Assembly: GCA_000276965.1 (NCBI GenBank)
Contig: AKKQ01000001.1
Location: 11,129-75,128 of the forward strand
Reading direction: 5' to 3'
DNA: 64,000 nt
DNA from: Thiovulum sp. ES
Lineage (GTDB): Bacteria; Campylobacterota; Campylobacteria; Campylobacterales; Thiovulaceae
Shown: positions 1 through 64,000 of the stretch, piece after piece
How the letters are laid out: every line of letters starts with the position of its first letter
Position numbering within the stretch: the first letter of the stretch is position 1
The notes under the pieces: generated by a model
The model's database searches: none
What the model was told of the DNA's origin: nothing
What the model saw: only the letters and a program-made list of their open reading frames with translations
Made by a program: the position numbers and the translations under genes

Positions 1-1
1 G

Positions 2-1129
2 GCTAAAAAAACAGAACATTCACTTACTGATATTTCTGTAATGTCTCCACTTTGGAAAGATGCAAAAGTTGTTGAAGTAAATCTTTACCCACAAACAACA
101 GTAAAAATGAACGACAAAAAAGCAAATGAGCTAAATGCCGACAACGGTAGCAAAATTGCCAAAGTTCAAGCTCTTTACAATGAAAAAGAGATCGCATTTT
201 TAATCCGATGGAAAGATGACACACTTTCAATCCAAAAAGGTTACAGAAGTGATGCTTACGGAGATGGTTTTGCTGTTCAATTTGCACAAGATTTCTCAAA
301 TCCTGAACAATTACCATATATTGGAATGGGTTCAGAAGGTCGAGAAGTTTTTGTTCATCTTCAAAAAGCTACACCAAATACATTTGAGCCAAACGGAAAA
401 GGGAATGTTGAACTACAAGTTGGTAGAAAAAATACTCCTTACTTTGAAGAAGAACTCAAAAATTTTGATAAAGCTGTAAAAGCTGAGGCAACTGTTGATT
501 ACGAAAGAAATTTTGTAGCTGGTGGTTTCCGAAGTATGACTCAAGTTCGTGAAGGTGTTGAATCTAACATGGACATGATTTATAACATGAAAAGAGATTG
601 TTGGAAAGGTTCTCTTTCAAGAGAATTAAAAGACGAATATCTTGATTTAAATGCACCTGCAATTCCAGTAGCTTTTGCTGTTTGGGACGGTGGAAAAAAC
701 AATCGAGACGGTCTTAAACTTCTTTCTGGTTGGAATTCTGTAACTCTTTCAGCAGGTGGAGAAAAACTTGTTTCTGCACTTAACGATGAGGTCGCGGGAG
801 ATTTAGCAAACGGTAAAGCTCAATTCGAGGCAAACTGTGCTGCGTGTCACCTTACAAAAGATATTCAAATGAGTGTTCCATTTATGGCTCCTGATCTTTC
901 AAATATTGGTGGATATGCATCTGCTGGATATTTAAAAGAGTCAATTGTTGATCCTAGTGCAGTTGTTGTTCCTGGATATAACAGAAATGCTCATAAAAAT
1001 ACTCCTTGGTACAATGTTGATGAAAATGGAAACAGAGTTTCTACAATGCCAAGCTTTAGCTGGATGGACGAAAAATCTCAAACTGACCTCATCGCTTACC
1101 TTAAAACTTTAAAAGCTGAAGGAAAATAG
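2..1129 (+). CDS. Periplasmic EB_dh-like (DMSO-reductase-family heme-binding) domain fused to a C-terminal class I cytochrome c; 5' end runs off the window
   Basis: The frame stays open from position 2 upstream of the listed ATG at 41. EB_dh-like strings are present (AFLIRWKDDT, DGFAVQF, AFAVWDGGKNNRDGLK). The C-terminal ~100 aa carries a CAACH heme-c site and an MPSF distal-Met region, and is paralogous to the next ORF. Confidence 0.65.
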   Translation, partial: AKKTEHSLTDISVMSPLWKDAKVVEVNLYPQTTVKMNDKKANELNADNGSKIAKVQALYNEKEIAFLIRWKDDTLSIQKGYRSDAYGDGFAVQFAQDFSNPEQLPYIGMGSEGREVFVHLQKATPNTFEPNGKGNVELQVGRKNTPYFEEELKNFDKAVKAEATVDYERNFVAGGFRSMTQVREGVESNMDMIYNMKRDCWKGSLSRELKDEYLDLNAPAIPVAFAVWDGGKNNRDGLKLLSGWNSVTLSAGGEKLVSALNDEVAGDLANGKAQFEANCAACHLTKDIQMSVPFMAPDLSNIGGYASAGYLKESIVDPSAVVVPGYNRNAHKNTPWYNVDENGNRVSTMPSFSWMDEKSQTDLIAYLKTLKAEGK

Positions 1130-1130
1130 T

Positions 1131-1418
1131 ATGAAAAAGACTCTAGTAGCATTAGCTGTTATTTCAAGTTCTTTAACAGCGGGAAATGTGGCAAACGGAA
1201 AAGCTCTTTATGATGCAAACTGTGCTTCTTGCCATAATACTGGTGTTGGACCGAGTCTCTCTCACGTTGGAAATAATAAAGGACACTATATTAAAGAGTC
1301 AATTGTTAATCCAGGTGCAGTAATCACTTCTGGATATGCGAATATCATGCCATCTTTTGCCTCTTTAGGTTCTAGTGCTGTAAGTGATTTAGTTGCATAT
1401 TTAAAAACTCAAAGATAA
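1131..1418 (+). CDS. Monoheme class I cytochrome c with signal peptide
   Basis: Signal peptide MKKTLVALAVISSSL and a CASCH heme site. KESIVNPGAV...MPSF...LVAYLK aligns with the C-terminus of the upstream ORF. Starts 2 nt after the upstream stop. Confidence 0.8.
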   Translation: MKKTLVALAVISSSLTAGNVANGKALYDANCASCHNTGVGPSLSHVGNNKGHYIKESIVNPGAVITSGYANIMPSFASLGSSAVSDLVAYLKTQR

Positions 1419-1427
1419 GGAAATAGA

Positions 1428-1952
1428 ATGAAGTTTTTAGCTACATTACTTTTTGCTCTTTCAACAACTGCTTTTGCTTCAGGAACTGGAATGAGTGAAG
1501 TTCAAGCTCCTGTTGAAGAAGTTGCACATGGAACTGCTTCCGAAAAACAAGAGGCTCTTGCTTCGGCTGAACTTTGTGATGAAGATTTAGAAGTTGAAGA
1601 AGATGCTGAGCTTTTTGAAAAAGTTGGTTTTTTAACAGTTGAAGATTGTGCTTTAAAAGGTACTTTTACAAGCTGTTATTCTGAAGCTTATGTTTGTGGT
1701 TTCGAGGGTTGTTTTGAAGAAAATCAAGCTGGTGAAATCAATCCTGCTCAAGTAGTTCTTTTTGTTCATGACGAAGGAAAATACTACAAAGTTCAATTAG
1801 ATGGTGTTAAACCTTACCAACTAGACGAAGGTATTGGAAGAAATACTGTTACAGTTATCGGACAATATGATGAAGCTACAAATACGATTTATGCTTCTGA
1901 TTACAAAGCTCCACCACCACCAACAAAATCTTTCTTTAAGGGTTGTCTCTAA
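1428..1952 (+). CDS. Secreted acidic Cys-containing hypothetical protein
   Basis: Signal peptide MKFLATLLFALSTTAFA, an acidic N-terminal region and several Cys (CALKG, SCYSEAYVCGFEGC). Lies 9 nt after the cytochrome c gene. No family recognised. Confidence 0.5.
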   Translation: MKFLATLLFALSTTAFASGTGMSEVQAPVEEVAHGTASEKQEALASAELCDEDLEVEEDAELFEKVGFLTVEDCALKGTFTSCYSEAYVCGFEGCFEENQAGEINPAQVVLFVHDEGKYYKVQLDGVKPYQLDEGIGRNTVTVIGQYDEATNTIYASDYKAPPPPTKSFFKGCL

Positions 1953-1961
1953 GATTTCCCT

Positions 1962-1990
1962 TTCCCCTTTTGGGGAAAATTCATAAACTT
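1962..1990. repeat. Hairpin CCCCTTTTGGGG plus conserved tail AAATTCATAAACT (copy 1 of 2)
   Basis: ttccccttttggggaaaattcataaactt. A near-identical copy lies at 30774-30803. Probably a terminator for the upstream + strand operon. Confidence 0.6.
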
Positions 1991-2031
1991 ACAAAAAAAC
2001 TCGTTTCTAACTCTTTTATAAATTTACAAAA

Positions 2032-2445
2032 TTAAAGCTCAATTATTTCAAAAGGGATTTCTGTTTTAAATTCGTGATTATTTGTTATGAATAGATCACA
2101 ATTGTAATGAATTGCAGTTAGGTATTGTAATTTATTTTCAAAATCGACTTCGTTTCTTTCAACAAGTTCCAATGTTTTGTAAATTATCTCTTCATTTGCA
2201 GGAACAACTTTAAAGATTTTTAGTAGATTTTTTAATTTTTCAGTTATTTTACTTATCTCTTCTTTTTCAGAGACTGAGTGAAAAATCATAATCACAGCCT
2301 CTGAGCTTGTCAAAATATCATAATCATTGTGGATGAGGTCGGTTAAAACATCGATAACCTCATCGCCAATTTCAGTTGAACTATCGAGTAGTTCAATAAC
2401 AATATTTAAATCAAGAAAGACTCTTTTGTTTCTTATAAGATTCAT
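2032..2445 (-). CDS. PIN-domain (VapC-like) putative ribonuclease
   Basis: N-terminal VFLDLNIVIELL (PIN beta1-Asp pattern) and C-terminal CDLFITNN. The size (137 aa) is typical. Its start overlaps the hspR stop by 4 nt (ATGA). Confidence 0.55.
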   Translation of the reverse strand: MNLIRNKRVFLDLNIVIELLDSSTEIGDEVIDVLTDLIHNDYDILTSSEAVIMIFHSVSEKEEISKITEKLKNLLKIFKVVPANEEIIYKTLELVERNEVDFENKLQYLTAIHYNCDLFITNNHEFKTEIPFEIIEL

Positions 2446-2849
2446 TTTTCATCAAAATTATCATCGTCGTCGTCAAAAATTGCAATATCATAAATATTTT
2501 GGCTCTTCTGTTGCAACTCTTTTCTTTTTGTTGAACCGTGATTTTCGTATTTGTGTTGAATAACTTCCATATTCAAATTTTCAACTTCCGCTTCAAGTTT
2601 TGCAATTCGCTCTTTTAATCGCAAAATAATATCAACTCCAGCAAGATTTACTCCGAGTTCTCTTGTTAACCGCAAAACCATTTTGATTTTATCAATATCT
2701 CTTTGTGAATAGAGTCTCATTCTTCCATCAGTTCGCGATGGAGAAATTAAGCCCTCTCTCTCATATTGTCGTAGTGTCTGCGGATGAATATCAAGAATTT
2801 TTGAAACAACACTAATTAAATAAACAGGCTCATCGTAGTTGTGCATCAT
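2442..2849 (-). CDS. hspR: HspR, MerR-family heat-shock repressor
   Basis: YLISVVSKILDIHPQTLRQYEREGLISPSRTDGRMRLYS...ELGVNLAGV is the HspR/MerR HTH pattern. Sits directly after cbpA as in Helicobacter and Campylobacter. Unusual poly-Asp tail (FDDDDDNFDEK). Confidence 0.85.
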   Translation of the reverse strand: MMHNYDEPVYLISVVSKILDIHPQTLRQYEREGLISPSRTDGRMRLYSQRDIDKIKMVLRLTRELGVNLAGVDIILRLKERIAKLEAEVENLNMEVIQHKYENHGSTKRKELQQKSQNIYDIAIFDDDDDNFDEK

Positions 2850-3701
2850 CTATAAACTCTTTGGTAATTTATCTCTCATGATTTTAACCAAATCATCTGG
2901 GAGTTCTGAAACTTTTGGAATTTGAACACTCACTTTTATGTAAAGATGACCAGTTATTCCGCTTTTCCGATTGTATAAACCGCCTTCACGAATTCTGAAT
3001 TTTTGACCGTTTTTAACCCCCTCAGGAATTTTGATTTTGACATCTTTTTTAAGAGTCTCAACTTCAATTTCTCCGCCAAAAAGTGCTGTAAAAAGAGGAA
3101 TTTTTATCTCTTTTACAATATCATCTTCATCAGTTTCATATTCAGGATGTTGCTGAATTGAGACAATCAAAAAGAGATCACCCGTTCCAGTTCGACCCTG
3201 TTTTCCCTTTCCTTTTAATCGCAATTTTTCGCCATCACGAATTCCAGCAGGAACTTTTATATCAACAGTTTCACTACTATTTAAATAGACAACCTCTTTT
3301 CCACCAAGTAGTGAAGTTCGGAAAGTTATATGAAGTTTTTTCTCAATATCTAAATTCTCTTGTTGAAAGCCTCCGCCAAAACCACCGCCAAATCCTCCAC
3401 TGTTTCCACCAAAGAAACTTTTAAAAAGTTCATCAAAATCTATGTCGTTTTGGCTTCTCGAAAAATCACTAAAGTTTTGATTTCCAAACATGGAATCACC
3501 AAATTGATCATATTTAGATCTCTTCTTTTCATCTCCAAGAACCTCATAAGCTCCATTTATCTCTTTAAATTTATCTTCGGCATCAGGGGATTTGTTTATG
3601 TCTGGGTGATATTGTCTAGCTAGTTTTTTATATGCTTTTTTTATATCAGTTTGAGAGGAGTTTTGAGAAACTCCTAAAATATCATACAAACTCTTACTCA
3701 T
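2850..3701 (-). CDS. cbpA: CbpA-type DnaJ homolog (J domain, G/F region, DnaJ C-terminal domain, no zinc finger)
   Basis: J domain LYDILGV...YHPDINK, G/F-rich [15 protein letters not shown] and a DnaJ_C-like C-terminus. Confidence 0.85.
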
Positions 3702-3725
3702 TAGATATACCTCTTTTTTAGTGGA

Positions 3726-3759
3726 ATTATATCTAACTAATTGAGTCTCTTCTAATCAA
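3726..3759 (-). promoter_or_regulatory. Candidate cbpA promoter -10 (TATAAT) with HAIR-like HspR operator half-sites
   Basis: On the minus strand TATAAT lies at 3726-3731, about 25 nt upstream of the ATG. On the plus strand TTGAGT-N7-AATCAA sits at 3741-3759, matching the HAIR core TTGAGT-N7-ACTCAA at 11 of 12 bases. Confidence 0.35.
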
Positions 3760-3769
3760 CTTTGTTGTG

Positions 3770-5650
3770 TTAAGAGGTTATAACTGTATTTCTTCCAGAA
3801 ATTTTAGCAGTGTAAAGAGCTTTATCAACTCGCAACAAAAGTTCATCAACACTCTCAAATTTTCGATGTTCCGTAACACCAAAACTAGCTGTAATTGGTA
3901 TCTCTTTAAAGAAACGATGTTTTTCAAGCATTGATCTTAATTTTTCAGCAAGTTTAGTTGCAGAAATCATTCTATCATCAACAATAATAATAAACTCTTC
4001 ACCACCCCAACGATAAATAATATCACTTTTCCTAATTTTTAAATCAAGAAGAGTGGAAAACTCAATCAAAATTTTGTCGCCAGTAAGATGACCATAAGAA
4101 TCATTTACAACTTTAAATCTATCAATATCACAAAGAATCAGCGAGAAAGTTCTATTTTTAAGAACCGCATTTTTAACATCAATATCAAATTTTGTTCGAT
4201 TATAAACATTTGTCAATTTATCTCGATTTGCTTTGTCTTTAATCATCTCTTTTTCAAGTTCCGATGTTGTGATGTCCGAAAGAATTAGTAAAAATAGATT
4301 TTGCTCTTTTAACTCCGTAACATTTATGTTGAAAATCCGAACCATTTTTGTTGAGTGTTCAACAATTTTAACTTTGTATTGATTTTGATTGTTTTCAATA
4401 ATGTGATTTATAACAAAATTGTTGTCGCTAAAATTTCGCGAAAGATAGCCCTCTTCCTGAATAAAATAGTCGCAAATGCACTCATTCACCTCTTTCATCT
4501 CTTGTAAAGATTCATATCCAAAAAAGTCCAAAAATTTCTTATTTACTCGAACAACCTCATCTTTATTTTTAACAAGAATTAAGCTGTTTTGATTGTCCAA
4601 AATTTTATTGATAAACTCAAACTCCTCTTTTCTCACATTTGAAAGCATCATGTAAATAAATAGAAAAATAACGAATCCACCGCCACCTGCTTGAATAAGA
4701 AAATTGTTGAATTCTTCACTTAAAATATCAGCTTCTGTGTAATTTACAATGTATGCAACTTCATGCCCTTCAATATTCTTAATAGGGAAAAAGCTAACAA
4801 TATATGTCTTAGAATTGTGTTCTATAATTTTGGAAAAAGATTTCCTCTCTGTTAATAGAGGCGATATTTCGCTTTTTATTTTCTCATTTATCTCTTCAAA
4901 AATTTTAAAATTGTTTCTATCGTTTATAATTTTTTTATTTATATGTCCAACTTCAGCATAAAAATCTTCACTAATAGAACTCTCAATATAGTTATCTTTT
5001 GATGAAAAAACCTTTTTTTCAACAAGTTGTTTTGAGATTATAAATGTATAGTATCCGTCAAAAAGATTTTGTAAAGTTTCACTAACTTCCTGAAATGAAA
5101 AACTTATTTCAACACTTCCAAGATGCATTCCATCATAAATAATTGGATAAACATTTCGGAAACCATTGTTTATTCGTCCCTCTTCAAAACCGTAAATTGG
5201 TCTCAAAGTTCTATTTACATAATTTACTGAGTATCGAATATTCTTGAGAGAATCTCCAAATTTCTCCTGTTTATGCATTCTTAAAAAACTAAGATTATCT
5301 TTTGTGTGAAAATGAAATTGACGAACATTTTTTTCTCTCATTCTTTTAAAAGATTTTGAAAGTTGTCTTATTAATTCTTCTCTAACTTCATTATCTTTTT
5401 CGGTGCTGTATCCGATTTGAGAATAGAGTTCAAGAATATTTTTCTTATTTGCGACCTCATCAAAATAAATATCACTCTTTTTAGACAGTTCCCCCGTAAC
5501 TGTTTTATACTGATTAGATATTTCATTTATTTTCTGAAAAGTAAAAGTATTCACTTTGTCATAATATATATAATAACCTAAAAAAGTATTCAAGACGGCA
5601 AAAATAACAAAGATAATTGTATATAGAGTTTTTCTTCTTTGTTCTTTCAA
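3770..5650 (-). CDS. Membrane sensor diguanylate cyclase (periplasmic sensor, PAS-like region, GGDEF)
   Basis: N-terminal TM helix, a second TM around GGGGFVIFLFIYMML, and a C-terminal GGDEF domain with RWGGEEF and DRFKVVNDSYGHLTGD. Confidence 0.8.
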   Translation of the reverse strand: MKEQRRKTLYTIIFVIFAVLNTFLGYYIYYDKVNTFTFQKINEISNQYKTVTGELSKKSDIYFDEVANKKNILELYSQIGYSTEKDNEVREELIRQLSKSFKRMREKNVRQFHFHTKDNLSFLRMHKQEKFGDSLKNIRYSVNYVNRTLRPIYGFEEGRINNGFRNVYPIIYDGMHLGSVEISFSFQEVSETLQNLFDGYYTFIISKQLVEKKVFSSKDNYIESSISEDFYAEVGHINKKIINDRNNFKIFEEINEKIKSEISPLLTERKSFSKIIEHNSKTYIVSFFPIKNIEGHEVAYIVNYTEADILSEEFNNFLIQAGGGGFVIFLFIYMMLSNVRKEEFEFINKILDNQNSLILVKNKDEVVRVNKKFLDFFGYESLQEMKEVNECICDYFIQEEGYLSRNFSDNNFVINHIIENNQNQYKVKIVEHSTKMVRIFNINVTELKEQNLFLLILSDITTSELEKEMIKDKANRDKLTNVYNRTKFDIDVKNAVLKNRTFSLILCDIDRFKVVNDSYGHLTGDKILIEFSTLLDLKIRKSDIIYRWGGEEFIIIVDDRMISATKLAEKLRSMLEKHRFFKEIPITASFGVTEHRKFESVDELLLRVDKALYTAKISGRNTVITS

Positions 5651-5806
5651 AAATTCTTCCTTTTTTTATTTTTAAATACAAAGTTTTTTAAATTAAATAA
5701 ATCAATTTCGCTAATTATATTGCAAAAGATTAAAAAGGGAGTGTGAGAAAAAAATTTCTCTCTTCTTGCTACAATATCCTTAAATTATAGGAAAAATTTT
5801 ACAAAC

Positions 5807-6991
5807 ATGTTTCAACAAATTATCACAGATGGCGGTGTTTCTGCACCAGAAGGTTTTTTTAGTAGCGGTGTTTCTGCGGGATTAAAAAATGATGAAAAAC
5901 TTGACTTAGGTTTTATATATTCCGACAAGATTTCCAATGTCGGTGCTGTTTTTACAAGCAATAAATTTAAAGCATCTCCACTCAAACATTACATTCAAAA
6001 CGACATAAAACAGACAAACTTTATTCTTGCCAACTCAAAAAATGCAAATGCGATGACTGGTGAAAAAGGTATTAGTGATATTGAGGAAATCCTACAAGAA
6101 CTTTCAAAAAAACTTCCAATTGAAAATCCAATCATGAGTTCAACAGGTGTTATTGGAGTCCATTTACCAGTTGAAAAAATTGTCAAAGGGGCAGAAAAGT
6201 TTGACTTGAGCAGAAAAGAGAGCGACCTTTTTGCACAATCAATAATGACAACTGATGCCTATAAAAAAGAGATTGCTGTAAAGGTTATTTTAAGAGACGG
6301 TCGAGAATATAGCATTGGTGGAGTTGCAAAAGGTGCAGGAATGATAAATCCATCAATGGCAACAATGTTGGCTTTTATCACAACCGATTTAGATATTCCG
6401 AGTGATGAAATCGTAAAAATCCTCCGAGAAGTTTCACACACAACATTCAATGCAATTTCAGTCGATGGCGACACTTCAACAAATGATTCTGTATTTTTAA
6501 TGGCAAACGGAAAAAAGAACTTTTACGACGAATACTCTTTTAAAAGCAGTTTAAAAATTGTGATGGAGTATCTCGCTTTACAAATTGTCAAAGATGGAGA
6601 GGGTGCAAAAAAACTTGCTAAATTCTCAATTGTCGGAGCAAGAACGGATTGTGAAGCCGAAAAAGTTGCTAAAACTCTCTCAGACTCTCTTCTTGTTAAA
6701 ACCGCTCTTTTTGGCGAAGACCCAAATTGGGGACGAATTGCAATGGGAATTGGTGCTTCTGGTGCAGAAGTCTCTGAAGAGAATTTAACAATCGCTTACA
6801 ACGATGTTAAAGTTTATGAAAAGGGTAAAAACCTATTTGACGATGAGGTCGAGAAAGAGGCATTTAAAGTTTTACAAAAACGGGAATTTACAATAAATTG
6901 CGATTTGGGAGTTGGAAATGGAAAATTCTCAAGTTATGGTTGTGATTTGGGCTATGAGTATGTAAAAATCAATGCAGATTATCGAACTTAA
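5807..6991 (+). CDS. argJ: Bifunctional ornithine acetyltransferase / N-acetylglutamate synthase
   Basis: ArgJ autoprocessing region ATMLAFITTD, plus VDGDTSTND and a C-terminal YVKINADYRT. Confidence 0.9.
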   Translation: MFQQIITDGGVSAPEGFFSSGVSAGLKNDEKLDLGFIYSDKISNVGAVFTSNKFKASPLKHYIQNDIKQTNFILANSKNANAMTGEKGISDIEEILQELSKKLPIENPIMSSTGVIGVHLPVEKIVKGAEKFDLSRKESDLFAQSIMTTDAYKKEIAVKVILRDGREYSIGGVAKGAGMINPSMATMLAFITTDLDIPSDEIVKILREVSHTTFNAISVDGDTSTNDSVFLMANGKKNFYDEYSFKSSLKIVMEYLALQIVKDGEGAKKLAKFSIVGARTDCEAEKVAKTLSDSLLVKTALFGEDPNWGRIAMGIGASGAEVSEENLTIAYNDVKVYEKGKNLFDDEVEKEAFKVLQKREFTINCDLGVGNGKFSSYGCDLGYEYVKINADYRT

Positions 6992-6996
6992 ATTTC

Positions 6997-7016
6997 TTGT
7001 CGGATTTTTCCGACAA
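6997..7016. terminator. Bidirectional hairpin TTGTCGGA-tttt-TCCGACAA (family member a)
   Basis: Perfect 8-bp stem between convergent argJ and the hydrolase gene. A/T runs flank both sides. Confidence 0.65.
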
Positions 7017-7019
7017 AAT

Positions 7020-7526
7020 CTAAATTAAAAAGTGTCCTCGATTTTTCAAAAAACAGACTTTTCCAAATTGTGAAAAAAATTCTCGAGCCTCTTGTGAATC
7101 GATAATTTTATCTTCACCACCAAGAAAAACTTCAATTTCAGTTCCACGATTTTTGATATTTTCTAAAACCTCATCGCTCCATTTAAAAGTTAGAAGCTCT
7201 TCCAGCTCTTCTATTTTTCCATCAACTTTTTCAACTTCTAAAATCTCGTTTGGATAAAAAATATTTTTAAAGAAATTTTGAGAATAGAGTTCCGAATTTT
7301 TACGAAATGAGATTAGTTGGAGTCGAATAAATTTTTCGCTCTTATTTTGAAAAAAAGCTGGTGAAAAAAGTTGTAGTCGGTCAATTCGCTTTTCGGTTTC
7401 TAAAACATATTTTAAAGCTTTTATTGCTCCGTAGCTAAATCCTGCAACTGTAAATTCAGACTCTTTTAAAAACTCACCAAAATATTTATGCTCATTTTGT
7501 AATTGGAATCCGCTAAAGAATTGCAT
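7020..7526 (-). CDS. Small lid-less alpha/beta hydrolase (possible BioV/BioG-like esterase)
   Basis: GFSYG nucleophile elbow (GxSxG) and a late His (RGHFLI). At 168 aa it has no lid. The specific esterase assignment is a guess. Confidence 0.45.
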   Translation of the reverse strand: MQFFSGFQLQNEHKYFGEFLKESEFTVAGFSYGAIKALKYVLETEKRIDRLQLFSPAFFQNKSEKFIRLQLISFRKNSELYSQNFFKNIFYPNEILEVEKVDGKIEELEELLTFKWSDEVLENIKNRGTEIEVFLGGEDKIIDSQEAREFFSQFGKVCFLKNRGHFLI

Positions 7527-8148
7527 TTAATCTCCTGTTAAAATAGATTGCTGTTAAAAACCCAATTGTTCCACCAACAATTATATCGCTCAAATAGTGA
7601 TTGCTTGTTGCAACTCTGCTAAATGCAAAAATTAATCCTGTTGAAAAGAAATAGTATTTCCATTTTGGAAAAGATATTGCAAAAACCGTTGCAATTGAGA
7701 GAGCTGTTGCCGAGTGTCCAGATGGAAAAGAAGCAAAAGATGAACTAAATTGTAAAAATTGAAATCCTTTTTCTCCAGTTTCAAAAAAGAGATATGGGCG
7801 AACTCTTCCAAAAATTGGTTTAAGAATATTTACAAAAATTCCTGAAAATAAGACTGAAAGATAAAGCAAAAGAGCAGTTCGACTAACAAATATTCTCACA
7901 CACTCCTCTTTAATAAAAGTTGCAAAAGTCCGAATGCAAAAACCGTTTCTAAAAACAAAAATAAAATAGATCATAATTGAGCAAAGAATCCAACATGTAG
8001 ATTTCACAAAATCTGTAATTAGCTTAAAAAAATCTCTAATTTCAGGAAGAAAGTCATATTTCACAAATTCAGCAAGTGGGTAATCGATCGATTTGATTAT
8101 CATCAAAATTGTTAGGGTGTAGAGAACTACACCATAAAATCGAATCAT
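7513..8148 (-). CDS. PAP2-family lipid phosphatase (membrane)
   Basis: PAP2 motifs KPIFGRVRP, PSGHS and SRVATSNHYLSD. Multiple TM helices. Confidence 0.8.
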   Translation of the reverse strand: MIRFYGVVLYTLTILMIIKSIDYPLAEFVKYDFLPEIRDFFKLITDFVKSTCWILCSIMIYFIFVFRNGFCIRTFATFIKEECVRIFVSRTALLLYLSVLFSGIFVNILKPIFGRVRPYLFFETGEKGFQFLQFSSSFASFPSGHSATALSIATVFAISFPKWKYYFFSTGLIFAFSRVATSNHYLSDIIVGGTIGFLTAIYFNRRLNAIL

Positions 8149-8151
8149 TTT

Positions 8152-9429
8152 TTATTTCAGAGCTTGATATGCGATGTCAGTCCTGAACTGTTTTCCTGCG
8201 AAATGAATTTGTCCGCAAAGCATGTAAGCTCGGTCTCGTGCTTCAGCAATTGAGTCTCCAAGTCCGACAGCTACAAGAACACGACCACCTGTTGCAAAAA
8301 GTTTTCCATCTTCAGCAGAAACTCCAGCAAAAGAGATGTGTGAATTTTCGGCAAGTTTTTCATGAACAATTTCATCAACAATAATTTCAGCAGGTTCAGA
8401 AGATTTGTAAGGATAATTTCCAGAAGCCATTACAACTCCAACAGAATATCGGTTTGAGATTTTAATATCGACCTCATCCAGTTTTCCAAGTGAAGCTTTA
8501 TGGAGAATTTCCAAAACAGAAGTTTCAATAAGTGGCATCAAAATTTCGCATTCAGGATCACCAAATCGAACATTGAATTCAAGAGTTAGTGGCTCACCAT
8601 TTACAACCATAATTCCCGCAAAAAGAACACCACGGAAAAGATTTCCATCACTCTCCATACCTTTTAAAGTTGGTGCGATAATTCGGTCTTCAATTTTTTT
8701 GTAAAGTTCATCGTCGATTAGTGGAGTTGGTGCATAAGCTCCCATTCCACCAGTATTTGGACCTTTGTCATCAGTCAAAAGTCGTTTGTGATCTTGTGCT
8801 GCGGGAAGAATTTTGAAACTTTTACCATCAGAAATAGCAAAAACAGAGAGTTCATAGCCGTCAAGAAATTCCTCAACAATCACTTTTTTACCTGCATCGC
8901 CAAAAAGATCACCGCTGAGCATTTCACGAATTGTCTCATTTGCTTTTTCATGGCTTTCTGCGATAATTACACCTTTTCCGCCACAAAGACCGTCTGCTTT
9001 TACAACAATTGGAGTTGGTAAATTTTTAGAAAATTCAATAGCCTCTTCTGCCGATGAGGTCTCGATAAATCGTGCTGTTGGAATTCCGTGTTTTTTCAAG
9101 AAATTCTTCATGAAAACTTTAGAACCCTCAAGTTGTGAAGCATTTTTAGATGAACCAAAAATTGTTAAACCTCGACTCTCAAAAATATCAACAATTCCAT
9201 CAACAAGCGGTTGTTCTGGTCCAACAATTGTAAAACCAATTCCTTCGCTTTCAACAAAATCCGCAAGTTTTTGGAAATCTTTGATGTCAATATTTTCGCC
9301 TAAATTTGCAGTTGCACCATTCCCAGGGGCGAAATATAATTTTTTTACTCTCTCATCTTTTTGGACCGCAAGAGCAATTGAATATTCTCGACCACCAGCA
9401 CCAACAATTAAAACTTTTTCTAAATTCAT
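8152..9429 (-). CDS. purD: Phosphoribosylamine-glycine ligase
   Basis: Full-length PurD pattern (VLIVGAGGREYSIA, ATP-grasp, GGRVL). Confidence 0.95.
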   Translation of the reverse strand: MNLEKVLIVGAGGREYSIALAVQKDERVKKLYFAPGNGATANLGENIDIKDFQKLADFVESEGIGFTIVGPEQPLVDGIVDIFESRGLTIFGSSKNASQLEGSKVFMKNFLKKHGIPTARFIETSSAEEAIEFSKNLPTPIVVKADGLCGGKGVIIAESHEKANETIREMLSGDLFGDAGKKVIVEEFLDGYELSVFAISDGKSFKILPAAQDHKRLLTDDKGPNTGGMGAYAPTPLIDDELYKKIEDRIIAPTLKGMESDGNLFRGVLFAGIMVVNGEPLTLEFNVRFGDPECEILMPLIETSVLEILHKASLGKLDEVDIKISNRYSVGVVMASGNYPYKSSEPAEIIVDEIVHEKLAENSHISFAGVSAEDGKLFATGGRVLVAVGLGDSIAEARDRAYMLCGQIHFAGKQFRTDIAYQALK

Positions 9430-9488
9430 TTTTTTCTTTTGTAGTTTGATTTATTTAGTATTTTAACATTTAAGGTTGTGAGAGAGTT

Positions 9489-9508
9489 TTGTCGGATCTC
9501 TCCGACAG
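9489..9508. terminator. Hairpin TTGTCGGA-tctc-TCCGACAG (family member b)
   Basis: Lies 4 nt downstream of the kamA-family stop. Stem of 7-8 bp. Confidence 0.6.
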
Positions 9509-9511
9509 TTT

Positions 9512-10753
9512 TTAAAGTTCGACCTCTTTCATGTCATCTAACCATGTAGCAGTATCATTCAATTCTCTAACAAGAATTCTTGAAGCCTCTTCAGGAAATT
9601 CTGGTCTAGCATGAATTTGACTCATTACAAGTTTATTTCCAGTTCGTCCAACAATTTCAATTTTTCCAATATCATGACCCATGATAAATTTAAATCGTTT
9701 TGCGTATCCATCAAGTCGTCTTTTTACATTTGAAACCATATCAACTCCCTTTTTTAACGGAACTTGAAATTGCTTCGCAACATGTGCAACTGGCATTGTT
9801 TGGTAGAGGTAGTATGGATTTACACCAATCCGAATAAGACCATTCATTAAATCCTCTAAAGCCTCTTCAGAATCATTCACCCCTGCTAAAAGAACTGCTT
9901 GATTATTCACAGTAATTCCTGCATCTCTCAAATTTTTTACAGCAAGAGTAGTCTCTTTTGTAATCTCTTTTGGGTGATTAAAATGTGTCGGAACATAAAG
10001 TGTTTTATGCTGATTGAACTCTCGTAAAACTTCTAAAAGTTCTGGTTCAAAAAATCGGAGTGGATAAGTTAAAACAGCTCGGCTACCAATTCGGACATAA
10101 TTCAGATGTGGAATATCTTTTAAAAATCCGAGCATCTTTTTGATTCGTTCAGTTCCAAGAAGAAAAGGATCGCCACCAGAAATAATTACATTTGTAATTT
10201 CAGGATGATTTCGGATATATTTTGATGCCTCTTCAAAGTCATCAACAGTTTTATCCGTTTCTAAACCAACAAGCCTTTTTCTGAAACAGTGCCGACAATA
10301 CATTGGACAATATTCAGTTGCGACAACAAGAGCAGAATATGGATATTTGTGTAAAACTCCATTTCCTTTGTCATGTTTGTCATCTCCATATGGATCATCA
10401 GTCGTGCCTTCTCCATCAACAAGTTCATCAGAAGTTGGAACTGCCAATTTTTTAATTGGATCATTCTCATCATTTGGATCAATCAGACTTAAGTAGTAAC
10501 GGGGAATATTTATTGGGTGATTTTCTGAGATTTTTTGGAAATCTTCTTCTTCTTTTGGAGAGAGCTTAAAATATGTTTTCAACTCTTCAACAGTTGTTAC
10601 ATTTCTTTTTTGCTCTTCTTTCCAATTTAATTTAGTCCAATCTATGTTGGACAAACTGGGGAGTGGATCAACGGTTTTCGTTTCTGTATGTAAAATAATT
10701 TTTCCTTTCATTTTGTAAAGTTGAATCGATCCTAACAAAATCAACTTAAACAA
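9512..10753 (-). CDS. KamA-family radical SAM aminomutase (lysine 2,3-aminomutase-like)
   Basis: CPMYCRHCFRKR radical-SAM cluster motif in KamA context. The listed start is a TTG; ATG at 10711 (MKGKIILH) is an alternative start. Confidence 0.8.
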   Translation of the reverse strand: MFKLILLGSIQLYKMKGKIILHTETKTVDPLPSLSNIDWTKLNWKEEQKRNVTTVEELKTYFKLSPKEEEDFQKISENHPINIPRYYLSLIDPNDENDPIKKLAVPTSDELVDGEGTTDDPYGDDKHDKGNGVLHKYPYSALVVATEYCPMYCRHCFRKRLVGLETDKTVDDFEEASKYIRNHPEITNVIISGGDPFLLGTERIKKMLGFLKDIPHLNYVRIGSRAVLTYPLRFFEPELLEVLREFNQHKTLYVPTHFNHPKEITKETTLAVKNLRDAGITVNNQAVLLAGVNDSEEALEDLMNGLIRIGVNPYYLYQTMPVAHVAKQFQVPLKKGVDMVSNVKRRLDGYAKRFKFIMGHDIGKIEIVGRTGNKLVMSQIHARPEFPEEASRILVRELNDTATWLDDMKEVEL

Positions 10754-10992
10754 TTATTAGTTTTTAGAATTATTCTCTATCTAATTTTGAGAGATAATTT
10801 CTCTCTAAAAATTTTAAATTGCAATTAAAAATCTTTTCTAGTAAAATTCGGTTAATTAAAACTTCAAAAAAACTCTTCTTAATCAAATTTAAGAAAACTG
10901 CTTTCGAGGAAAATGGTCAAACTTCCAAATTTTTTTTAGAATAATCTGCTCTTAAAAAAACCTCATCGCAAAATCAAAGGAAATTTATAAAT

Positions 10993-12321
10993 ATGCAAGA
11001 AAACGAACAACCAAGAAAAAAACAACGGGGCGGTGGTGGGAATAGAACACATGTTCCCGCTACTGGTCATACAATTGAGGAGTTAAGAGAACTTCCTATT
11101 TCTGAAATTGTAAAGATTGCAATTGATGTTGAAATCGAAAATGCAAATAATATGAAACGACAAGACTTGATTTTTGAAATTCTCAAAAAACAGGTTAAAA
11201 AAGGTGGATTTATACTTTTTACAGGTGTTTTAGAAATTATGTCAGACGGATACGGATTTATTCGATCTCTTGACAAAAATTTTTCAGATAGTGAAAATGA
11301 TGCTTATGTTTCAAATACTCAAATCAAAAAATTCTCTCTCCGAACAGGTGATATTGTTACTGGACAGGTTCGTGCTCCAAAAGAGCAAGAAAGATATTAT
11401 GCTCTTCTCAAAATTGAGGCAATAAATTATCGAACAATCGCTGAAAACAAACGGAGACAACTTTTTGAAAATCTCACTCCTATTTTTCCAACTGAACAAC
11501 TTAAACTTGAATATGAACCAAAACGACTCACTGGACGAATTTTAGATCTGTTCTCTCCAATTGGTAAAGGTCAAAGAAGTTTAATTGTTGCCTCTCCAAA
11601 AAATGGTAAAACGGAACTTATGAAAGAGTTGGCAAACGGAATTAAGAGAAATCACCCAGAAGCTGACATCATTGTTCTCCTAATTGATGAGCGACCTGAA
11701 GAAGTTACGGATATGGAGAGAAGTATTATTGGTGAAGTTTATAGTTCAACTTTTGACCAACCTGCAAAAAATCATGTAAAAGTTGCTGATTTAGTTATTG
11801 AAATGGCGAAACGAAAAGTTGAAATGGGTGAAGATGTCGTAATTCTTTTAGACTCAATTACACGACTTGCACGAGCTTATAACACCGTAACACCTGCAAG
11901 TGGAAAAGTTCTTTCGGGCGGTGTTGATGCAAATGCACTACATAAACCAAAAAGATTTTTCGGTGCTGCTAGAAATATTGAAAATGGTGGAAGCCTTACA
12001 ATTATCGCAACTGCACTTGTTGAAACTGGTAGCCGAATGGATGATGTTATTTTTGAAGAGTTTAAGGGAACTGGAAATTCAGAAATCGCACTTTCTCGAA
12101 CAGTTGCCGAAAGACGAATTTTCCCTGCTGTCAATCTTCTTAAATCTGGAACTCGGAAAGATGAACTGATTTTAGGCGATGAGGTTCTTCAAAAAGCATG
12201 GCTTTTAAGAAATGCACTAGCTGATATTGATGATGAAGTAGAATCCCTTAAGTTTCTTTATGGAAAAATGCTACAGTCAAGAAATAACGAGGAATTCCTC
12301 GAAATGATGAGTTCCGAATAG
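10993..12321 (+). CDS. rho: Transcription termination factor Rho
   Basis: RNA-binding and ATPase regions ([16 protein letters not shown]). Carries a ~28-aa basic Gly-rich N-terminal extension ([10 protein letters not shown]). Confidence 0.95.
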
Positions 12322-12330
12322 GATTTATTT

Positions 12331-13620
12331 ATGATAAATATTATCAATACGACTGATACAGATTTTCAAACAAAGTTTGATGAAATTTTGAATCGTGGAA
12401 AAATGGATATTCATTCTGTTAGCGACATCGTTGCAAATATCTTAAAACGAGTCAGACAAGAGGGTGATAAAGCAGTCATTCAAGATGTTAGAGATTTTGA
12501 TAAGTGGTATCCAGAAGACGGATCAGACCTCATCGTTACTCATGAAGAGATGGAGAGTGGTTTTCACAGACTTACTCCAGAATTGAAAAAAGCTCTTAGA
12601 GTTGCTTATACAAGAATTGAAAAGTTCCACAAGTTGCAGATGCCAAAGAGTTGGATTGAGACAGAGGAAAATGGATCGATGCTTGGGCAAAAAGTTACAC
12701 CAATTGAGAGAGCAGGACTCTATATTCCTGGAGGAAAAGCGATCTATCCCTCTTCATTATTGATGAATGCAATTCCTGCTCATGTTGCGGGAGTGAAAGA
12801 GATTGTTGTTGTTTCTCCAACTCCAAATGGTGAAATAAGCGATATTCTCCTTGGTGCTGGATATATTGCAAATGTAAAAGCGATATATAAAGTTGGTGGA
12901 GCTTCTGCAATTGGTGCGATGGCTTATGGAACAGAAACTATTCCAAAAGTTGATGTAATCACAGGACCAGGAAATATTTTTGTTGCAACTGCTAAAAAAC
13001 AGGTTTTTGGTGATGTCCAAATCGATATGATCGCAGGTCCTAGTGAAATTGGTGTTCTTGCCGATGAGGTCGCTGTTCCAAGCCACATAGCAATCGATAT
13101 GCTTTCTCAAGCTGAACATGACGAAATGGCTAGTTCTATTCTCATTACTCCATTTCAAAAATTGGCAAAAGATGTTAATAAAGAGATTAAAAAATGGCTT
13201 CAAGAACTTGAACGACGAGAAATTGCTGAAAGGTCTATCAGAGATCGTGGGGCAATCATCGTTACTGAAACAATGGACGAAGCAATTGATTTAATGAATC
13301 AAATTGCACCAGAGCATTTAGAAGTTGTAACAAACTCACCTTTTGAACTTCTTCCACAAATTAAAAATGCCGGTGCTATCTTTCTTGGAAAAAACACACC
13401 TGAAGCGGTTGGTGATTATATGGCTGGACCAAATCACACTCTTCCAACTGGTGGTAGTGCAAAATTCTTTTCACCTCTTTCAGTTGAAAACTTCTTAAAA
13501 AAGAGTTCAATAATCTCTTTCTCCAAAAAAGCTTTAAAGCAATTTGGAAATGATATTGATGTTTTTGCAAGAACAGAACAACTCGATGCTCATGCACTTT
13601 CTGTAAAAGTTAGGTTATAA
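12331..13620 (+). CDS. hisD: Histidinol dehydrogenase
   Basis: HisD pattern (GPSEIGVLAD, QAEHDE, GDYMAGPNHTLPT). Confidence 0.95.
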   Translation: MINIINTTDTDFQTKFDEILNRGKMDIHSVSDIVANILKRVRQEGDKAVIQDVRDFDKWYPEDGSDLIVTHEEMESGFHRLTPELKKALRVAYTRIEKFHKLQMPKSWIETEENGSMLGQKVTPIERAGLYIPGGKAIYPSSLLMNAIPAHVAGVKEIVVVSPTPNGEISDILLGAGYIANVKAIYKVGGASAIGAMAYGTETIPKVDVITGPGNIFVATAKKQVFGDVQIDMIAGPSEIGVLADEVAVPSHIAIDMLSQAEHDEMASSILITPFQKLAKDVNKEIKKWLQELERREIAERSIRDRGAIIVTETMDEAIDLMNQIAPEHLEVVTNSPFELLPQIKNAGAIFLGKNTPEAVGDYMAGPNHTLPTGGSAKFFSPLSVENFLKKSSIISFSKKALKQFGNDIDVFARTEQLDAHALSVKVRL

Positions 13621-13624
13621 ATTT

Positions 13625-13645
13625 TTGTCGGATTTTTTCCGACAA
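13625..13645. terminator. Bidirectional hairpin TTGTCGGA-ttttt-TCCGACAA (family member c)
   Basis: Perfect 8-bp stem between convergent hisD and rsmE. Confidence 0.65.
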
Positions 13646-14311
13646 TTAAAGGTTTAAAATTGAGAGGGCTGAAACAACAGCGGTTTCACTTCGCAGAATA
13701 TTTGCTGAGGGTAAAGAGAGACTGTTTTTAAAAAGTTTTCTCTCATTTTCTGAAAATCCACCTTCACAACCAACGACAAATTCTAAATTTTCACTTTTTG
13801 GAATAGTTCTATTTTCAGAAAAATCAATAGCAAAAGCATTTTTGTAAGTCTCTAAAAAGGTTTCTAAATTTTGGAAAGTCTCAACTTTTGGAATATCGAA
13901 ACGACCGCATTGCATCGATGAGGTTTCTAAAATTCTTTGAATTCTGTCAAAATCTAATTTGAAATTTTTTTGTGAAAAATCGCAGTAGATAAATGCAATT
14001 TTGGAAATTCCCAACTCATTTAGCATTGACAAAGTTTTTTCGACTGTTTTTGGATCAACAAGACACCAACCCAAAACTGTTTTTTTTGCTTGTTCTACAA
14101 AATTCTCAGCTTGATTTTCTAAATTTAAAATAGCTTTTCGGCGAGAAACATCAGAAATTCGATATTGAAAAAGAGTTTTTGGGCTTTCAAGATTTCTTAA
14201 AAAAAGAACCTCATCAGCTCGGTGGCGACGAACTTTAAAAATATAGTTGTAAAGTTCGCCGTCTAACTCTATTCTCGAGTTTCCACTGAGATTAGAGTAA
14301 ATGAATTGCAA
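13646..14311 (-). CDS. rsmE: 16S rRNA (uracil1498-N3)-methyltransferase RsmE family
   Basis: RsmE-like N-terminus (HIFKVRRHR-type: YNYIFKVRRHR) and a C-terminal GCEGGFSENE...LRSETA. Confidence 0.8.
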   Translation of the reverse strand: MQFIYSNLSGNSRIELDGELYNYIFKVRRHRADEVLFLRNLESPKTLFQYRISDVSRRKAILNLENQAENFVEQAKKTVLGWCLVDPKTVEKTLSMLNELGISKIAFIYCDFSQKNFKLDFDRIQRILETSSMQCGRFDIPKVETFQNLETFLETYKNAFAIDFSENRTIPKSENLEFVVGCEGGFSENERKLFKNSLSLPSANILRSETAVVSALSILNL

Positions 14312-14312
14312 A

Positions 14313-14816
14313 TTATTTTTCTCGTGCTTCTACAATTTCAATTGTTTCGATTTTATCTCCACCCTTAATTGAGTGAAGAATCTGTCGGCTTTCTCGATCT
14401 CGTAATTCGATTTGTCCAAAAGTAGTATGAACTCCGTCAAGGTGCGGACAATCTACAAAACAGATGAAAAATTGGCTACCACCTGTGTTTGGTCCAGCAT
14501 GTGCCATTGAAAGTGTTCCGATTCTGTGTTTTGTTTTGTTTAATGCAGTTTCACATGGAATTCTCCAATCTGGACCACCAGTTCCACTTCCGTGTGGACA
14601 ACCACCCTGTGCCATAAATCCCGGAATTACTCGGTGAAAATTTAAGCCATTGTAAAAACCAGTCGAAGCAAGGTGTGCAAAGTTTGCTACCGTATTTGGA
14701 GTTTCATCATTTAGTAATTTAATCCAAATAACCCCTTTGCTTGTTGTGATTTTTGCAAAATTTAATTTCGTAAGTTCTTCTTGTGGCAAGTTGTATGTTT
14801 TTAATTCGCCTCTCAC
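14313..14816 (-). CDS. Cyclophilin-type peptidyl-prolyl cis-trans isomerase
   Basis: FHRVIPGFMAQGG, SMAHAGPNTGGSQFFI. Confidence 0.9.
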   Translation of the reverse strand: MRGELKTYNLPQEELTKLNFAKITTSKGVIWIKLLNDETPNTVANFAHLASTGFYNGLNFHRVIPGFMAQGGCPHGSGTGGPDWRIPCETALNKTKHRIGTLSMAHAGPNTGGSQFFICFVDCPHLDGVHTTFGQIELRDRESRQILHSIKGGDKIETIEIVEAREK

Positions 14817-14855
14817 TGTTTCTCCTATAATTTTTTTAGAATTTCATAATTCTAA

Positions 14856-16901
14856 CTAAAATCGATAAGTCATGTGAAAAGCTGGTAAAAATGGAACTTG
14901 ATAATAGTAGCCATCTTTTTCATAATCATCGTTGTATCTAATTCCCCGCACATTGTCTTTAAAAAGTGTTGAAAGATTCAATAGTTCAAGCGAAAACTCA
15001 AAACTTTCATCGTCGTTATATATCCACTCTTTTCCAATTTGCAAATCAATATCTATTGTATCGGGAAGACTTTTAGCAAAAAGGTTTTCAGAGTAAATTG
15101 GTTTTTTAAATGGTTCTCCATCTTCTCTATATATAATTTCTCCAGTTTCTGGATTTGTCAAATCAACAACTCTCTCTATTTCCGTGTATGGCGAACCTGA
15201 AGAGTATTTAAAAAGCCCTGCAATTTTCCAACCATTTTTAAATTTATAACTACTATTGATTTGTAAAGTATGCGGAATTTCTCCATAAAAACGGTGAAGT
15301 TCATTTTTTTGTGCATTCAATTCTCGTTCAGAATCTACAAAAGTGTAAGCCAAAAGAGTTGTTAATTGGTCGTTTTTAAACTCATATGTGAAATCTATTC
15401 CACGAGCAAAACCCTCTCCAGAAGATGAATAGATTTCATAATCGTCAGCAATTACAAGATTGTGAAGAGTTTTATAATATGGCTCAAATTTAAAAGTCCC
15501 GAAATCTGTTTTTTGTGTGTAATTAAAAGTATAGTGATACGAGTGCTCATAAATACTGATTTCTGGATTTCCAAGATTTTCAATAATATATCTTGGTTCT
15601 GGAAATTGAGAATATTTTCCACCAGCAAAAGAGACTGATTTTTTCTCGTCAATTTCATAAGTTAAAGCATGACGATGATCAACATATCCTTCAAAATCTT
15701 GAAACTCTACTGTTCCAATTCTAACACCGTTTCTAAATTTCCAGTTTGGTAAAAAACTCCAAGTATCTTGAAAATAGAGAATATCAGAATTTGAAACAAA
15801 GGTATCTTTGACACGAACAACTTCCGCACCTGTTAAATATGAACTGCTAGGATCATCTCTGTCAGGTTGTCGCGGAGAATTTACATCAATTGGCGACTCG
15901 TTATGCAGATGTTCAATTCCTAAAACAGGTTTGTGTTTATCTAAATACCAAGTTGTCTGGTGAAAAAGCCCAGATATGTAGGTTGTTACACCAACATCAA
16001 AATCATCATCAAAAAGTTGCATATCAAAATATGTTCGCATGTGATAGAGCAAAGTTTGTGATTTTTGGTCTTCACCCGTATATTTCCATCGCAAACCAAA
16101 AGTCTCAAAACCTCGCTCTTGATCTATTTTCCCATTTGCGACTGGGTCTTTATCTTTTTGCAGTGAAGAGTTTAATTTTAGTTCATCTTTTGAAATGATT
16201 GATTCCAAAGTAATCATGTTATTACTGTCTATTTCATAAGCAAGAATTAGTTGTGCATCATAAAATCGTGGAAAAAGTGTAAAGGTTAATTTCTCTTCTT
16301 CATCATCTTCATTTTTTGCAAGTTCGTCAAGAATTTTGTCGGCAAAAAGATCAAAATAGCTTCGTCTTCCACCAATAAAAAGAGAAGCTTTTTCAGAAAG
16401 TGGAACATCAATTGCAAAATCTGCATCATACAAACCTAAATGAACTCGCCCATTTCCAGAACCATATGGATATTTTGGAGTGATGTCAATTACTGCACCC
16501 ATCGTCTCATATGAAACATCAAAACCACCTAAATAGGCATCAATTTGTCGAGTCGCTTCTGGAGAAACAACCGAATACAATCCACCAAGATGAAAAACAT
16601 ATCCAATAGGTAAATGATCAACTGTAACAAGAGTCTCTCGAGGTTTTGAACCATGAATAATAAGTTCCCCGCTATCATTTCCCGATGAGGTTACACCCGC
16701 AAGTGTTTTTATCGCTTTTAATGGATCTCCGTTTGTTCCCGCAAAATCTAAAGCCTCTTCAATTGAAAAAGAATCTTGCATTGGTGCATGTTCTAAAATT
16801 GAATCATCTTGTAATTTATAACTATCAACAACTTCAAAATCAATCAATTCAACTTCAGCTGAAAATAGTAAAAAAGGGAAAAGCAAAAATAAAAAATACA
16901 A
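14856..16901 (-). CDS. TonB-dependent-receptor-like outer membrane protein
   Basis: Signal peptide, plug-like GDPLKAIKTLAGV, long beta-rich body and a terminal aromatic (MTYRF). Confidence 0.65.
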   Translation of the reverse strand: MYFLFLLFPFLLFSAEVELIDFEVVDSYKLQDDSILEHAPMQDSFSIEEALDFAGTNGDPLKAIKTLAGVTSSGNDSGELIIHGSKPRETLVTVDHLPIGYVFHLGGLYSVVSPEATRQIDAYLGGFDVSYETMGAVIDITPKYPYGSGNGRVHLGLYDADFAIDVPLSEKASLFIGGRRSYFDLFADKILDELAKNEDDEEEKLTFTLFPRFYDAQLILAYEIDSNNMITLESIISKDELKLNSSLQKDKDPVANGKIDQERGFETFGLRWKYTGEDQKSQTLLYHMRTYFDMQLFDDDFDVGVTTYISGLFHQTTWYLDKHKPVLGIEHLHNESPIDVNSPRQPDRDDPSSSYLTGAEVVRVKDTFVSNSDILYFQDTWSFLPNWKFRNGVRIGTVEFQDFEGYVDHRHALTYEIDEKKSVSFAGGKYSQFPEPRYIIENLGNPEISIYEHSYHYTFNYTQKTDFGTFKFEPYYKTLHNLVIADDYEIYSSSGEGFARGIDFTYEFKNDQLTTLLAYTFVDSERELNAQKNELHRFYGEIPHTLQINSSYKFKNGWKIAGLFKYSSGSPYTEIERVVDLTNPETGEIIYREDGEPFKKPIYSENLFAKSLPDTIDIDLQIGKEWIYNDDESFEFSLELLNLSTLFKDNVRGIRYNDDYEKDGYYYQVPFLPAFHMTYRF

Positions 16902-17044
16902 AATTATCCTTTAAATTTTTTCAGATTATAACGACAAACTCTAATTATTTTTATAAATTCAGATTTAGATTTTTTTACTTAAGTTTATAAATTATGGGCT
17001 ATAAATTAATTGTTTAAATTGTTTTGGATTTGTTTTTTTTGAAG

Positions 17045-17119
17045 TGGCTCCGGATACTGGATTCGAACCAGTGACCAAGCGGTTAACAGCCGCCTACTCT
17101 ACCGCTGAGCTAATCCGGA
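17045..17119 (-). tRNA. tRNA-Asn (GTT), CCA encoded
   Basis: Minus strand reads tccggat..gctcagcggt..; anticodon loop ct-GTT-aa; T arm ggttcgaatcc; acceptor 7 bp followed by gCCA. Confidence 0.9.
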
Positions 17120-17159
17120 ATTGAGGCTCTTTAAAGCTTATTTGCTTTTGAGTGGCGGA

Positions 17160-17188
17160 ATTATAGTGAATTTTTTTTTAGATGTCAA
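17160..17188 (-). promoter_or_regulatory. Consensus sigma70-type promoter for tRNA-Asn: TTGACA-N17-TATAAT plus GC-rich discriminator TCCGCCAC
   Basis: On the minus strand TTGACA lies at 17183-17188 and TATAAT at 17160-17165, with an exact 17-nt spacer. The discriminator is shared with the tRNA-Met promoter. Confidence 0.6.
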
Positions 17189-17210
17189 GGGTTTTTTGTA
17201 AATTACAAAA

Positions 17211-17229
17211 GTCGGAAAAAAATCCCGAC
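17211..17229. terminator. Degenerate member of the GTCGG/CCGAC hairpin family (d)
   Basis: gtcgg-aaaaaaatc-ccgac lies immediately downstream of the trpB stop. Only a 5-bp stem. Confidence 0.4.
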
Positions 17230-17236
17230 AAAAAAA

Positions 17237-18433
17237 TTAAAGTTCTAAGAGTTTTTGAGCCTGAACCATATCTTTATCACCACGACCAGAAAGATTTAAA
17301 ATTACTGTTTTTCCTTTTAATTCCTCTTTTGCTTTTTTAAGATATGCGACACCGTGAGCAGTTTCAAAAGCAGGAACAATTCCCTCTTTTTGAGAAAGCC
17401 AAACAAAAGCATCAATTGCCTCTTTGTCTGTAATTGAATCATATTTTACAGTGCCATTGTCTTTATGAAAAGAGTGCTCTGGTCCAATACCTGGATAGTC
17501 AAGTCCTGCGGAAATAGAGTGAGCTTCCAAAATTTGCCCGTCATCATCTTGTAAAAGATAACTCATTTGACCATGAAGAACTCCCGCACGACCTTTTTGC
17601 AAACTTGCTCCATGTTTTTCAGTATCTAAACCGTAGCCACCTGCTTCAATTCCAACACATTGCACCTCATCGTCCTCTAAAAACGGGTGAAAAAGTCCAA
17701 TCGCATTACTACCGCCACCAATTGGAGCGATGACATAATCGGGAAGTTTGCCCTCTTTTTCTAAAATTTGGTTTCTTGCTTCAGTTCCAATAATAGCTTG
17801 GAAATCCCGAACCATCATCGGATACGGATGAGGTCCTGCGACTGTTCCAATAATATAGAAAGTGTCTCGTGCATTTGTAACCCAATCTCGTATCGCATCA
17901 TTCATTGCATCTTTCAGAGTTTTGCTACCGCTTTGAACTGCATGAACTTTTGCACCGAGAAGCTTCATTCGGAAAACATTTAAAGATTGTCTCTCAACAT
18001 CTTTTGCACCCATAAAAATTTCACACTCTAAACCAAGAAGTGCCGAAATAGTAGCAGTCGCAACACCGTGTTGTCCCGCACCAGTTTCCGCAATTACTCG
18101 CTTTTTCCCAAGTCGTTTTGCAAGTAATCCCTGTGCGATTGTGTTGTTGATTTTATGTGCACCTGTGTGATTTAAATCTTCCCGTTTGAGATATATTTTT
18201 GCACCAATCTCTTCAGATATATTTTTTGCAAAATAGAGTGGAGTTTCCCGACCAACATATTCACGAGAATATTCTGCAACTTCTTTCCAAAACTCTTTGT
18301 CAAAACGAATCTTTTCATACTCTTTTTCAAGTTCTAGTAAAACTGGCATTAGTGTTTCAGGAACATATCGACCACCGAAAATTCCAAAATGCCCATTTTC
18401 TGGATCAAATTTACTTTTTTTAGGAATATACAT
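17237..18433 (-). CDS. trpB: Tryptophan synthase beta chain
   Basis: Full TrpB pattern ([17 protein letters not shown]). No trpA is adjacent. Confidence 0.95.
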
Positions 18434-18691
18434 TTTTATGATGACTTTTGTTTATATTAATTATATAAATCGCATCACTCCTTTCTTAAAATATTTAAAA
18501 GCTTAACTAACAAGACTTTAAAAAATTGTTACACCCAGTGAAATGAACAAATTTATTTAGATAAATTTTATTTATATAAAATAAAATCGATTTACCCCTT
18601 TTTGGTAAAATAGCGAAATCTCCATTTTTGGAGACGGAAGCATATTTTATTACAAAAAAGTGTTTTCTGAAAATTTGAGGATTTGTTAAAT

Positions 18692-20218
18692 ATGCAAATA
18701 TTAGAAACACTCTCACTTGAAGAGTTTATATTTATTGAAATAACGGCAATCATTTTTGTTAGTTATATTGGTTTTCTTTTTGGGAAAAATGTCGGAAAAG
18801 GGAATAGCGGACTTTTTATAAAACAGGCTAAAGCAAAAGCTAAAAGCATTGAAAAAGAAGCTGAATATCTTTTAAAAGAGGCTCGAGTTAAAGCAAAAGA
18901 GTATGAACTTGAACACAAACATGATTTTGATAGGAAAATTCTTGAGCTTGAAAACGAGGCAAAAGAGAGAGTTAAAAACCTAAAAATTGATAGTCGGAAT
19001 TTGGAAAAAGAGAAAAATGCTCTTCAAAAAAGTCGTGAAGATTATGAAGAAAAATCGAAAGAACTCTATCGTGTGATTGAAAAGACTGCAAAAATGACTC
19101 GGTCTGAAGCTCGAGAAGTTATTCTAAATCAGATAAAAGAGGAAGAAGAAGTTTTAATTGCGAAAACAATAAGGCGGTATGAAGAGAGAGCAAAAGAGGA
19201 AGCTGAGAAAAAAGCGGGATACATTATTGCTCAAGCAACAACTCGTTTTGCGGGTGAATACTCTGCGGAAAGACTTGTAAATACTGTCAAATTGAATAGC
19301 GATGATATCAAAGGTCGAATTATTGGAAAAGAGGGGCGAAATATTAAACGACTTGAAGCAATTCTTGGTGTTGATATTATTGTTGATGGAACTCCGAGAA
19401 CAATCACACTTTCTAGTTTCAATTTGTATCGTCGTTCGATTGCGGTTAAGACTATTGAGAAGTTGATTGAAGATGGTCGAATTCAACCTGCACGAATCGA
19501 GGAAATCTACGAAAAAGTTGTTAAAGAATCTGATAAAGATATTTTGAAAGAGGGAGAGGAAATCCTTCAGCAACTTGGAATTAGTGCAATGCATCCTGAA
19601 CTGATAAAACTTGTTGGACGACTTCGGTATAGAGCAAGTTATGGTCAAAATGCACTCTCTCACTCTCTTGAAGTTGCTTATCTTTCTGGAATGATGACTG
19701 CGGAAATTGGTGGCGATGAGGTTCTTGCAAAACGGGCTGGTCTTCTTCACGATATTGGAAAAGCTCTCACTCATGAAAACGGCGGGAATCATGTTGATTT
19801 AGGTGTCGAAGTTTGTAAAAAATATGGTGAAAATGAAGTTGTTATAAATGCAATTTATGCTCATCATGAATACGAAGAAGCAAAAACAATTGAAGTTGCA
19901 ACAGTTTGTACGGCTGATAAACTTTCTGCTGGACGACCTGGTGCTAGACGAGAAGTTTTAGAAACATCACTAAAGCGGATCAAGAAAATTGAAGATATTG
20001 CACTCGCAGAAAATGGTGTTTCCACAGCTTATGCAGTAAATTCTGGTCGAGAGTTGCGGGTGATTGTAAATTCACTTGATGTTTCCGACAAAGATGCCTA
20101 CACCATGTCAAAAAATATTGCAAAAGAGATTGAGAAAAAACTTGAAAAATTCCCTGGGGATATTGTTGTAAATGTAATTCGAGAGAGTCGAATGAAATCT
20201 GTGGCAAAAAGCCTGTAA
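18692..20218 (+). CDS. rny: Ribonuclease Y (N-terminal TM, KH, HD domains)
   Basis: KGRIIGKEGRNIKRLE (KH) and HDIGKA...HH (HD). ATG 18692 sits 10 nt after GAGGA. The TTG at 18683 in the ORF track is too close to the SD. Confidence 0.9.
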   Translation: MQILETLSLEEFIFIEITAIIFVSYIGFLFGKNVGKGNSGLFIKQAKAKAKSIEKEAEYLLKEARVKAKEYELEHKHDFDRKILELENEAKERVKNLKIDSRNLEKEKNALQKSREDYEEKSKELYRVIEKTAKMTRSEAREVILNQIKEEEEVLIAKTIRRYEERAKEEAEKKAGYIIAQATTRFAGEYSAERLVNTVKLNSDDIKGRIIGKEGRNIKRLEAILGVDIIVDGTPRTITLSSFNLYRRSIAVKTIEKLIEDGRIQPARIEEIYEKVVKESDKDILKEGEEILQQLGISAMHPELIKLVGRLRYRASYGQNALSHSLEVAYLSGMMTAEIGGDEVLAKRAGLLHDIGKALTHENGGNHVDLGVEVCKKYGENEVVINAIYAHHEYEEAKTIEVATVCTADKLSAGRPGARREVLETSLKRIKKIEDIALAENGVSTAYAVNSGRELRVIVNSLDVSDKDAYTMSKNIAKEIEKKLEKFPGDIVVNVIRESRMKSVAKSL

Positions 20219-20236
20219 AAATTACGAAAGGTTATT

Positions 20237-20692
20237 ATGGAAGAAAAATTAACAAAAGCCCAGAAAATTCTGGTTGATTTTCATCAAAAATTTGAGCTTT
20301 TTAAAGGAATGAACACAAAAGAGCTTCTTGCTGTTGTTGAAAAAGTTCGATTTATCAAACTTGAAAAAGATGAAAAGATTTTTCAAAAAGGTCATACTGG
20401 AAAAGAGTTCTTTTACATAATTGACGGAAGTGTTTCTATTTTAGTTGATGGAAATTTACGAGTTGCCCTTTTGAATAGAAAGACTTTTTTTGGCGAAATG
20501 GCATTTATTACAAAAAAACCTCGAAATGCTTCAGCTTTTGTGGAGAGTGATCAAGCAACACTTCTTGTTATAAATATCAAAGATACAGTTGAACCAACTG
20601 AACCAGAAGCATTCTCAAAACTTTATAAAAATATAAGCGAAGTTCTTGTTGATAAAGTTGAGGAGATGAATAGAAAATTGACAATTTTATAA
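20237..20692 (+). CDS. Stand-alone cyclic-nucleotide-binding domain protein
   Basis: cNMP-binding fold strings (FFYIIDGSV, FFGEMAF, RNASA). Confidence 0.7.
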   Translation: MEEKLTKAQKILVDFHQKFELFKGMNTKELLAVVEKVRFIKLEKDEKIFQKGHTGKEFFYIIDGSVSILVDGNLRVALLNRKTFFGEMAFITKKPRNASAFVESDQATLLVINIKDTVEPTEPEAFSKLYKNISEVLVDKVEEMNRKLTIL

Positions 20693-20777
20693 ATTCTTTA
20701 ACTAATTAAAATTCTTATGGAGTTTCATTTTTGCTAAGATAACAAAATAGATTTTGATTAGTTTAAAGGTTTCAGTG

Positions 20778-22439
20778 ATGAAAAATATTCCAAGTGGCAA
20801 ATATGTGGCATACCCACAAGTGCATTTGCCAAAAAGAGAGTGGGTCGATAAAAAGTTGGAAAATGCACCCCTTTGGTGCAGTGTGGATTTGAGAGATGGA
20901 AACCAAGCACTTATAAACCCTATGGATTTGGAAAAAAAGCTGAAACTATTTAATCTCCTAATCGAAATAGGTTTTAAAAATATAGAAGTTGGTTTTCCAT
21001 CTGCATCAAAAACAGAGTTTCAATTTTTAAGAACACTTGTGGAAAAAGACCTCATCCCCGAAGATGTTACGGTTCAAGTTCTTGTTCAGGCTCGAGAGCA
21101 TTTGATAAAAAAAACTTTTAAAGCATTGCAAGGTGTTAAAAGTGCAGTTGTTCATCTTTACAACTCAACATCAGTTGCACAGCGAAAGATCGTGTTTCAA
21201 AAAGAGAAGAGAGAGATTATTGATTTAGCTTTGCATGGAGTTGATTTGGTAAAAGAGGAGATGAAAAATTTTGACGGCAAAATAACTCTCGAATATTCAC
21301 CAGAAAGTTTCACAGGAACTGAATTAGATTTTGCTTTAGAAATTTGCGATGAGGTTGTTGATCTTTGGGGTGGAACTCCTGAAAACAGGGTGATTATAAA
21401 TTTACCCGCAACTGTTGAGATGGCGACTCCAAATATTTATGCCGATCAAATTGAGTTTATGAGCAAAAGTTTCAAAAAACGGGACTCAATTATTCTTTCA
21501 CTTCATGCACATAACGACCGCGGAACAGCAGTTGCTGCAACTGAATTGGCACTTCTCGCTGGAGCAGATAGAGTTGAGGGGACACTTCTTGGAAATGGTG
21601 AAAGAACTGGAAATGTTGATATTTTGACACTCGCCTTAAACATGACAACACAGGGAATTGAGTCAAATTTGGACTTTTCAAATGTGGATAAAGTTGTCGA
21701 AGTTGTTGAGCAAGTTACAGAAATTGAAACGGGAGTTCGGCATCCATATGTCGGAAAACTTGTTTATACAGCTTTTTCAGGTTCTCATCAAGATGCGATA
21801 AATAAGGGATTTGCATTCCAAAGACGAAAAGATGATCCATTTTGGGAAGTCCCATATTTGCCAATTGATCCAAGTGATGTCGGTCGGACTTATGAAGATG
21901 TAATTCGGATAAATTCGCAATCTGGAAAAGGTGGAATTGCCTATATTTTAGAAAATGAGTTTGGATTTCAAATCCCAAAAAATATGCATCCAGAAGTTGG
22001 AAAAGTGATTCAGCGAAAAAGCGATGAGGTCGAACGAGTCTTGACAAATAGTGAAGTTTTTGAAGAGTTCGATCGAGAATATATTTCACAAGATTGTAAA
22101 TTAGAATTTATCTCTTTTAAACGATTACAAAAAGATGATCAAGTTCGTTGTAAATTAGATTTCAACTTCAACGGAAAAAAATTCAACGAATGCGGAATTG
22201 GAAACGGAATTTTAGATTCAACAAAAAATGCAATTCAAAAAGTTGTTAATGTTGATTTTGAAATCATCTCATTCAATGAACACTCAAAAGGTGAAGGCTC
22301 AAAAGCAACTGCAGTAGCTTATACACAAATTGAGAATAATAAGTTTGAGAGGCTATTTGGAATTGGTATTGACACAGACACAACAAAAGCTTCAATCAAG
22401 TCAATTTTTTCCGCACTCAATAGAACTTTAGGAAAGTAG
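20778..22439 (+). CDS. leuA: 2-isopropylmalate synthase (long form)
   Basis: WCSVDLRDGNQ and HAHNDRGTAVA, plus a C-terminal regulatory domain. ATG 20778 is preferred over the TTG at 20754. Confidence 0.9.
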   Translation: MKNIPSGKYVAYPQVHLPKREWVDKKLENAPLWCSVDLRDGNQALINPMDLEKKLKLFNLLIEIGFKNIEVGFPSASKTEFQFLRTLVEKDLIPEDVTVQVLVQAREHLIKKTFKALQGVKSAVVHLYNSTSVAQRKIVFQKEKREIIDLALHGVDLVKEEMKNFDGKITLEYSPESFTGTELDFALEICDEVVDLWGGTPENRVIINLPATVEMATPNIYADQIEFMSKSFKKRDSIILSLHAHNDRGTAVAATELALLAGADRVEGTLLGNGERTGNVDILTLALNMTTQGIESNLDFSNVDKVVEVVEQVTEIETGVRHPYVGKLVYTAFSGSHQDAINKGFAFQRRKDDPFWEVPYLPIDPSDVGRTYEDVIRINSQSGKGGIAYILENEFGFQIPKNMHPEVGKVIQRKSDEVERVLTNSEVFEEFDREYISQDCKLEFISFKRLQKDDQVRCKLDFNFNGKKFNECGIGNGILDSTKNAIQKVVNVDFEIISFNEHSKGEGSKATAVAYTQIENNKFERLFGIGIDTDTTKASIKSIFSALNRTLGK

Positions 22440-22440
22440 A

Positions 22441-23766
22441 GTGAAACAACTATTTTTAATTTCTGTTCTAGTTTCAACTCTCTTCTCTTCTTCCGTTGAA
22501 TTCCTCCAATGGAGGGACGGAGAAACATTTTTAGGATTCCTAGAAAGTGAAAAACTTCCATTTAAACTCTACTATGATGCTGATAATGATGATAAAAAAT
22601 TAACAGAAGATATTAATAGCCAAACAAAATATTATATTTTAAGAGATGAAGAAGATGGCAGTGTAAAGCAGATTTTAATTCCTGTTGGGGATGAAATCCA
22701 GATACACATTTATAAATATAAAAAAGATTATTTTATGGAAGCTGTTCCGATAGAGTATCAGAAAATAGAAGAGCAATTTATAACAGAAATAACAGAAAGT
22801 TCAATTTATGAAAATGTCAAAAATTTAAGTAATTCAGTTTCCCTCGCAAAATTCGTCCAAAAAACATTAGAAAATTCAGTAAATTTTAAAAGAATCCAAC
22901 GGGGAAGTATTCTTGCACTTCTCTACAAAAGAAATTATAGATTAGGTGTTCCATTTGGTGATGTTGATTTAAAAATTGCAATGTTACGAATGGGAAGTAG
23001 TGAAAAATATGTTATCAAATTTGATGAAAAAAATTACAATTTTTATGGAGAGAGATTAGAAGAGAGCGGTTTAATGCTACCGCTAAAAGATAAATATAGA
23101 GTATCTTCCAGATTTACAAAAAAACGGTGGCATCCAATTCTAAAAAAATATCGAGCTCATTTAGGAATTGACTATGCGGCGAGAAGAGGAAGTCCGATTT
23201 ATGCCTCTGGAAAGGGAAAAGTTATTTTTGTTGGAAAAACTCGAGGTTATGGAAATCTTGTTAAAATTCAACATAGTGGCGGATACTTAACACTCTATGC
23301 CCATTTAAAAAGATACCGTTCAGATTTAAGAAGAGGAACAGTTGTTCATCAAGGTGAATTTATTGGTGAGGTTGGTTCAACTGGACTCTCTTCAGGACCT
23401 CATCTGCATTTTGGACTTTATAAAGACGGAACAGCGATAAATCCAAATCATCTGATTTCTGTAAAATTTAGTAACAGAATAGGAGAAGAAGAGATGGAGA
23501 GATTTGCCGATATTCGAGGCGATTACAACAGGGAACTACAAACCCTACTTCGAGATTACCGAAGCGGACGAAAAGACCTTATTTCTCGATACGAAGATAT
23601 TGAGACAAAATGCAAAACAACTCTTTCAAATATAAGTGCAAAAGATCAAGTAACAGTTATTTTTGAACCAAAAGAAGATATATATACTAACAATTTCAAC
23701 AAATACAGAAATCCCGCACCAGATACAGAATATTTAGAACTTTCTGAAGATTATATGGAGTATTAA
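22441..23766 (+). CDS. M23/LytM-family metallopeptidase with signal peptide
   Basis: HLGIDYAA, GYGNLVKIQH, GPHLHF. GTG start. Confidence 0.85.
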   Translation: MKQLFLISVLVSTLFSSSVEFLQWRDGETFLGFLESEKLPFKLYYDADNDDKKLTEDINSQTKYYILRDEEDGSVKQILIPVGDEIQIHIYKYKKDYFMEAVPIEYQKIEEQFITEITESSIYENVKNLSNSVSLAKFVQKTLENSVNFKRIQRGSILALLYKRNYRLGVPFGDVDLKIAMLRMGSSEKYVIKFDEKNYNFYGERLEESGLMLPLKDKYRVSSRFTKKRWHPILKKYRAHLGIDYAARRGSPIYASGKGKVIFVGKTRGYGNLVKIQHSGGYLTLYAHLKRYRSDLRRGTVVHQGEFIGEVGSTGLSSGPHLHFGLYKDGTAINPNHLISVKFSNRIGEEEMERFADIRGDYNRELQTLLRDYRSGRKDLISRYEDIETKCKTTLSNISAKDQVTVIFEPKEDIYTNNFNKYRNPAPDTEYLELSEDYMEY

Positions 23767-23767
23767 G

Positions 23768-24349
23768 ATGAAATTTTTTGCCCTTTTTTTTACCCTTTCA
23801 ACTCTGCTTTTTGCAGAACTTGAAATAAGTTTTCCAGAAGATGAAGAAGTTGTTGATTATAAAAGTATTGTTGCTTTTGAGTTTGGTCTAGGATCACTTT
23901 CTCGACCAAAAGTAAATACTATTTCTGGCGAGGCAGATATAAAAAGAGACTTTACAAATTTGGGTTTTAAACTTGGTGCAGAAGATATTGGTTTGCGACT
24001 CTTTTTATCATACCGTCCAATAATTCTACAAGATGCAACAGCTCAAAGTTTTGGAATTGAACTAGACTCAATGATTGATTTATCAAGTAAAATGAAATTT
24101 TTCTACGGCTTGGCGGTCGGCGGATTGCTATACGAAATTGTTGATAAAAATGAGACTTCTACTTACAAAACAAGTTGGAACAACTATTACGGTTTTGGAA
24201 CGGGTTTGGTTTTTGAAATTTCAAAACAGTTTGAAATTGAATTTTCAGGACGATATTCGATTACAAATATAAACGATGATTCCGTGGATAGTTCATATGT
24301 CTTTGATCAATTTATGAACTACTACATCGGGTTAAACTATAAATTTTAG
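23768..24349 (+). CDS. Small outer-membrane beta-barrel protein
   Basis: Signal peptide, alternating beta-strand pattern and a C-terminal GLNYKF. Confidence 0.6.
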   Translation: MKFFALFFTLSTLLFAELEISFPEDEEVVDYKSIVAFEFGLGSLSRPKVNTISGEADIKRDFTNLGFKLGAEDIGLRLFLSYRPIILQDATAQSFGIELDSMIDLSSKMKFFYGLAVGGLLYEIVDKNETSTYKTSWNNYYGFGTGLVFEISKQFEIEFSGRYSITNINDDSVDSSYVFDQFMNYYIGLNYKF

Positions 24350-24356
24350 GAAAAAT

Positions 24357-24890
24357 ATGATTATAAAATATAAAAATTACACTCCAAAAATTGGAGAGAA
24401 TGCTTGGGTTGCCGAGACCTCATCAGTAATTGGTGATGTTGAAATGGCAGAAGATAGTGCAGTTTGGTTTGGCTGTGTTGTTCGAGGTGATGTTCATTCA
24501 ATTAGAATTGGAAAGCGATCAAATATTCAAGACCTCTCAATGATTCACACAACTCACCACAAAGGCGAAGAGCGACGAGATGATGATGGAAATCCAACTT
24601 ATATCGGCGATGATGTTACAGTCGGACATCGAGTTATGTTGCACGGTTGTAAAATTGAAGATGCTTGTTTAATTGGAATGAGTGCAACAATTCTTGATGG
24701 TGCTGTTATTGGAAAAGAGTCAATTGTCGGAGCTGGTTCGCTTGTAACAAAAGGAAAAAAATTTCCACCAAGATCACTGATTATGGGTTCTCCTGCAAAA
24801 GTTGTTAGAGAATTAACAGACGATGAGGTCGCTGAACTCTATGCTTCTGCTAGACGATATGTAGAATTTAAAAATAGTTATACGGATTAA
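24357..24890 (+). CDS. Gamma-carbonic-anhydrase-like hexapeptide-repeat protein
   Basis: Left-handed beta-helix repeats (VIGDVEMAEDSAVWFGCVVRGD, IGMSATILDGAVIG). Confidence 0.8.
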   Translation: MIIKYKNYTPKIGENAWVAETSSVIGDVEMAEDSAVWFGCVVRGDVHSIRIGKRSNIQDLSMIHTTHHKGEERRDDDGNPTYIGDDVTVGHRVMLHGCKIEDACLIGMSATILDGAVIGKESIVGAGSLVTKGKKFPPRSLIMGSPAKVVRELTDDEVAELYASARRYVEFKNSYTD

Positions 24891-24892
24891 TT

Positions 24893-25498
24893 TTGGCTGG
24901 GAAATATATACTTTTTGAAGGAATTGATGGAGTTGGTAAATCAACTCAAATAAAACTTTTAGATGATAGATTTCACAATCTTGTTATTACTAGAGAACCG
25001 GGAGGTACAGATTTCGGTCTTCAAATTCGAGAAATTCTCTTAAATTCAACTTTGACTCTTTCGCCAATGTCGGAAACTCTCTTTTTTCTTGTTGATCGAG
25101 CAGAACACTTTAATAGAATTGTCTCTTTTGCAACAGCAAATGGCGGAACAGTTGTTAGCGATCGTGGTTTGCTTTCAGGAATTGCTTACTCGCGAGATGA
25201 AGCTTTTACTGACAGAGAACTTATAGATTTAAATCTTAAAGCGATTAAAAACAGAAAACCTGACTTGCTTTTTCTATTCACAATTTCAAAAGAGAAATAT
25301 ATTGAACGATTAGAAAAAAGAGGAAATCTTGACAGAATTGAGTCTTTTGGAATCGATTTTGCAATGGAGACACAGGAGCGATTCAAAAAATTCAGCGAAC
25401 TGGTCGCAAAAAGAGTTATTTATATAGATTCAGAAAAATCGATGAATGAGATTCATGAACTTGTTTCTAGTGAAGTCGAAAAATGCTTAAACTCTTAA
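24893..25498 (+). CDS. tmk: Thymidylate kinase
   Basis: P-loop FEGIDGVGKST and TREPGGT. TTG start. Confidence 0.9.
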   Translation: MAGKYILFEGIDGVGKSTQIKLLDDRFHNLVITREPGGTDFGLQIREILLNSTLTLSPMSETLFFLVDRAEHFNRIVSFATANGGTVVSDRGLLSGIAYSRDEAFTDRELIDLNLKAIKNRKPDLLFLFTISKEKYIERLEKRGNLDRIESFGIDFAMETQERFKKFSELVAKRVIYIDSEKSMNEIHELVSSEVEKCLNS

Positions 25499-26220
25499 TT
25501 CCTCTATTTTTTTTTATCTCTTGCTCAGAGAAAAATATAAATTCTATTGATTCATACAAAGTTTTAAATCAAAAAGAGGAAAAAATTTTTCCAACAAAAT
25601 ATCTTGTCTCCGTAAATGGAGATGAGAATTTGGAAAACTCTCTTCAATCTCTCTCAACTGTTGAGATTTCTGAAAACTCCGAATTTCTTGTTTCAGTTTC
25701 AAAAAAAGTTGAAAATCTTGGAAAGAAAAAACTATATTTTGGAGTTATAAGAATTGAGAACTCTAAACACAATTTTGAGGAGAAGAGTTTTCCATTTTCT
25801 GGAGAAAAGAGTGAATTTGAAAAAATCTTTAAAAAAGTAGCAGATTTTTTTTCAAGAAAACGGGCTTTTATTTCTGAAAAAAGAGAAGATTCTTATGGAG
25901 AGACAATTTTTAAAATAAATATTGGTAAAAGAAGCGGAATTTCTGAAAACATGAGAGCCGATATTTTTACATACAAAATAGATGATAGTTTTTTTAATAA
26001 AGAGAGAGAGACGAAAAGAACAAAAGTTGCAACTGCAACTGTTTCAAACATTATTGAAGAGGATTCTTCTTGGGTAATTTTGGAGAATAATAAATTTTCA
26101 AATAGAGTCTCTGAGGGCGATGAGGTCTTTTTTGGAAAAGGAAAATTTAGCGAATATCTTCTTGATGGAAAACTATTCATAAAAACAAACAGTAATTTGA
26201 TAGAAAATAAGTTAAAATGA
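25483..26220 (+). CDS. Lipoprotein, unknown function
   Basis: Lipobox LFFFISC. A T9 tract (25507-25515) lies inside the signal-peptide codons. Confidence 0.55.
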   Translation: MLKLLIPLFFFISCSEKNINSIDSYKVLNQKEEKIFPTKYLVSVNGDENLENSLQSLSTVEISENSEFLVSVSKKVENLGKKKLYFGVIRIENSKHNFEEKSFPFSGEKSEFEKIFKKVADFFSRKRAFISEKREDSYGETIFKINIGKRSGISENMRADIFTYKIDDSFFNKERETKRTKVATATVSNIIEEDSSWVILENNKFSNRVSEGDEVFFGKGKFSEYLLDGKLFIKTNSNLIENKLK

Positions 26221-26441
26221 GAGAAATAAAATTAAATAATATTTGTGATAATTTAAAAGCTATTGAGAATATCGAAAATGGTGATATTTTGCTATTAAAT
26301 AGAAACAAGCCTTTTGCAGTTCTTGTCGAATATAGCCACTATTTAAAAATGAATACAAAAAATATTGCATCGCAAGATGAGAGACTTGAGTTATTAAAAG
26401 ATGTTAGAGGTAGTTTAGATTTAAGGAGTTTAAGGGAGTGA
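26217..26441 (+). CDS. Phd/YefM-like antitoxin-fold small protein (orphan)
   Basis: IKLNNICDNLKAIENIENGDILLLNRNKPFAVLVEYSHYLKM fits the Phd/YefM N-terminal pattern. Overlaps the recN start by 4 nt. Confidence 0.4.
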   Translation: MREIKLNNICDNLKAIENIENGDILLLNRNKPFAVLVEYSHYLKMNTKNIASQDERLELLKDVRGSLDLRSLRE

Positions 26442-27936
26442 TAAAAGAGTTTTATTTGGAAAATAATCTTTCATTTAAAAGAGTGGGACTCTGTTTTAAA
26501 AATGGATTGGTGCTTTTTACTGGCGGAAGTGGAGCGGGAAAATCTGTATTATTAAATGCGATGCTTTCAACAATTGCACAAAAAACTCTCTATTCTGAAA
26601 GTTCAGAGCTGATACTAGAGAAAAAAAGTTTTATGCAAACTAAAAAAGGGCGAGTTAAATTTCTTATTGATGGGAAAACAACAACAAAAAAAATGTCTCT
26701 AAAATTGGAGAAAGTTTTATAACACACTTAAATCCAAGAGAGATTCGTGAATTTGAATCAGATTTTTTAATTCAGATTCTTGACACCATTATTTCAAAAA
26801 AAGATGAAGATTTTTTAGATTTACAGAAAAATTATAGAGAGACTTATTCTAGTTTTTTGGAGATAAAAAATTACATTTCAACCCTAGAAAATGAAAAAGA
26901 TGAGATAAATAGAGAAATTGAAAATAATGCATCTAGTCTTAAACTTGTTAAAAGCTTAAAACCAAAAATCGGTGAAGATAAAGAGCTTCAAGCACTAAAA
27001 AAACGAGTTTCAAAAAAAGAGAAAATTTCTGAATACATTTCTGAAGTCCAGCCACTTTTAGGTAGTTCAAAAGATTTTTTTGAGATTTTTGATTTGATGG
27101 GTTTAGAGAAAGAGGCTGAAGAGGTTCGTAATTTTTTCTACGGTTTGGAAGAGAGACTCGATGAAATCGAAGATGAATTATCGGATTTGGCGGATGTAAA
27201 TATTGAGAGTTTGCTTGATAGAATTGAGAAGTTGAGCGAATTAAGATCGGAATTTGGTTCAATTGAGAATGCTATTTCTGCGAGAGAGAGAGATGATGAA
27301 TCTAGAAAAAGAGTGTCTGAAATTAAAAATACTCGAAAAAATATTGAAAAGATTTATAAAATTCGACTGAATGAATTGGAGACTCTTTCAGATGAAATTT
27401 CAGAAAAGCGAACTCAATTATTAAATAATTTTTCAGAGAGCCTAAATTACTATTTAGAGCTTTTAAGCTTGGGAAATTCAAAAATATCTTTGAGAAAAAA
27501 GGGTTTTTCTGAAAATGGAACTGACCTCATCGATATTAATGTTTCAAAAACAGATTTGGAAAAACTGAGTTACGGAGAACAGAACAGAGTCCGATTGGCA
27601 ATTCTTGCAGTAAAAGCAAAGTTTGGTTCTGAAAAAAGTGTTCTTTTTCTCGATGAGGTCGATGCAAATTTGAGCGGTGAAGAGGCGACAAAAGTTGCAA
27701 AAGTTCTTCGCGATCTCTCTCAAAAACATCAAGTTTTTGCAATTTCTCACCAAGCTCAACTATCTTCACAAGCGGATCAGCATTTTTTTGTTTGGAAAAA
27801 GAGTGGGGAAAGCTTTGTTCGTGAATTACATACATTAGAAGAGAGAGCAAGTGAAATCGCTCGAATGGTTGGCGGAAACTTGGAAAATCCAGACATAAAG
27901 AATTTCGCAATGAAATTATTACTAAAGAGAGAATAA
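26438..27936 (+). pseudogene. recN: DNA repair protein RecN, interrupted by a frameshift in an A8 tract (26686-26693)
   Basis: The N-terminal ORF (26438-26722) has Walker A GGSGAGKS. The C-terminal ORF has the signature LSYGEQNRV and Walker B LFLDEVDANL. Frame 1 is already open from 26671 (..KNVSKIGESFITHLNPRE..). One extra A would fuse the two parts into a ~499-aa RecN. Confidence 0.8.
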
Positions 27937-27938
27937 AA

Positions 27939-29837
27939 ATGATTGAATACTCATTTTCTTCAAAACCTTATGGAGTTTTAGAAACTTCTGGAGATTTCCA
28001 AGTATTTATCAGCGATATAGAATTTGATATTGTTGTTGTTGGAGATGTTGGCGGACACGACAGTCAAAATATTTTTGAAGTCGCTGAAACATGTAAAAAA
28101 GTTGTTGAAGAAAATGTAGGTGAAAATCTTTCTAAAATCTTCCACTTAATTCATAATGTTAAATCTCTAAAAAAGTATGGATTAGCATTTTTAATTGTAA
28201 AAATCTATAAGAAAACACCAATAATCGAATACATCAGTGTTGGTAATTTGAAATTTATTCTTTTTCGTGAAGAGAATAAAATTCTATTAAAAGGTCAAGA
28301 TGGAATTGTTGGCTACCAAATTCCACCAAAAATAAAGACAAAAATATTCAAGATTAGAAAAAACGATCTCTTCTTTATTTTCACTGATGGTGTCTCTATA
28401 AATGAAAAGAGATTAAAAAATGAGATTGATATTTCGGGGAATGTGGAAAATATTGCAGATGCAATAGTTGAAAAATTTGGAAAACATGATGATGACTCTC
28501 TCTGTTCTGTTTTTAGAGTTATCAGTAAATGTATTGATGTTCCAAATATTTATATTCCAACAGAGGAGATTGCTCGGAATTTTCTTCCAGAAAGTCCTGT
28601 TAAAAAAGCTGTTTTTGTTGAAATTGATAAAAATCAAGCGACTGAAAAATTTGAGTTCAAAAAGAGAGAGAAATTTAAAACTCTCTCAAGTCCAGATATT
28701 GAAATTGATATTGTTGAAACATATCGCTTAAAAGAGAATCTAACACTGCTTTTTGATAATTTACCAATTGAGAGGAATTTGGGAAAAAAAATAAAATATG
28801 TTCTTTTAGAGATTTTCCTAAATCAAAAAGTGATTCGTTTCTCAATGAGTAAAGATATTTTACAAATAAAAGCTCCAATTCAACTTGATCAATACAATCA
28901 GATTTCTGATATTTTTGAAAATCTATTTCTACAAAACAAAATTGATGATATTGCGGTTTTTAAGTTCCAATTCTACGAACCTTTTGACTACATTGAATTT
29001 GAAAAAAAAGGAGTTCCAAAAGCGATTGAGAATGATGTTGATTTAGATACTTTTCAAAATATTATCAAAGAACAGCAAAAGGAAAAACTTTTGCAACAGC
29101 AATCAAAATTAGCAATGATGGGAGAGATGATTGGTGCGATTGCTCATCAGTGGCGACAACCCCTCTCAATTATTAGCGGAGTTCTATTAAATATTGAGGA
29201 TAGTTTTTTTGAGAATGAACTCGATGAAGAGGTTTTACAAGAAGAGTTAGAGACTGCGGAAAATAGCTTGACTTATATGTCAAGAACAATTGATGATTTT
29301 CGGAACTTTTTCGCTCCATCAAAAAATAAGAAAGATTTCTATTTAGAAGACTCGATTATAAATTCTGTTGCAATTGTTTTTGCACAACTTAAAATCCATA
29401 ATATCTCAATATCGCTAAAAAGCGGAGATGAGACAATTTCAGACTTTCATCAAAAAGATGATTTTAATGGCAATCAGAATCAAATTTTTGGTTATCCAAG
29501 TGAATTTACACAAGTTATCTTAAATTTGGTCTCAAATGCAAAAGATGCGATTATCGAAAACGGAATCAGCAACGGTCTAATATCAATTTCAGTTGAAAGA
29601 AAAGGCGATGAGGTCTCTGTTTTTGTTCGTGATAATGGTGGTGGAATTCCCAAAAAAGTTCTCGATCGAGTTTTTGAACCATATTTCACAACAAAAGAGG
29701 AAGGAAAGGGAACAGGAATCGGTTTATACATGAGCAAAATGATTATTGAAGATAATATGGGCGGAGTTCTTAGTGCGAAAAATATCGACGGCGGAACAAT
29801 TTTCACAATCACTTTCAACCTATTCAACCTAGAATAA
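27939..29837 (+). CDS. Cytoplasmic histidine kinase with N-terminal SpoIIE/PP2C-like domain
   Basis: The N-terminus has VGDVGGHD and FIFTDGV (SpoIIE-like). The rest has HisKA IAHQWRQPL and HATPase_c NLVSNAKDA, DNGGGI, GTGIGLYMS. No TM helix and no adjacent response regulator. Confidence 0.75.
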   Translation: MIEYSFSSKPYGVLETSGDFQVFISDIEFDIVVVGDVGGHDSQNIFEVAETCKKVVEENVGENLSKIFHLIHNVKSLKKYGLAFLIVKIYKKTPIIEYISVGNLKFILFREENKILLKGQDGIVGYQIPPKIKTKIFKIRKNDLFFIFTDGVSINEKRLKNEIDISGNVENIADAIVEKFGKHDDDSLCSVFRVISKCIDVPNIYIPTEEIARNFLPESPVKKAVFVEIDKNQATEKFEFKKREKFKTLSSPDIEIDIVETYRLKENLTLLFDNLPIERNLGKKIKYVLLEIFLNQKVIRFSMSKDILQIKAPIQLDQYNQISDIFENLFLQNKIDDIAVFKFQFYEPFDYIEFEKKGVPKAIENDVDLDTFQNIIKEQQKEKLLQQQSKLAMMGEMIGAIAHQWRQPLSIISGVLLNIEDSFFENELDEEVLQEELETAENSLTYMSRTIDDFRNFFAPSKNKKDFYLEDSIINSVAIVFAQLKIHNISISLKSGDETISDFHQKDDFNGNQNQIFGYPSEFTQVILNLVSNAKDAIIENGISNGLISISVERKGDEVSVFVRDNGGGIPKKVLDRVFEPYFTTKEEGKGTGIGLYMSKMIIEDNMGGVLSAKNIDGGTIFTITFNLFNLE

Positions 29838-29866
29838 AATGATAAACTTAAGAGAAAAGGGATTTA

Positions 29867-30754
29867 ATGAAAATTGGTGTTATTGGTGCTGGGAAATGGG
29901 GGACAGCCCTCCATTTTGCATTTTCAAGAAATAGAGAAGTAAAGATTTTTTCAAGAACTCCGCGAGATTTTCCAGATTTTGTAACTTTAAATGAAATTTT
30001 AGAAATGGACTATCTGGTTTTTGCAATTTCAACTCAAAGTATTGCAGGTTGGCTAAAAGATAATTTTAAATTCAAAAATCAAAAAATACTAATTGCATCA
30101 AAAGGAGTTGATATTGAGAGCGGTCGTTTTCTTTCTCAAATTTTTTCCGACTATGTTCCTGAACAAAACATTGCTTTTCTTTCTGGTCCATCATTTTCAA
30201 GTGAGGTTTTAAACTCTCTACCAACTGCTCTTGTTATCAATTCAAGAAATTATGAACTCGCTGAAGAGTGGAAAAATCTCTTTCCTGATTTTATAAAAGC
30301 TTACACATCATCGGATATTATTGGTGCGGAGATTTCTGGAGCTTATAAAAATATTTTAGCAATTGCTTCTGGAGTTTGTGAGGGGCTGAAACTCGGAAAT
30401 AATGCAAAGGCAAGTTTGGTATCTCGGGGACTTGTTGAAATGGCTCGTTTTGGTGAAAGATTTGGCGGAAGAAAAGATACTTTTCTCGGTTTAAGTGGTT
30501 CTGGAGACCTTTTTTTAACAGCAAACAGCACAATGTCAAGAAATTACAGAGTTGGACTCGGATTGGCAGAAGGCAAAAATTTAAATGAGATTTTGAGAGA
30601 TATTGGAGAAACTGCGGAGGGTGTTAAAACGGTTGAAGCAATTCAGAAAATTAGAGAGAGAGAGGGCTTATACACCCCAATTGCTGATGAGGTCTATAAA
30701 CTTTTATATTCAGAAAACACTCCACTTGATGCACTCAAAAATCTTTTAAATTAA
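29867..30754 (+). CDS. gpsA: NAD(P)H-dependent glycerol-3-phosphate dehydrogenase
   Basis: IGAGKWGTAL, GPSFSSEV, YKNILAIASG. Confidence 0.9.
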   Translation: MKIGVIGAGKWGTALHFAFSRNREVKIFSRTPRDFPDFVTLNEILEMDYLVFAISTQSIAGWLKDNFKFKNQKILIASKGVDIESGRFLSQIFSDYVPEQNIAFLSGPSFSSEVLNSLPTALVINSRNYELAEEWKNLFPDFIKAYTSSDIIGAEISGAYKNILAIASGVCEGLKLGNNAKASLVSRGLVEMARFGERFGGRKDTFLGLSGSGDLFLTANSTMSRNYRVGLGLAEGKNLNEILRDIGETAEGVKTVEAIQKIREREGLYTPIADEVYKLLYSENTPLDALKNLLN

Positions 30755-30773
30755 GATTAGCGAATTACAAAGC

Positions 30774-30803
30774 TCCCCTTTTGGGGAAGAAATTCATAAA
30801 CTC
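30774..30803. repeat. Hairpin CCCCTTTTGGGG plus tail AAATTCATAAACT (copy 2 of 2)
   Basis: tccccttttggggaagaaattcataaactc. Differs from 1962-1990 by a 2-nt indel and the end bases. Marks the left edge of the R-M islet. Confidence 0.6.
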
Positions 30804-30816
30804 TTTATCTCTCAGT

Positions 30817-31656
30817 TTAAAAAATATTGTTTAAAATCTCTTTTTTCCAAACTGTGTGAAAAACAGTTTTTTCCGAATATTTTGATTTGTTTTGCACAAA
30901 ATCAGAAAATTTTTTTCCTTTTTCAGTCGCTTTCCAAAGATCATCTTCACGAAATTGAAAACCTAGTTTTTCCAAAAGTTTGTTTAGGTTTTGTGGTCGT
31001 GGTTTGTCTCCTTTTTTTGTTGAAACAAGTTTTTTTACATCTTTTGAAAAATCTCCATTCATCACAATTTGACAAAGTTCGGTAACTGTGAAATATTTTT
31101 CTGGAGTTGAAAGACCTTTTTTCTCGGCAATTTCTAAAAAATCGACACCAGTCTCTTTTTTTACTGCTCGATTTGTTGTAATTGCTAATTCCTCTTTTCT
31201 ATCAATTCCAAGTTTGTAAAAGACTCTTTCAAAAACATTAAATTCTTGCTCTGAAATTTCTAAAACTCTAGCTCTTTCTTCAAGTTTTTCTAAATCAGGT
31301 TTTTCGGTTTTTGCAATTGAATAAGAACCAGTTTTTAAAATTTCCTCAATAACTCCATCACACCAAACGGCAAATTCTGGATCAAGCCAACGAGCAAAAG
31401 CAATAATTAACTTTTTGTGTATCCAAGTTCCTTGTTCTTTGTAATTACCAGACTTTTTTACAATTACAAGTTTTTCGCTCGGGGAATTCCCCGAACGGAT
31501 AAAAGCCTCGATATATGCCTTTGTATCTTTTAATCTCAACCAATCAGACGGTTGTTTGTTAAAGTGTTTTGCAATTTCTGTTGCATTGATATAAAGTGAG
31601 TTTGAATTTTCAAAAACAACTTCAATATCATTAAACTTTCTTGATATAATTTGCAT
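30817..31656 (-). CDS. KilA-N domain protein (phage antirepressor-like)
   Basis: The N-terminus (FENSNSLYINATEIAKHFNKQPSDWLRLKDTKAYIEAF ... WIHKKLIIAFARWLDPEFAVW) matches the KilA-N pattern. Confidence 0.7.
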   Translation of the reverse strand: MQIISRKFNDIEVVFENSNSLYINATEIAKHFNKQPSDWLRLKDTKAYIEAFIRSGNSPSEKLVIVKKSGNYKEQGTWIHKKLIIAFARWLDPEFAVWCDGVIEEILKTGSYSIAKTEKPDLEKLEERARVLEISEQEFNVFERVFYKLGIDRKEELAITTNRAVKKETGVDFLEIAEKKGLSTPEKYFTVTELCQIVMNGDFSKDVKKLVSTKKGDKPRPQNLNKLLEKLGFQFREDDLWKATEKGKKFSDFVQNKSKYSEKTVFHTVWKKEILNNIF

Positions 31657-31763
31657 CTAATAGCCTTTTAAAAGGTATGTATTTTAAGAAATAAAAGATG
31701 AATATTTCATCATTACGGCACATAATACTCTTTTATTGCTTTAATGGAAATTAAAGGAAGATA

Positions 31764-31958
31764 TTGAAGAACTATGAAATTGCTGAAACTTTTGGTCTGC
31801 ATAGAACTACTTTAAGAAATTGGGCAAAATCAGAAAATGAAGGACGAGAATTTTTATTATATATTTTAAAGCATTTGCCAGAAGAATACGTGCAAAACAT
31901 GAAAAATAATTTTAAAAATGAAAAAAAACATCAAGAATTATTAGTTGAAAAACTGTAA
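31764..31958 (+). CDS. Small HTH protein (possible controller/regulator of the R-M unit)
   Basis: IAETFGLHRTTLRNWAK helix-turn-helix. TTG start 4 nt after AAGGAAG. The role is a guess. Confidence 0.4.
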   Translation: MKNYEIAETFGLHRTTLRNWAKSENEGREFLLYILKHLPEEYVQNMKNNFKNEKKHQELLVEKL

Positions 31959-32081
31959 TTTTTCTAACTAAATTACTCTCTTTATTTTCCAAAAAATTCC
32001 TTTTGCACTTTTTGAAATTTTATCTATTTCGTAACTAATTTTCGTGTTAAAATCTAATATATTTAAATCAAGGATTAAAAA

Positions 32082-33314
32082 ATAGAAAAATTAAGAGTTG
32101 TTTCACTTTTTGCTGGAGCAGGTGGAGTTGATTTAGGTTTTGAAAAAGCAGGGTTTGAAATTGTTTGGGCAAATGATTTTGATGAAAATGCTGTAAATAC
32201 TTTTAAGAAAAATATTGGAACTCAAATTGTTTTAGGAGACATTACAAAAATAGATTCTTCTGAAATTCCTGATGACATTGATATTGTTACGGGAGGTTTT
32301 CCTTGTCAGGGCTTTTCAGTTGCAAACACAAAAAGAAGTGTAGAAGACAAAAGAAACTTTCTATACAAAGAGATGTTGAGAATTATAAAAAATAAACAAC
32401 CAAAATTTTTTGTTGCTGAAAATGTAAAAGGGCTTCTTTCTCTCGGAAAAGGTTTAGTTATCAAAATGATAGAAGAAGATTTTAGAGAAATTGGCTATAA
32501 AATGGAATACCGACTTTTGAATTCAGCAGATTATGGAGTTCCACAACAAAGAGAAAGAGTAATTTTAATTGGAAATCGTTTAGGTCTCAAAAATCCATTC
32601 CCAAAACCGACAAATATGAAACAAGAAACAGATAATCTATTTTCAGCAGTTTCTCTTTTGCCACCTCATCGGACGGTAAAAAGTGTGATTGGATATTTAG
32701 AAAATATTGAAACAGTTGAAAGAAATTCAAACCAAATTATTGAAATTGAAAACAGGAAAATTTATAATCATATTGCCTATACAAATGTTGAAAATAAGTT
32801 TTGGACTCGGAAAGGTGAAACAACTCAAGCAGAAATTTGTGATTATTTAAAATTTTGGAGAGAAAAGAAAGGCATTTCAGTAAAGAAAATTGATGAAATT
32901 TTTGGATACAAACATACTGCTGGACACTGGTTTAGAAAAGATAATAAATCAGGCTCAATTCCTAAACCCTCTGACTGGTGGAAATTGAAAGAGATATTAG
33001 GTTTCGATGAGGTTCATGATGATTTTGTTACAAATCTTGTTGAAAAGGAGATAGTTTTTGAGCAATCTTTACGAATTACAAATTGGAATACTCCGAGTGA
33101 TACAATCACGGCTTCAACTCCAGAAATTCATATAAACAAAAAAAGACGGCTTTCTGTTCGTGAGTGTGCAATTATTCAAACTTTTTCAGATGATTTCATT
33201 TTCACAGGTTCGCTTTCAGCACAACATCGACAAGTTGGAAATGCTGTTCCTCCACTTCTTGCTTATCAAATTGCAAAAGAAATTAAAAAGGTTTTAGAAA
33301 ATGGAAATGATTGA
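32082..33314 (+). CDS. DNA (cytosine-5)-methyltransferase; no canonical start codon (candidate ATA at 32082)
   Basis: Motif I VVSLFAGAGGVDLGF and motif IV GGFPCQGFS lie upstream of the ORF-track start at 32373, in the same frame. That frame is open from 32079, right after TAA at 32076. ENV, QRERV and GNAVPP follow. No in-frame ATG, GTG or TTG exists before 32373. AAGGA lies 7 nt before ATA 32082. Confidence 0.8.
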   Translation: MEKLRVVSLFAGAGGVDLGFEKAGFEIVWANDFDENAVNTFKKNIGTQIVLGDITKIDSSEIPDDIDIVTGGFPCQGFSVANTKRSVEDKRNFLYKEMLRIIKNKQPKFFVAENVKGLLSLGKGLVIKMIEEDFREIGYKMEYRLLNSADYGVPQQRERVILIGNRLGLKNPFPKPTNMKQETDNLFSAVSLLPPHRTVKSVIGYLENIETVERNSNQIIEIENRKIYNHIAYTNVENKFWTRKGETTQAEICDYLKFWREKKGISVKKIDEIFGYKHTAGHWFRKDNKSGSIPKPSDWWKLKEILGFDEVHDDFVTNLVEKEIVFEQSLRITNWNTPSDTITASTPEIHINKKRRLSVRECAIIQTFSDDFIFTGSLSAQHRQVGNAVPPLLAYQIAKEIKKVLENGND

Positions 33315-34023
33315 AGTTGAAAAATTAGAAAAGAAATATTTGGATAAAGTATTTCACTTTTTAAAATATATTGAAGATGAACTTTTAGCAAGTTTTCAAA
33401 GTGGTAAGAAAATTGAAGATGATTGGAAAGAGTTTTGGGGAGCTAAAGAGGGTGGAATTTCATCTTTTTCAACAGGTTTTGAGAGAGTGATTTATAACTA
33501 CTTCAACTCAAAATCAATTAGTGGTGAAGTGAATTCTTCTCCAGTTGCTTCCGATCTTTTCTTTGAAACTAAAGATGCTTTTATTCATATTGATGTTAAA
33601 ACTGTGCAAACTAGGAATATTGGAGACATTTCAAATTCTATTTTTATTGGCTTAAATCAAAACAGCTATGAAGCAATTATGAAAACTAGAAATGGTGAAA
33701 GAAAATATACTCCTGCAATTCCAAAAATTTACAGTAATGGAAAAATATCACTCTCATATTTTTTAACTATTCTTTATGATGATAAAACCCTCGAAATCTT
33801 AAATATAAATTTTATTTCTATGCCAAATGGACTTTTAGAACCTCACTATAAATCTAGACCGTTAAAAGCTGGAAAACTAAAAACAGAAGCTCGTTTTAAT
33901 TTTAAAGAAGTATCAAGATTTGAGATTTTGACAAATCAGCCAAGCAGAATAAAAGTAGTTTATCTAGCTCCAAATATTTCGGAAGAACATAAAAAGAAAC
34001 TAAAATTGTTTTTTGAATTGTAA
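33301..34023 (+). CDS. Candidate type II restriction endonuclease (PD-(D/E)XK-like)
   Basis: Overlaps the methyltransferase end by 14 nt. SDLFFETKDAFIHIDVKTVQ fits a D...(D/E)xK catalytic pattern. No family recognised. Confidence 0.5.
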   Translation: MEMIEVEKLEKKYLDKVFHFLKYIEDELLASFQSGKKIEDDWKEFWGAKEGGISSFSTGFERVIYNYFNSKSISGEVNSSPVASDLFFETKDAFIHIDVKTVQTRNIGDISNSIFIGLNQNSYEAIMKTRNGERKYTPAIPKIYSNGKISLSYFLTILYDDKTLEILNINFISMPNGLLEPHYKSRPLKAGKLKTEARFNFKEVSRFEILTNQPSRIKVVYLAPNISEEHKKKLKLFFEL

Positions 34024-34052
34024 AGTTTCCCAAAAAGGGGAAAGAAGAGATA

Positions 34053-34067
34053 CCGAAACAAGTTCGG
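34053..34067 (-). terminator. fusA terminator hairpin CCGAA-acaag-TTCGG
   Basis: Starts 12 nt downstream of the fusA stop on the minus strand. A second hairpin TTTCCC/GGGAAA at 34026-34043 follows the endonuclease stop. Confidence 0.45.
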
Positions 34068-34078
34068 CATGAATAAAA

Positions 34079-36169
34079 TTATCCGTTTCTCTTTTTCATA
34101 ATGTCGTCAGCAACATTTTTTGGAACTTCTTCATAATGATCAAATTCCATTGAGTATGTTGCTCTACCTTGAGTATTACTTCTAAGATCAGTTGAGTATC
34201 CGAACATTTCAGAAAGAGGTACAAAGGCATCAACAATTTTGTTTCCACCTCGGTCTCCCATATTATTTACTTGTCCTCGTCGTCTATTTAAGTCTCCGAT
34301 TACATCACCCATATACTCTTCAGGAACTTCAACTTCAACTTTCATTAAAGGTTCAAGAATTGCAGGATTTGCTTTTCTAGCTCCCTCTTTGAATCCCATA
34401 GAAGCAGCAAGTTTAAATGCCATTTCAGAAGAATCAACATCGTGGTAAGAACCGAAAGTAAGAGTGATTTCAACATCTTCAATTGTATATCCAGCAAGAA
34501 CACCATTTTGCATAGCTTCTTTGAAACCTTTTTCAACGGCAGGAATAAACTCTTTTGGAATTGCCCCACCTTTAATTTTGTTGTTGAAAGTGAATCCAGT
34601 TCCAGTATCACCAGGTTTCATTGTAAATACAACATGCCCATATTGACCTCGACCACCAGATTGTTTAGCATATTTGTATTCTTGCTCAACTTCTGATTTG
34701 ATTGTTTCTCGGTATGCAACTTGTGGCTCACCAATATTTGCTTCAACTTTGAACTCTCTTAACATTCTATCTACAAGAATTTCAAGGTGTAGTTCTCCCA
34801 TTCCTGAAATAATAGTTTGTCCAGATTCTTCATCAGATGTAACACGGAAAGATGGATCTTCTTGTGCAAGTTTTTGAAGTGCGATACCCATTTTCTCTTG
34901 GTCAGCTTTTGTTTTTGGTTCAACAGCAACAGAGATAACTGGATCAGGGAATTCCATTCTTTCAAGAATAACTTTATCTTTATCAGAACTTAAAGTATCT
35001 CCAGTTGTAGTATCTTTCAATCCAACAACAGCACCAATTTCACCTGCATGAAGTTCTTTAATCTCTTCTCGCTTGTTTGAGTGCATTTTGAGAATTCGAC
35101 CAACTCTCTCTTTTTTGCCTTTTGTTGTGTTTATCGCATAAGAACCTGCATCAAGTTTCCCTCGATAGACTCGAATAAATGTAAGAGTTCCAACAAATGG
35201 ATCAGTCATGATTTTGAAAGCAAGAGCTGCAAATTCACCTTCATCACTAGATTTTACAACTACTTCTTGTGTTTCATCGTCAGCTTTTGTTCCTTGAATA
35301 TCTGCAACTTCAGTTGGAGATGGAAGATAAGCAATAACGGCATCAAGAAGAGTTTGAACACCTTTGTTTTTGAAAGCAGTTCCACAAGTCATAGGAATTG
35401 CTTGCATTTGAAGAGTAGCTCTTTTGATTCCAGCAACGATCTCATCTTCAGAAATATCTTCACCTTCAAGAAATTTTTCCATAATATCTTCGTTTCCGTC
35501 AGCTTCAGAGATACCTTCAATCATCTTTTCTCGATACTCTTCAGCTTTCTCTTGAAGATTTTCAGGAATAGCAACTGTGCTATAGTCTGAACCCATTTTT
35601 GCATCAGTATCCCAAACGATGGCTTTCATTGTTACTAAATCAATTACACCTTCAAATAGATCTTCTGCACCAATTGGAATTTGAATTGGAACAGGATTTG
35701 CTTTTAATTTTTCTCGAATTTGATCTTCAACATTAAAGAAATCCGCACCAGTTCTATCCATTTTATTAACAAAAACCATTCTAGGAACACCATATTTGTT
35801 AGCTTGTCTCCAAACAGTTTCAGATTGAGGCTGAACTCCACCAACAGCACAGAAAACAGCTACTGCACCGTCAAGAACTCTCATTGATCTCTCTACTTCA
35901 ATTGTAAAATCAACGTGTCCTGGAGTGTCGATAATGTTGATCTGTTTCTCATTCCAGTAACAAGTTGTCGCAGCGGAAGTAATTGTGATACCTCGCTCTT
36001 GCTCTTGCTCCATCCAGTCCATTGTTGCAGCACCGTCATGAACCTCACCAATTTTATGAGATACACCTGTGTAAAAAAGAATTCGTTCTGTTGTTGTAGT
36101 TTTTCCAGCATCAATATGAGCAGCGATACCGATATTTCTAACTTCGCTTAAAGGGGTTTTTCTTGCCAT
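34079..36169 (-). CDS. fusA: Elongation factor G
   Basis: [20 protein letters not shown]; full length. Confidence 0.97.
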
Positions 36170-36255
36170 TTAATTTTCCTAAAAATTTGTGTGTGGGGTG
36201 GGGAAGAACTCCCCGAAAATGTATGAAATTTTATTAAAAAAAAGTGTAGTTTCGA

Positions 36256-36744
<489 letters not shown>

Positions 36745-36808
36745 TCAATATTTCTATTTAGAAAAGTCTAAAATTTACTCAAGCTATTAACTTGCGGATT
36801 TTAGAAAT

Positions 36809-37183
36809 TTACTTTTTAGGTTTTTTTGTTCCGTATTTAGAACGAGCAACAGTTCTGTTTGCAACACCGGCAGTATCTAAAGCACCTCGAACGATGTGAT
36901 ACTTAACCCCAGGTAAATCTTTTACCCGTCCACCTCTAACTAAAACGATAGAGTGTTCTTGGAGATTGTGTCCCTCACCACCGATATACGAAATAACTTC
37001 GATACCTGTTGTTAATCTAACTTTTGCAACTTTTCTTAAAGCCGAGTTAGGTTTTTTAGGAGTTGTCGTATAAACTCTTGTGCATACACCTCTTCTTTGA
37101 GGAGAGTTTTTGAGAGCTGGTGATTTTGATTTCTTAATCACCTTTTTTCTCTCGTTTCTAACGAGCTGATTAATGGTTGGCAT
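36809..37183 (-). CDS. rpsL: 30S ribosomal protein S12
   Basis: MPTINQLVR...[10 protein letters not shown]. Confidence 0.97.
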
Positions 37184-37300
37184 TCTTTACCTCGAAAAAA
37201 TTTGTGAAGAGGCATTATAGCATATAATTAAAGATTTTTTTAATCAATATTATAAAATTTAAAACTAATTTTCTTGTTAAAATTTTGAGAAAGATAAAAA

Positions 37301-38566
37301 TTGAAAAAACCAGAACTTCTTTCTCCAGCAGGAAATTTAGAAAAATTAAAAATTGCAATTGATTACGGTGCTGATGCTGTTTATGGCGGGGTGAGTCATT
37401 TTTCACTCCGAATTCGTTCAGGAAAAGAGTTTGATTTAGATTCTTTTCAGCAGGGAATCCAATATGCACATGATCGAAATCGAAAAGTTTATGTAACGAT
37501 TAACGGATTTCCATTCAATTCACAAATCGATTTACTAAAAAATCACATTGCACAAATGCGGGATTTAAAGCCTGATGCATTTATTATTTCCACTCCAGGA
37601 GTTTTAAAAATAGCAAAAGAGATCGCTCCAAATATGCCCCTTCACCTCTCAACTCAAGCAAATGTTTTAAATTATCTCGATGCACAATTTTATTACGATT
37701 TGGGAGTTGAACGAATTATCGCAGCAAGAGAAATATCTTTACGAGATTTGGAGGGAATTAAAAAAGAAGTTCCGCAATTGGAATTGGAGATTTTTATTCA
37801 CGGTTCGATGTGTTTTGCTTACAGCGGTCGATGTCTGATTAGTTCTTTGCAAAGTGGTCGAGTTCCAAATCGAGGTAGTTGTGCGAATGATTGTCGTTTT
37901 CCATATACACTTTATGCGGAAAATGAAGAGACGGGAACTCTTTTTAAATTGGAAGAACAACCAGAAGTTGGAACTTACATTATGAATTCCAAAGATTTAA
38001 ATCTTTCGAGACATATCGAGGAGATTATGAAATATGACCTCATCGACTCATTGAAAATTGAAGGTCGAACAAAAAGTTCCTACTATTCTGCAATCACAAC
38101 AAATACTTATCGAAATGCAATTGATGACACAATGAACGGAAAATTTGAGTCTGAAAAATATTGGGATGAACTCCAAACGACTCAAAATCGTGGTTTCACT
38201 GATGCCTATTTAATTCACAAGCCATTCCAAAAAAATGATACGGAAAGCAAAAACGATTTTATGATGATGGGAACTCACCAAGTTTCTGGCATTATTTTAA
38301 AAGCTGGTTTTTTCCAATGCCGATACACAACAAAGCCAAATCAGGAAATTGAAATTCTTCTACCAAAAGATCAAAAAATCGATGAGGTCGAAAATGAAAT
38401 CGGTAAAATTTGGTTCGACTCCGAAAAAAATATGTTCAAAATGATACTTTTCAAAATTCTTACTGAAGAAAAAGTGGAACTTGAAAGTGTTCATAGCGGA
38501 AACCCAAACCCAATTCATCTCCCAACTAATTTACCAATTTACTCATTTTTAAGAGTCAAGCTGTGA
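37301..38566 (+). CDS. Peptidase U32 family protein
   Basis: U32 signature EIFIHGSMCFAYSGRCLIS. TTG start. Confidence 0.85.
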   Translation: MKKPELLSPAGNLEKLKIAIDYGADAVYGGVSHFSLRIRSGKEFDLDSFQQGIQYAHDRNRKVYVTINGFPFNSQIDLLKNHIAQMRDLKPDAFIISTPGVLKIAKEIAPNMPLHLSTQANVLNYLDAQFYYDLGVERIIAAREISLRDLEGIKKEVPQLELEIFIHGSMCFAYSGRCLISSLQSGRVPNRGSCANDCRFPYTLYAENEETGTLFKLEEQPEVGTYIMNSKDLNLSRHIEEIMKYDLIDSLKIEGRTKSSYYSAITTNTYRNAIDDTMNGKFESEKYWDELQTTQNRGFTDAYLIHKPFQKNDTESKNDFMMMGTHQVSGIILKAGFFQCRYTTKPNQEIEILLPKDQKIDEVENEIGKIWFDSEKNMFKMILFKILTEEKVELESVHSGNPNPIHLPTNLPIYSFLRVKL

Positions 38567-40125
38567 TTTCTGCTCGAGAAATTGAAAAAAAACTACAAAA
38601 AAGATTTGACGGCGGATTTAAATCTCTTTCAGATATTCCGCACCCAAGTCTTTTAAAAGATTCTGATATTGCTTCGGAAAGAATTGCCAAAGCGATTTTT
38701 GGAAAAGAGAAAATAGTAGTTATTGGAGATTACGATGTTGATGGAGTTGTATCTTCTGCAATTGCACATCTCTTTTTTCGGGAAATAAATTTTCCCGTGG
38801 AAATTGTGATTCCAAATCGATTTTCTGACGGTTACGGAGTTTCACCTGAACTTTTGGAAAAAGTAGATGCTGATTTGGTAATTACAGTTGATAATGGAAT
38901 TCATGCTTTTCGTTCTGCCCAAATTTTGAAAGAGCGAGGGACAGATTTTATAATTACAGATCATCACAATCCATCAGATAAATTGCCTGATGCTCTTGCA
39001 ATTGTAAATCCAAAAAGAGAAGATTGCCCCTATCCGTATAAAGAGATTTGCGGAGCTGAAGTGATTTGGCTTTTGCTCGGTGAAGTGAAACGGGTTTTAG
39101 GTGTAAATGTGGATATGGGAAAATTTTTGCACCTCATCGCGATTGCAACAGTTGCTGATGTCATGCCAATTACAAATTTGAATCACTCAATTGTCAAAAA
39201 TGGATTAAAAATTCTTTCAAAAAGTAATGAGCCATTTGTTCAAGTTTTTCGGAAATTTGCAAAAAATGGAGTTTTCACTTCTGAAGATATTGCATTTCAG
39301 ATTTCACCAAGATTAAATGCAAGTGGTCGAATGCTTGATGCGACTCTCTCTTTCCAATTTCTAATTTCTGAAAATCTAGCCGAAGCAAATGAACTTTTTT
39401 TTCAAATTGATGAATTAAATAGTCGGCGAAAAGAGATTGAAAAAGAGATGTTCGATGAGGTCTCGAAAAATATTGATTTGTCAAATGAGATTTTGATGTA
39501 TTCCAGTAAAAATATGCACGAGGGAATCGTTGGAATTGTTGCGAGTCGAATTGTGGAAACTTTTCAAAAACCAACTATTCTGTTTTCAGAAAGAGACGGA
39601 ATTATCAAAGGGAGTGCAAGAAGTTTAGGAAATATTGATATTTTTGAGATTTTGAAAGACTCAAACCACCTATTTTTAAAATGGGGTGGTCATAAAATGG
39701 TTGGCGGACTCTCTTTGGAATTGGATAATTTACAAACTTTTCAACAACGGGCAAATAGTTTGATGCAAAAATATGCTGACACTGATTTTGAAAATAGTGA
39801 TGAGACTTTTGGCAAAATTGATTTGAAAAATTTGAATCTGAATTTGTTGCAAACGATAGATAAATTTCAGCCGTTTGGAGAACAGAACCGAAAACCAAAT
39901 TTTGAATTACACAATGTTTTTATAAAAGACAAAATCTCCATTGGAAAAGAGAAGGATTATCAAAAACTCACTCTACAAAATGGCGATGAGGTCATAAAGA
40001 TTCTAGTTTTTAGAAAAAGTCGTAATTTTGAAATCGGTGAAAATATCTCAATTATTTTTGAACCAACAATTAATGAATTTAGAGGAAAAACATCAATTGA
40101 AGGTTTTTTTGTAAAAGAGATTTAA
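38563..40125 (+). CDS. recJ: Single-stranded-DNA-specific exonuclease RecJ
   Basis: DHH motifs GDYDVDGV, TVDNG, ITDHH. GTG start overlaps the U32 stop. Confidence 0.9.
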   Translation: MISAREIEKKLQKRFDGGFKSLSDIPHPSLLKDSDIASERIAKAIFGKEKIVVIGDYDVDGVVSSAIAHLFFREINFPVEIVIPNRFSDGYGVSPELLEKVDADLVITVDNGIHAFRSAQILKERGTDFIITDHHNPSDKLPDALAIVNPKREDCPYPYKEICGAEVIWLLLGEVKRVLGVNVDMGKFLHLIAIATVADVMPITNLNHSIVKNGLKILSKSNEPFVQVFRKFAKNGVFTSEDIAFQISPRLNASGRMLDATLSFQFLISENLAEANELFFQIDELNSRRKEIEKEMFDEVSKNIDLSNEILMYSSKNMHEGIVGIVASRIVETFQKPTILFSERDGIIKGSARSLGNIDIFEILKDSNHLFLKWGGHKMVGGLSLELDNLQTFQQRANSLMQKYADTDFENSDETFGKIDLKNLNLNLLQTIDKFQPFGEQNRKPNFELHNVFIKDKISIGKEKDYQKLTLQNGDEVIKILVFRKSRNFEIGENISIIFEPTINEFRGKTSIEGFFVKEI

Positions 40126-40180
40126 AAGGAAAAGTAATTTGGTGAAAAAAGAGAATTTTAGAAAAACTAGGTTTTAAATC

Positions 40181-40203
40181 TGGGACTGACCTAATAGCTC
40201 CTA
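40181..40203. repeat. 23-nt repeat TGGGACTGACCTAATAGCTCCTA (left copy of a perfect inverted pair)
   Basis: Its exact reverse complement occurs at 63061-63083. Weaker similarity continues ~17 nt inward (gtaaaagtttttgt versus gttaaaaagttctttttgt). Confidence 0.85.
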
Positions 40204-40410
40204 GTAAAAGTTTTTGTTATAGAAAAAATGTGATAATCTGAAATCTAACCATCTTTTGTATAGCTTATATTTCTTTATTGTATTCATGGGTAGAATTATA
40301 ACAAGTTAGTCAGTACCAATAACTCTTTCGTATTCAGTATTTCAAATAAGACTCTACAACTTCACTATTGTTTTCACTTTTAAGTTAAGATTCGGACAAA
40401 AAGGATTCTT

Positions 40411-41172
40411 GTGATTAAGATTGGTTTATTTGGTGGTTCAGGTAGAGTTGGACAAAGATTAATTCACCTTATTAGTGAAGCAGAAGATTTAAAATGTAGT
40501 GCGGTTTTTGTGCAAAATATGGGTGATATTTCAATTGATGGAATTTTAGAAACAACAGATGTTTCTGAATTTTTAGGTGCTGTTGATTTAGTTATCGATT
40601 TTTCATTACCAGAAGCAACAGAAATTTTGCTTGAGGGTTTAATTAAAAATCCAAAGCCGACAGTTTGCGGAACAACAGGATTAAATCAGCATCAGCAAAA
40701 TTTAATGGTGGAAGCTTCTCAAACTTCACAGATTCTCTATGCGACAAACATGTCTCTTGGTGTTGCAATTTTAAATAAAGTTGTGCGGGAAGTTTCAAAT
40801 TCTCTCCGTGATTTTGATGCGGAAATTGTTGAAATGCACCACCGATTTAAAAAAGATGCACCATCAGGAACAGCTTTAACTCTTGCGGAAAATGTGGCGA
40901 AAGGTCGTGATTTAGACTTGAATTCGGTTCGAGTTAGTGGTCGAGATGGAAATATTGGAGAAAGAACAAAAGATGAAATCTCCGTTATGGCACTTCGAGG
41001 CGGGGATATTGTTGGTCGGCACACAGTCGGTTTTTATAACGACGGTGAGTTTTTAGAATTTAATCACACGGCAACAAGTCGGGATACTTTTGCAAAAGGT
41101 GCAATTCGTGCGGGTCGTTGGCTGTTGAATAAAGAAAACGGTCTTTATAATATTGCGAGTATTTTTGAATAA
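40411..41172 (+). CDS. dapB: 4-hydroxy-tetrahydrodipicolinate reductase
   Basis: EMHHRFKKDAPSGTA signature. GTG start. Confidence 0.9.
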   Translation: MIKIGLFGGSGRVGQRLIHLISEAEDLKCSAVFVQNMGDISIDGILETTDVSEFLGAVDLVIDFSLPEATEILLEGLIKNPKPTVCGTTGLNQHQQNLMVEASQTSQILYATNMSLGVAILNKVVREVSNSLRDFDAEIVEMHHRFKKDAPSGTALTLAENVAKGRDLDLNSVRVSGRDGNIGERTKDEISVMALRGGDIVGRHTVGFYNDGEFLEFNHTATSRDTFAKGAIRAGRWLLNKENGLYNIASIFE

Positions 41173-42242
41173 TGAACAGATTTGGAGAAAGATTTTCCTT
41201 TACAACTTTTGGTGAGTCTCACGGAATTGGAGTAGGGGTTGTTGTTGATGGAGTTCCTGCTGGTTTAGAACTGAATGAAGAGATTATTCAAAAAGATTTA
41301 GATCGTCGGAAACCAGGTGGGCAATATGCTACAAGTCGAAAAGAGAGCGATGAGGTCGAGATTTTAAGCGGTGTTTTTGAAGGAAAAACAACAGGCACAC
41401 CAATTGGAATGCTAATCAGAAACAAAAATCAGAAAAGCAAAGATTACTCAAATGTGAAAGACCTTTTCCGACCGGGACATGCAGATTTTACATATTTTCA
41501 CAAATACGAAAATCGAGACTATCGAGGTGGCGGTAGAAGTTCCGCACGAGAAACAGCAAGTCGAGTTATGGCTGGAGCAGTTGCAGGTGAAATTCTGAAA
41601 CAGTTTGGAATTGAAGTTTGTAGCGGAGTATCTTTTGTTGGCGGAGTTGGTAGCGACGAATATGATTTTGAGTTTGCAAAAAAGAGCGAAATATATTCAC
41701 TTTCACCAGAGTTTGAAGAGGAGCAAAAACAGACCATTTTATCAGTGAGAGAACACCATGACTCACTTGGTGGAACTGCTGTTGTCAAAATCAAAAATTC
41801 ACCAATTGGACTTGGCGAACCAATCTATTACAAACTAGATGCAAAATTTGCCGATGCGATGTTGAGTATTAATGGGACAAAAGGTGTTGAAATTGGTCTT
41901 GGTGCAGAAGCTACAAAAAAACAGGGTAGCGAAAACAATGACGAAATAAATGAGAATGGATTCCAAAGTAATAATTCTGGTGGAATTCTTGGCGGAATTA
42001 GTAACGGAGATGATATTGACATCAAAATTCATTTCAAACCGACACCATCAATTTTTAAAACTCAAGATACAATTGATATTCATGGAGACCCACAAAAAAT
42101 GAATTTAAAGGGACGACACGATCCTGCGATTGTAACTCGGGGTTCAGTTGTTGCAGAGGCGATGGCAAAAATTGTTCTTGTTGATATGCTACTTCTAAAC
42201 ATGGGAAGAAAAATGAGCGACTTTGTCAAATATTATCGATGA
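41172..42242 (+). CDS. aroC: Chorismate synthase
   Basis: FTTFGESHG, RPGHADFTY, GRSSARET. Confidence 0.95.
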   Translation: MNRFGERFSFTTFGESHGIGVGVVVDGVPAGLELNEEIIQKDLDRRKPGGQYATSRKESDEVEILSGVFEGKTTGTPIGMLIRNKNQKSKDYSNVKDLFRPGHADFTYFHKYENRDYRGGGRSSARETASRVMAGAVAGEILKQFGIEVCSGVSFVGGVGSDEYDFEFAKKSEIYSLSPEFEEEQKQTILSVREHHDSLGGTAVVKIKNSPIGLGEPIYYKLDAKFADAMLSINGTKGVEIGLGAEATKKQGSENNDEINENGFQSNNSGGILGGISNGDDIDIKIHFKPTPSIFKTQDTIDIHGDPQKMNLKGRHDPAIVTRGSVVAEAMAKIVLVDMLLLNMGRKMSDFVKYYR

Positions 42243-42823
42243 GGTGCATTGTTTGCGAAAGATTTTCGTGGAGTCTAATTTGTAAAAATTGCCAACAAAC
42301 TCTTTTGCAACCCTCAATTTTTCGGCGAGACCTTGAGGGTCTTCCCGTTATCAGTTTTTATCAATATGAAGATATTTCGGATTTGATCTTGACAAAAAAC
42401 TCATATTTAGGTTTTTATGTTTTTCAAATTCTTGCAAAAAACTCTTTTAGAAAATTCTCGCAAAATTTTCAATATCCGCAAAAAATTCACTCAATTGGAA
42501 TTGATGAACGAACTAAAAATCGCGGATATTCTCAAACTGCAATTCTCTCAAAATCGCTAAAAAGCGACCTCATCGTTCCAAAATATAACACTTTAGTTTC
42601 AAATTCAGATGTCAAATATTTGGGAAAGAGTTCTGCTTTTCGTCGAAAAAACAAGAGGGATTTTCAATTCAAAAGAGAGAAGTTGAGATATAAAAAAGTG
42701 ATTCTTGTTGATGATGTAATCACAACGGGAACAACCCTCCGTGAAGCAAAAAAAGTGATTTCCAAAAAAGGATTTCAGCCTATTCTGGCTCTAACTCTGG
42801 CGACAACAGAAAAACCGAAATAA
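42239..42823 (+). CDS. comF: ComF-family phosphoribosyltransferase-fold competence protein
   Basis: N-terminal CxxC...CxxC (CIVCERF, CKNCQ) and PRTase motif VILVDDVITTGTT. Confidence 0.75.
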   Translation: MRCIVCERFSWSLICKNCQQTLLQPSIFRRDLEGLPVISFYQYEDISDLILTKNSYLGFYVFQILAKNSFRKFSQNFQYPQKIHSIGIDERTKNRGYSQTAILSKSLKSDLIVPKYNTLVSNSDVKYLGKSSAFRRKNKRDFQFKREKLRYKKVILVDDVITTGTTLREAKKVISKKGFQPILALTLATTEKPK

Positions 42824-42854
42824 CTTTTCATGCTAGTATTCTCCGAAAAGATTT

Positions 42855-44183
42855 TTGATGAAATATTGGCAACTACTTGAAATATCAGAATATATAAAAG
42901 AGTTTTCTGAGATTCGTACAATTTTCCGAATCGATTATCAAACTTTACAAATTGAGTTTGACAAAGGTGAAAAAATTCGTTTTAATATGAGGCGGGGTGA
43001 AAGTTTCATCTACAAAAGTAGCGATGAGGTTCGGAGTGAAAAGATATTTTCTCCGTTTGATACTCAACTCTCTTCTCGATTCCAAAAATCAAAAATTGAT
43101 AAAATTGAAATTTTAAACGGCGATAAAATCCTAAAAATTTCGGTCTCAATTTCCAATAAATATAAAAAATTAGAGTCAAGCTTACAACTAGAATTTACAG
43201 GAAAACATACAAATATAATTTTATTAGATTCTGAAAATAGAGTTTTGGAAGCACTTCACCATATTAGTGAATTTAAATCTGTTCGACCCGTCAAAGTTGG
43301 TGAATTTTTAGGAATTCCACCAAAACCAAATTTTGAGTTTAAAACTGGTGAGAAATTAGAAAATGTCGAAGATTTTTTAAAGAGCGAATGGCGAAATTAC
43401 ATCTCTAAAAAGTTAGAAAAAAGCAAGAAACGAGAAATCTTAAAAGTAGAGAAAAAAATTGACAAATTGAAAAAAAGCTTTGAAGTTGTTAGAAATTCTG
43501 AAATATTTTTTGAAAAAGCAGACAGATTTTCTGAAAATGCTCAAATTCTTCTTGCAAATCTCTATTCACTTCCAAAATATGGAGATTTTGAAACTTATGA
43601 TTTTTCTGGAAATTTGCGAAAAATTGAGAGACCAAAAGAGGCTCGAGATAACAATCACATGATTCAAATTTTCTTTGATAAATCAAAAAAGTTTCGTAAA
43701 AAAGGTGAAAATTCAGAAATTGAACGAACGAACCTCATCGAAAAGATTGACTTTTTAGAGCGAATGACTAAAAATATTAGAAATAGTTCTTCACTTTCTG
43801 AATTAGATATTCTCTCAAATCGTGGAAAAGATAGACGAGAAAAGCGACAAAAAAATGAGCTGTATGAAGTTTTTTGGATTGAGGGTTATAAAATTTTGCT
43901 TGGAAAAAGCGAACGGGGAAATGAGGCACTTTTGAAAGATGCAAAGAGTCGAGATATTTGGTTGCACATGAAAGATATTCCATCGGCACACACTTTAATT
44001 GTTACAGATAAACAGAGTATTCCTGAAAATGTAATTTTTGAAGCGGGAAAACTTTGTCTGAAATTTTCTGTAAAAGAGAGCGGAAAATATCTAATTGATT
44101 ACACAAAACGGCGAAATGTTCGGATTCAAAGTGGTGCAAATGTTCTCTACACAGATTACAAAACTATTGAAGTTGAAATTTAA
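42855..44183 (+). CDS. NFACT/FbpA-family protein with DUF814 (RqcH-like, annotated fibronectin-binding in relatives)
   Basis: The C-terminal RDIWLHMKDIPSAHTLI is DUF814-like. Preceded by a coiled-coil middle region. Confidence 0.7.
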   Translation: MMKYWQLLEISEYIKEFSEIRTIFRIDYQTLQIEFDKGEKIRFNMRRGESFIYKSSDEVRSEKIFSPFDTQLSSRFQKSKIDKIEILNGDKILKISVSISNKYKKLESSLQLEFTGKHTNIILLDSENRVLEALHHISEFKSVRPVKVGEFLGIPPKPNFEFKTGEKLENVEDFLKSEWRNYISKKLEKSKKREILKVEKKIDKLKKSFEVVRNSEIFFEKADRFSENAQILLANLYSLPKYGDFETYDFSGNLRKIERPKEARDNNHMIQIFFDKSKKFRKKGENSEIERTNLIEKIDFLERMTKNIRNSSSLSELDILSNRGKDRREKRQKNELYEVFWIEGYKILLGKSERGNEALLKDAKSRDIWLHMKDIPSAHTLIVTDKQSIPENVIFEAGKLCLKFSVKESGKYLIDYTKRRNVRIQSGANVLYTDYKTIEVEI

Positions 44184-44217
44184 AAATACCGATTAATTTA
44201 AATTATAGGAGAATTAG

Positions 44218-44955
44218 ATGAATTTTTATGGTGTTATTATTGGTTCGGAAATTTTGAATGCTCGTCGTGAAGATAGCCACTTCTCATTTTTGAGAGACCA
44301 ATTAAAAGAGAGAGGTTTTAAACTAGCAGGAGTTTTTACAATTGAAGACAATCCAAATTTGATGAAAGGTATCTACGAATTTATAAAAAGTGTGCCAAAT
44401 TCTGTCATGTTCTCTTTTGGAGGAATTGGTGCTACTCCAGATGATTACACAAGAAAAGTTTCTGCGGAAGTTTTCCGAAATGGCGAAATGGAGTTTCAAA
44501 AAGAGTTTGAGAAAAAAATTCGAGATCGATTTGGAAACGAGTTGATTGAACGAAGAATCCAGATGAGTTACTTGCCAAAAGATAGCGGAGTTTTAAAAAA
44601 TAATCCCGTTAATGGAATGTACGGTTACTATTTAGATGATAGGTTTTTCTTTGTTCCAGGATTTCCTGAAATGGCTCATCCAATGATTACAGAGGCATTT
44701 GACAAGTTTTATCCAAATTCCCAAAAGAAGATTTTCAAAAAGAACCTCATCGCACAGACATCAGAGGCAAATTTAATTGGATGGATGGAGAGTTTGAGTC
44801 CAGAAATTACACTATCTTGTTTGCCGAAACTTGATAAAGATGAGAGTGGTAAAATTTTTCCAAGTGCTGAAATTGAGATCACTTCTGAAAATAGCGAGAT
44901 TTTAGAAATTGAATTTAAAAAATTGCAAAAAGTTTTAAATGAGTTGGGACTTTGA
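44218..44955 (+). CDS. CinA-like molybdopterin-binding (MoCF) domain protein
   Basis: GVIIGSEILNARREDSH...FSFGGIGATPDDYT. Confidence 0.65.
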   Translation: MNFYGVIIGSEILNARREDSHFSFLRDQLKERGFKLAGVFTIEDNPNLMKGIYEFIKSVPNSVMFSFGGIGATPDDYTRKVSAEVFRNGEMEFQKEFEKKIRDRFGNELIERRIQMSYLPKDSGVLKNNPVNGMYGYYLDDRFFFVPGFPEMAHPMITEAFDKFYPNSQKKIFKKNLIAQTSEANLIGWMESLSPEITLSCLPKLDKDESGKIFPSAEIEITSENSEILEIEFKKLQKVLNELGL

Positions 44956-45500
44956 CGAAAGAGCAATTCAGACAAAAAGGGAGAGAGAGAATTTCAAATC
45001 GGGAACGGAGAGTTCTCTCTCGAAAAATTGAAAAAGAGCTAAATAGAGTAATTTATAGAAATCAGAATCGGAATATTCTATTCTATTCACCTCTGAAAAA
45101 TGAAGTTGATATTTCCAACTCTCTCAAATTTTGGAACAAGCGACGAAATGTTTTTTTACCAAAAATTGGGGGTGAGACTTTTTCAGCAATTCCGTTTCGG
45201 GTTCCACTTAAAAAATCAAAATTTGGGACTTTTGAACCAAGTGGAAAAAGCAAAATGCGAAATTTAGATATTGCGATTGTTCCAATTCTTGGAATTGATT
45301 CCACTTTTCGGAGAGTCGGTTTTGGAAAAGGAATGTATGATCGATTTTTTCCAAAATTAAGAAAAATACCTTTTACTATTTTTGTTCAGAATCGATTGAA
45401 TTTTTCAAAAAAAGTTTTGACTGAGAAACATGATATTTTTTGTGATGTTGTTCTCTTTGGAAAAAGTGAGACAAACGACCGATTTTATTTAAAAAGGTAG
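44952..45500 (+). CDS. 5-formyltetrahydrofolate cyclo-ligase
   Basis: FGTFEP...LDIAIVPILGIDSTFRRVGFGKGMYDRFF. TTG start. Confidence 0.8.
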   Translation: MTKEQFRQKGRERISNRERRVLSRKIEKELNRVIYRNQNRNILFYSPLKNEVDISNSLKFWNKRRNVFLPKIGGETFSAIPFRVPLKKSKFGTFEPSGKSKMRNLDIAIVPILGIDSTFRRVGFGKGMYDRFFPKLRKIPFTIFVQNRLNFSKKVLTEKHDIFCDVVLFGKSETNDRFYLKR

Positions 45501-45504
45501 AAAA

Positions 45505-45834
45505 ATGGCAAATGTTTCACCTCTTGGAAATCAGATTTTTATAAATCAGAATATGCATATTGCGAGTAATAAAGTTGCAAACCATCTCTCTCGGCTCACT
45601 GCTCAAGATGTTATGAATTCTGAAAGTTACGAAGAGAATTGCAAACGACTTACAGATACTCGAGACCCTGAAAAAGTTAATGAGATTGATGAAAATCTAA
45701 TTGAAGATGCTGTTTATAGTGTTAAGAAAAAGTATAAGCGACAAGAGGGTGAAAAAGGGGAGGACGATGAGGTCGAAAAAGAGAAAAAACACCTCATCGA
45801 TGAGAAACGAAAGAAGATCGATATTACAATTTAA
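45505..45834 (+). CDS. Hypothetical charged small protein
   Basis: 109-aa ORF following MTHFS by 4 nt. Lys/Glu-rich C-terminus. No family recognised. Confidence 0.5.
   Translation: MANVSPLGNQIFINQNMHIASNKVANHLSRLTAQDVMNSESYEENCKRLTDTRDPEKVNEIDENLIEDAVYSVKKKYKRQEGEKGEDDEVEKEKKHLIDEKRKKIDITI
45765..45799. terminator. Hairpin built from two inverted copies of the over-represented motif (CGATGAGGT-N17-ACCTCATCG)
   Basis: 9-bp perfect stem. On the minus strand it lies 25 nt after the MCP stop and is followed by a T5 run (cccctttttc). It sits inside the last 70 nt of the 109-aa ORF. Confidence 0.4.
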
Positions 45835-47794
45835 ATTGCGAAAGTTCCTCTTTTAATTTTGTTGAGCTTTCAAACATTAATGCGGAGGCATCTTCAATTT
45901 CTCTACTAATATTCCTGTTTTCTCTTGACTGTTTTGTGATTTTTCCAAATTGAGTCAAAAGAGTTTTGCTAATTTCAAAAACATCATCAATTCTTTTTAC
46001 TCCCAAATCAACATTTCTAATCGCTTTTGCCAATTCATCTTGTAGGTGAGTTGAATCTGAAATTAGATCTGTTGAATTTTTAGAGACTTCCATCATCTCT
46101 TCAGATGTACTTTTTATTGATCCTGAAATTTCATCTATGACTTTTGTAATTTTATCAACACTGTTATCTACATTTTTAAGACTAACAAATGTATCATCAG
46201 ATAAATCTTGAACCTGTTCCGCAACAACTTGAAAACCTTTACCGTAACTTCCTGCTCGACTCGCCTCAATTGCTGCATTAATTGCAAGAAGATTTGTCTG
46301 ATCTGAAATTTGCGAAATTTTCTCAGTAGCATTTCTAACCGAAACAGTCATTTTTATTAGACCTTCTATATCTGTTGTGATGTAACTCTGCTTGTCATTG
46401 TTTGTAACAATCATTTTTACCTCTTTTCTTAGATTCATAATAAAATCTTCGAGTGTTGATACTGTTAAGTGGAGTGCTTTGCTGTTATCTTCAATCAAGA
46501 GTCTTGTGTAAGATAAATTTTGTTCAATATCACTCATATATTTATCAACAATTCTAACTCCCTCTTCCTGTTTTTCAACATTCTCCTTGAGAATATTTCC
46601 AATTTTTTGAAGATGTTCAACTTCTTTAATTGATGTTTCAGAACCACTAATCGCATCTCGAATAATCTCTTTGAAAGAGGATAGGAGAATATTTACAGAT
46701 TGTGAAATTTCATTAAGTTCTATAATTTTACTGCTCTCTATATCTTCATGAAAATTTCTCTCTTCTGCGATAAATTTGATCTCATCTTTCATTTTATAAA
46801 CAGTACCTAGAATATTTTGAATCATAAAAAACATTGCAAAGAAAAACAGAATTAGAAAAACTACAAAAATTGAAATATAAGTGTAAAGTTCGTTGTAAGA
46901 ATTCTCTTTTAACTCATTTAGTTTTTTTATAGAGATTTCTGAGAGTTCATCATCAATTAATTTCAAAATATTGATTTTTTTTGTAATTGTTCCAAACCAG
47001 ATAACAGAATCAGTTGAAAAATCTCCAGCCAATGCTTTTATTCTCATTTTTAAAACTTGTCGAACTGGTTCAGCTTTCATTTCAGTTGTATACATTCTCT
47101 TAATTTTATCATTGACTGAGGAGAGAAAAGCATCCATATAGCTATCTTGTTCAGCAATTAGGCGAACCTCTTTTTGAAACATTCCTTCACCAAAACCACC
47201 TCGTGCAAATGTATTTGATAAAACAGCCCTTTCAACACCAGCTCGTTCTTTACTTTTTAAGAAATTTGCATATGCTGTTTGGAGAATTGCTAAATCTTCA
47301 TTTGGGCTAATCTTTCCATTTAGCGGAACAATATTTAAAAGTTTTGCATTTAGTGATGTATAGTAATGCAACTCTTCTCTGACTGTGATTTTTAAGTTTG
47401 TAACTTTTGTTCTTATATTTTCAAGCTCTTCAAGTTGTTTGTAAATTAAATTAATACTCTCTTTTAACTCTTCTGGATAGTCTGAAAAATTGAAATTAGA
47501 GACAAATTCTTCAAGAGCCAATCTTTTCTCATTTGTTAAGAGTCTTTGACTTGGCAGTTTAGATACAAACTTTGTCCCTTTTGAACCTAAATATCCTGCA
47601 CTCATTCCTCGCTCTTTTTGAGTTTCATGAACAAATCTTGAGATATGTGAAGAGAGAATTACAAGCTCTTTGGTTTTATCTAGTTTTTCGTTTTCTTTTA
47701 AGAGTCCACCAATTTCTAAGAAGATAAGTATTGTACTAAATAATAATGCAAATAAGAAAACAGCGAAAAGTCTGCCTTTTAATGAATTTATCAT
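45824..47794 (-). CDS. Methyl-accepting chemotaxis protein with periplasmic NIT (nitrate/nitrite-sensing type) domain
   Basis: NIT-like ETQKERGMSAGYLGSKG and the signalling hairpin NLLAINAAIEASRAGSYGKGFQVVAEQV. Confidence 0.85.
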   Translation of the reverse strand: MINSLKGRLFAVFLFALLFSTILIFLEIGGLLKENEKLDKTKELVILSSHISRFVHETQKERGMSAGYLGSKGTKFVSKLPSQRLLTNEKRLALEEFVSNFNFSDYPEELKESINLIYKQLEELENIRTKVTNLKITVREELHYYTSLNAKLLNIVPLNGKISPNEDLAILQTAYANFLKSKERAGVERAVLSNTFARGGFGEGMFQKEVRLIAEQDSYMDAFLSSVNDKIKRMYTTEMKAEPVRQVLKMRIKALAGDFSTDSVIWFGTITKKINILKLIDDELSEISIKKLNELKENSYNELYTYISIFVVFLILFFFAMFFMIQNILGTVYKMKDEIKFIAEERNFHEDIESSKIIELNEISQSVNILLSSFKEIIRDAISGSETSIKEVEHLQKIGNILKENVEKQEEGVRIVDKYMSDIEQNLSYTRLLIEDNSKALHLTVSTLEDFIMNLRKEVKMIVTNNDKQSYITTDIEGLIKMTVSVRNATEKISQISDQTNLLAINAAIEASRAGSYGKGFQVVAEQVQDLSDDTFVSLKNVDNSVDKITKVIDEISGSIKSTSEEMMEVSKNSTDLISDSTHLQDELAKAIRNVDLGVKRIDDVFEISKTLLTQFGKITKQSRENRNISREIEDASALMFESSTKLKEELSQFKL

Positions 47795-47946
47795 CTAAAT
47801 CCTTTTAAATAAAGTTAGAGATTGATTATAAGATAATTAAAAGTTTTAAAGCTTAAAAAATCAATTTTTTAAGTTAGGAATTTTTTCTAAGAGTTATGAA
47901 AGCAAAAAAACATATAATTTTGCGAAATATTAAAAAAAGGAACAGA

Positions 47947-48333
47947 ATGCCTAAGATTAATAGATATGTTGATATTGATCAAGTTGAGCGAGAAGCTCGA
48001 AAAGATTACATTGATAGACACTCTCCGTTTGTTACTGTTTCTGGTGAAGCAAAAAAAGGTGAAAAGTTAGCTGTTACTGTAAAAGTTGGAAATGAGTATT
48101 CTCATCCAGATGATTTTGATCACTTTATTTCAAATGTTTCTCTTTTTAATGGTGAGACTCTTCTTGCTAGAGCTGACTTTGTTCCTGGAACTCTTGGAAA
48201 TGAAAAAAGTCAAGTTGAAGTTACTTTCAACATCATTCCAACAACAAAGAAATTAAAACTTGTAGCTCAAAGCTACTGTACAAAACATGGTGTTTGGGAA
48301 TCTGATCCAGTAGCTTGTGAAGTTGCTGAATAG
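47947..48333 (+). CDS. Superoxide reductase / desulfoferrodoxin-family (neelaredoxin-like) protein
   Basis: DRHSPFVTV, HPDDFDHFI, CTKHGVWES iron-site pattern. ATG 47947 follows AAGGA; the upstream ATG 47896 is less likely. Confidence 0.7.
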   Translation: MPKINRYVDIDQVEREARKDYIDRHSPFVTVSGEAKKGEKLAVTVKVGNEYSHPDDFDHFISNVSLFNGETLLARADFVPGTLGNEKSQVEVTFNIIPTTKKLKLVAQSYCTKHGVWESDPVACEVAE

Positions 48334-48362
48334 TTGAAAAACTTAAAACATCTCCCCAAAAA

Positions 48363-48382
48363 TGTCGGAATTTTTTCCGACA
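48363..48382. terminator. Bidirectional hairpin TGTCGGAA-tttt-TTCCGACA (family member e)
   Basis: Perfect 8-bp stem between the convergent SOR-like gene and the PBP gene. Confidence 0.65.
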
Positions 48383-48386
48383 AAAA

Positions 48387-50162
48387 TCAATTAAATTTTT
48401 TCAGATATTTCTCTTCTACTAGAAGTTCAATGACATTTCTAAAAACAGGAACAGCTGATTGTGAAGCAAAGTGATTTCTTTGTGGCTGAACAACTGTAAC
48501 TCCAATTGTGTATCTTTTCTCTTTGTCATTTGCAAAACCAAAAAATGACGAGTGATACTCTCTAATATAGCTACCATTTTTTACAATGTGTGCTGTTCCA
48601 GTTTTTCCGCCGATTTCAAGTCCATCAATATCTGTTTTCTTTCCAGTTCCCTCTTTTACAGTTCGCACAAGAATATTTTTCATTTTCCGACTTGTTGAAA
48701 CTGAAACAACCTGTTCACCGTCAGGATGTAAAGCTCTGTCTGGTGGGGACATATTTCCATTTGCATCTTTAAGATAGGCGACAATTTTCGGAGTAACAAT
48801 TTTTCCATCATTGTTAAATACATTTGAGGCTTTTAACAGTTGAATAAAATTAACAGTAAAACCGTGACCAAAAGATGCAGTTGCTTTATAAGTTATGCTG
48901 TTTAACTGTTTTGGGGTATTCAAACTTCCGCTATTTTCTAGCGAGACTTCCGAACCACTCTCTTCACCAAAACCAAACTTTCTTAAACCCAAATTGAAAT
49001 CTATACCATTTAAAGCTTCCGTTATTTTAATCATTCCAATATTGCTAGAGTGAATTACAATCTCTTCGGCAGGAACAATTCTCATTCGGTGTTCATCAGT
49101 AATTCTTTTTCGTCCAACTTTGTAACTACCATTTTCACAATCGATAGTTTGACCCCGCTTGATCATATTTTTGTCAAGAACAATTGAATAAACAATTGGT
49201 TTGAGAACTGAACCAGCTTCAAAAATATATTCTGATGCTTTTACTTGTAAAAAAGGAATCTCTTCAGGTTTTATGTTTCCTCCCCAAAAACGATTACTTG
49301 ATGCCAAGACAAGCATTTTTCCTGTGCCACTCTCCATAACTCCGACAATAATCTCTTTCGCTTCTAGCTCTTTTTTATATTTATCAAGTGCTTTTTCAAC
49401 TTTTCTTTGAATTGCCAAATTGATATTCAAGTGGATATCGTAACCATTTTGAACATTTTTCTCTTTGATTTTTGAATTTCGGATTATGTTTCCAACAATA
49501 TCTTTATCTGCTGAAATAAATCCGTCGTCTTGCGGTCTTAAGAACTCTTCAAATCTCTTTTCAATCCCTTTCATTCCAACAACTTCTTTAAAGTATGAGT
49601 TTCTTTTATCTCTTGTATATCCTATAACTGGAGTTGCTGAATTTCCGTAGGGATAGTGCCTTTCTGATCCACTTGCTCGACCATTTAAGCCCTCAAAGTG
49701 ATAATTTCCGCTTCTTGTTTTATAACCTTTCATAATTCCAAGATTTCTAAACTCATCACTCAGTTTTTCAAGATTGTGGAACTCTTTGAAAGTTAAACTT
49801 TGTGAAAGCATTACATAACTGTTCGAATTGGCATTTTCAATTTTTCTTAAGATGTCATCTTTCCGCAAACTCGTGTAAATTGAAATCATGTGTGCAAAAA
49901 CCTCTCGATTTTCCCTTGGCAACTCATGATTTTTAAAACCGATTGAATATGTTTTTGTTGTGTATGCAACATGATACCCATCTGATGTAATAATTGAACC
50001 TCTTTTTGCTCTATCTTTTAAAGCTGTTGAAGTGCTTTGTTTCTCATCATACCCGCCAATTGCAAGAGAACCATAACGATAAGTAACTCCTAAAATAGCG
50101 AGGAGAAAAATCATATACAAAATAACTAAACTATTTGCTCTTTTCTTATTTTCTGACTTCAT
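48387..50162 (-). CDS. Class B penicillin-binding protein (FtsI/PBP3-like transpeptidase)
   Basis: N-terminal TM, SxxK (GSVLKP), SxN (HSSNIG) and KTG (GGKTGTA). Confidence 0.85.
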   Translation of the reverse strand: MKSENKKRANSLVILYMIFLLAILGVTYRYGSLAIGGYDEKQSTSTALKDRAKRGSIITSDGYHVAYTTKTYSIGFKNHELPRENREVFAHMISIYTSLRKDDILRKIENANSNSYVMLSQSLTFKEFHNLEKLSDEFRNLGIMKGYKTRSGNYHFEGLNGRASGSERHYPYGNSATPVIGYTRDKRNSYFKEVVGMKGIEKRFEEFLRPQDDGFISADKDIVGNIIRNSKIKEKNVQNGYDIHLNINLAIQRKVEKALDKYKKELEAKEIIVGVMESGTGKMLVLASSNRFWGGNIKPEEIPFLQVKASEYIFEAGSVLKPIVYSIVLDKNMIKRGQTIDCENGSYKVGRKRITDEHRMRIVPAEEIVIHSSNIGMIKITEALNGIDFNLGLRKFGFGEESGSEVSLENSGSLNTPKQLNSITYKATASFGHGFTVNFIQLLKASNVFNNDGKIVTPKIVAYLKDANGNMSPPDRALHPDGEQVVSVSTSRKMKNILVRTVKEGTGKKTDIDGLEIGGKTGTAHIVKNGSYIREYHSSFFGFANDKEKRYTIGVTVVQPQRNHFASQSAVPVFRNVIELLVEEKYLKKFN

Positions 50163-50226
50163 AATTTTCTGTTTAACTTTTTCTATAATTCTAACAGATT
50201 GTTATTATTTAAGAGAAACCGATAAT

Positions 50227-50646
50227 TTAAATTTTCCAATCTTTTGAAAGTGTCTTTTTTAAAAGCAGAAAATCCTCTTTTCCAAGCTCTTTTTCTATCT
50301 TCTCCTCAACTCTATTTATAATTTTTTCTCGTTTTTCCAACATCTCAATTCCAAAAGGTGTCAATTTAACAATTTTTACTTTTCTGTTTTTTTCAGAATT
50401 AACAAGTTTGACAAATCCATCCTCTTTTAAAATATGAACACTTTTGTGAATTGTTTGACGACTCACACCAAGCTCTTTTGAGAGTTCTGAAATAGAGTAG
50501 TCTCCGTCATACTTTAACAGGGTGTAAATTCTTGTGCCTGTAACCATATTCCTATACTTTATCCCATCTGCTTCTGCTTCAGAGAGAGAGAGTTTCTCAA
50601 CAATGTTAAATTTTTCTAATAAAAGATATTTAATATCATAATACAT
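50227..50646 (-). CDS. MarR-family winged-helix regulator
   Basis: YSISELSKELGVSRQTIHKSVHILKEDGFV. Confidence 0.7.
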   Translation of the reverse strand: MYYDIKYLLLEKFNIVEKLSLSEAEADGIKYRNMVTGTRIYTLLKYDGDYSISELSKELGVSRQTIHKSVHILKEDGFVKLVNSEKNRKVKIVKLTPFGIEMLEKREKIINRVEEKIEKELGKEDFLLLKKTLSKDWKI

Positions 50647-50751
50647 TATATTTCCTTGACATATTTTCTTTATTCTTGTATTATGTCAGTCTGATTGACA
50701 AATAAATTGTGGAATTCTCTACAAACCACAATCTAAAATTAAAGGGAAATT

Positions 50752-51282
50752 ATGGCACATATAGATTTACCAGAATTTGAGGAGATGTCTCCAAAAATTC
50801 AAGAGTTAGCAAGACCAATTTTAGAAAGAAGCGGAGACCTTGGCGAAATTTTTAAGCTTTTAGCAATTCGTGAAGACATCTATTTTGCAACTGATGGAAT
50901 GGTTCAAAATTACCTCATCAAAGAGACAGAACTTAGTTATGACATTAAAGAATCAATCGCTCTTCTTGTTTCAGTCGAAAACGGCTGTAAAATGTGTGTT
51001 GGAGTTCATAAAAGTATCGCAAAAATGCTTGGTGTTTCTGAAGAGAGAATTGAGCAAGTTCTTTCTGGTGTAGATAATATTGATGCTGAAGATAGAGAAA
51101 AAGAGCTTTTAAGATTTGCAATTCGATCTTCTAAAAAAGACAGCTATAAAATTCTCAAAGAAGATATTGACCATTTAAAAGATTTGGGATACAGCGAAAC
51201 TCAAATTATTGAATGTGTTGCAATTGTGGGATATTTTAACTATATAAATACTATATCAAATGTTTTTGCTTTGGGAGAATAG
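50752..51282 (+). CDS. Carboxymuconolactone decarboxylase / AhpD-like family protein
   Basis: The CxxCxxxH motif (CKMCVGVH) is typical of AhpD-like proteins. Divergent from the MarR gene. Confidence 0.7.
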   Translation: MAHIDLPEFEEMSPKIQELARPILERSGDLGEIFKLLAIREDIYFATDGMVQNYLIKETELSYDIKESIALLVSVENGCKMCVGVHKSIAKMLGVSEERIEQVLSGVDNIDAEDREKELLRFAIRSSKKDSYKILKEDIDHLKDLGYSETQIIECVAIVGYFNYINTISNVFALGE

Positions 51283-51291
51283 TTTTAAAGT

Positions 51292-51367
51292 GGTGTCAAG
51301 AGAGAGATTTGAACTCTCGACCTCCGGCTTATGAGACCAGCGCTCTAACCAACTGAGCTACCTTGAC
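51292..51367 (-). tRNA. tRNA with CAT anticodon (elongator Met, or Ile2 if lysidine-modified), CCA encoded
   Basis: Minus strand reads gtcaagg-ta-gctcagttggttagagc...ct-CAT-aa...gagagttcaaatctctc-ccttgac-a-cca. Confidence 0.85.
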
Positions 51368-51385
51368 TTTAAAATTAGTGGCGGA

Positions 51386-51414
51386 ATTCTACACAAAAAA
51401 AAACTATTTGTCAA
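51386..51414 (-). promoter_or_regulatory. Consensus sigma70-type promoter for tRNA-CAT: TTGACA-N17-TAGAAT plus discriminator TCCGCCAC
   Basis: On the minus strand TTGACA lies at 51409-51414 and TAGAAT at 51386-51391, with a 17-nt spacer. It shares AGTGGCGGAATT with the tRNA-Asn promoter. Confidence 0.55.
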
Positions 51415-51423
51415 AAAATTGAT

Positions 51424-51445
51424 TTGTCGGAATAAAATCCGACAA
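51424..51445. terminator. Hairpin TTGTCGGA-ataaaa-TCCGACAA (family member f)
   Basis: Perfect 8-bp stem starting 5 nt downstream of the M14 gene stop. Confidence 0.65.
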
Positions 51446-51449
51446 AAAA

Positions 51450-54020
51450 TTAGCTTGAGTAGTAGTAGATAATCTTTGGTTCTGAAAAATTTGGCACATT
51501 ATCGTAAGTAAAAACTGCATAGTATTTACTTCGGTCAAGCGAACCAAAGTTGTCATATGTAAAATTGTCTGTTCCACCATAAAGTTTCACTCCATCAGAA
51601 AAGTTTTTTGGTGGATGAAATGAATTCCGCACAACATAACAGCCAGAAAAATCTTCATCTTTTGGATTCTCCCAACTCAATTTAATCATTCCATTTTCAA
51701 CAGAAGTAGATAAATTTGATACTGGTGAAATCGGTTTTTTTCGTCTCTCAATATATTTTAAAACAAGCTTTGGCTCGACCCAACTCATTCTCATTTTTTT
51801 TGTATCATCATTTGGAGAAGAAGCACGAATTATAATTTTTATATGACTCTCTTTTGAGTGAAATTCATCAAGTTTTTTTCTCAGATTGCTGTCAAAAATA
51901 AAAAACTTCTTGCTACCTTCACCAATGTCAAGGTTTGAGACTTCATAGCCGATAAAGTCGATTTTTTCTCTATGTAGAATTGAGTCGTAATCTTCGATAT
52001 TTTCAATATCAACAAGCTCAAGATAAAAACGAATATCTTCACGATTTTGCATCGTGCCTCGTGCTTTTATCTCAACATGTGCCTCTGTAATAACAGTTGT
52101 TTCTGGATTTGGCAAACTCTCTGCAACATCAAATTCCACGAGTCCATAAATACGATCCCCGTTTCCATCAAAACCGACAGAAATTTTATTATCCTCAAAA
52201 GAGCTTCGCGAAATTGTCGAAGTTCTGTTTGGTTCAATTGCCATTTCATTTGACGGAATTTTATATTTTATATCCAAATATGGTCGGTATTCAAGTCCGC
52301 CACCAAATTGCCCATAACCAATGTCAAATTGCATCATTTGAGAATCTTCACCGAGTGGTAGAGTCTTTGGACCTTCCAATTTAAAAACAACTTTTCCTTT
52401 TGAAAGTGCTTTTTGAAAAATTTTCGATTCTAAATATGAGAAATCCCAACTATTCCAAATTCCTTGAGTTAGATTTTCAGATTTCAGAGCATCACCAACG
52501 ACAGCAAGAGTTTCAGCTTTTTCAACCTCATCGAAATTGTAAATATCCGTAATTGTGTCAATATTCAAAAGTGAAATATTCCACTCACCATATTTTTCAA
52601 TTTTTGCACCAACTCTGTTCATCGGATATAGGAAAAGTGAAGCAGAAACAACCTTTGCATTTTCAGGGAGAGCCTGAACTGAAAAAGAGAGAAGTGAAAT
52701 TGAAACACCCTTGTTCTGATTTACCCCAACAAAAAGTGAATTCAAACCAAAATGCTTCTGATTATCTTCAGATTTTTGAGAGATGTATCCAATTTCATTT
52801 TTAATCGGAAAGAGTTTTTTTGAGAATTCATCATTTTGTAAAAGTGTAGTTACTCGAACAACTGGAGCAAATGGAGATTTGATTTTTGTTTTCAAATTCA
52901 CAACCCTAATTGTGTAAAAGTAGAGTGTTCCGCTCTCCAATTGCACATCTGTAAAAGTTGTAACTTTTGTCATTCCAATTCTTGTACTCTCTTCACAAGC
53001 CTCTTTGTCTCGACGATTTCTGTAAATCTCAAAATATATGTCATCTCGAACTTCATAATTCCAAGAAAATGTAATCTCTTTAGATTCCACTTTTGCAATT
53101 GAAAAATTATCTACTCGTTTTGGTGCAAGTTTTGAATAATTTATTGTCTCAGAAAATGCTTTTAAGAGTGCAGGAATATTCTCATTGATACTTTCAGTCA
53201 TGCTTTTCGCATAGTCTGGAATATTTTTTGTTCCAACCTCCACAACTGTTGCGAGAATTCCTCGACTGTAATAAAACTCACGACCGCTACCTGAAATAAG
53301 ATGAGTAGGTGGTTTTCCTCTGTGAATTCCATATGTTCGTCCAGAAACTTTTTTGATTTCATGATTCATGTTTGCACAGAGAATATTTAAATCTGAACCA
53401 TCGATTTCCGCTTCGTGTCGGAATTTATGAGCAGGAAAAAAGACATTTCCTTGAGAGTGATAATCCAGAGCAATTGTAATATTTTGGTGAGATTCCACAA
53501 AATCACGAATAGCACTTGTTTCAGGTTCAGAAAAAGCCTCTTCTCCACCGTAAATATTTGAGCTTTTGTCTTTTGTTTTTGTGAAACCGATTCCAAAGTT
53601 TCGATTTAAATCAACTCCATAACTTCCGTCAGAGTTTTTTCGCCGATTTTTTCTCCAAAATGAGAAGTGCTTTCGCGAATATTCAAAACCGTCTGGATTT
53701 AGAGTTGGAACAATGTAGAGAGCAGAATTTTGCAAACTCTTTTCTAATCGCGGATCAAACTGGTAATTTTGCAAAATATAATCCACAAATTTTATAGAGA
53801 GTTCATTTCCAATCCACTCTCTTGCATGAATTGTTCCTGTATAAAGTAAAGCTGGTTTTGTATCCGCAGTTGCAACATCAAGAGAGAGCGTCGCAAGAAT
53901 TATGTCTCTATTTTCGTGAGTTTTCCCAATAACTGAAACAGAAAGAAGATTTGGAAACTCCTCCGCTTTTTGTCGAAAAAACTGGAGTGTTTCATCATAT
54001 GAATAGTATTGTCTTTTCAA
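51450..54020 (-). CDS. Large M14 zinc carboxypeptidase-domain protein with FN3-like modules
   Basis: The N-terminal M14 domain has GTIHAREWIGNE and DYHSQG. FN3-like segments are present (ITFSWNYEV..., IKLSWENPKDEDFSGCYVVRN). No obvious signal peptide. Confidence 0.75.
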   Translation of the reverse strand: MKRQYYSYDETLQFFRQKAEEFPNLLSVSVIGKTHENRDIILATLSLDVATADTKPALLYTGTIHAREWIGNELSIKFVDYILQNYQFDPRLEKSLQNSALYIVPTLNPDGFEYSRKHFSFWRKNRRKNSDGSYGVDLNRNFGIGFTKTKDKSSNIYGGEEAFSEPETSAIRDFVESHQNITIALDYHSQGNVFFPAHKFRHEAEIDGSDLNILCANMNHEIKKVSGRTYGIHRGKPPTHLISGSGREFYYSRGILATVVEVGTKNIPDYAKSMTESINENIPALLKAFSETINYSKLAPKRVDNFSIAKVESKEITFSWNYEVRDDIYFEIYRNRRDKEACEESTRIGMTKVTTFTDVQLESGTLYFYTIRVVNLKTKIKSPFAPVVRVTTLLQNDEFSKKLFPIKNEIGYISQKSEDNQKHFGLNSLFVGVNQNKGVSISLLSFSVQALPENAKVVSASLFLYPMNRVGAKIEKYGEWNISLLNIDTITDIYNFDEVEKAETLAVVGDALKSENLTQGIWNSWDFSYLESKIFQKALSKGKVVFKLEGPKTLPLGEDSQMMQFDIGYGQFGGGLEYRPYLDIKYKIPSNEMAIEPNRTSTISRSSFEDNKISVGFDGNGDRIYGLVEFDVAESLPNPETTVITEAHVEIKARGTMQNREDIRFYLELVDIENIEDYDSILHREKIDFIGYEVSNLDIGEGSKKFFIFDSNLRKKLDEFHSKESHIKIIIRASSPNDDTKKMRMSWVEPKLVLKYIERRKKPISPVSNLSTSVENGMIKLSWENPKDEDFSGCYVVRNSFHPPKNFSDGVKLYGGTDNFTYDNFGSLDRSKYYAVFTYDNVPNFSEPKIIYYYSS

Positions 54021-54059
54021 AAAAACACCTCTTTTTTAATTAATTGTGAATGTTATCAC

Positions 54060-54818
54060 TTAAAAATTGCAAATAGAATCGGTCAAATATCCAGAAAATT
54101 GGTGGATTTGAAAACATATTTTTTCACCGTTTTTAGAAAGTTCAATTTCAACAATATCTTTTAAAATATGTTTGTATGGATGAGGTTCTTCAGATTTTGC
54201 AAATGCACTCAAAGTAATTCCATTGCTTGTTGGAAAAAGATACGGTCGACCAAATTCATCAAAAAATAGGTTTAATTTGTTTTCAAAAATTTTTGGATTT
54301 GTCCCATATTTAAAGCGGACTTTCTCAATTCCATATTCAAGAGATAAATTCATAGAAGTTTCTGTTAAATTTTCAATTTTATATTTTGCACCAGTCGAAC
54401 TATTTTTAAAAAGTTCTGTCCAAAGTCCATTCAAGTATTTTTGGCTATGCGGATCAATCGCGACTTCATCGGCTTTTATATCGAAATTAAATCTAGTTCT
54501 TGTGGGAGTGTCGGAATAAATTGAGTAATAGAGAAGTTTTTTGTTGTAAATCGTGCTAGTTTCACTTGTTGAAGCTAGTTGAATTTGCCAATAACTTTTA
54601 AACGGAAATTTTTGTCGCAACTCACTTTCAGTTTGTAAAGCAACTTTTTCATCAACCATCGCCAAATGTTGTGTGTAGCGAATGTGTCGCATAAATTGAG
54701 TTTTTGCAACTTCTATTCCTTTTTTATCATCTATTTTAAGAAAAAAAGTCGCAAAAATTGAGACTATCAGAATTACAAAAACTAATTCAAGAAGCGAAAA
54801 AGATTTTCTACAATTCAC
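54060..54818 (-). CDS. Large pseudopilin / type IV pilin-like protein
   Basis: The prepilin-type N-terminus KSFSLLELVFVILIVSIF resembles the Campylobacter Cts pseudopilin leader AFTLLELVFVI. Confidence 0.6.
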   Translation of the reverse strand: MNCRKSFSLLELVFVILIVSIFATFFLKIDDKKGIEVAKTQFMRHIRYTQHLAMVDEKVALQTESELRQKFPFKSYWQIQLASTSETSTIYNKKLLYYSIYSDTPTRTRFNFDIKADEVAIDPHSQKYLNGLWTELFKNSSTGAKYKIENLTETSMNLSLEYGIEKVRFKYGTNPKIFENKLNLFFDEFGRPYLFPTSNGITLSAFAKSEEPHPYKHILKDIVEIELSKNGEKICFQIHQFSGYLTDSICNF

Positions 54819-55074
54819 CTTTTATCATTGCTTCTATTTCGTCAAGCTCTTTTTTTTCTGCTGGAGTTTCTGGTTTTTGTGGTAATGGTTTTGAAACAAC
54901 ACTTGTTTCACTTTGACTACTTGCTTTTATAGAATAGTCGTGAATTTTTTCAACTTTTGGTTCTTCTTTTTTCACTTCTTCAGTTTTTTGTGGCTCTGGA
55001 TTTTCACCCATAAATTCTGCCAAACAACCAGAAAATAGGAAAAACGGTAAAATTAAAAAAGTTTTCTTTAGCAT
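54808..55074 (-). CDS. Small Lys/Glu/Pro-rich lipoprotein
   Basis: Lipobox LFSGC. Overlaps the pseudopilin start by 11 nt. Confidence 0.5.
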   Translation of the reverse strand: MLKKTFLILPFFLFSGCLAEFMGENPEPQKTEEVKKEEPKVEKIHDYSIKASSQSETSVVSKPLPQKPETPAEKKELDEIEAMIKGEL

Positions 55075-55176
55075 TTCAAATTCCCTTTTTTAAAATTCTA
55101 ACAGAGAAAACCATAATTTAAAAAGATGATTATCGTTTGTCGATTCTCTTAATCTACCATAGTTTAAGGAAAAATT

Positions 55177-58100
55177 TTGAAAAAATTGTTTGTTTATCTC
55201 TTTTTGACACTCTCACTTTTTAGTAATGAGCTTGTTGAAATCTATCTTCCAGATGGCGAATGGAAACTTATTGGTGTTCCAGGTCCATTTTATGAGGGTT
55301 CTAGTTCTGCTGATACTTTTAGTAGCACCGATTGGTATGAAGCAAAAGATTTAAATGCAGGTGATACTTATATTGCTCTTACTGATACCGCAGGAACTGT
55401 CTCTATTTGTGATGAAGATTCTGATGTTCTCTGTTTCTCTTTGGAGGATTCAAATTATGAAGTGATTTTTGCCTCTGAGGTTGATAATGATAATATTGAT
55501 ACCTATATTCCTCGCCGAGAAATGTTTGTTTCGTTCGATGGTGGAGTAGATATGAATATTTCCTATCAAGCAGATTTAGAGGGGAATCCATTTGAGATAA
55601 AACTTTTTTCGTCCGCATCAAGCTATGAATTTTATGAGGGAGTTTTAAACTCTTCTTACGGATACTCAAATCCTGCATATTTAACAGTTAAAACAGGAAC
55701 AAGTTCGACTTACACAATGGATTTGAGAAACGACAGTATTATTGATTGGAATTTATCAAACAATCCAGGGAAAAGAGGTCAAGAGGGCGAACTTTCAGAT
55801 TACGAAGAGGCGAATGATCGAGATGCAATTGACTTGAGTCGAGACGAATATTTACAACTCTATTGGCTAAATTCAGTTGGTGGATATTGGGAAATTTTCA
55901 ATTCTGGATATTCTGATACTTACAACGATTTTACAGAAATTGAGAGCGGAAAAGGGTATTGGGCAAGAACAAATAATGCGATAAATGGTGAAACGGGATT
56001 AATTCTTGGCGACGGAAATATTAGTAGCTCAACTTACAATAGCAGATTGGCAGAAGGTTGGAATTTGCTCTCATTTCCAAATGGCAAAATTAGAGAGTCT
56101 GCAACTGGCTTAATAGTTTCAACAACAACAAATATCGCAACAAATAAGACATTTACAATCACTGATGAATTTGGAACAGAAAGTATTGAAATCGAAATGC
56201 TTCAGATTGACTCAACAAATGAAATAGTTGTTGCAATAAATTCCCAAATTGCAGGTGCTATTGAAGATGGAAATCTTTCAGAAGATTTTAATATTCGTGC
56301 TTTTGCATTAAATGATTCAACCAACTCAAATGCTAAATTTATGCTTCTTTCAGATAAAAGATTTAGGCTTTATGACTCAACTGATAATGTTATTGATGAG
56401 GTCAATACGACTGGAGAACAAAATCCATACAGTTTATATGATTATTCATATGACGGAATTTCTGATTTAGATGCAAACGGAACAATGTCAAGATATGGTG
56501 AATATATGCTACTTGTTGTTCCACCAAACGACGGTGATGGTTTTCTGGAAGGAGTTGATGGAAAAGTTCAAGTAAATACAAATACAGCGATTGACATGAA
56601 TGGATTAACGGAAATACCAGAGTTTGCAACTGCTATGGAAGCAGATGACGATATTGACCGAGCAATTCCTGTTGATTTGGATTTAGATGGAGATGTGGAT
56701 TCCGTATTACTTGTGAATAAAGATGAACCGTTTTATATTCGAGATGCTACTTTTACAAAAATTTATCGAGTAGATGACACAGGACACAATGGAGCAACAA
56801 TCTATTTTAATAATGGAATGGATGACGATAATTTTTCAAGTTTCTCTGTTGCAAATGGAGATAGTGCAGGAACAATTGCAACAACTTTTGCAGGTGAAAG
56901 TTTCGGCAGTATGATTGAAGACTCTAGTGGAGATTATATCTATCTTACAACAACAAACCCATCTTTAAAAAATTTCGATCTTTATGATTATGAATCTGAT
57001 GATATTTTTACAAGAATAATTTCCATGAGTGATAACGAAGTTATAGGTGCAATCAAAGCTGTCTATTCAGTTTCAGAACTTGCAAAAGCTGATGTGAATA
57101 AAAGTGTTTATATCTCAAATATTACAACAAATAGTCCTAGCGGAAAATATGTTTCGGTTAAGATTGATGGAGAAGAGACTACTTTTACATCGGTTGGAAC
57201 AGGTGCAGGAAATATATGTATTGAATTAGCTTCACAAATTAATGAATTGGATGTTCCAGTATATGCCGAATGTGATTCGACAAATACAGCTGATGATGAT
57301 TCAAACCTAACCATAACAGGATATTTTACACAAGCAGGTATCAAATCAGATGGTGCCGCAGGTAATAAAATTGAATTAGATGGAGGTGGTGATACAACTT
57401 ATGACTATTCACCAGATTTTGGAAGTGCGGGAATTGGCGGAAGCACTCAAAATACAAGCAACTATTTAACAAGTGATTTGCGATACCGAGCAATTTACAC
57501 ACCAGATTTTCCAACAGAGGAAACAAGCCTCTCATATATTCGAGAACATAACTACTCTGTGGCAAAAATGCTAACTGCGGTAAATAATGTAGATGGTTCA
57601 ACAATTTCTTGGAAATTTATAGATTTAACAGCGGATGAAGATTATTGGTTTAGTAAAAATAATGGTTTTGATTTATTTGATATTGAGCAAGAGCGAGGAT
57701 ATTTTGCATTTTTAGATGAAAAAAATAGTTCGGAAATTGGAATCACATCCTCTCTCGATTTGGAATTTTCGCAACGATTTAATAATGACAATAATAATTC
57801 TGGATTTGCTAAAGCGGGTGAAGTCCTAAATTTGCCAAGTGGAACTTTAAAAGTTGAACTTTCTGGAGATGAAGGAAATCAAACTCGAGTTATTGCAACA
57901 ATTCAGGGAACTGATTACAGAATGACACAAGGAACTTCATCCTATTCTCTTTCAATAGATTTAGAAAATATGCCAAATCTTTATCAGTGGGACTCAAATA
58001 TTACAATTTCCGCTTACGACCTTGATGGCGATACAGGAACAGAGCAAGTCGAACTAAATTTATCAGCACCAGCGACACCAGTTTTTGGATTTTTTGAACA

Positions 58101-59043
58101 TGGAAAAATTATATTTCTCGGAACGACCTCATCGGACTTAGAAGGCTTTCACATGTATAGCGGAGATATTGATGAACGGTATCCAACACCATCAAATATT
58201 GATGGAACAACTTATGTAAAAGATATAACTGTTTATACGGACTACAAAACAAGCGGTAGTGAATATTGTTATGATGAAGATGGTAGCGGTGCTGGTTGTG
58301 CTTCCGGCTACACTTATGGAATGGATTTATATGTTCGCAGTAACATTTATGGAAAAGAGAGTGAAGTTGGTGATTATGGTGTTACGGGAAATGCAAAAGT
58401 TTATGACTATGAATCTGACTCTGTTGGATATGTTGAAAATACGACCGATGATTTGGCAACTCTCTATTTCTTAACTTACAATATTTGCGAAGATGCCCCA
58501 GATTTTGATACAAATAATACAGGTTGGAAATTTGTCGCATACGATGGAAGTGGAACAGTTTCAAATATTCAGTTTCTCCCAGACTGGTATGCAATTTATA
58601 AAAATGCCTCAATTCTTGCTACAAATGATGATATTGAAACAGATCAAGCACCTCGACTTTATGATTCAGATTGCGAACCTGCTTCTTCTAATAGTGTAAA
58701 AGATAATGGTGTTGTTTTGATAGATACAGATTTGACTGATGAGACAAATATCTCAATTGCATATGAAGATATAACTTCTGCTTCAATTACACAAGCACAT
58801 GCAAACCGATTAGGAAATGTTTATATTCAATACAAAGGTTTTGATGTTGCAAGAATACAGTATTCCGCATCTCATTATCTTTCGACATACAACGGTGGAG
58901 AAGAAAAAACAATTCTTTTTGATTTAAACAACACAATGATTTTTGCAACAACTTTTGATGATTTGAATAGTTCAAATATTTTTGATTTAGACGACTCCGC
59001 AATTCAACTAGAAAGCAACCAAAGTATTATGAAGGCATATTAG
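55177..59043 (+). CDS. 1288-aa secreted Asp/Asn/Ser/Thr/Gly/Tyr-rich surface protein, unknown family
   Basis: Signal peptide MKKLFVYLFLTLSLFS (TTG start). FG-GAP/EF-hand-like Ca motif DLDLDGDVDSVLLV and a second DLDGDTG. Almost no Lys/Arg-rich or hydrophobic segments. Confidence 0.75.
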   Translation: MKKLFVYLFLTLSLFSNELVEIYLPDGEWKLIGVPGPFYEGSSSADTFSSTDWYEAKDLNAGDTYIALTDTAGTVSICDEDSDVLCFSLEDSNYEVIFASEVDNDNIDTYIPRREMFVSFDGGVDMNISYQADLEGNPFEIKLFSSASSYEFYEGVLNSSYGYSNPAYLTVKTGTSSTYTMDLRNDSIIDWNLSNNPGKRGQEGELSDYEEANDRDAIDLSRDEYLQLYWLNSVGGYWEIFNSGYSDTYNDFTEIESGKGYWARTNNAINGETGLILGDGNISSSTYNSRLAEGWNLLSFPNGKIRESATGLIVSTTTNIATNKTFTITDEFGTESIEIEMLQIDSTNEIVVAINSQIAGAIEDGNLSEDFNIRAFALNDSTNSNAKFMLLSDKRFRLYDSTDNVIDEVNTTGEQNPYSLYDYSYDGISDLDANGTMSRYGEYMLLVVPPNDGDGFLEGVDGKVQVNTNTAIDMNGLTEIPEFATAMEADDDIDRAIPVDLDLDGDVDSVLLVNKDEPFYIRDATFTKIYRVDDTGHNGATIYFNNGMDDDNFSSFSVANGDSAGTIATTFAGESFGSMIEDSSGDYIYLTTTNPSLKNFDLYDYESDDIFTRIISMSDNEVIGAIKAVYSVSELAKADVNKSVYISNITTNSPSGKYVSVKIDGEETTFTSVGTGAGNICIELASQINELDVPVYAECDSTNTADDDSNLTITGYFTQAGIKSDGAAGNKIELDGGGDTTYDYSPDFGSAGIGGSTQNTSNYLTSDLRYRAIYTPDFPTEETSLSYIREHNYSVAKMLTAVNNVDGSTISWKFIDLTADEDYWFSKNNGFDLFDIEQERGYFAFLDEKNSSEIGITSSLDLEFSQRFNNDNNNSGFAKAGEVLNLPSGTLKVELSGDEGNQTRVIATIQGTDYRMTQGTSSYSLSIDLENMPNLYQWDSNITISAYDLDGDTGTEQVELNLSAPATPVFGFFEHGKIIFLGTTSSDLEGFHMYSGDIDERYPTPSNIDGTTYVKDITVYTDYKTSGSEYCYDEDGSGAGCASGYTYGMDLYVRSNIYGKESEVGDYGVTGNAKVYDYESDSVGYVENTTDDLATLYFLTYNICEDAPDFDTNNTGWKFVAYDGSGTVSNIQFLPDWYAIYKNASILATNDDIETDQAPRLYDSDCEPASSNSVKDNGVVLIDTDLTDETNISIAYEDITSASITQAHANRLGNVYIQYKGFDVARIQYSASHYLSTYNGGEEKTILFDLNNTMIFATTFDDLNSSNIFDLDDSAIQLESNQSIMKAY

Positions 59044-59639
59044 TGGTTTTTTACGATTCCAACTACAATTTTTTAAAAGTAGAGGAATCGCTTTTTAAAA
59101 CTTTAAAATTTGATTCTGTAAATACGATGAGGTCGGAAATTGGAAATGACTTCTCAAATCTATTCTACAAATCAAAATTTCATATTCATAAATTTGAGAA
59201 TATCTGTTGGCTTGAATTTCTTCTTCAAAATAGTGGAAAAGCGATTTTGCAATTTGGAGACGGAAATCTTTACAAAACAGATTTAAATGCGAAAAAATTA
59301 GAAAAGAATTTTGTAGTTCAAATTGGAGAAACTTTAGAATTTATTGAAATATCAAAAATTGATAAAAATGAGTTTGAGAAGTTTTTCCAAATTTTTAAAA
59401 ATAGTGAAAATGAAATTCTTGAAAATTTAAATAAAAATGATTTCAGAAAAGTCCAGCAAAAAATTTTTGCATTAAAAAGATATTTTGTATTTTTTGATGT
59501 TCTTGAACTTAAAAATTATATCTATAAAATTGTTGATGAATTGGAAAAAGAGTCTCCAAATTTTAGAGAAATCACTTTTTGGTGGCTCGATTTTTCAGAA
59601 ATAGCTGAAGACACAAATCAATCTTTTAAATCTCTCTAA
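59043..59639 (+). CDS. Hypothetical 198-aa cytoplasmic protein, translationally coupled to the giant gene
   Basis: The GTG start overlaps the TAG stop of the upstream gene (taGTG). No family recognised. Confidence 0.5.
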   Translation: MVFYDSNYNFLKVEESLFKTLKFDSVNTMRSEIGNDFSNLFYKSKFHIHKFENICWLEFLLQNSGKAILQFGDGNLYKTDLNAKKLEKNFVVQIGETLEFIEISKIDKNEFEKFFQIFKNSENEILENLNKNDFRKVQQKIFALKRYFVFFDVLELKNYIYKIVDELEKESPNFREITFWWLDFSEIAEDTNQSFKSL

Positions 59640-59680
59640 GTAAAATTTAAGTAGAATGTGGGACTACAAATTTCTTCTGG

Positions 59681-61474
59681 GTGTTTTATTTGGATATATT
59701 AGAAAATCTTTTACGAGTTAGAGTTTTAGAAAATTCGCTTTTAGCAAAAAAATACGGTTTCAACGAAAAAGAGGTCGCCGTTTTCAAGTATTTAATAAAA
59801 AATTATATAATTGAAAATAGTGAGGGAGTTCAGATTGAGACAATTTTAAAAGAAGTTTTTCAAGTTACATCTTTAAGTAAAAAACTTGAAGAGATAGAAG
59901 TTTTACGAAATCTTTACATTCAAGACTACATTGATATTGGAAGTAGTGGACTTTTCAGTTTTGAACCCAATTTTAAAACTGAAAGAGAAAAACAGCCTAT
60001 TCTTGAAATTTTAAATGGAAGTGCTTCACTTTCAAATAGATTTTTATTAATGCTTGAAGACAGAGAAAACGAAGAAACAAAAATTATTGACGAGCCTTAT
60101 TCCGATAATTATGAATATCTTGTTGATAAATTTACAAAGTTGGAACTTTTTTTAAAAAGAGATGGTTTAAAAACTATTAGAGAACGAGCTTTTGAAATTG
60201 ATAAAAAAATAGAGAGCCGAATCGCAAAAACTGAAATCAAATTTGGCTTAGAAAATATTCTTGAAAGATATAAAATCGATTTTGATGAAGAGATAATTAT
60301 TTTGGCAATTCTTTCTGAAGAGTTCAAATATTTTCAAACAGAGCAAAAATTGAAAGAACTCCATAATTTAGCAGAGTTAATTAGCTTAACTCCTCTAGAA
60401 AAATTGAAAAATCAAAGCACAATTTTCAAAAGACTAGTAGAAGATTCTGAAATTTTCAAAATTGAGAAGCAAGTCGAATATGTTTATGAAGAGAAAGAGA
60501 CAGGTGAAAAAGACACTGTCTATTACATTGGTCTTGCTAATGGGATTTTGGAAGAGATTAAAACAGGTAAAAAAGCTGAACCTGAAAATGAAGAAGAGAA
60601 AAAACGAACTCTTTTAAAAGATATAGTTGAAGAAGATGAGCAATTTGAACTTGTTGTTCCTGAAAAAGGTCTCGATGAGGTTACTCTTTCAAAAGATACT
60701 CGAAAAGTTTTGGATACGGTTGTTAAGCAACTTGATGAAAATGTGGTGAAAAGACTTCAAGAATGGGGAGTTCAAAAAGAGGGAAAAGGCATTAGTGCTA
60801 GAATTATTTTCCACGGAGTGCCAGGAACTGGAAAAACCTTAACAGCAACAGCATTAGCAAAAGAGCTTGGAAAAGAGCTACTTCATTTTGACTCATCAAA
60901 AATAGTTTCAATGTATGTTGGTGAAAGTGAAAAAAATGTTCGTGGAATTTTTGACTCATACAAAAATATTGTGGAAAAGACTGGACTTCAACCTGTTCTA
61001 TTTTTAAATGAAGCGGATCAATTTTTAACAGGTCGTTCAACTGATTTAGGTGGAAACAGCTCTATCTCTCAAATGTATAATCAGATGCAGAATATTTTTC
61101 TTGAGCAAATTGAAAATTTTGAGGGTGTTTTAATCGCAACTACAAATATTTTGGAAAATATTGATAAGGCATTTTCACGACGATTTAATTACAAAGTTGA
61201 ATTCAAATTACCAAATGAAGAAGAGCGAATTGAGATTTGGAAACATCACTTGCCTAAAAATGCACCATTTGAGAAAAAATTTCAAGTCGAAGAACTTGCA
61301 AAATATAAATTGAGTGGTGGTCAAATTGATTTGGTTGTTAAAAACACAGCTTTTCATATGGCAACTGAAAAAAAACCACTTTTTACAACTGAGAGTTTTA
61401 AAAAAGAGATTGAACGAGAGATAAAAAGTAGTTTTGACAGTCAGAAAATTATGGGCTTTTTAACAGGTTCATAG
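59681..61474 (+). CDS. Classical-clade AAA+ ATPase with ~350-aa unknown N-terminal region
   Basis: Walker A GVPGTGKT, MYVGESEKNVRGIF, Walker B VLFLNEADQF and the second region of homology AFSRRF. GTG start. Confidence 0.85.
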   Translation: MFYLDILENLLRVRVLENSLLAKKYGFNEKEVAVFKYLIKNYIIENSEGVQIETILKEVFQVTSLSKKLEEIEVLRNLYIQDYIDIGSSGLFSFEPNFKTEREKQPILEILNGSASLSNRFLLMLEDRENEETKIIDEPYSDNYEYLVDKFTKLELFLKRDGLKTIRERAFEIDKKIESRIAKTEIKFGLENILERYKIDFDEEIIILAILSEEFKYFQTEQKLKELHNLAELISLTPLEKLKNQSTIFKRLVEDSEIFKIEKQVEYVYEEKETGEKDTVYYIGLANGILEEIKTGKKAEPENEEEKKRTLLKDIVEEDEQFELVVPEKGLDEVTLSKDTRKVLDTVVKQLDENVVKRLQEWGVQKEGKGISARIIFHGVPGTGKTLTATALAKELGKELLHFDSSKIVSMYVGESEKNVRGIFDSYKNIVEKTGLQPVLFLNEADQFLTGRSTDLGGNSSISQMYNQMQNIFLEQIENFEGVLIATTNILENIDKAFSRRFNYKVEFKLPNEEERIEIWKHHLPKNAPFEKKFQVEELAKYKLSGGQIDLVVKNTAFHMATEKKPLFTTESFKKEIEREIKSSFDSQKIMGFLTGS

Positions 61475-61518
61475 CCTGAAACTTTTTGATAGGATTAAAA
61501 AAATATAGGAGAATCTTT

Positions 61519-62676
61519 TTGATTTTTACATCACCTTTAAAAGAGAATAGTAAAAAAATCATGCTACTTGGAAGTGGCGAACTTGGAAAAGAGGTCGCAA
61601 TCGAGGCTCAAAGATTGGGAATAGAAGTTGTTGCAGTTGATAGATACGAAAATGCTCCAGCCCACCTTGTAGCAAATCGTAGCTATACAATTGACATGAA
61701 AAATCGAGAACAGCTTTTAGAAATTATTCAGAAAGAGAAACCTCATCACATTTTGCCTGAAATCGAGGCTATAAATATTGATGCACTTTTAGAAGTTGAA
61801 AAAATGGGATTTGAAGTTATTCCAAATGCCGAAGCGGTTCATAAAACGATGAATCGAAAAAATATCCGAAAATTTGCAAACGAAGATTTAGAAATTCCGA
61901 CAAGCAAATACTTTTTTGTGAAATCATTTGAAGAGTTAGAAAAGTCTGCGGAAACTCTCGGTTTTCCAGTTGTGATAAAACCAGTTATGAGTTCGTCAGG
62001 ACATGGTCAAAGTATTGCAAAAACAAAAGAGGATTTAGCAGAATCTTGGAGAATTGGAAAAGAGGAAGCTCGGGGCGATAGCAGTGAATTGATTGTCGAA
62101 GAATTTATAAAATTTGATTATGAAATCACTCTTTTGACAGTTCGGAACGGAGTTGAGACCACTTTTTGCGAACCGATTGGGCATATTCAGAAAGATGGAG
62201 ATTATATTTTTTCATGGCAACCGATGGAAATGAGTCAAAAAGCTATCGAGAAAAGCAAGGAAATTGCACAAAAAATTACTGACGGATTGGGTGGTCGTGG
62301 TCTTTTTGGAGTTGAACTTTTTGTTCGTGGCGATGAGGTCTGGTTTTCTGAAGTTAGTCCGCGACCACATGATACGGGAATGGTTACACTAATTACACAA
62401 TCTCAAAGTGAGTTCGCCTTGCATGTCCGAGCTGTTTTAGGTTTGCCAACTGAACATCTCTTTTTTGGTTCTGGAATTAGTGGAGCTTTTAAAACTGAAA
62501 AAGAACACGACTCTGATATTGAAGTTCCAAACGAGGCTTTTTCAAAAAACTCTTTTTTCCGAGTATTTGGAAAACCAGAAGCACACAGCGGTAGGCGAAT
62601 GGGAGTCTATTTGGCACTTGGTGAAATTAAAACAGAGTTGGAAAAAGCAAAAGAGATTTTAAAAAATACAAAATAA
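61519..62676 (+). CDS. purT: Formate-dependent phosphoribosylglycinamide formyltransferase
   Basis: [16 protein letters not shown] and an ATP-grasp body. TTG 61519 lies 7 nt after TAGGAG and matches PurT N-termini better than TTG 61486. Confidence 0.9.
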
Positions 62677-62681
62677 AATAT

Positions 62682-62701
62682 TTGTCGGGTGATTCCGACA
62701 A
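62682..62701. terminator. Hairpin TTGTCGG-gtgatt-CCGACAA (family member g)
   Basis: 7-bp stem between the purT stop and the stop of the minus-strand 89-aa ORF. Confidence 0.6.
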
Positions 62702-62705
62702 TTTG

Positions 62706-62975
62706 CTAAATTGCACAAGTTCCACATTCCAAATGTCGATTTTGCACACTTTCCGTATCTTCATAAATTGTTGCAAAACTATTTCTCTCATAAACGGTAA
62801 TTGTTTGATGATTGACTCTTTTATTTTGTAGCGGTTCATTTGTTGTAGTTGAAAAAATAGAAAGGAAATCTGAAAAGAATGACATTTGTTCTCCAAAAGT
62901 TTTACAAAATTTTAAATTACCTAATTGACTATTTTTGTCTCTAATTAGACCTGTTTTTAAAATTCTATGCACCAT
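62706..62975 (-). CDS. Questionable 89-aa ORF ending ...HLECGTCAI
   Basis: Fills the purT/thyX-like gap and has a hairpin right after its stop. However, the SD is weak and no family is recognised. Confidence 0.3.
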   Translation of the reverse strand: MVHRILKTGLIRDKNSQLGNLKFCKTFGEQMSFFSDFLSIFSTTTNEPLQNKRVNHQTITVYERNSFATIYEDTESVQNRHLECGTCAI

Positions 62976-63060
62976 TTCGCTGAAACTTAAATTTAAAAAG
63001 CAGTAAGATATAAGTAAAAACTCTTATTTTGGGAATCACACAAAAAGAACTTTTTAACAT

Positions 63061-63083
63061 TAGGAGCTATTAGGTCAGTCCCA
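63061..63083. repeat. 23-nt repeat TAGGAGCTATTAGGTCAGTCCCA (right copy, inverted)
   Basis: Exact reverse complement of 40181-40203. Lies next to the thyX-like terminator hairpin TTCCCG/CGGGAA at 63095-63115. Confidence 0.85.
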
Positions 63084-63121
63084 AAAAATATTGATTCCCG
63101 AAAAAGAAACGGGAATTACTA

Positions 63122-64000
63122 TCATCTTTTTAATTGGGAAAAATCTAATTTCCAAACTTTTACACCACAAAATCTATCACCTTCAGGGCAAAGCGGAAAT
63201 TTCTTTTCAGCAAATCGTAAAGTGCAAGGAGGCAAAAGTTTTTGGGAACCAGAAATATTTTTTTCACGAATATCTTTTACTTGATCATAAGTCTCTTGCC
63301 AAATTTCCTCTTGTGCATTGTAACAGAGTCGCATTTGTGTTTTGTGCTGAAAACTACTTAAATCACTTCGTTCCACAATTTTTACAAGGTGAGAATTTGG
63401 AAGTGCATAAACAGAATCGGAAAATCCAATTTCATCTTTCTGTTCGTCAAAAAATTTGTAAATTTCATTCATCGAATTTTGATAAATTTCCATACTTTCA
63501 GAATTTTCCTTAAAAACAGTTGGAATATAAAAATCTTTTTGAAAATCTGTTTCTAGTTTTTGGCGAATTCCAAGACTTCGGCGGTGTCGTTGATTTTGTG
63601 CATCAGCAGAAAGAGATATTTTTGAAATTGTAGAAACTCCGCCTAAAATTCCCGTGTCATGCAACATTTGAGAATTCCGCAAAACAGTCGAGTAGTTTTC
63701 AGTTTCAAAATCAAAATTGCCGATGAGGTCGAAAACTTTTCCCAGATTATCAAATTGTGAAAAATCATTTTCAGGAAAAGATGTTTTCTCTTTTTTAACA
63801 ACTTCTATAAGTTTTTCAAAAATTGGATCAAGTTGAATAAGTTTTGATTTGAGAATTTCCGCGAACCTCATCGCCTCATTTCGACTTTCTGGCAGAGTTT
63901 TTGCGACTGAAATATACCGAAGCAGAGTCAAAATATTCACCGTGTGATAAAGTGTCGCCGTTACACCTTGTGGCAAAACATATCTAGCAATTTCCATCGC
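63122..64000 (-). CDS. Atypical long ThyX-family (flavin-dependent thymidylate synthase-like) protein; 5' end beyond the window
   Basis: The frame is open to the window edge. ARYVLPQGVTAT (ThyX late motif) precedes a downstream RHRRS (ThyX RHRxxS motif), which implies more than one ThyX-like repeat. Cys-rich C-terminus (PPCTLRF..PLCPEGDRFCG). Confidence 0.45.
   Translation of the reverse strand, partial: AMEIARYVLPQGVTATLYHTVNILTLLRYISVAKTLPESRNEAMRFAEILKSKLIQLDPIFEKLIEVVKKEKTSFPENDFSQFDNLGKVFDLIGNFDFETENYSTVLRNSQMLHDTGILGGVSTISKISLSADAQNQRHRRSLGIRQKLETDFQKDFYIPTVFKENSESMEIYQNSMNEIYKFFDEQKDEIGFSDSVYALPNSHLVKIVERSDLSSFQHKTQMRLCYNAQEEIWQETYDQVKDIREKNISGSQKLLPPCTLRFAEKKFPLCPEGDRFCGVKVWKLDFSQLKR

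Follow-up and report, generated by a model that had tools for sequence, protein, structure and literature searches.

REP/BIME elements, described in Enterobacteria and Pseudomonas and mobilised by RAYT proteins, are short, species-specific palindromes that lie outside genes, mostly at 3′ ends and between converging genes, in many dispersed copies. They are selectively maintained, and can stabilise RNA 3′ ends or terminate transcription. The dRS3 repeat of Neisseria is a 20-nt sequence (ATTCCC-N8-GGGAAT) that flanks larger repeat arrays (NIMEs) and serves as a prophage integration site. A further comparison is offered by the uptake sequences of Neisseria (DUS) and Pasteurellaceae (USS), inverted pairs of which form terminators, so that the same stem with a variable spacer recurs at many unrelated gene ends, with weak T tails and about half of converging junctions occupied (Kingsford et al., 2007; PMC1852404).

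Here we describe a family of hairpins with a shared stem in Thiovulum sp. ES, within a window of 64 kb (the whole stretch of DNA that was analysed). To judge from sequence, the chances are about even that they are gene-end RNA hairpins, either terminators or 3′-end barriers, derived from a lineage-specific, dispersed palindrome of ~20 nt. The family is most likely a lineage-specific repeat of a broadly familiar kind and not a new type of element.

The shared stem and its placement

Seven hairpins of the family lie in the window: six are perfect, with the core TGTCGG-loop-CCGACA, and the seventh is degenerate. This is far more than expected by chance, and a sequence-only reading of this DNA had placed all seven correctly (Table 1). 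The exact form TTGTCGGA-N3-8-TCCGACAA occurs three times (6997, 13625, and 51424), and any match to it was absent from all 100 dinucleotide-preserving shuffles of the window. In a search with the 7-nt arms TGTCGGA / TCCGACA, mismatches are absent from five copies (6998, 9490, 13626, 48363, and 51425), the copy at 62683 has one, and that at 17210 has 1 + 1; the remaining 14 matches with three or fewer mismatches resemble noise, with simulated sequences giving a mean of 9.1 matches in total and a maximum of 14. On both strands together, the 7-mer TGTCGGA appears 24 times against 4.0 ± 1.9 expected. The window has 10 perfect hairpins that are G+C-rich (four or more G/C pairs in a stem of 7 bp or longer), and six of these belong to the shared-stem family. 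Different stems were also claimed for other terminators, and these are present, with CCCCTTTTGGGG at 1964 and 30775 and CCGAA..TTCGG at 34053.

Across the copies, only the columns TGTCGG(A) and CCGAC are invariant. Since the flanking sequences show no relation to one another, the repeat unit is the ~20-nt palindrome alone. The sequence-only reading had described one stem with differing loops, which holds for the stem; the loops are not arbitrary, five of the seven being oligo-T/A runs of 4–6 nt. Two stems also depart slightly from its account: at 9489-9508 the second arm ends in G (TCCGACAG), giving seven Watson-Crick pairs plus a T·G pair, and the stem at 62682 has 7 bp, or 8 when a G·U pair on the + strand is counted. 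The stem at 51424 reaches 9 bp when extended to 51423-51446. The sample is small, at seven copies in 64 kb together with 43 kb of DNA from a sister population.

Each copy has the stop of a − strand gene within 0–7 nt, and for three of the seven a + strand stop is also just 4–5 nt away. Four are at converging gene junctions, with gaps of 25–53 nt, and half of the converging protein-gene junctions in the window (4/8) bear a hairpin, while none of its nine divergent intergenic regions carries one. Two copies occupy the space directly between the end of a gene and a tRNA promoter close to consensus, a classic terminator position: the copy at 17211 is upstream of a promoter matching at 12/12 positions (17188-17160; tRNA 17048-17119), and that at 51424 is upstream of a promoter-like site matching at 11/12 (51414-51386; tRNA 51294-51367).

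Table 1. Hairpins of the shared-stem family in the window, with their gene context and their state in the sister population (ES, Thiovulum sp. ES; a point marks a copy assigned to neither strand).
Hairpin (arm-loop-arm)	Position	Strand	Gene context	Sister population
TTGTCGGA-TTTT-TCCGACAA	6997..7016	.	Exact match; occupies the 28 nt that separate argJ (+, stop 6991) from bioV (−, stop 7020), which converge	Identical (L247:12414-12433)
TTGTCGGA-TCTC-TCCGACAG	9489..9508	.	3 nt past stop of KamA-like radical SAM gene (−, 9512-10753); 59 nt upstream of purD	Missing
TTGTCGGA-TTTTT-TCCGACAA	13625..13645	.	Occupies the 25 nt that separate hisD (+, stop 13620) from rsmE (−, stop 13646), which converge	Identical (L247:7037-7057)
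GTCGGGA-TTTTT-TCCGAC, then TTTTGTAATT (degenerate; − strand)	17211..17229	−	7 nt past stop of PLP-dependent enzyme gene (−, 17237-18433)	Only the TCCCGAC arm kept; other arm differs at 3/6 bases
TGTCGGAA-TTTT-TTCCGACA	48363..48382	.	Between desulfoferrodoxin-like gene (+, stop 48333) and ftsI (−, stop 48387)	Stems identical, loop longer by 1 nt, region just 84% identical (L253:11781-11801)
TTGTCGGA-ATAAAA-TCCGACAA	51424..51445	−	4 nt past stop of 856-aa gene (−, 51450-54020)	Stems identical, one loop substitution (L253); identical to ES (L255)
TTGTCGG-GTGATT-CCGACAA	62682..62701	.	5 nt past stop of purT-like gene (+, 62676); 4 nt before stop of 89-aa hypothetical ORF (−, 62706-62975)	

A proposed role at RNA 3′ ends

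The stems fold with energies of about −9.7 to −12.7 kcal/mol, with the hairpin at 6997 giving −11.8 kcal/mol on the + strand and −12.6 kcal/mol on the − strand. The degenerate copy at 17211 has a G·U pair, and hence the better hairpin, only on the transcribed strand (−9.8 kcal/mol on the − strand vs −6.9 kcal/mol on the + strand). With no variation at any core pair, the stems show zero covariation, so palindromy alone points to the hairpin structure. Between the 7-nt arms the spacing ranges over 4–7 nt, which speaks for a folded hairpin rather than a dimer operator; an operator for a dimeric regulator in double-stranded DNA is unlikely, given this spacing and the lack of any copy in the divergent (promoter) regions.

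On the − strand, five of the seven copies pass a loose T-tail rule, compared to 24.5% of intergenic positions (binomial P about 0.01). The copies at 6997 and 62682 carry a terminator-like flag on this strand, and the hairpin at 48363 is followed on it by TTTTTGGGGA. None of the four + strand gene ends at hairpins passes the rule, and the copy at 9489 passes only on the + strand, which has its T-run and where no gene ends. On most of the relevant strands, U-tracts are weak or absent. The hairpins are like ordinary intrinsic and bidirectional terminators in being G+C-rich stem-loops right past the stop, common to converging genes and, in five of the seven copies, with a T-rich tail on one strand, but unlike them in two respects. 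An ordinary terminator requires a stem but no particular stem sequence, and in related genomes the stems at such sites differ; the A-tract/U-tract symmetry expected of a bidirectional terminator is missing at most copies.

We propose that the perfect ~20-nt palindrome, with a loop of 4–6 nt that is mostly oligo-A/T, may be the standard gene-end hairpin of ES and its sister. Upon transcription of either neighbouring gene, the RNA would fold into an 8-bp stem-loop straight past the stop codon. Where the T-rich tail is present, the hairpin would act as an intrinsic terminator, and where it is absent, as on the + strand of converging pairs, it would most likely form a barrier to 3′-exonucleases following Rho-dependent termination; the window encodes both Rho and RNase Y. 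Since the hairpin could act on either strand, one element might serve both converging genes in this very compact genome. We infer a function in termination or stabilisation at the RNA level. A role resting on structure alone would not account for identical stems at unrelated loci. That identity could come from copying and pasting of the ~20-nt unit in either orientation, or from a factor that reads the stem.

If the gene-end RNA reading is right, a large share of ES genes end with one shared 20-nt hairpin, with perhaps ~230 copies in 2.08 Mb should the density of the window hold. The hairpin would then be a simple operon-end marker for an uncultured organism with a very compact genome, and would offer a clean natural case in which to ask if terminator-type hairpins are open to selection on sequence as well as shape.

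Conservation in a sister population and the source of stem identity

A sister population with ~89–94% identical DNA, recovered from independent metagenomes, keeps four of the hairpins (6997, 13625, 48363, and 51424) at the same junctions, and all of their stem bases are identical (64/64), compared to 89.8% identity in other non-coding DNA (P about 1e-3). Two loops and the flanks have changed without change in the stems; for example, three of the eight bases between the argJ stop codon and the stem differ, and the stop itself is TAA in ES and TGA in the sister. These comparisons support purifying selection on the stems, and in that respect they uphold the suggestion of a dispersed palindromic element at gene ends. 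At least five independent JGI metagenomes yielded contigs in which these junctions carry the same hairpins. A relative whose genes are 84–88% identical yielded no copy of the family in 40 kb, and neither did the more distant Thiovulum loci examined. In L001, a more distant relative, the hairpin that follows hisD is unrelated, and two gene ends of one relative carry TTCGGG/CCCGAA, a stem core resembling that of the family. The comparison of ES, its sister, and species B suggests that a hairpin family of this sort can emerge and reach fixation inside a species-level lineage.

Seven unrelated loci share an identical stem without compensatory changes, which is also what a DNA-level element would give, in which the palindrome is the target of a recombinase or HUH-type enzyme (REP/RAYT- or dRS3-like) and any effect on RNA is secondary. 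We regard this as rather improbable, although several observations favour it: the family is lineage-specific, the copies are perfect or nearly so with no tail of decayed copies, both orientations occur (as judged from the oligo-T loop), and the copy at 9489 lies 5 nt inside the edge of a gene-sized, 1241-bp segment (9484-10724) found only in ES. However, neither of the two remaining indels between ES and the sister ends at a hairpin, and a precise presence/absence polymorphism of the 20-nt unit, which would be proof of mobility, was not seen. Among the genes annotated in the window subset and in the sister loci, there is no RAYT (Y1/HUH) gene and no other transposase or recombinase gene.

The sequence-only reading had called the family REP/BIME-like, and this is apt for its behaviour, as the hairpins are dispersed, extragenic, located at gene 3′ ends, species-specific, and apparently selectively maintained. 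It is less apt for their form: with ~20 nt, a perfect stem of 7–9 bp, and a loop of variable length, they are shorter than known REPs and have no conserved tetranucleotide head (GTAG-type) or flank outside the stem. All copies in the window are solitary, with no adjoining direct repeats and no BIME/REPIN-like doublets or clusters, and the literature searched contained no REP family in Campylobacterota. The hairpins are thus REP-like in behaviour, with membership among REPs not established. With dRS3 they share a length of ~20 nt, a position outside genes, and short conserved inverted arms around a variable centre, but they lie right next to stop codons. Neither adjoining repeat units nor multi-copy matches in viral contigs were found that would tie them to repeat arrays or phage, although one copy is at the edge of the 1241-bp ES-only segment.

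An RNA-binding protein or RNase that reads the stem at the 3′ end in a sequence-specific manner, and so controls mRNA decay or termination, would make the identity a product of convergent selection and not of descent. This is unlikely. The gene-end placement fits such a protein, as does a stem whose sequence is conserved while loops and flanks drift, and with loop length also varying, the folded stem alone is constant. These data also fit common descent with purifying selection, however, and convergence on one 7–8-mer at seven sites would need very strong selection. There is no known candidate protein, and to our knowledge the proteins that bind terminator hairpins (e.g., the ProQ/FinO type) recognise shape rather than sequence. 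More tentatively than the gene-end RNA reading itself, we suggest that a dedicated reader that binds or cuts the hairpin, as an RNA end or as single-stranded DNA, could keep the stems identical, and would be an unseen REP/RAYT- or dRS3-like system of Campylobacterota, possibly marking the 3′ edge of movable single-gene segments such as 9484-10724.

The arms might instead be inverted copies of an uptake word, TGTCGGA[A], accumulated through biased uptake and recombination and co-opted as a terminator. Single TGTCGGA words within genes, counted on both strands, are enriched 3.3-fold (13 vs 3.9 expected; 0/500 synonymous-codon shuffles), and the occupancy of about half of the converging junctions together with weak T tails resembles the Neisseria terminators (PMC1852404). 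Type IV pilus genes are also reported for all Thiovulum genomes (PMC9938260). Our analysis nevertheless makes this origin very doubtful, and the earlier suggestion of a terminator-embedded uptake sequence is disfavoured. The single words are conserved between ES and the sister in 3/8 cases against a background of 57.6%, while the hairpin arms are conserved in 8/8. At just 0.2 per kb (13 in 60 kb of coding DNA), compared to about 1 per kb expected of uptake sequences, the arm word is not hyper-abundant as in DUS and USS systems, and it belongs to one species-level lineage, its frequency in species B and the distant Thiovulum loci not exceeding chance. A far stronger uptake-like word, (C)GATGAGGT(C), is present in the same genome.

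Finally, chance, base composition, or an artefact of assembly or amplification (chimeras from a single-cell-type assembly) could draw on the few G/C-rich words that a genome of 33% G+C offers for terminator stems, on the recurrence of a second hairpin type (CCCCTTTTGGGG), and on the similar stem core at two gene ends of a relative, but such an origin is refuted by the shuffles and the independent metagenome contigs, and it is further opposed by the 7–8-mer shared by six of the 10 strong hairpins, which marks a family defined by sequence as had been claimed, and by public scans, in which contigs with the pattern mostly had a single, scattered copy and none of them was Thiovulum-like.

A second repeated word

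The word (C)GATGAGGT(C) occurs in 57 copies in the window, on both strands, or about 1 per kb (0.9), and CGATGAGGT reaches 36 times its expectation. Between ES and the sister, 26 of 28 copies of the word are conserved. It is common to all Thiovulum loci examined, with dialect-like flanks in distant Thiovulum, and shows no enrichment in 21 kb of a Sulfurimonas genome. From its abundance, distribution, and conservation, the word behaves like a true uptake sequence, and it looks more novel than the hairpins; if it is one, it would represent a system outside the Neisseriaceae and Pasteurellaceae, and the uptake-sequence literature that we found names no family besides these. As an inverted pair at a gene end, it occurs just once in the ES window, at 45766-45798.

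Copy number and unit of the hairpin family

The positions of all seven hairpins of the TGTCGG-loop-CCGACA family in the sequence-only reading are correct. Searching for exact 8-nt arms around a loop of 3–8 nt gives three copies in the window, compared with none in 100 shuffles. Shortening the arms to 7 nt gives five perfect copies, another with a single mismatch and another with two, and weaker matches look like noise. The arm word TGTCGGA occurs 24 times in the window (4.0 ± 1.9 expected). Perfect hairpins whose stems reach 7 bp and include four or more G/C pairs number ten in the window, six of them from the family. The window itself is 33% G+C and carries housekeeping genes, including argJ, bioV, purD, rho, hisD, rsmE, the RNase Y gene and ftsI; the only known RNA families (Rfam) it yields are two tRNAs.

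The invariant columns among the copies are TGTCGG(A) and CCGAC only. The flanks have nothing in common, and no direct repeat, MITE, IS context or longer repeat was found around the hairpins, indicating that the unit is the ∼20-nt palindrome alone. Because the core pairs never vary, covariation among the copies is zero, and the data therefore show sequence selection or a recent common origin without proving structure. The loops do differ, as had been claimed, but are less diverse than implied, since five of the seven are oligo-T/A runs (4–6 nt), carried by the + strand at sites 1, 3 and 4 and by the - strand at 5 and 7. Such runs are prone to slippage, and the argument that different loops mark ancient copies was dropped for this reason.

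Coordinates of the hairpin family and of other features (window positions unless a locus handle is given; L251, species B; L002, distant Thiovulum; other handles, Proteobacterial loci)
Feature	Position	Strand	Details
Hairpin family, sites 1–7 (start)	6997, 9489, 13625, 48363, 51424, 62682, 17211		site 7 degenerate
Single TGTCGGA, 1–21 kb	5921, 6631, 8263, 18790, 20084		8263 in purD
tRNA gene	17048-17119	-	near-consensus sigma-70-type promoter 17188-17160, 12/12
tRNA gene	51294-51367	-	near-consensus sigma-70-type promoter 51414-51386, 11/12
CCCC-TTTT-GGGG hairpins	1964-1975, 30775-30786, 34026-34043, 36200-36214		gene ends
ATTCCCG-AAAAAGAAA-CGGGAAT hairpin	63094-63116		just past stop of thyX-like gene (-)
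ES/sister difference	9484-10724		1241 bp, KamA-like gene
ES/sister difference	20258-20667		151-aa ORF after RNase Y gene
ES/sister difference	50548-51195		most of AhpD-like gene
Species B gene-end hairpins	L251:15754-15773, L251:20187-20209		stems ATTCGGG..CCCGAAT and ATTTCGGGA..TCCCGAAAT, common core
∼230-nt element	L032:1431-1650, 7370-7590; L059:170-390; L062:847-1100; L186:13613-13835; L180, L020, L070
GATGAGGT, examples	785, 1086, 6842, 13063, 22023, 41349, 63722
GATGAGGT inverted pairs	2332-2364, 45766-45798		17-nt spacer
CGATGAGGT-cgtaaaa-ACCTCATCG hairpin	L002:14281-14305		9-bp stem, 7-nt loop

Placement, folding and tails

Each of the seven copies has the stop of a - strand gene 0–7 nt away, and three also have a + strand stop at 4–5 nt. 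A copy is present at four of the eight converging protein-gene junctions in the window (argJ/bioV, hisD/rsmE, desulfoferrodoxin-like gene/ftsI and purT-like gene/89-aa ORF), within gaps of 25–29 nt at three of them and 53 nt at the fourth, while the remaining three copies are in co-directional settings, each after a - strand gene. None was found in the nine divergent, promoter-bearing regions of the window. Sites 5 and 7 are directly upstream of strong tRNA-gene promoter matches, the classic position of a terminator, and both promoters begin a few tens of bases downstream of the hairpin.

The predicted RNA stems range from -9.7 to -12.7 kcal/mol, and the degenerate copy at site 7 folds better on the transcribed strand, where a G.U pair forms (-9.8 vs. 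-6.9 kcal/mol). Five of the seven copies satisfy a loose T-tail rule on the - strand, compared with 24.5% of intergenic positions (binomial P ∼0.01). At the converging pairs no copy passes the rule on the + strand, and at site 2 the T-run is on the strand where no gene ends. These data fit a gene-end hairpin acting at the RNA level; they do not fit a homogeneous series of canonical intrinsic terminators. The family's most likely role is that of an RNA 3′-end hairpin that either terminates transcription or blocks exonucleases. As Rho is encoded in the window, it is plausible that the tail-less copies would serve as a barrier to 3′-exonucleases after Rho-dependent termination.

A second type of gene-end hairpin, CCCC-TTTT-GGGG, occurs at four places in the window, and its copy at 1964 is conserved in the sister population. 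The two exact copies have the downstream flank GGGGAA..AAATTCATAAACT in common, and may therefore belong to a separate repeat of ∼30 nt.

Conservation in close relatives

The sister population (L247, L253 and L255) is represented by contigs from several JGI metagenomes (3300079457 and related samples), found through cluster and homologue look-ups, which are collinear with the window at 1–21 kb and 45.7–60.9 kb at 89–94% DNA identity. Sites 1, 3, 4 and 5 are kept at the same junctions with 64/64 identical stem bases, which has P ∼1e-3 given that non-coding DNA outside stems and tRNAs is 89.8% identical. Around the stems, change is evident: the region of site 4 is only 84% identical, its loop has one extra T, the loop of site 5 has one substitution, and at site 1 three of the eight bases separating the argJ stop from the stem have changed, with the stop itself TAA in ES and TGA in the sister. 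The sister contigs were obtained from independent samples, which rules out an artefact of assembly or amplification. At site 7 one arm is kept and the other differs at 3/6 bases, so that the sister has no hairpin there. Site 2 lies 5 nt inside a segment that is present in ES and missing from the sister. This segment is made up of the gene for a KamA-like radical SAM aminomutase, its short leader and, 3 nt beyond the stop, the TGTCGGA hairpin, and it occupies what in the sister is the divergent rho/purD promoter region. Two further gene-sized differences, at 20258 and 50548, have no hairpin at their ends.

Species B (L251; JGI 3300063006, contigs Ga0606389_000341 and Ga0606389_000116), a less close Thiovulum relative from one of the sister's metagenomes, is 88% DNA-identical in purD and 84% in hisD and has a different gene order. 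Its 40 kb contain no family copies, compared with ∼4 expected at the density of the window, and an unrelated hairpin follows its hisD. Two of its gene ends have TTCGGG/CCCGAA stems, one of them in a 31-nt converging gap. The different core common to the two is a hint that lineages may differ in the gene-end stem they favour. The family is absent from more distant Thiovulum loci as well. The sequence-only reading had named unrelated stems at syntenic loci in close relatives as a refutation, and the outcome depends on distance: very close relatives keep the stems while relatives one step further do not, which makes the family young and lineage-specific. The stems may be identical for either of two reasons. 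The ∼20-nt unit may have been copied and pasted, whichever way round, with its loop slipping afterwards, or a factor may read the stem.

Known repeat systems and uptake sequences

The family behaves like REP elements, but its membership of REP, uptake-sequence pairs or dRS3 is not demonstrated. It differs from REP/BIME elements in two membership features, having neither a conserved head or flank nor clusters. Neisseria dRS3 repeats are alike in form, with short conserved arms and a variable center, and apparently unlike in their context of repeat arrays and phage integration. A separate hairpin in the window, at 63094, has arms resembling the ATTCCC/GGGAAT arms of dRS3; as a single copy, this likeness is probably coincidence.

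The earlier suggestion of terminator-embedded uptake sequences fares less well. Single TGTCGGA words are over-represented in genes (13 vs. 3.9 expected, 3.3-fold, 0/500 synonymous-codon shuffles), but only 3/8 are conserved in the sister, compared with 57.6% of background 7-mers and 8/8 hairpin arms. All five single copies at 1–21 kb differ in L247, four of them at CpG, and the purD copy, common to species B, was thus lost in the sister, suggesting CpG-directed decay in that lineage. The arm word does not behave as a DUS/USS, and the hairpins are therefore probably not paired uptake sequences; what stands of the original interpretation is that a genuine palindromic family, under selection and confined to one lineage, occupies gene ends.

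Among the matches listed from scans of public genomes and metagenome contigs, most are isolated single copies in unrelated taxa and none is a Thiovulum-like contig. A phage origin is not supported, as the 103 stretches matched in viral contigs are almost all single-copy, with at most two per stretch, and none is Thiovulum-like. A few G+C-rich Beta/Gammaproteobacterial MAGs carry a repeated ∼230-nt element with two long hairpins capped by the family stem, TAGGAGYT-TGTCGGAC-loop-GTCCGACA-ARCTCCTA and TAGCAGCC-TGTCGGAC-loop-GTCCGACA-GGCTGCTA, enclosing a region closed by GCAAAACCGCCC / GGGCGGTTTTGC. It has no Rfam match and was discounted as probably a consequence of using that very stem as the search pattern. 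A dimeric operator is unlikely, given the variable distance between the arms and the absence of copies from promoter regions. A SECIS or recoding hairpin is rejected because in 6/7 cases the neighbouring - strand stop is TAA or TAG, and the hairpin begins 0–7 nt beyond the stop. A CsrA-type GGA site was set aside because the GGA is base-paired.

A k-mer scan found a much stronger word than TGTCGGA, GATGAGGT, with 57 copies (31 on the + strand, 26 on the - strand; consensus C-GATGAGGT-C/T) in 64 kb, where an order-2 Markov model expects ∼1. It lies mostly within genes, where sense copies encode Asp-Glu-Val. Shuffles preserving protein sequence and codon usage predict 8.7 genic copies (55 observed) and, for CGATGAGGT, 1.1 (41 observed). 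In the sister, 26/28 copies are conserved (53.6% background), and the positions in hisD and purD are common to ES, the sister and species B, whose hisD and purD are 84–88% identical. In distant Thiovulum the word lies elsewhere in the two genes; these relatives keep its density (0.56–1.08 per kb) and show different, dialect-like flanking bases. It also occurs in L001, L002, L004, L247, L251 and L253, and no other 8-mer is as over-represented in any Thiovulum-like locus; it does not rank first in Sulfurimonas marina, where 21 kb have two copies only. Judged by these patterns, GATGAGGT behaves as a DNA uptake sequence (DUS/USS), and it merits follow-up of its own. All Thiovulum genomes are reported to carry type IV pilus genes (PMC9938260), and a literature search found no paper on uptake sequences in this phylum. 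Head-to-head inverted pairs of GATGAGGT occur twice in the window, one of them at the overlapping ends of converging genes, and in a distant Thiovulum a CGATGAGGT/ACCTCATCG hairpin between converging genes resembles DUS/USS-pair terminators.

Follow-up and report, generated by a model that had tools for sequence, protein, structure and literature searches.

An exact inverted pair of a 23-nucleotide sequence brackets 22.9 kb of Thiovulum sp. ES DNA

Two copies of a 23-nt sequence, TGGGACTGACCTAATAGCTCCTA, lie in inverted orientation at a spacing of 22.9 kb in the 64-kb stretch of Thiovulum sp. ES DNA analysed here (the window). The pair is genuine and exceeds what chance would produce, but nothing found so far points to any activity or role of these sequences. 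Our tentative suggestion is that both 23-mers belong to a short repeat specific to this lineage, probably the solo end, starting with TG, of a transposon or MITE.

Results

The pair is exact, intergenic and sharply bounded

40181..40203, plus strand: copy A of the 23-mer, 55 nt past the recJ stop (40125) and 207 nt ahead of the dapB GTG (40411)
63061..63083, minus strand: copy B, the exact reverse complement, beginning where the T-run behind the thyX terminator-like hairpin (63095-63117) ends

An earlier note on this DNA had described an exact 23-nt inverted pair, not expected by chance and located in non-coding sequence, and on all three counts the analysis agrees. The 23-mer occurs exactly twice in the window (40181-40203, plus; 63061-63083, minus), and no further copy was found there at up to three mismatches. 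It is the longest exact repeat of the window, the runner-up being a 19-nt low-complexity repeat, and none of 100 shuffles yielded a match. Both copies are situated just past gene 3' ends (copy A follows the recJ stop by 55 nt, copy B the thyX stop by 38 nt), where the 23-mer forms a GC-balanced island within AT-rich spacer. The imperfect similarity that had been said to continue for ~17 nt toward the inside of the bracket is not above chance, as local alignment of the inner flanks gave p ~0.05-0.13 and global alignment z of 1.3-1.6; the repeat therefore ends abruptly at the limits of the 23-mer. The outer flanks of the two copies showed no significant similarity either, except for a nominal p = 0.025 at 60-nt length. 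In both copies the identity starts exactly at 5'-TG, and the outer termini face outward, away from each other.

The 20-mer core had no match in the GTDB representative genomes, a set that excludes Thiovulum sp. ES itself, or in the JGI metagenomes, a collection that also lacks the ES genome and in which the best purT match is 78%, indicating that the close relative R (see below) is apparently not included. In IMG/VR a 17-mer had no match and a 16-mer had seven chance matches, none extending, while plasmid and phage searches returned noise only. A fuzzy search of 1.1 Mb of related loci, allowing up to six mismatches, did not find the 23-mer. No autonomous parent element is known, since the core is absent from the GTDB representatives and JGI metagenomes (20-mer) and from IMG/VR (17-mer). 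The ends of the 23-mer (TGGGACTGA...CTCCTA) resemble what we take to be bacterial 16S rRNA around positions 314-344; the window holds no rRNA for comparison, and the resemblance is thus taken as coincidence.

Copy A lies at a gene-order break

40134..40380, no strand assigned: ES-specific junction DNA with copy A, 247 nt, with no counterpart at the recJ or dapB locus of the closest relative R
40309..40318, minus strand: candidate inverted partner of the copy A terminus, TGGTACTGAC-TAA, 13/14 with one gap, weakly supported

The closest relative, R, has ~90% nucleotide identity to ES. In a blastn map against R, homology to L008 stops at 40133 and homology to L001 begins at 40381, and upstream of dapB only the last 30 nt are conserved between the two genomes. 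Copy A is thereby positioned at a break in gene order. Rearrangement between ES and R is dense, however: 20 kb contain at least four breaks. With one break roughly every 5 kb in this region, the location of copy A on one of them is weak evidence. The comparison covers the left junction only, as the R contig with thyX ends 2 nt past the stop codon; in more distant relatives the gene order around purT, thyX and dapB is not kept.

It could be argued that the pair is a by-product of rearrangement, a breakpoint stretch having been duplicated in inverted orientation as the block inverted or inserted (through staggered breaks or template switching, for example). An exact, sharply bounded pair at the block ends would fit such an event, as would the gene-order break at the left end of the block and the high rearrangement density. 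The 23-mer, however, is absent upstream of dapB in R and from both candidate ancestral junctions there. We know of no established mechanism for inverted breakpoint duplication in bacteria and, to our knowledge, Campylobacterota generally lack NHEJ; both points count against the explanation, which we regard as very unlikely. The unrelated flanks of the two copies are better suited to a conserved element end beside different DNA than to a duplicated segment.

The candidate partner, TGGTACTGAC-TAA, is found 106 nt inward of copy A and would delimit a 138-bp unit (40181-40318). Its 10-mer occurs only four times in the window at up to one mismatch, but its standing is borderline, since 5.8% of random 600-nt windows score equally well (p ~0.06). 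A target-site duplication of 3-5 bp is absent, the flanks being ATC and ATA for the 138-bp unit and AATC and AAAA for the whole bracket.

Junction repeats in the relative and the question of inversion

L001 7543-7630: dispersed repeat copy in the related Thiovulum population
L001 8912-8996: dispersed repeat copy in the same population
L008 5025-5073: dispersed repeat copy in the same population

R has a dispersed repeat of its own, ~50-90 nt long, at three junctions where it differs from ES by rearrangement or indel, and two inverted copies exactly bracket a 1.3-kb segment of R that is inverted relative to ES. Small dispersed repeats other than the 23-mer are thus present at rearrangement junctions in the genus Thiovulum. 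The 23-mer has no similarity to the repeat of R, whose presence at such junctions was counted toward the ES pair being a short repeat.

The arrangement in R, where a segment flanked by a pair of inverted repeats is oriented differently from ES, also bears on the proposal that the 23-mers are sites at which a recombinase encoded elsewhere inverts the 22.9-kb block, or a substrate for rare RecA-dependent inversion. The inverted orientation, exact identity and sharp edges of the pair are those of a recombination core, and in this the inversion sites suggested in the earlier note find some agreement, inverted core copies being present at both ends; the recombinase in the window and the dyad symmetry of known core sites are both missing. 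The same note had stated that the window contains no recombinase or transposase, and Pfam scans of its ORFs (most of those of at least 80 aa) indeed found no such domain; nor was a transposase found in the 1.1 Mb of related loci. Hin/hix, Gin/gix and tyrosine-recombinase switches likewise have exact short inverted repeats flanking a DNA segment, but the 23-mer pair lacks an adjacent recombinase gene and a dyad-symmetric core, and whereas the segment in these switches is a promoter or variable gene, here it is 22.9 kb of housekeeping genes (dapB, aroC, PBP2, tRNA-Met and purT among them). Flipping the block would alter no obvious promoter-gene link, neither of its orientations reproduces the junctions seen in R, and the contig was assembled through both junctions. 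We regard an inversion site in either form as decidedly improbable.

A fork trap of the Tus/Ter type was considered and rejected, there being no dif-like site between the copies and no GC-skew switch. Ter sites are also 23 bp, non-palindromic and found as two opposed copies, but the 22.9 kb between the 23-mers holds ordinary operons, and we know of no Tus or RTP homologue in Campylobacterota.

The recJ|dapB junction, not being common to R, could alternatively reflect an artefact of single-cell assembly after MDA, either a chimeric join or a contaminating oligonucleotide sequence. Thiovulum sp. ES is a single-cell genome according to the title of Marshall et al. 2012, as cited in PMC9938260. 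The assembly used here is a single-cell draft. A chimeric join, however, does not account for a further copy whose flanks to either side are unique and native; the thyX terminator next to copy B is intact, and the flanks of both copies resemble native AT-rich spacer. MDA, which we presume was used for this genome, produces chimeras of which most are inverted joins formed where short stretches are complementary, a point in favour of an artefact. The 23-mer is unlike any adaptor known to us and we found no paper carrying the sequence, both of which speak against contamination. An artefact could at most have misoriented the block and not created the pair, and we consider it extremely unlikely.

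Copy B lies beside an orphan open reading frame

62677..63121, no strand assigned: intergenic region of 445 nt between convergent purT and thyX, containing copy B, an orphan ORF and a terminator-like hairpin
62682-62701, minus strand: terminator-like hairpin in the purT-thyX spacer
62706-62975, or 62706-62885 from an ATG with GGAG before it: orphan ORF within the purT-thyX spacer
63030..63039, plus strand: putative inverted partner of the copy B terminus, TGGGAATCAC, 8/10, very weak
63095-63117: thyX terminator-like hairpin, with copy B directly after it

The orphan ORF is the sole ORF of the 445-nt spacer; it has no Pfam match and, among 1.84 billion representative proteins, no homologue but itself. 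The putative partner of copy B, TGGGAATCAC, is probably a chance match, as there are 21 matches at equal stringency in the window. The same sequence is similar to the stem of the thyX terminator.

A further proposal is that one putative DNA-binding protein recognizes the 23-mer as a shared cis-regulatory site ahead of both the dapB-aroC operon and a second transcription unit, formed by the small orphan ORF and its terminator. Each copy is oriented in the same way toward the unit that follows it, at the similar distances of 207 nt and 175 nt from the start codon, the 23-mer is GC-balanced in AT-rich spacer, and two further motifs noticed post hoc are shared: TGTGAT 20-25 nt beyond the inner end of both copies, and TAGAATT at +110 and +116 from the copy starts. 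Against these features, an operator would not usually show 23/23 identity with no degenerate relatives in 64 kb, the motif is missing upstream of dapB in R, and the second 'target' is an orphan ORF. Read from the sequence, the 23-mer has neither dyad symmetry (5/11 arm positions) nor a -10 element inside it. A sigma-54 promoter (GG-N10-GC; TGGCAC-N5-TTGC) was not found, for although TGGGAC is present, the GC is displaced downstream by 2-3 nt. We consider a shared operator unlikely.

The small RNA that had been proposed as one option for the pair found no backing: copy A matched no Rfam model at E up to 10, copy B gave noise only, and there was no significant fold. Fold z-scores against shuffles ranged from -0.8 to +0.5, the exception (-2.1) coming from a stretch dominated by the thyX terminator. 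That no RNA family, fold or promoter logic accounts for the pair was counted toward an element end. A more general proposal, that the 23-mer is a functional site, either the core of an unlinked recombinase that flips the 22.9-kb block in a possibly polyploid giant bacterium or one half of an RNA pair, strikes us as quite unlikely. In the latter form, a plus-strand transcript of the purT-thyX spacer may carry 23 nt perfectly complementary to RNA from the recJ-dapB spacer.

Discussion

Among the options raised in the earlier note, the remnant of a small element appears to fit best, on weak cues in the sequence (the TG start, the outward ends and the borderline partner of copy A). The 23-mers would be terminal repeats of an insertion element, either small and non-autonomous (MITE-like) or a decayed one of the DDE type, surviving as solo or near-solo ends in the fast-turnover intergenic DNA of Thiovulum sp. 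ES. Such an end would once have been recognized by a transposase whose gene lies in another part of the genome or has since been lost, and the pair would have no dedicated function today; at most it might offer a minimal substrate (23 bp, approximately the RecA minimum) for rare inversion of the 22.9-kb block. Counted in favour of an element end were the presence of copy A in the 247 nt missing from R and the position of copy B adjoining the orphan ORF; against it stands the fact that only two copies are visible in the 64-kb window.

The terminal inverted repeats of IS3-family elements are 20-40 bp long, begin with 5'-TG and end with CA-3'. The 23-mer resembles the ends of this family, and of its IS150 group, in its length of ~23 bp, 5'-TG start, outward termini and intergenic location after gene ends, but differs in having no target-site duplication, no convincing second end nearby and no transposase in the window or the related loci. 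Compared with the actual ends of IS150 in E. coli K-12, the resemblance is terminal only: TGGGACTGACC agrees with the right end, TGTACTGACCCC, at 9 of the 11 terminal bases, and similarity ceases after those 11 nt. The resemblance was counted toward an element end, and its shortness against it. REP/REPIN sequences and the dispersed repeat of R are, in common with the 23-mer, short, lineage-specific and intergenic, and the repeat of R is found at junctions, where inverted pairs can bracket inverted segments. The repeat of R, however, has an AGTTC...GAACT hairpin core, whereas the 23-mer has no internal palindrome, and a hairpin of the REP/REPIN type was not found in it (by direct inspection the arms agree at 5/11 positions, with no significant fold).

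Thiovulum is uncultured and known mainly from draft genomes and metagenome assemblies, and the draft order recJ | dapB...purT | thyX should not be treated as fixed pending confirmation from reads. If the 23-mers are only a repeat or element relic, the finding is minor, adding one more datum for heavily rearranged Thiovulum genomes with lineage-specific repeats at their junctions. Should the pair instead act in inversion or in regulation, the finding would carry more weight, as a long, sequence-exact site without a linked enzyme.

An exact and sharply bounded inverted repeat

The 23-mer TGGGACTGACCTAATAGCTCCTA lies on the plus strand at 40181-40203 (copy A) and its exact reverse complement at 63061-63083 (copy B), a direct sequence match that confirms the inverted repeat described in the earlier note. 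In an exhaustive scan of the 64 kb in either orientation it was the longest exact repeat, followed by a 19-nt CT-rich repeat and then AT-rich 17-mers, and its G+C content is 48% compared with about 33% for the window. The 23-mer occurred in none of 100 dinucleotide-preserving shuffles of the window, and we estimate from the base composition that one 64-kb window should contain about 7e-4 exact 23-nt pairs, the expectation for pairs with the composition of this 23-mer being, also by our estimate, far below that value. The pair is thus genuine and not a product of chance, as the earlier note stated. Allowing up to 3 mismatches, the window holds no third copy.

Imperfect similarity was also said to continue for about 17 nt toward the inside of the bracket, a claim that did not survive alignment. 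Local alignment of the inner flanks of copies A and B gave p values of about 0.05-0.13, varying with length, global alignment over 60-200 nt on the inner side gave best z scores of 1.3-1.6, and the outer flanks were non-significant except for a nominal p = 0.025 at 60 nt. Likeness of the two loci outside the 23 nt is not demonstrable and, since the flank alignments are near chance, the repeat is a sharply bounded 23-mer, with C (copy A) or T (copy B) as the preceding base and G or A, respectively, as the following base.

Beyond the window, a 20-nt core had no match in GTDB representative genomes or in the JGI metagenome collection. In the former set, a probe with the N-terminal part of ThyX, whose coding sequence lies just beyond the window edge, likewise detected no locus of 100% identity. 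A 17-nt core had no match in IMG/VR, where a 16-mer gave 7 chance matches, none extending. The related genomes in which copies were to be sought yielded none in 1.1 Mb of related loci at up to 6 mismatches. We found no occurrence of the 23-mer in published papers, and it is therefore not a published oligonucleotide.

Genomic setting of the two copies

Both copies are non-coding, following recJ and thyX as previously described. The RecJ and ThyX proteins of the window match those of Thiovulum sp. ES, on an 81,617-bp NCBI contig, with 100% identity.

Features at the two copies
40181-40203, plus strand: copy A, 55 nt past the recJ stop and 207 nt ahead of the dapB GTG
62682-62701, minus strand: good terminator-like hairpin after the orphan ORF
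62706-62975, minus strand: orphan ORF 3' of copy B, 89 codons (59 if translation starts at the GGAG-preceded ATG at 62885)
63061-63083, minus strand: copy B, beginning where the T-run after the thyX hairpin ends (minus-strand reading)
63095-63117: hairpin just past thyX, followed by a T-run

The orphan ORF belongs to no Pfam family and, among 1.84 billion representative proteins, matched only itself; purT converges on the copy B locus from the opposite side. The 22.9-kb block between the copies is ordinary chromosome.

Genes of the block
dapB, aroC, phosphoribosyltransferase, NFACT protein, MoCF-biosynthesis gene, 5-FTHF cyclo-ligase
NIT-domain chemoreceptor, desulfoferrodoxin, PBP2, HTH regulator with CMD-family protein, tRNA-Met
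M14 carboxypeptidase, pilin-like protein, 1288-aa protein of unknown function, AAA ATPase, purT

What had been called a surface-protein locus comprises the 1288-aa protein (55177-59043, plus strand), which has no Pfam domain, and an adjoining 252-aa protein (54060-54818, minus strand) with a prepilin N-methylation motif. Elsewhere in the window, at 2032-2849 on the minus strand, a PIN-domain protein is encoded directly 3' of a MerR-type HTH protein, adjoining a DnaJ-like (DnaJ-domain) gene; the pair is toxin-antitoxin-like.

Domain scans covering most window ORFs of at least 80 aa detected no recombinase or transposase, in agreement with the earlier note. The inverted orientation of the copies would suit an inversion site, but one served by an unlinked recombinase, which we consider quite improbable.

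RNA, protein-binding and transposon-end readings

At gathering thresholds Rfam identified only two tRNAs in the window, and at E values up to 10 copy A had no match and copy B eukaryotic noise only. Folding of both loci, as RNA or DNA, was no better than that of shuffled sequence, apart from one stretch in which the thyX terminator predominates. The small RNA module proposed earlier is thus unsupported, and a structured RNA was rejected.

It could be argued that the 23-mer is a shared putative protein-binding site upstream of two transcription units. By direct reading it holds a good sigma-54 -24 element (TGGGAC); its GC is 2-3 nt too distant from TGGGAC, and a sigma-54 promoter was rejected. 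The 23-mer contains no -10 hexamer, and its halves agree as a dyad at only 5 of 11 positions. We regard such a binding site as unlikely. A Ter-like fork trap is unsupported because a dif-like site and a GC-skew switch are both absent between the copies.

The identity of A and B begins exactly at 5'-TG in both copies, and their termini face outward, as in a DDE transposon. Comparison with the IS150 ends, read from E. coli K-12, showed that the terminus TGGGACTGACC is similar to the right end of that element, TGTACTGACCCC; 9 of 11 bases agree, and no further. At up to one mismatch the 10-mer TGGGACTGAC has four sites in the window, namely copies A and B, one coding site and one inverted site, the candidate partner of copy A:

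40309-40318: inverted 10-mer, 106 nt inside copy A, which would bound a 138-bp unit

Equally good alignments to the reversed 23-mer were obtained in 5.8% of random 600-nt windows, and the candidate partner for copy B matches at only 8 of 10 positions. Target-site duplications are absent from the flanks of all candidate units, and no IS3-type transposase is encoded in the window or any retrieved locus. Because the IS150 match is short, the partners are weak, and target-site duplication and transposase are lacking, we do not claim IS3-family membership for the 23-mer.

Comparison with the closest relative

The closest relative, R, is a related Thiovulum population (JGI samples 33000794xx-795xx) with identities to ES of 94% (DapB) and 89% (RecJ) at the amino-acid level and about 90% in nucleotides. 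In a blastn map, R homology covers 25733-30754 and 34078-40133, ending 8 nt past the recJ stop, and a separate R contig covers 40381-44183, from 30 nt ahead of dapB through the NFACT gene. Thus, the 247 nt at 40134-40380, which include copy A, have no counterpart at the recJ or dapB locus of R. Downstream of recJ, R carries a 109-aa gene, an LRV-repeat gene, a DJ-1/PfpI gene and then the nuo operon; upstream of its dapB is a divergent carB. Of the synteny comparisons envisaged earlier, that of the recJ-dapB junction could be made, and the junction is not shared with R. The sole close thyX contig stops 2 nt past the thyX stop, short of the right-hand junction, and more distant relatives do not keep the gene order around purT, thyX or dapB.

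Copy A is therefore located at a gene-order break, as might be expected if the pair were a duplication made by a past rearrangement. It should be emphasized that this position is weak evidence, because four or five ES/R breaks occur in the comparable 20 kb. We give such a duplication only a slight probability. The breaks counted include an ES-only 3.3-kb island and an inverted 1.3-kb MoCF/5-FTHF segment.

The island (30755-34077), which is probably a restriction-modification unit, encodes a KilA-N protein, a C5 cytosine DNA methylase and a 240-aa protein without a family; the corresponding site in R holds only a methylase remnant of 89 aa. The MoCF-biosynthesis and 5-FTHF cyclo-ligase genes (44178-45469) are inverted relative to R, in which the segment (L001 7625-8918) is exactly bracketed by inverted repeat arms at L001 7543-7630 and 8912-8996, 77% identical over 87 nt. 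The cyclo-ligase has 182 aa in ES and 198 aa in R, where a repeat arm encodes its C-terminus. A third copy of the R repeat (L008 5025-5073, 90% over 49 nt) occupies the junction that in ES holds the 3.3-kb island. This dispersed repeat is about 50-90 nt long with a small hairpin core, AGTTC..GAACT, and leaves no trace in ES. After the dapB-MoCF block, R also carries phage-like genes (pRha and two AntA) and a KAP NTPase (L001 9123-14269), none of which occurs in the ES window.

Discussion

The ES genome was published as a single-cell genome (Marshall et al. 2012, as cited in PMC9938260). An assembly or MDA artefact is very unlikely to explain the repeat, as it could have put the block in the wrong orientation but would be unable to generate the pair. 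The most likely of the readings considered, which we advance tentatively, is that the 23-mers are both copies of one short repeat specific to the lineage, probably a terminus, solo or nearly so, of a mobile element that was small or has decayed. Both copies would persist in rapidly turning-over spacer DNA, the pair would have no dedicated function, and its capacity to support inversion would be marginal at most. A precedent exists in R, whose repeat copies lie at junctions and are absent from ES; thus, small dispersed repeats particular to one lineage are found in Thiovulum genomes at the same places as rearrangement junctions, and inverted pairs of such repeats can bracket inverted segments.
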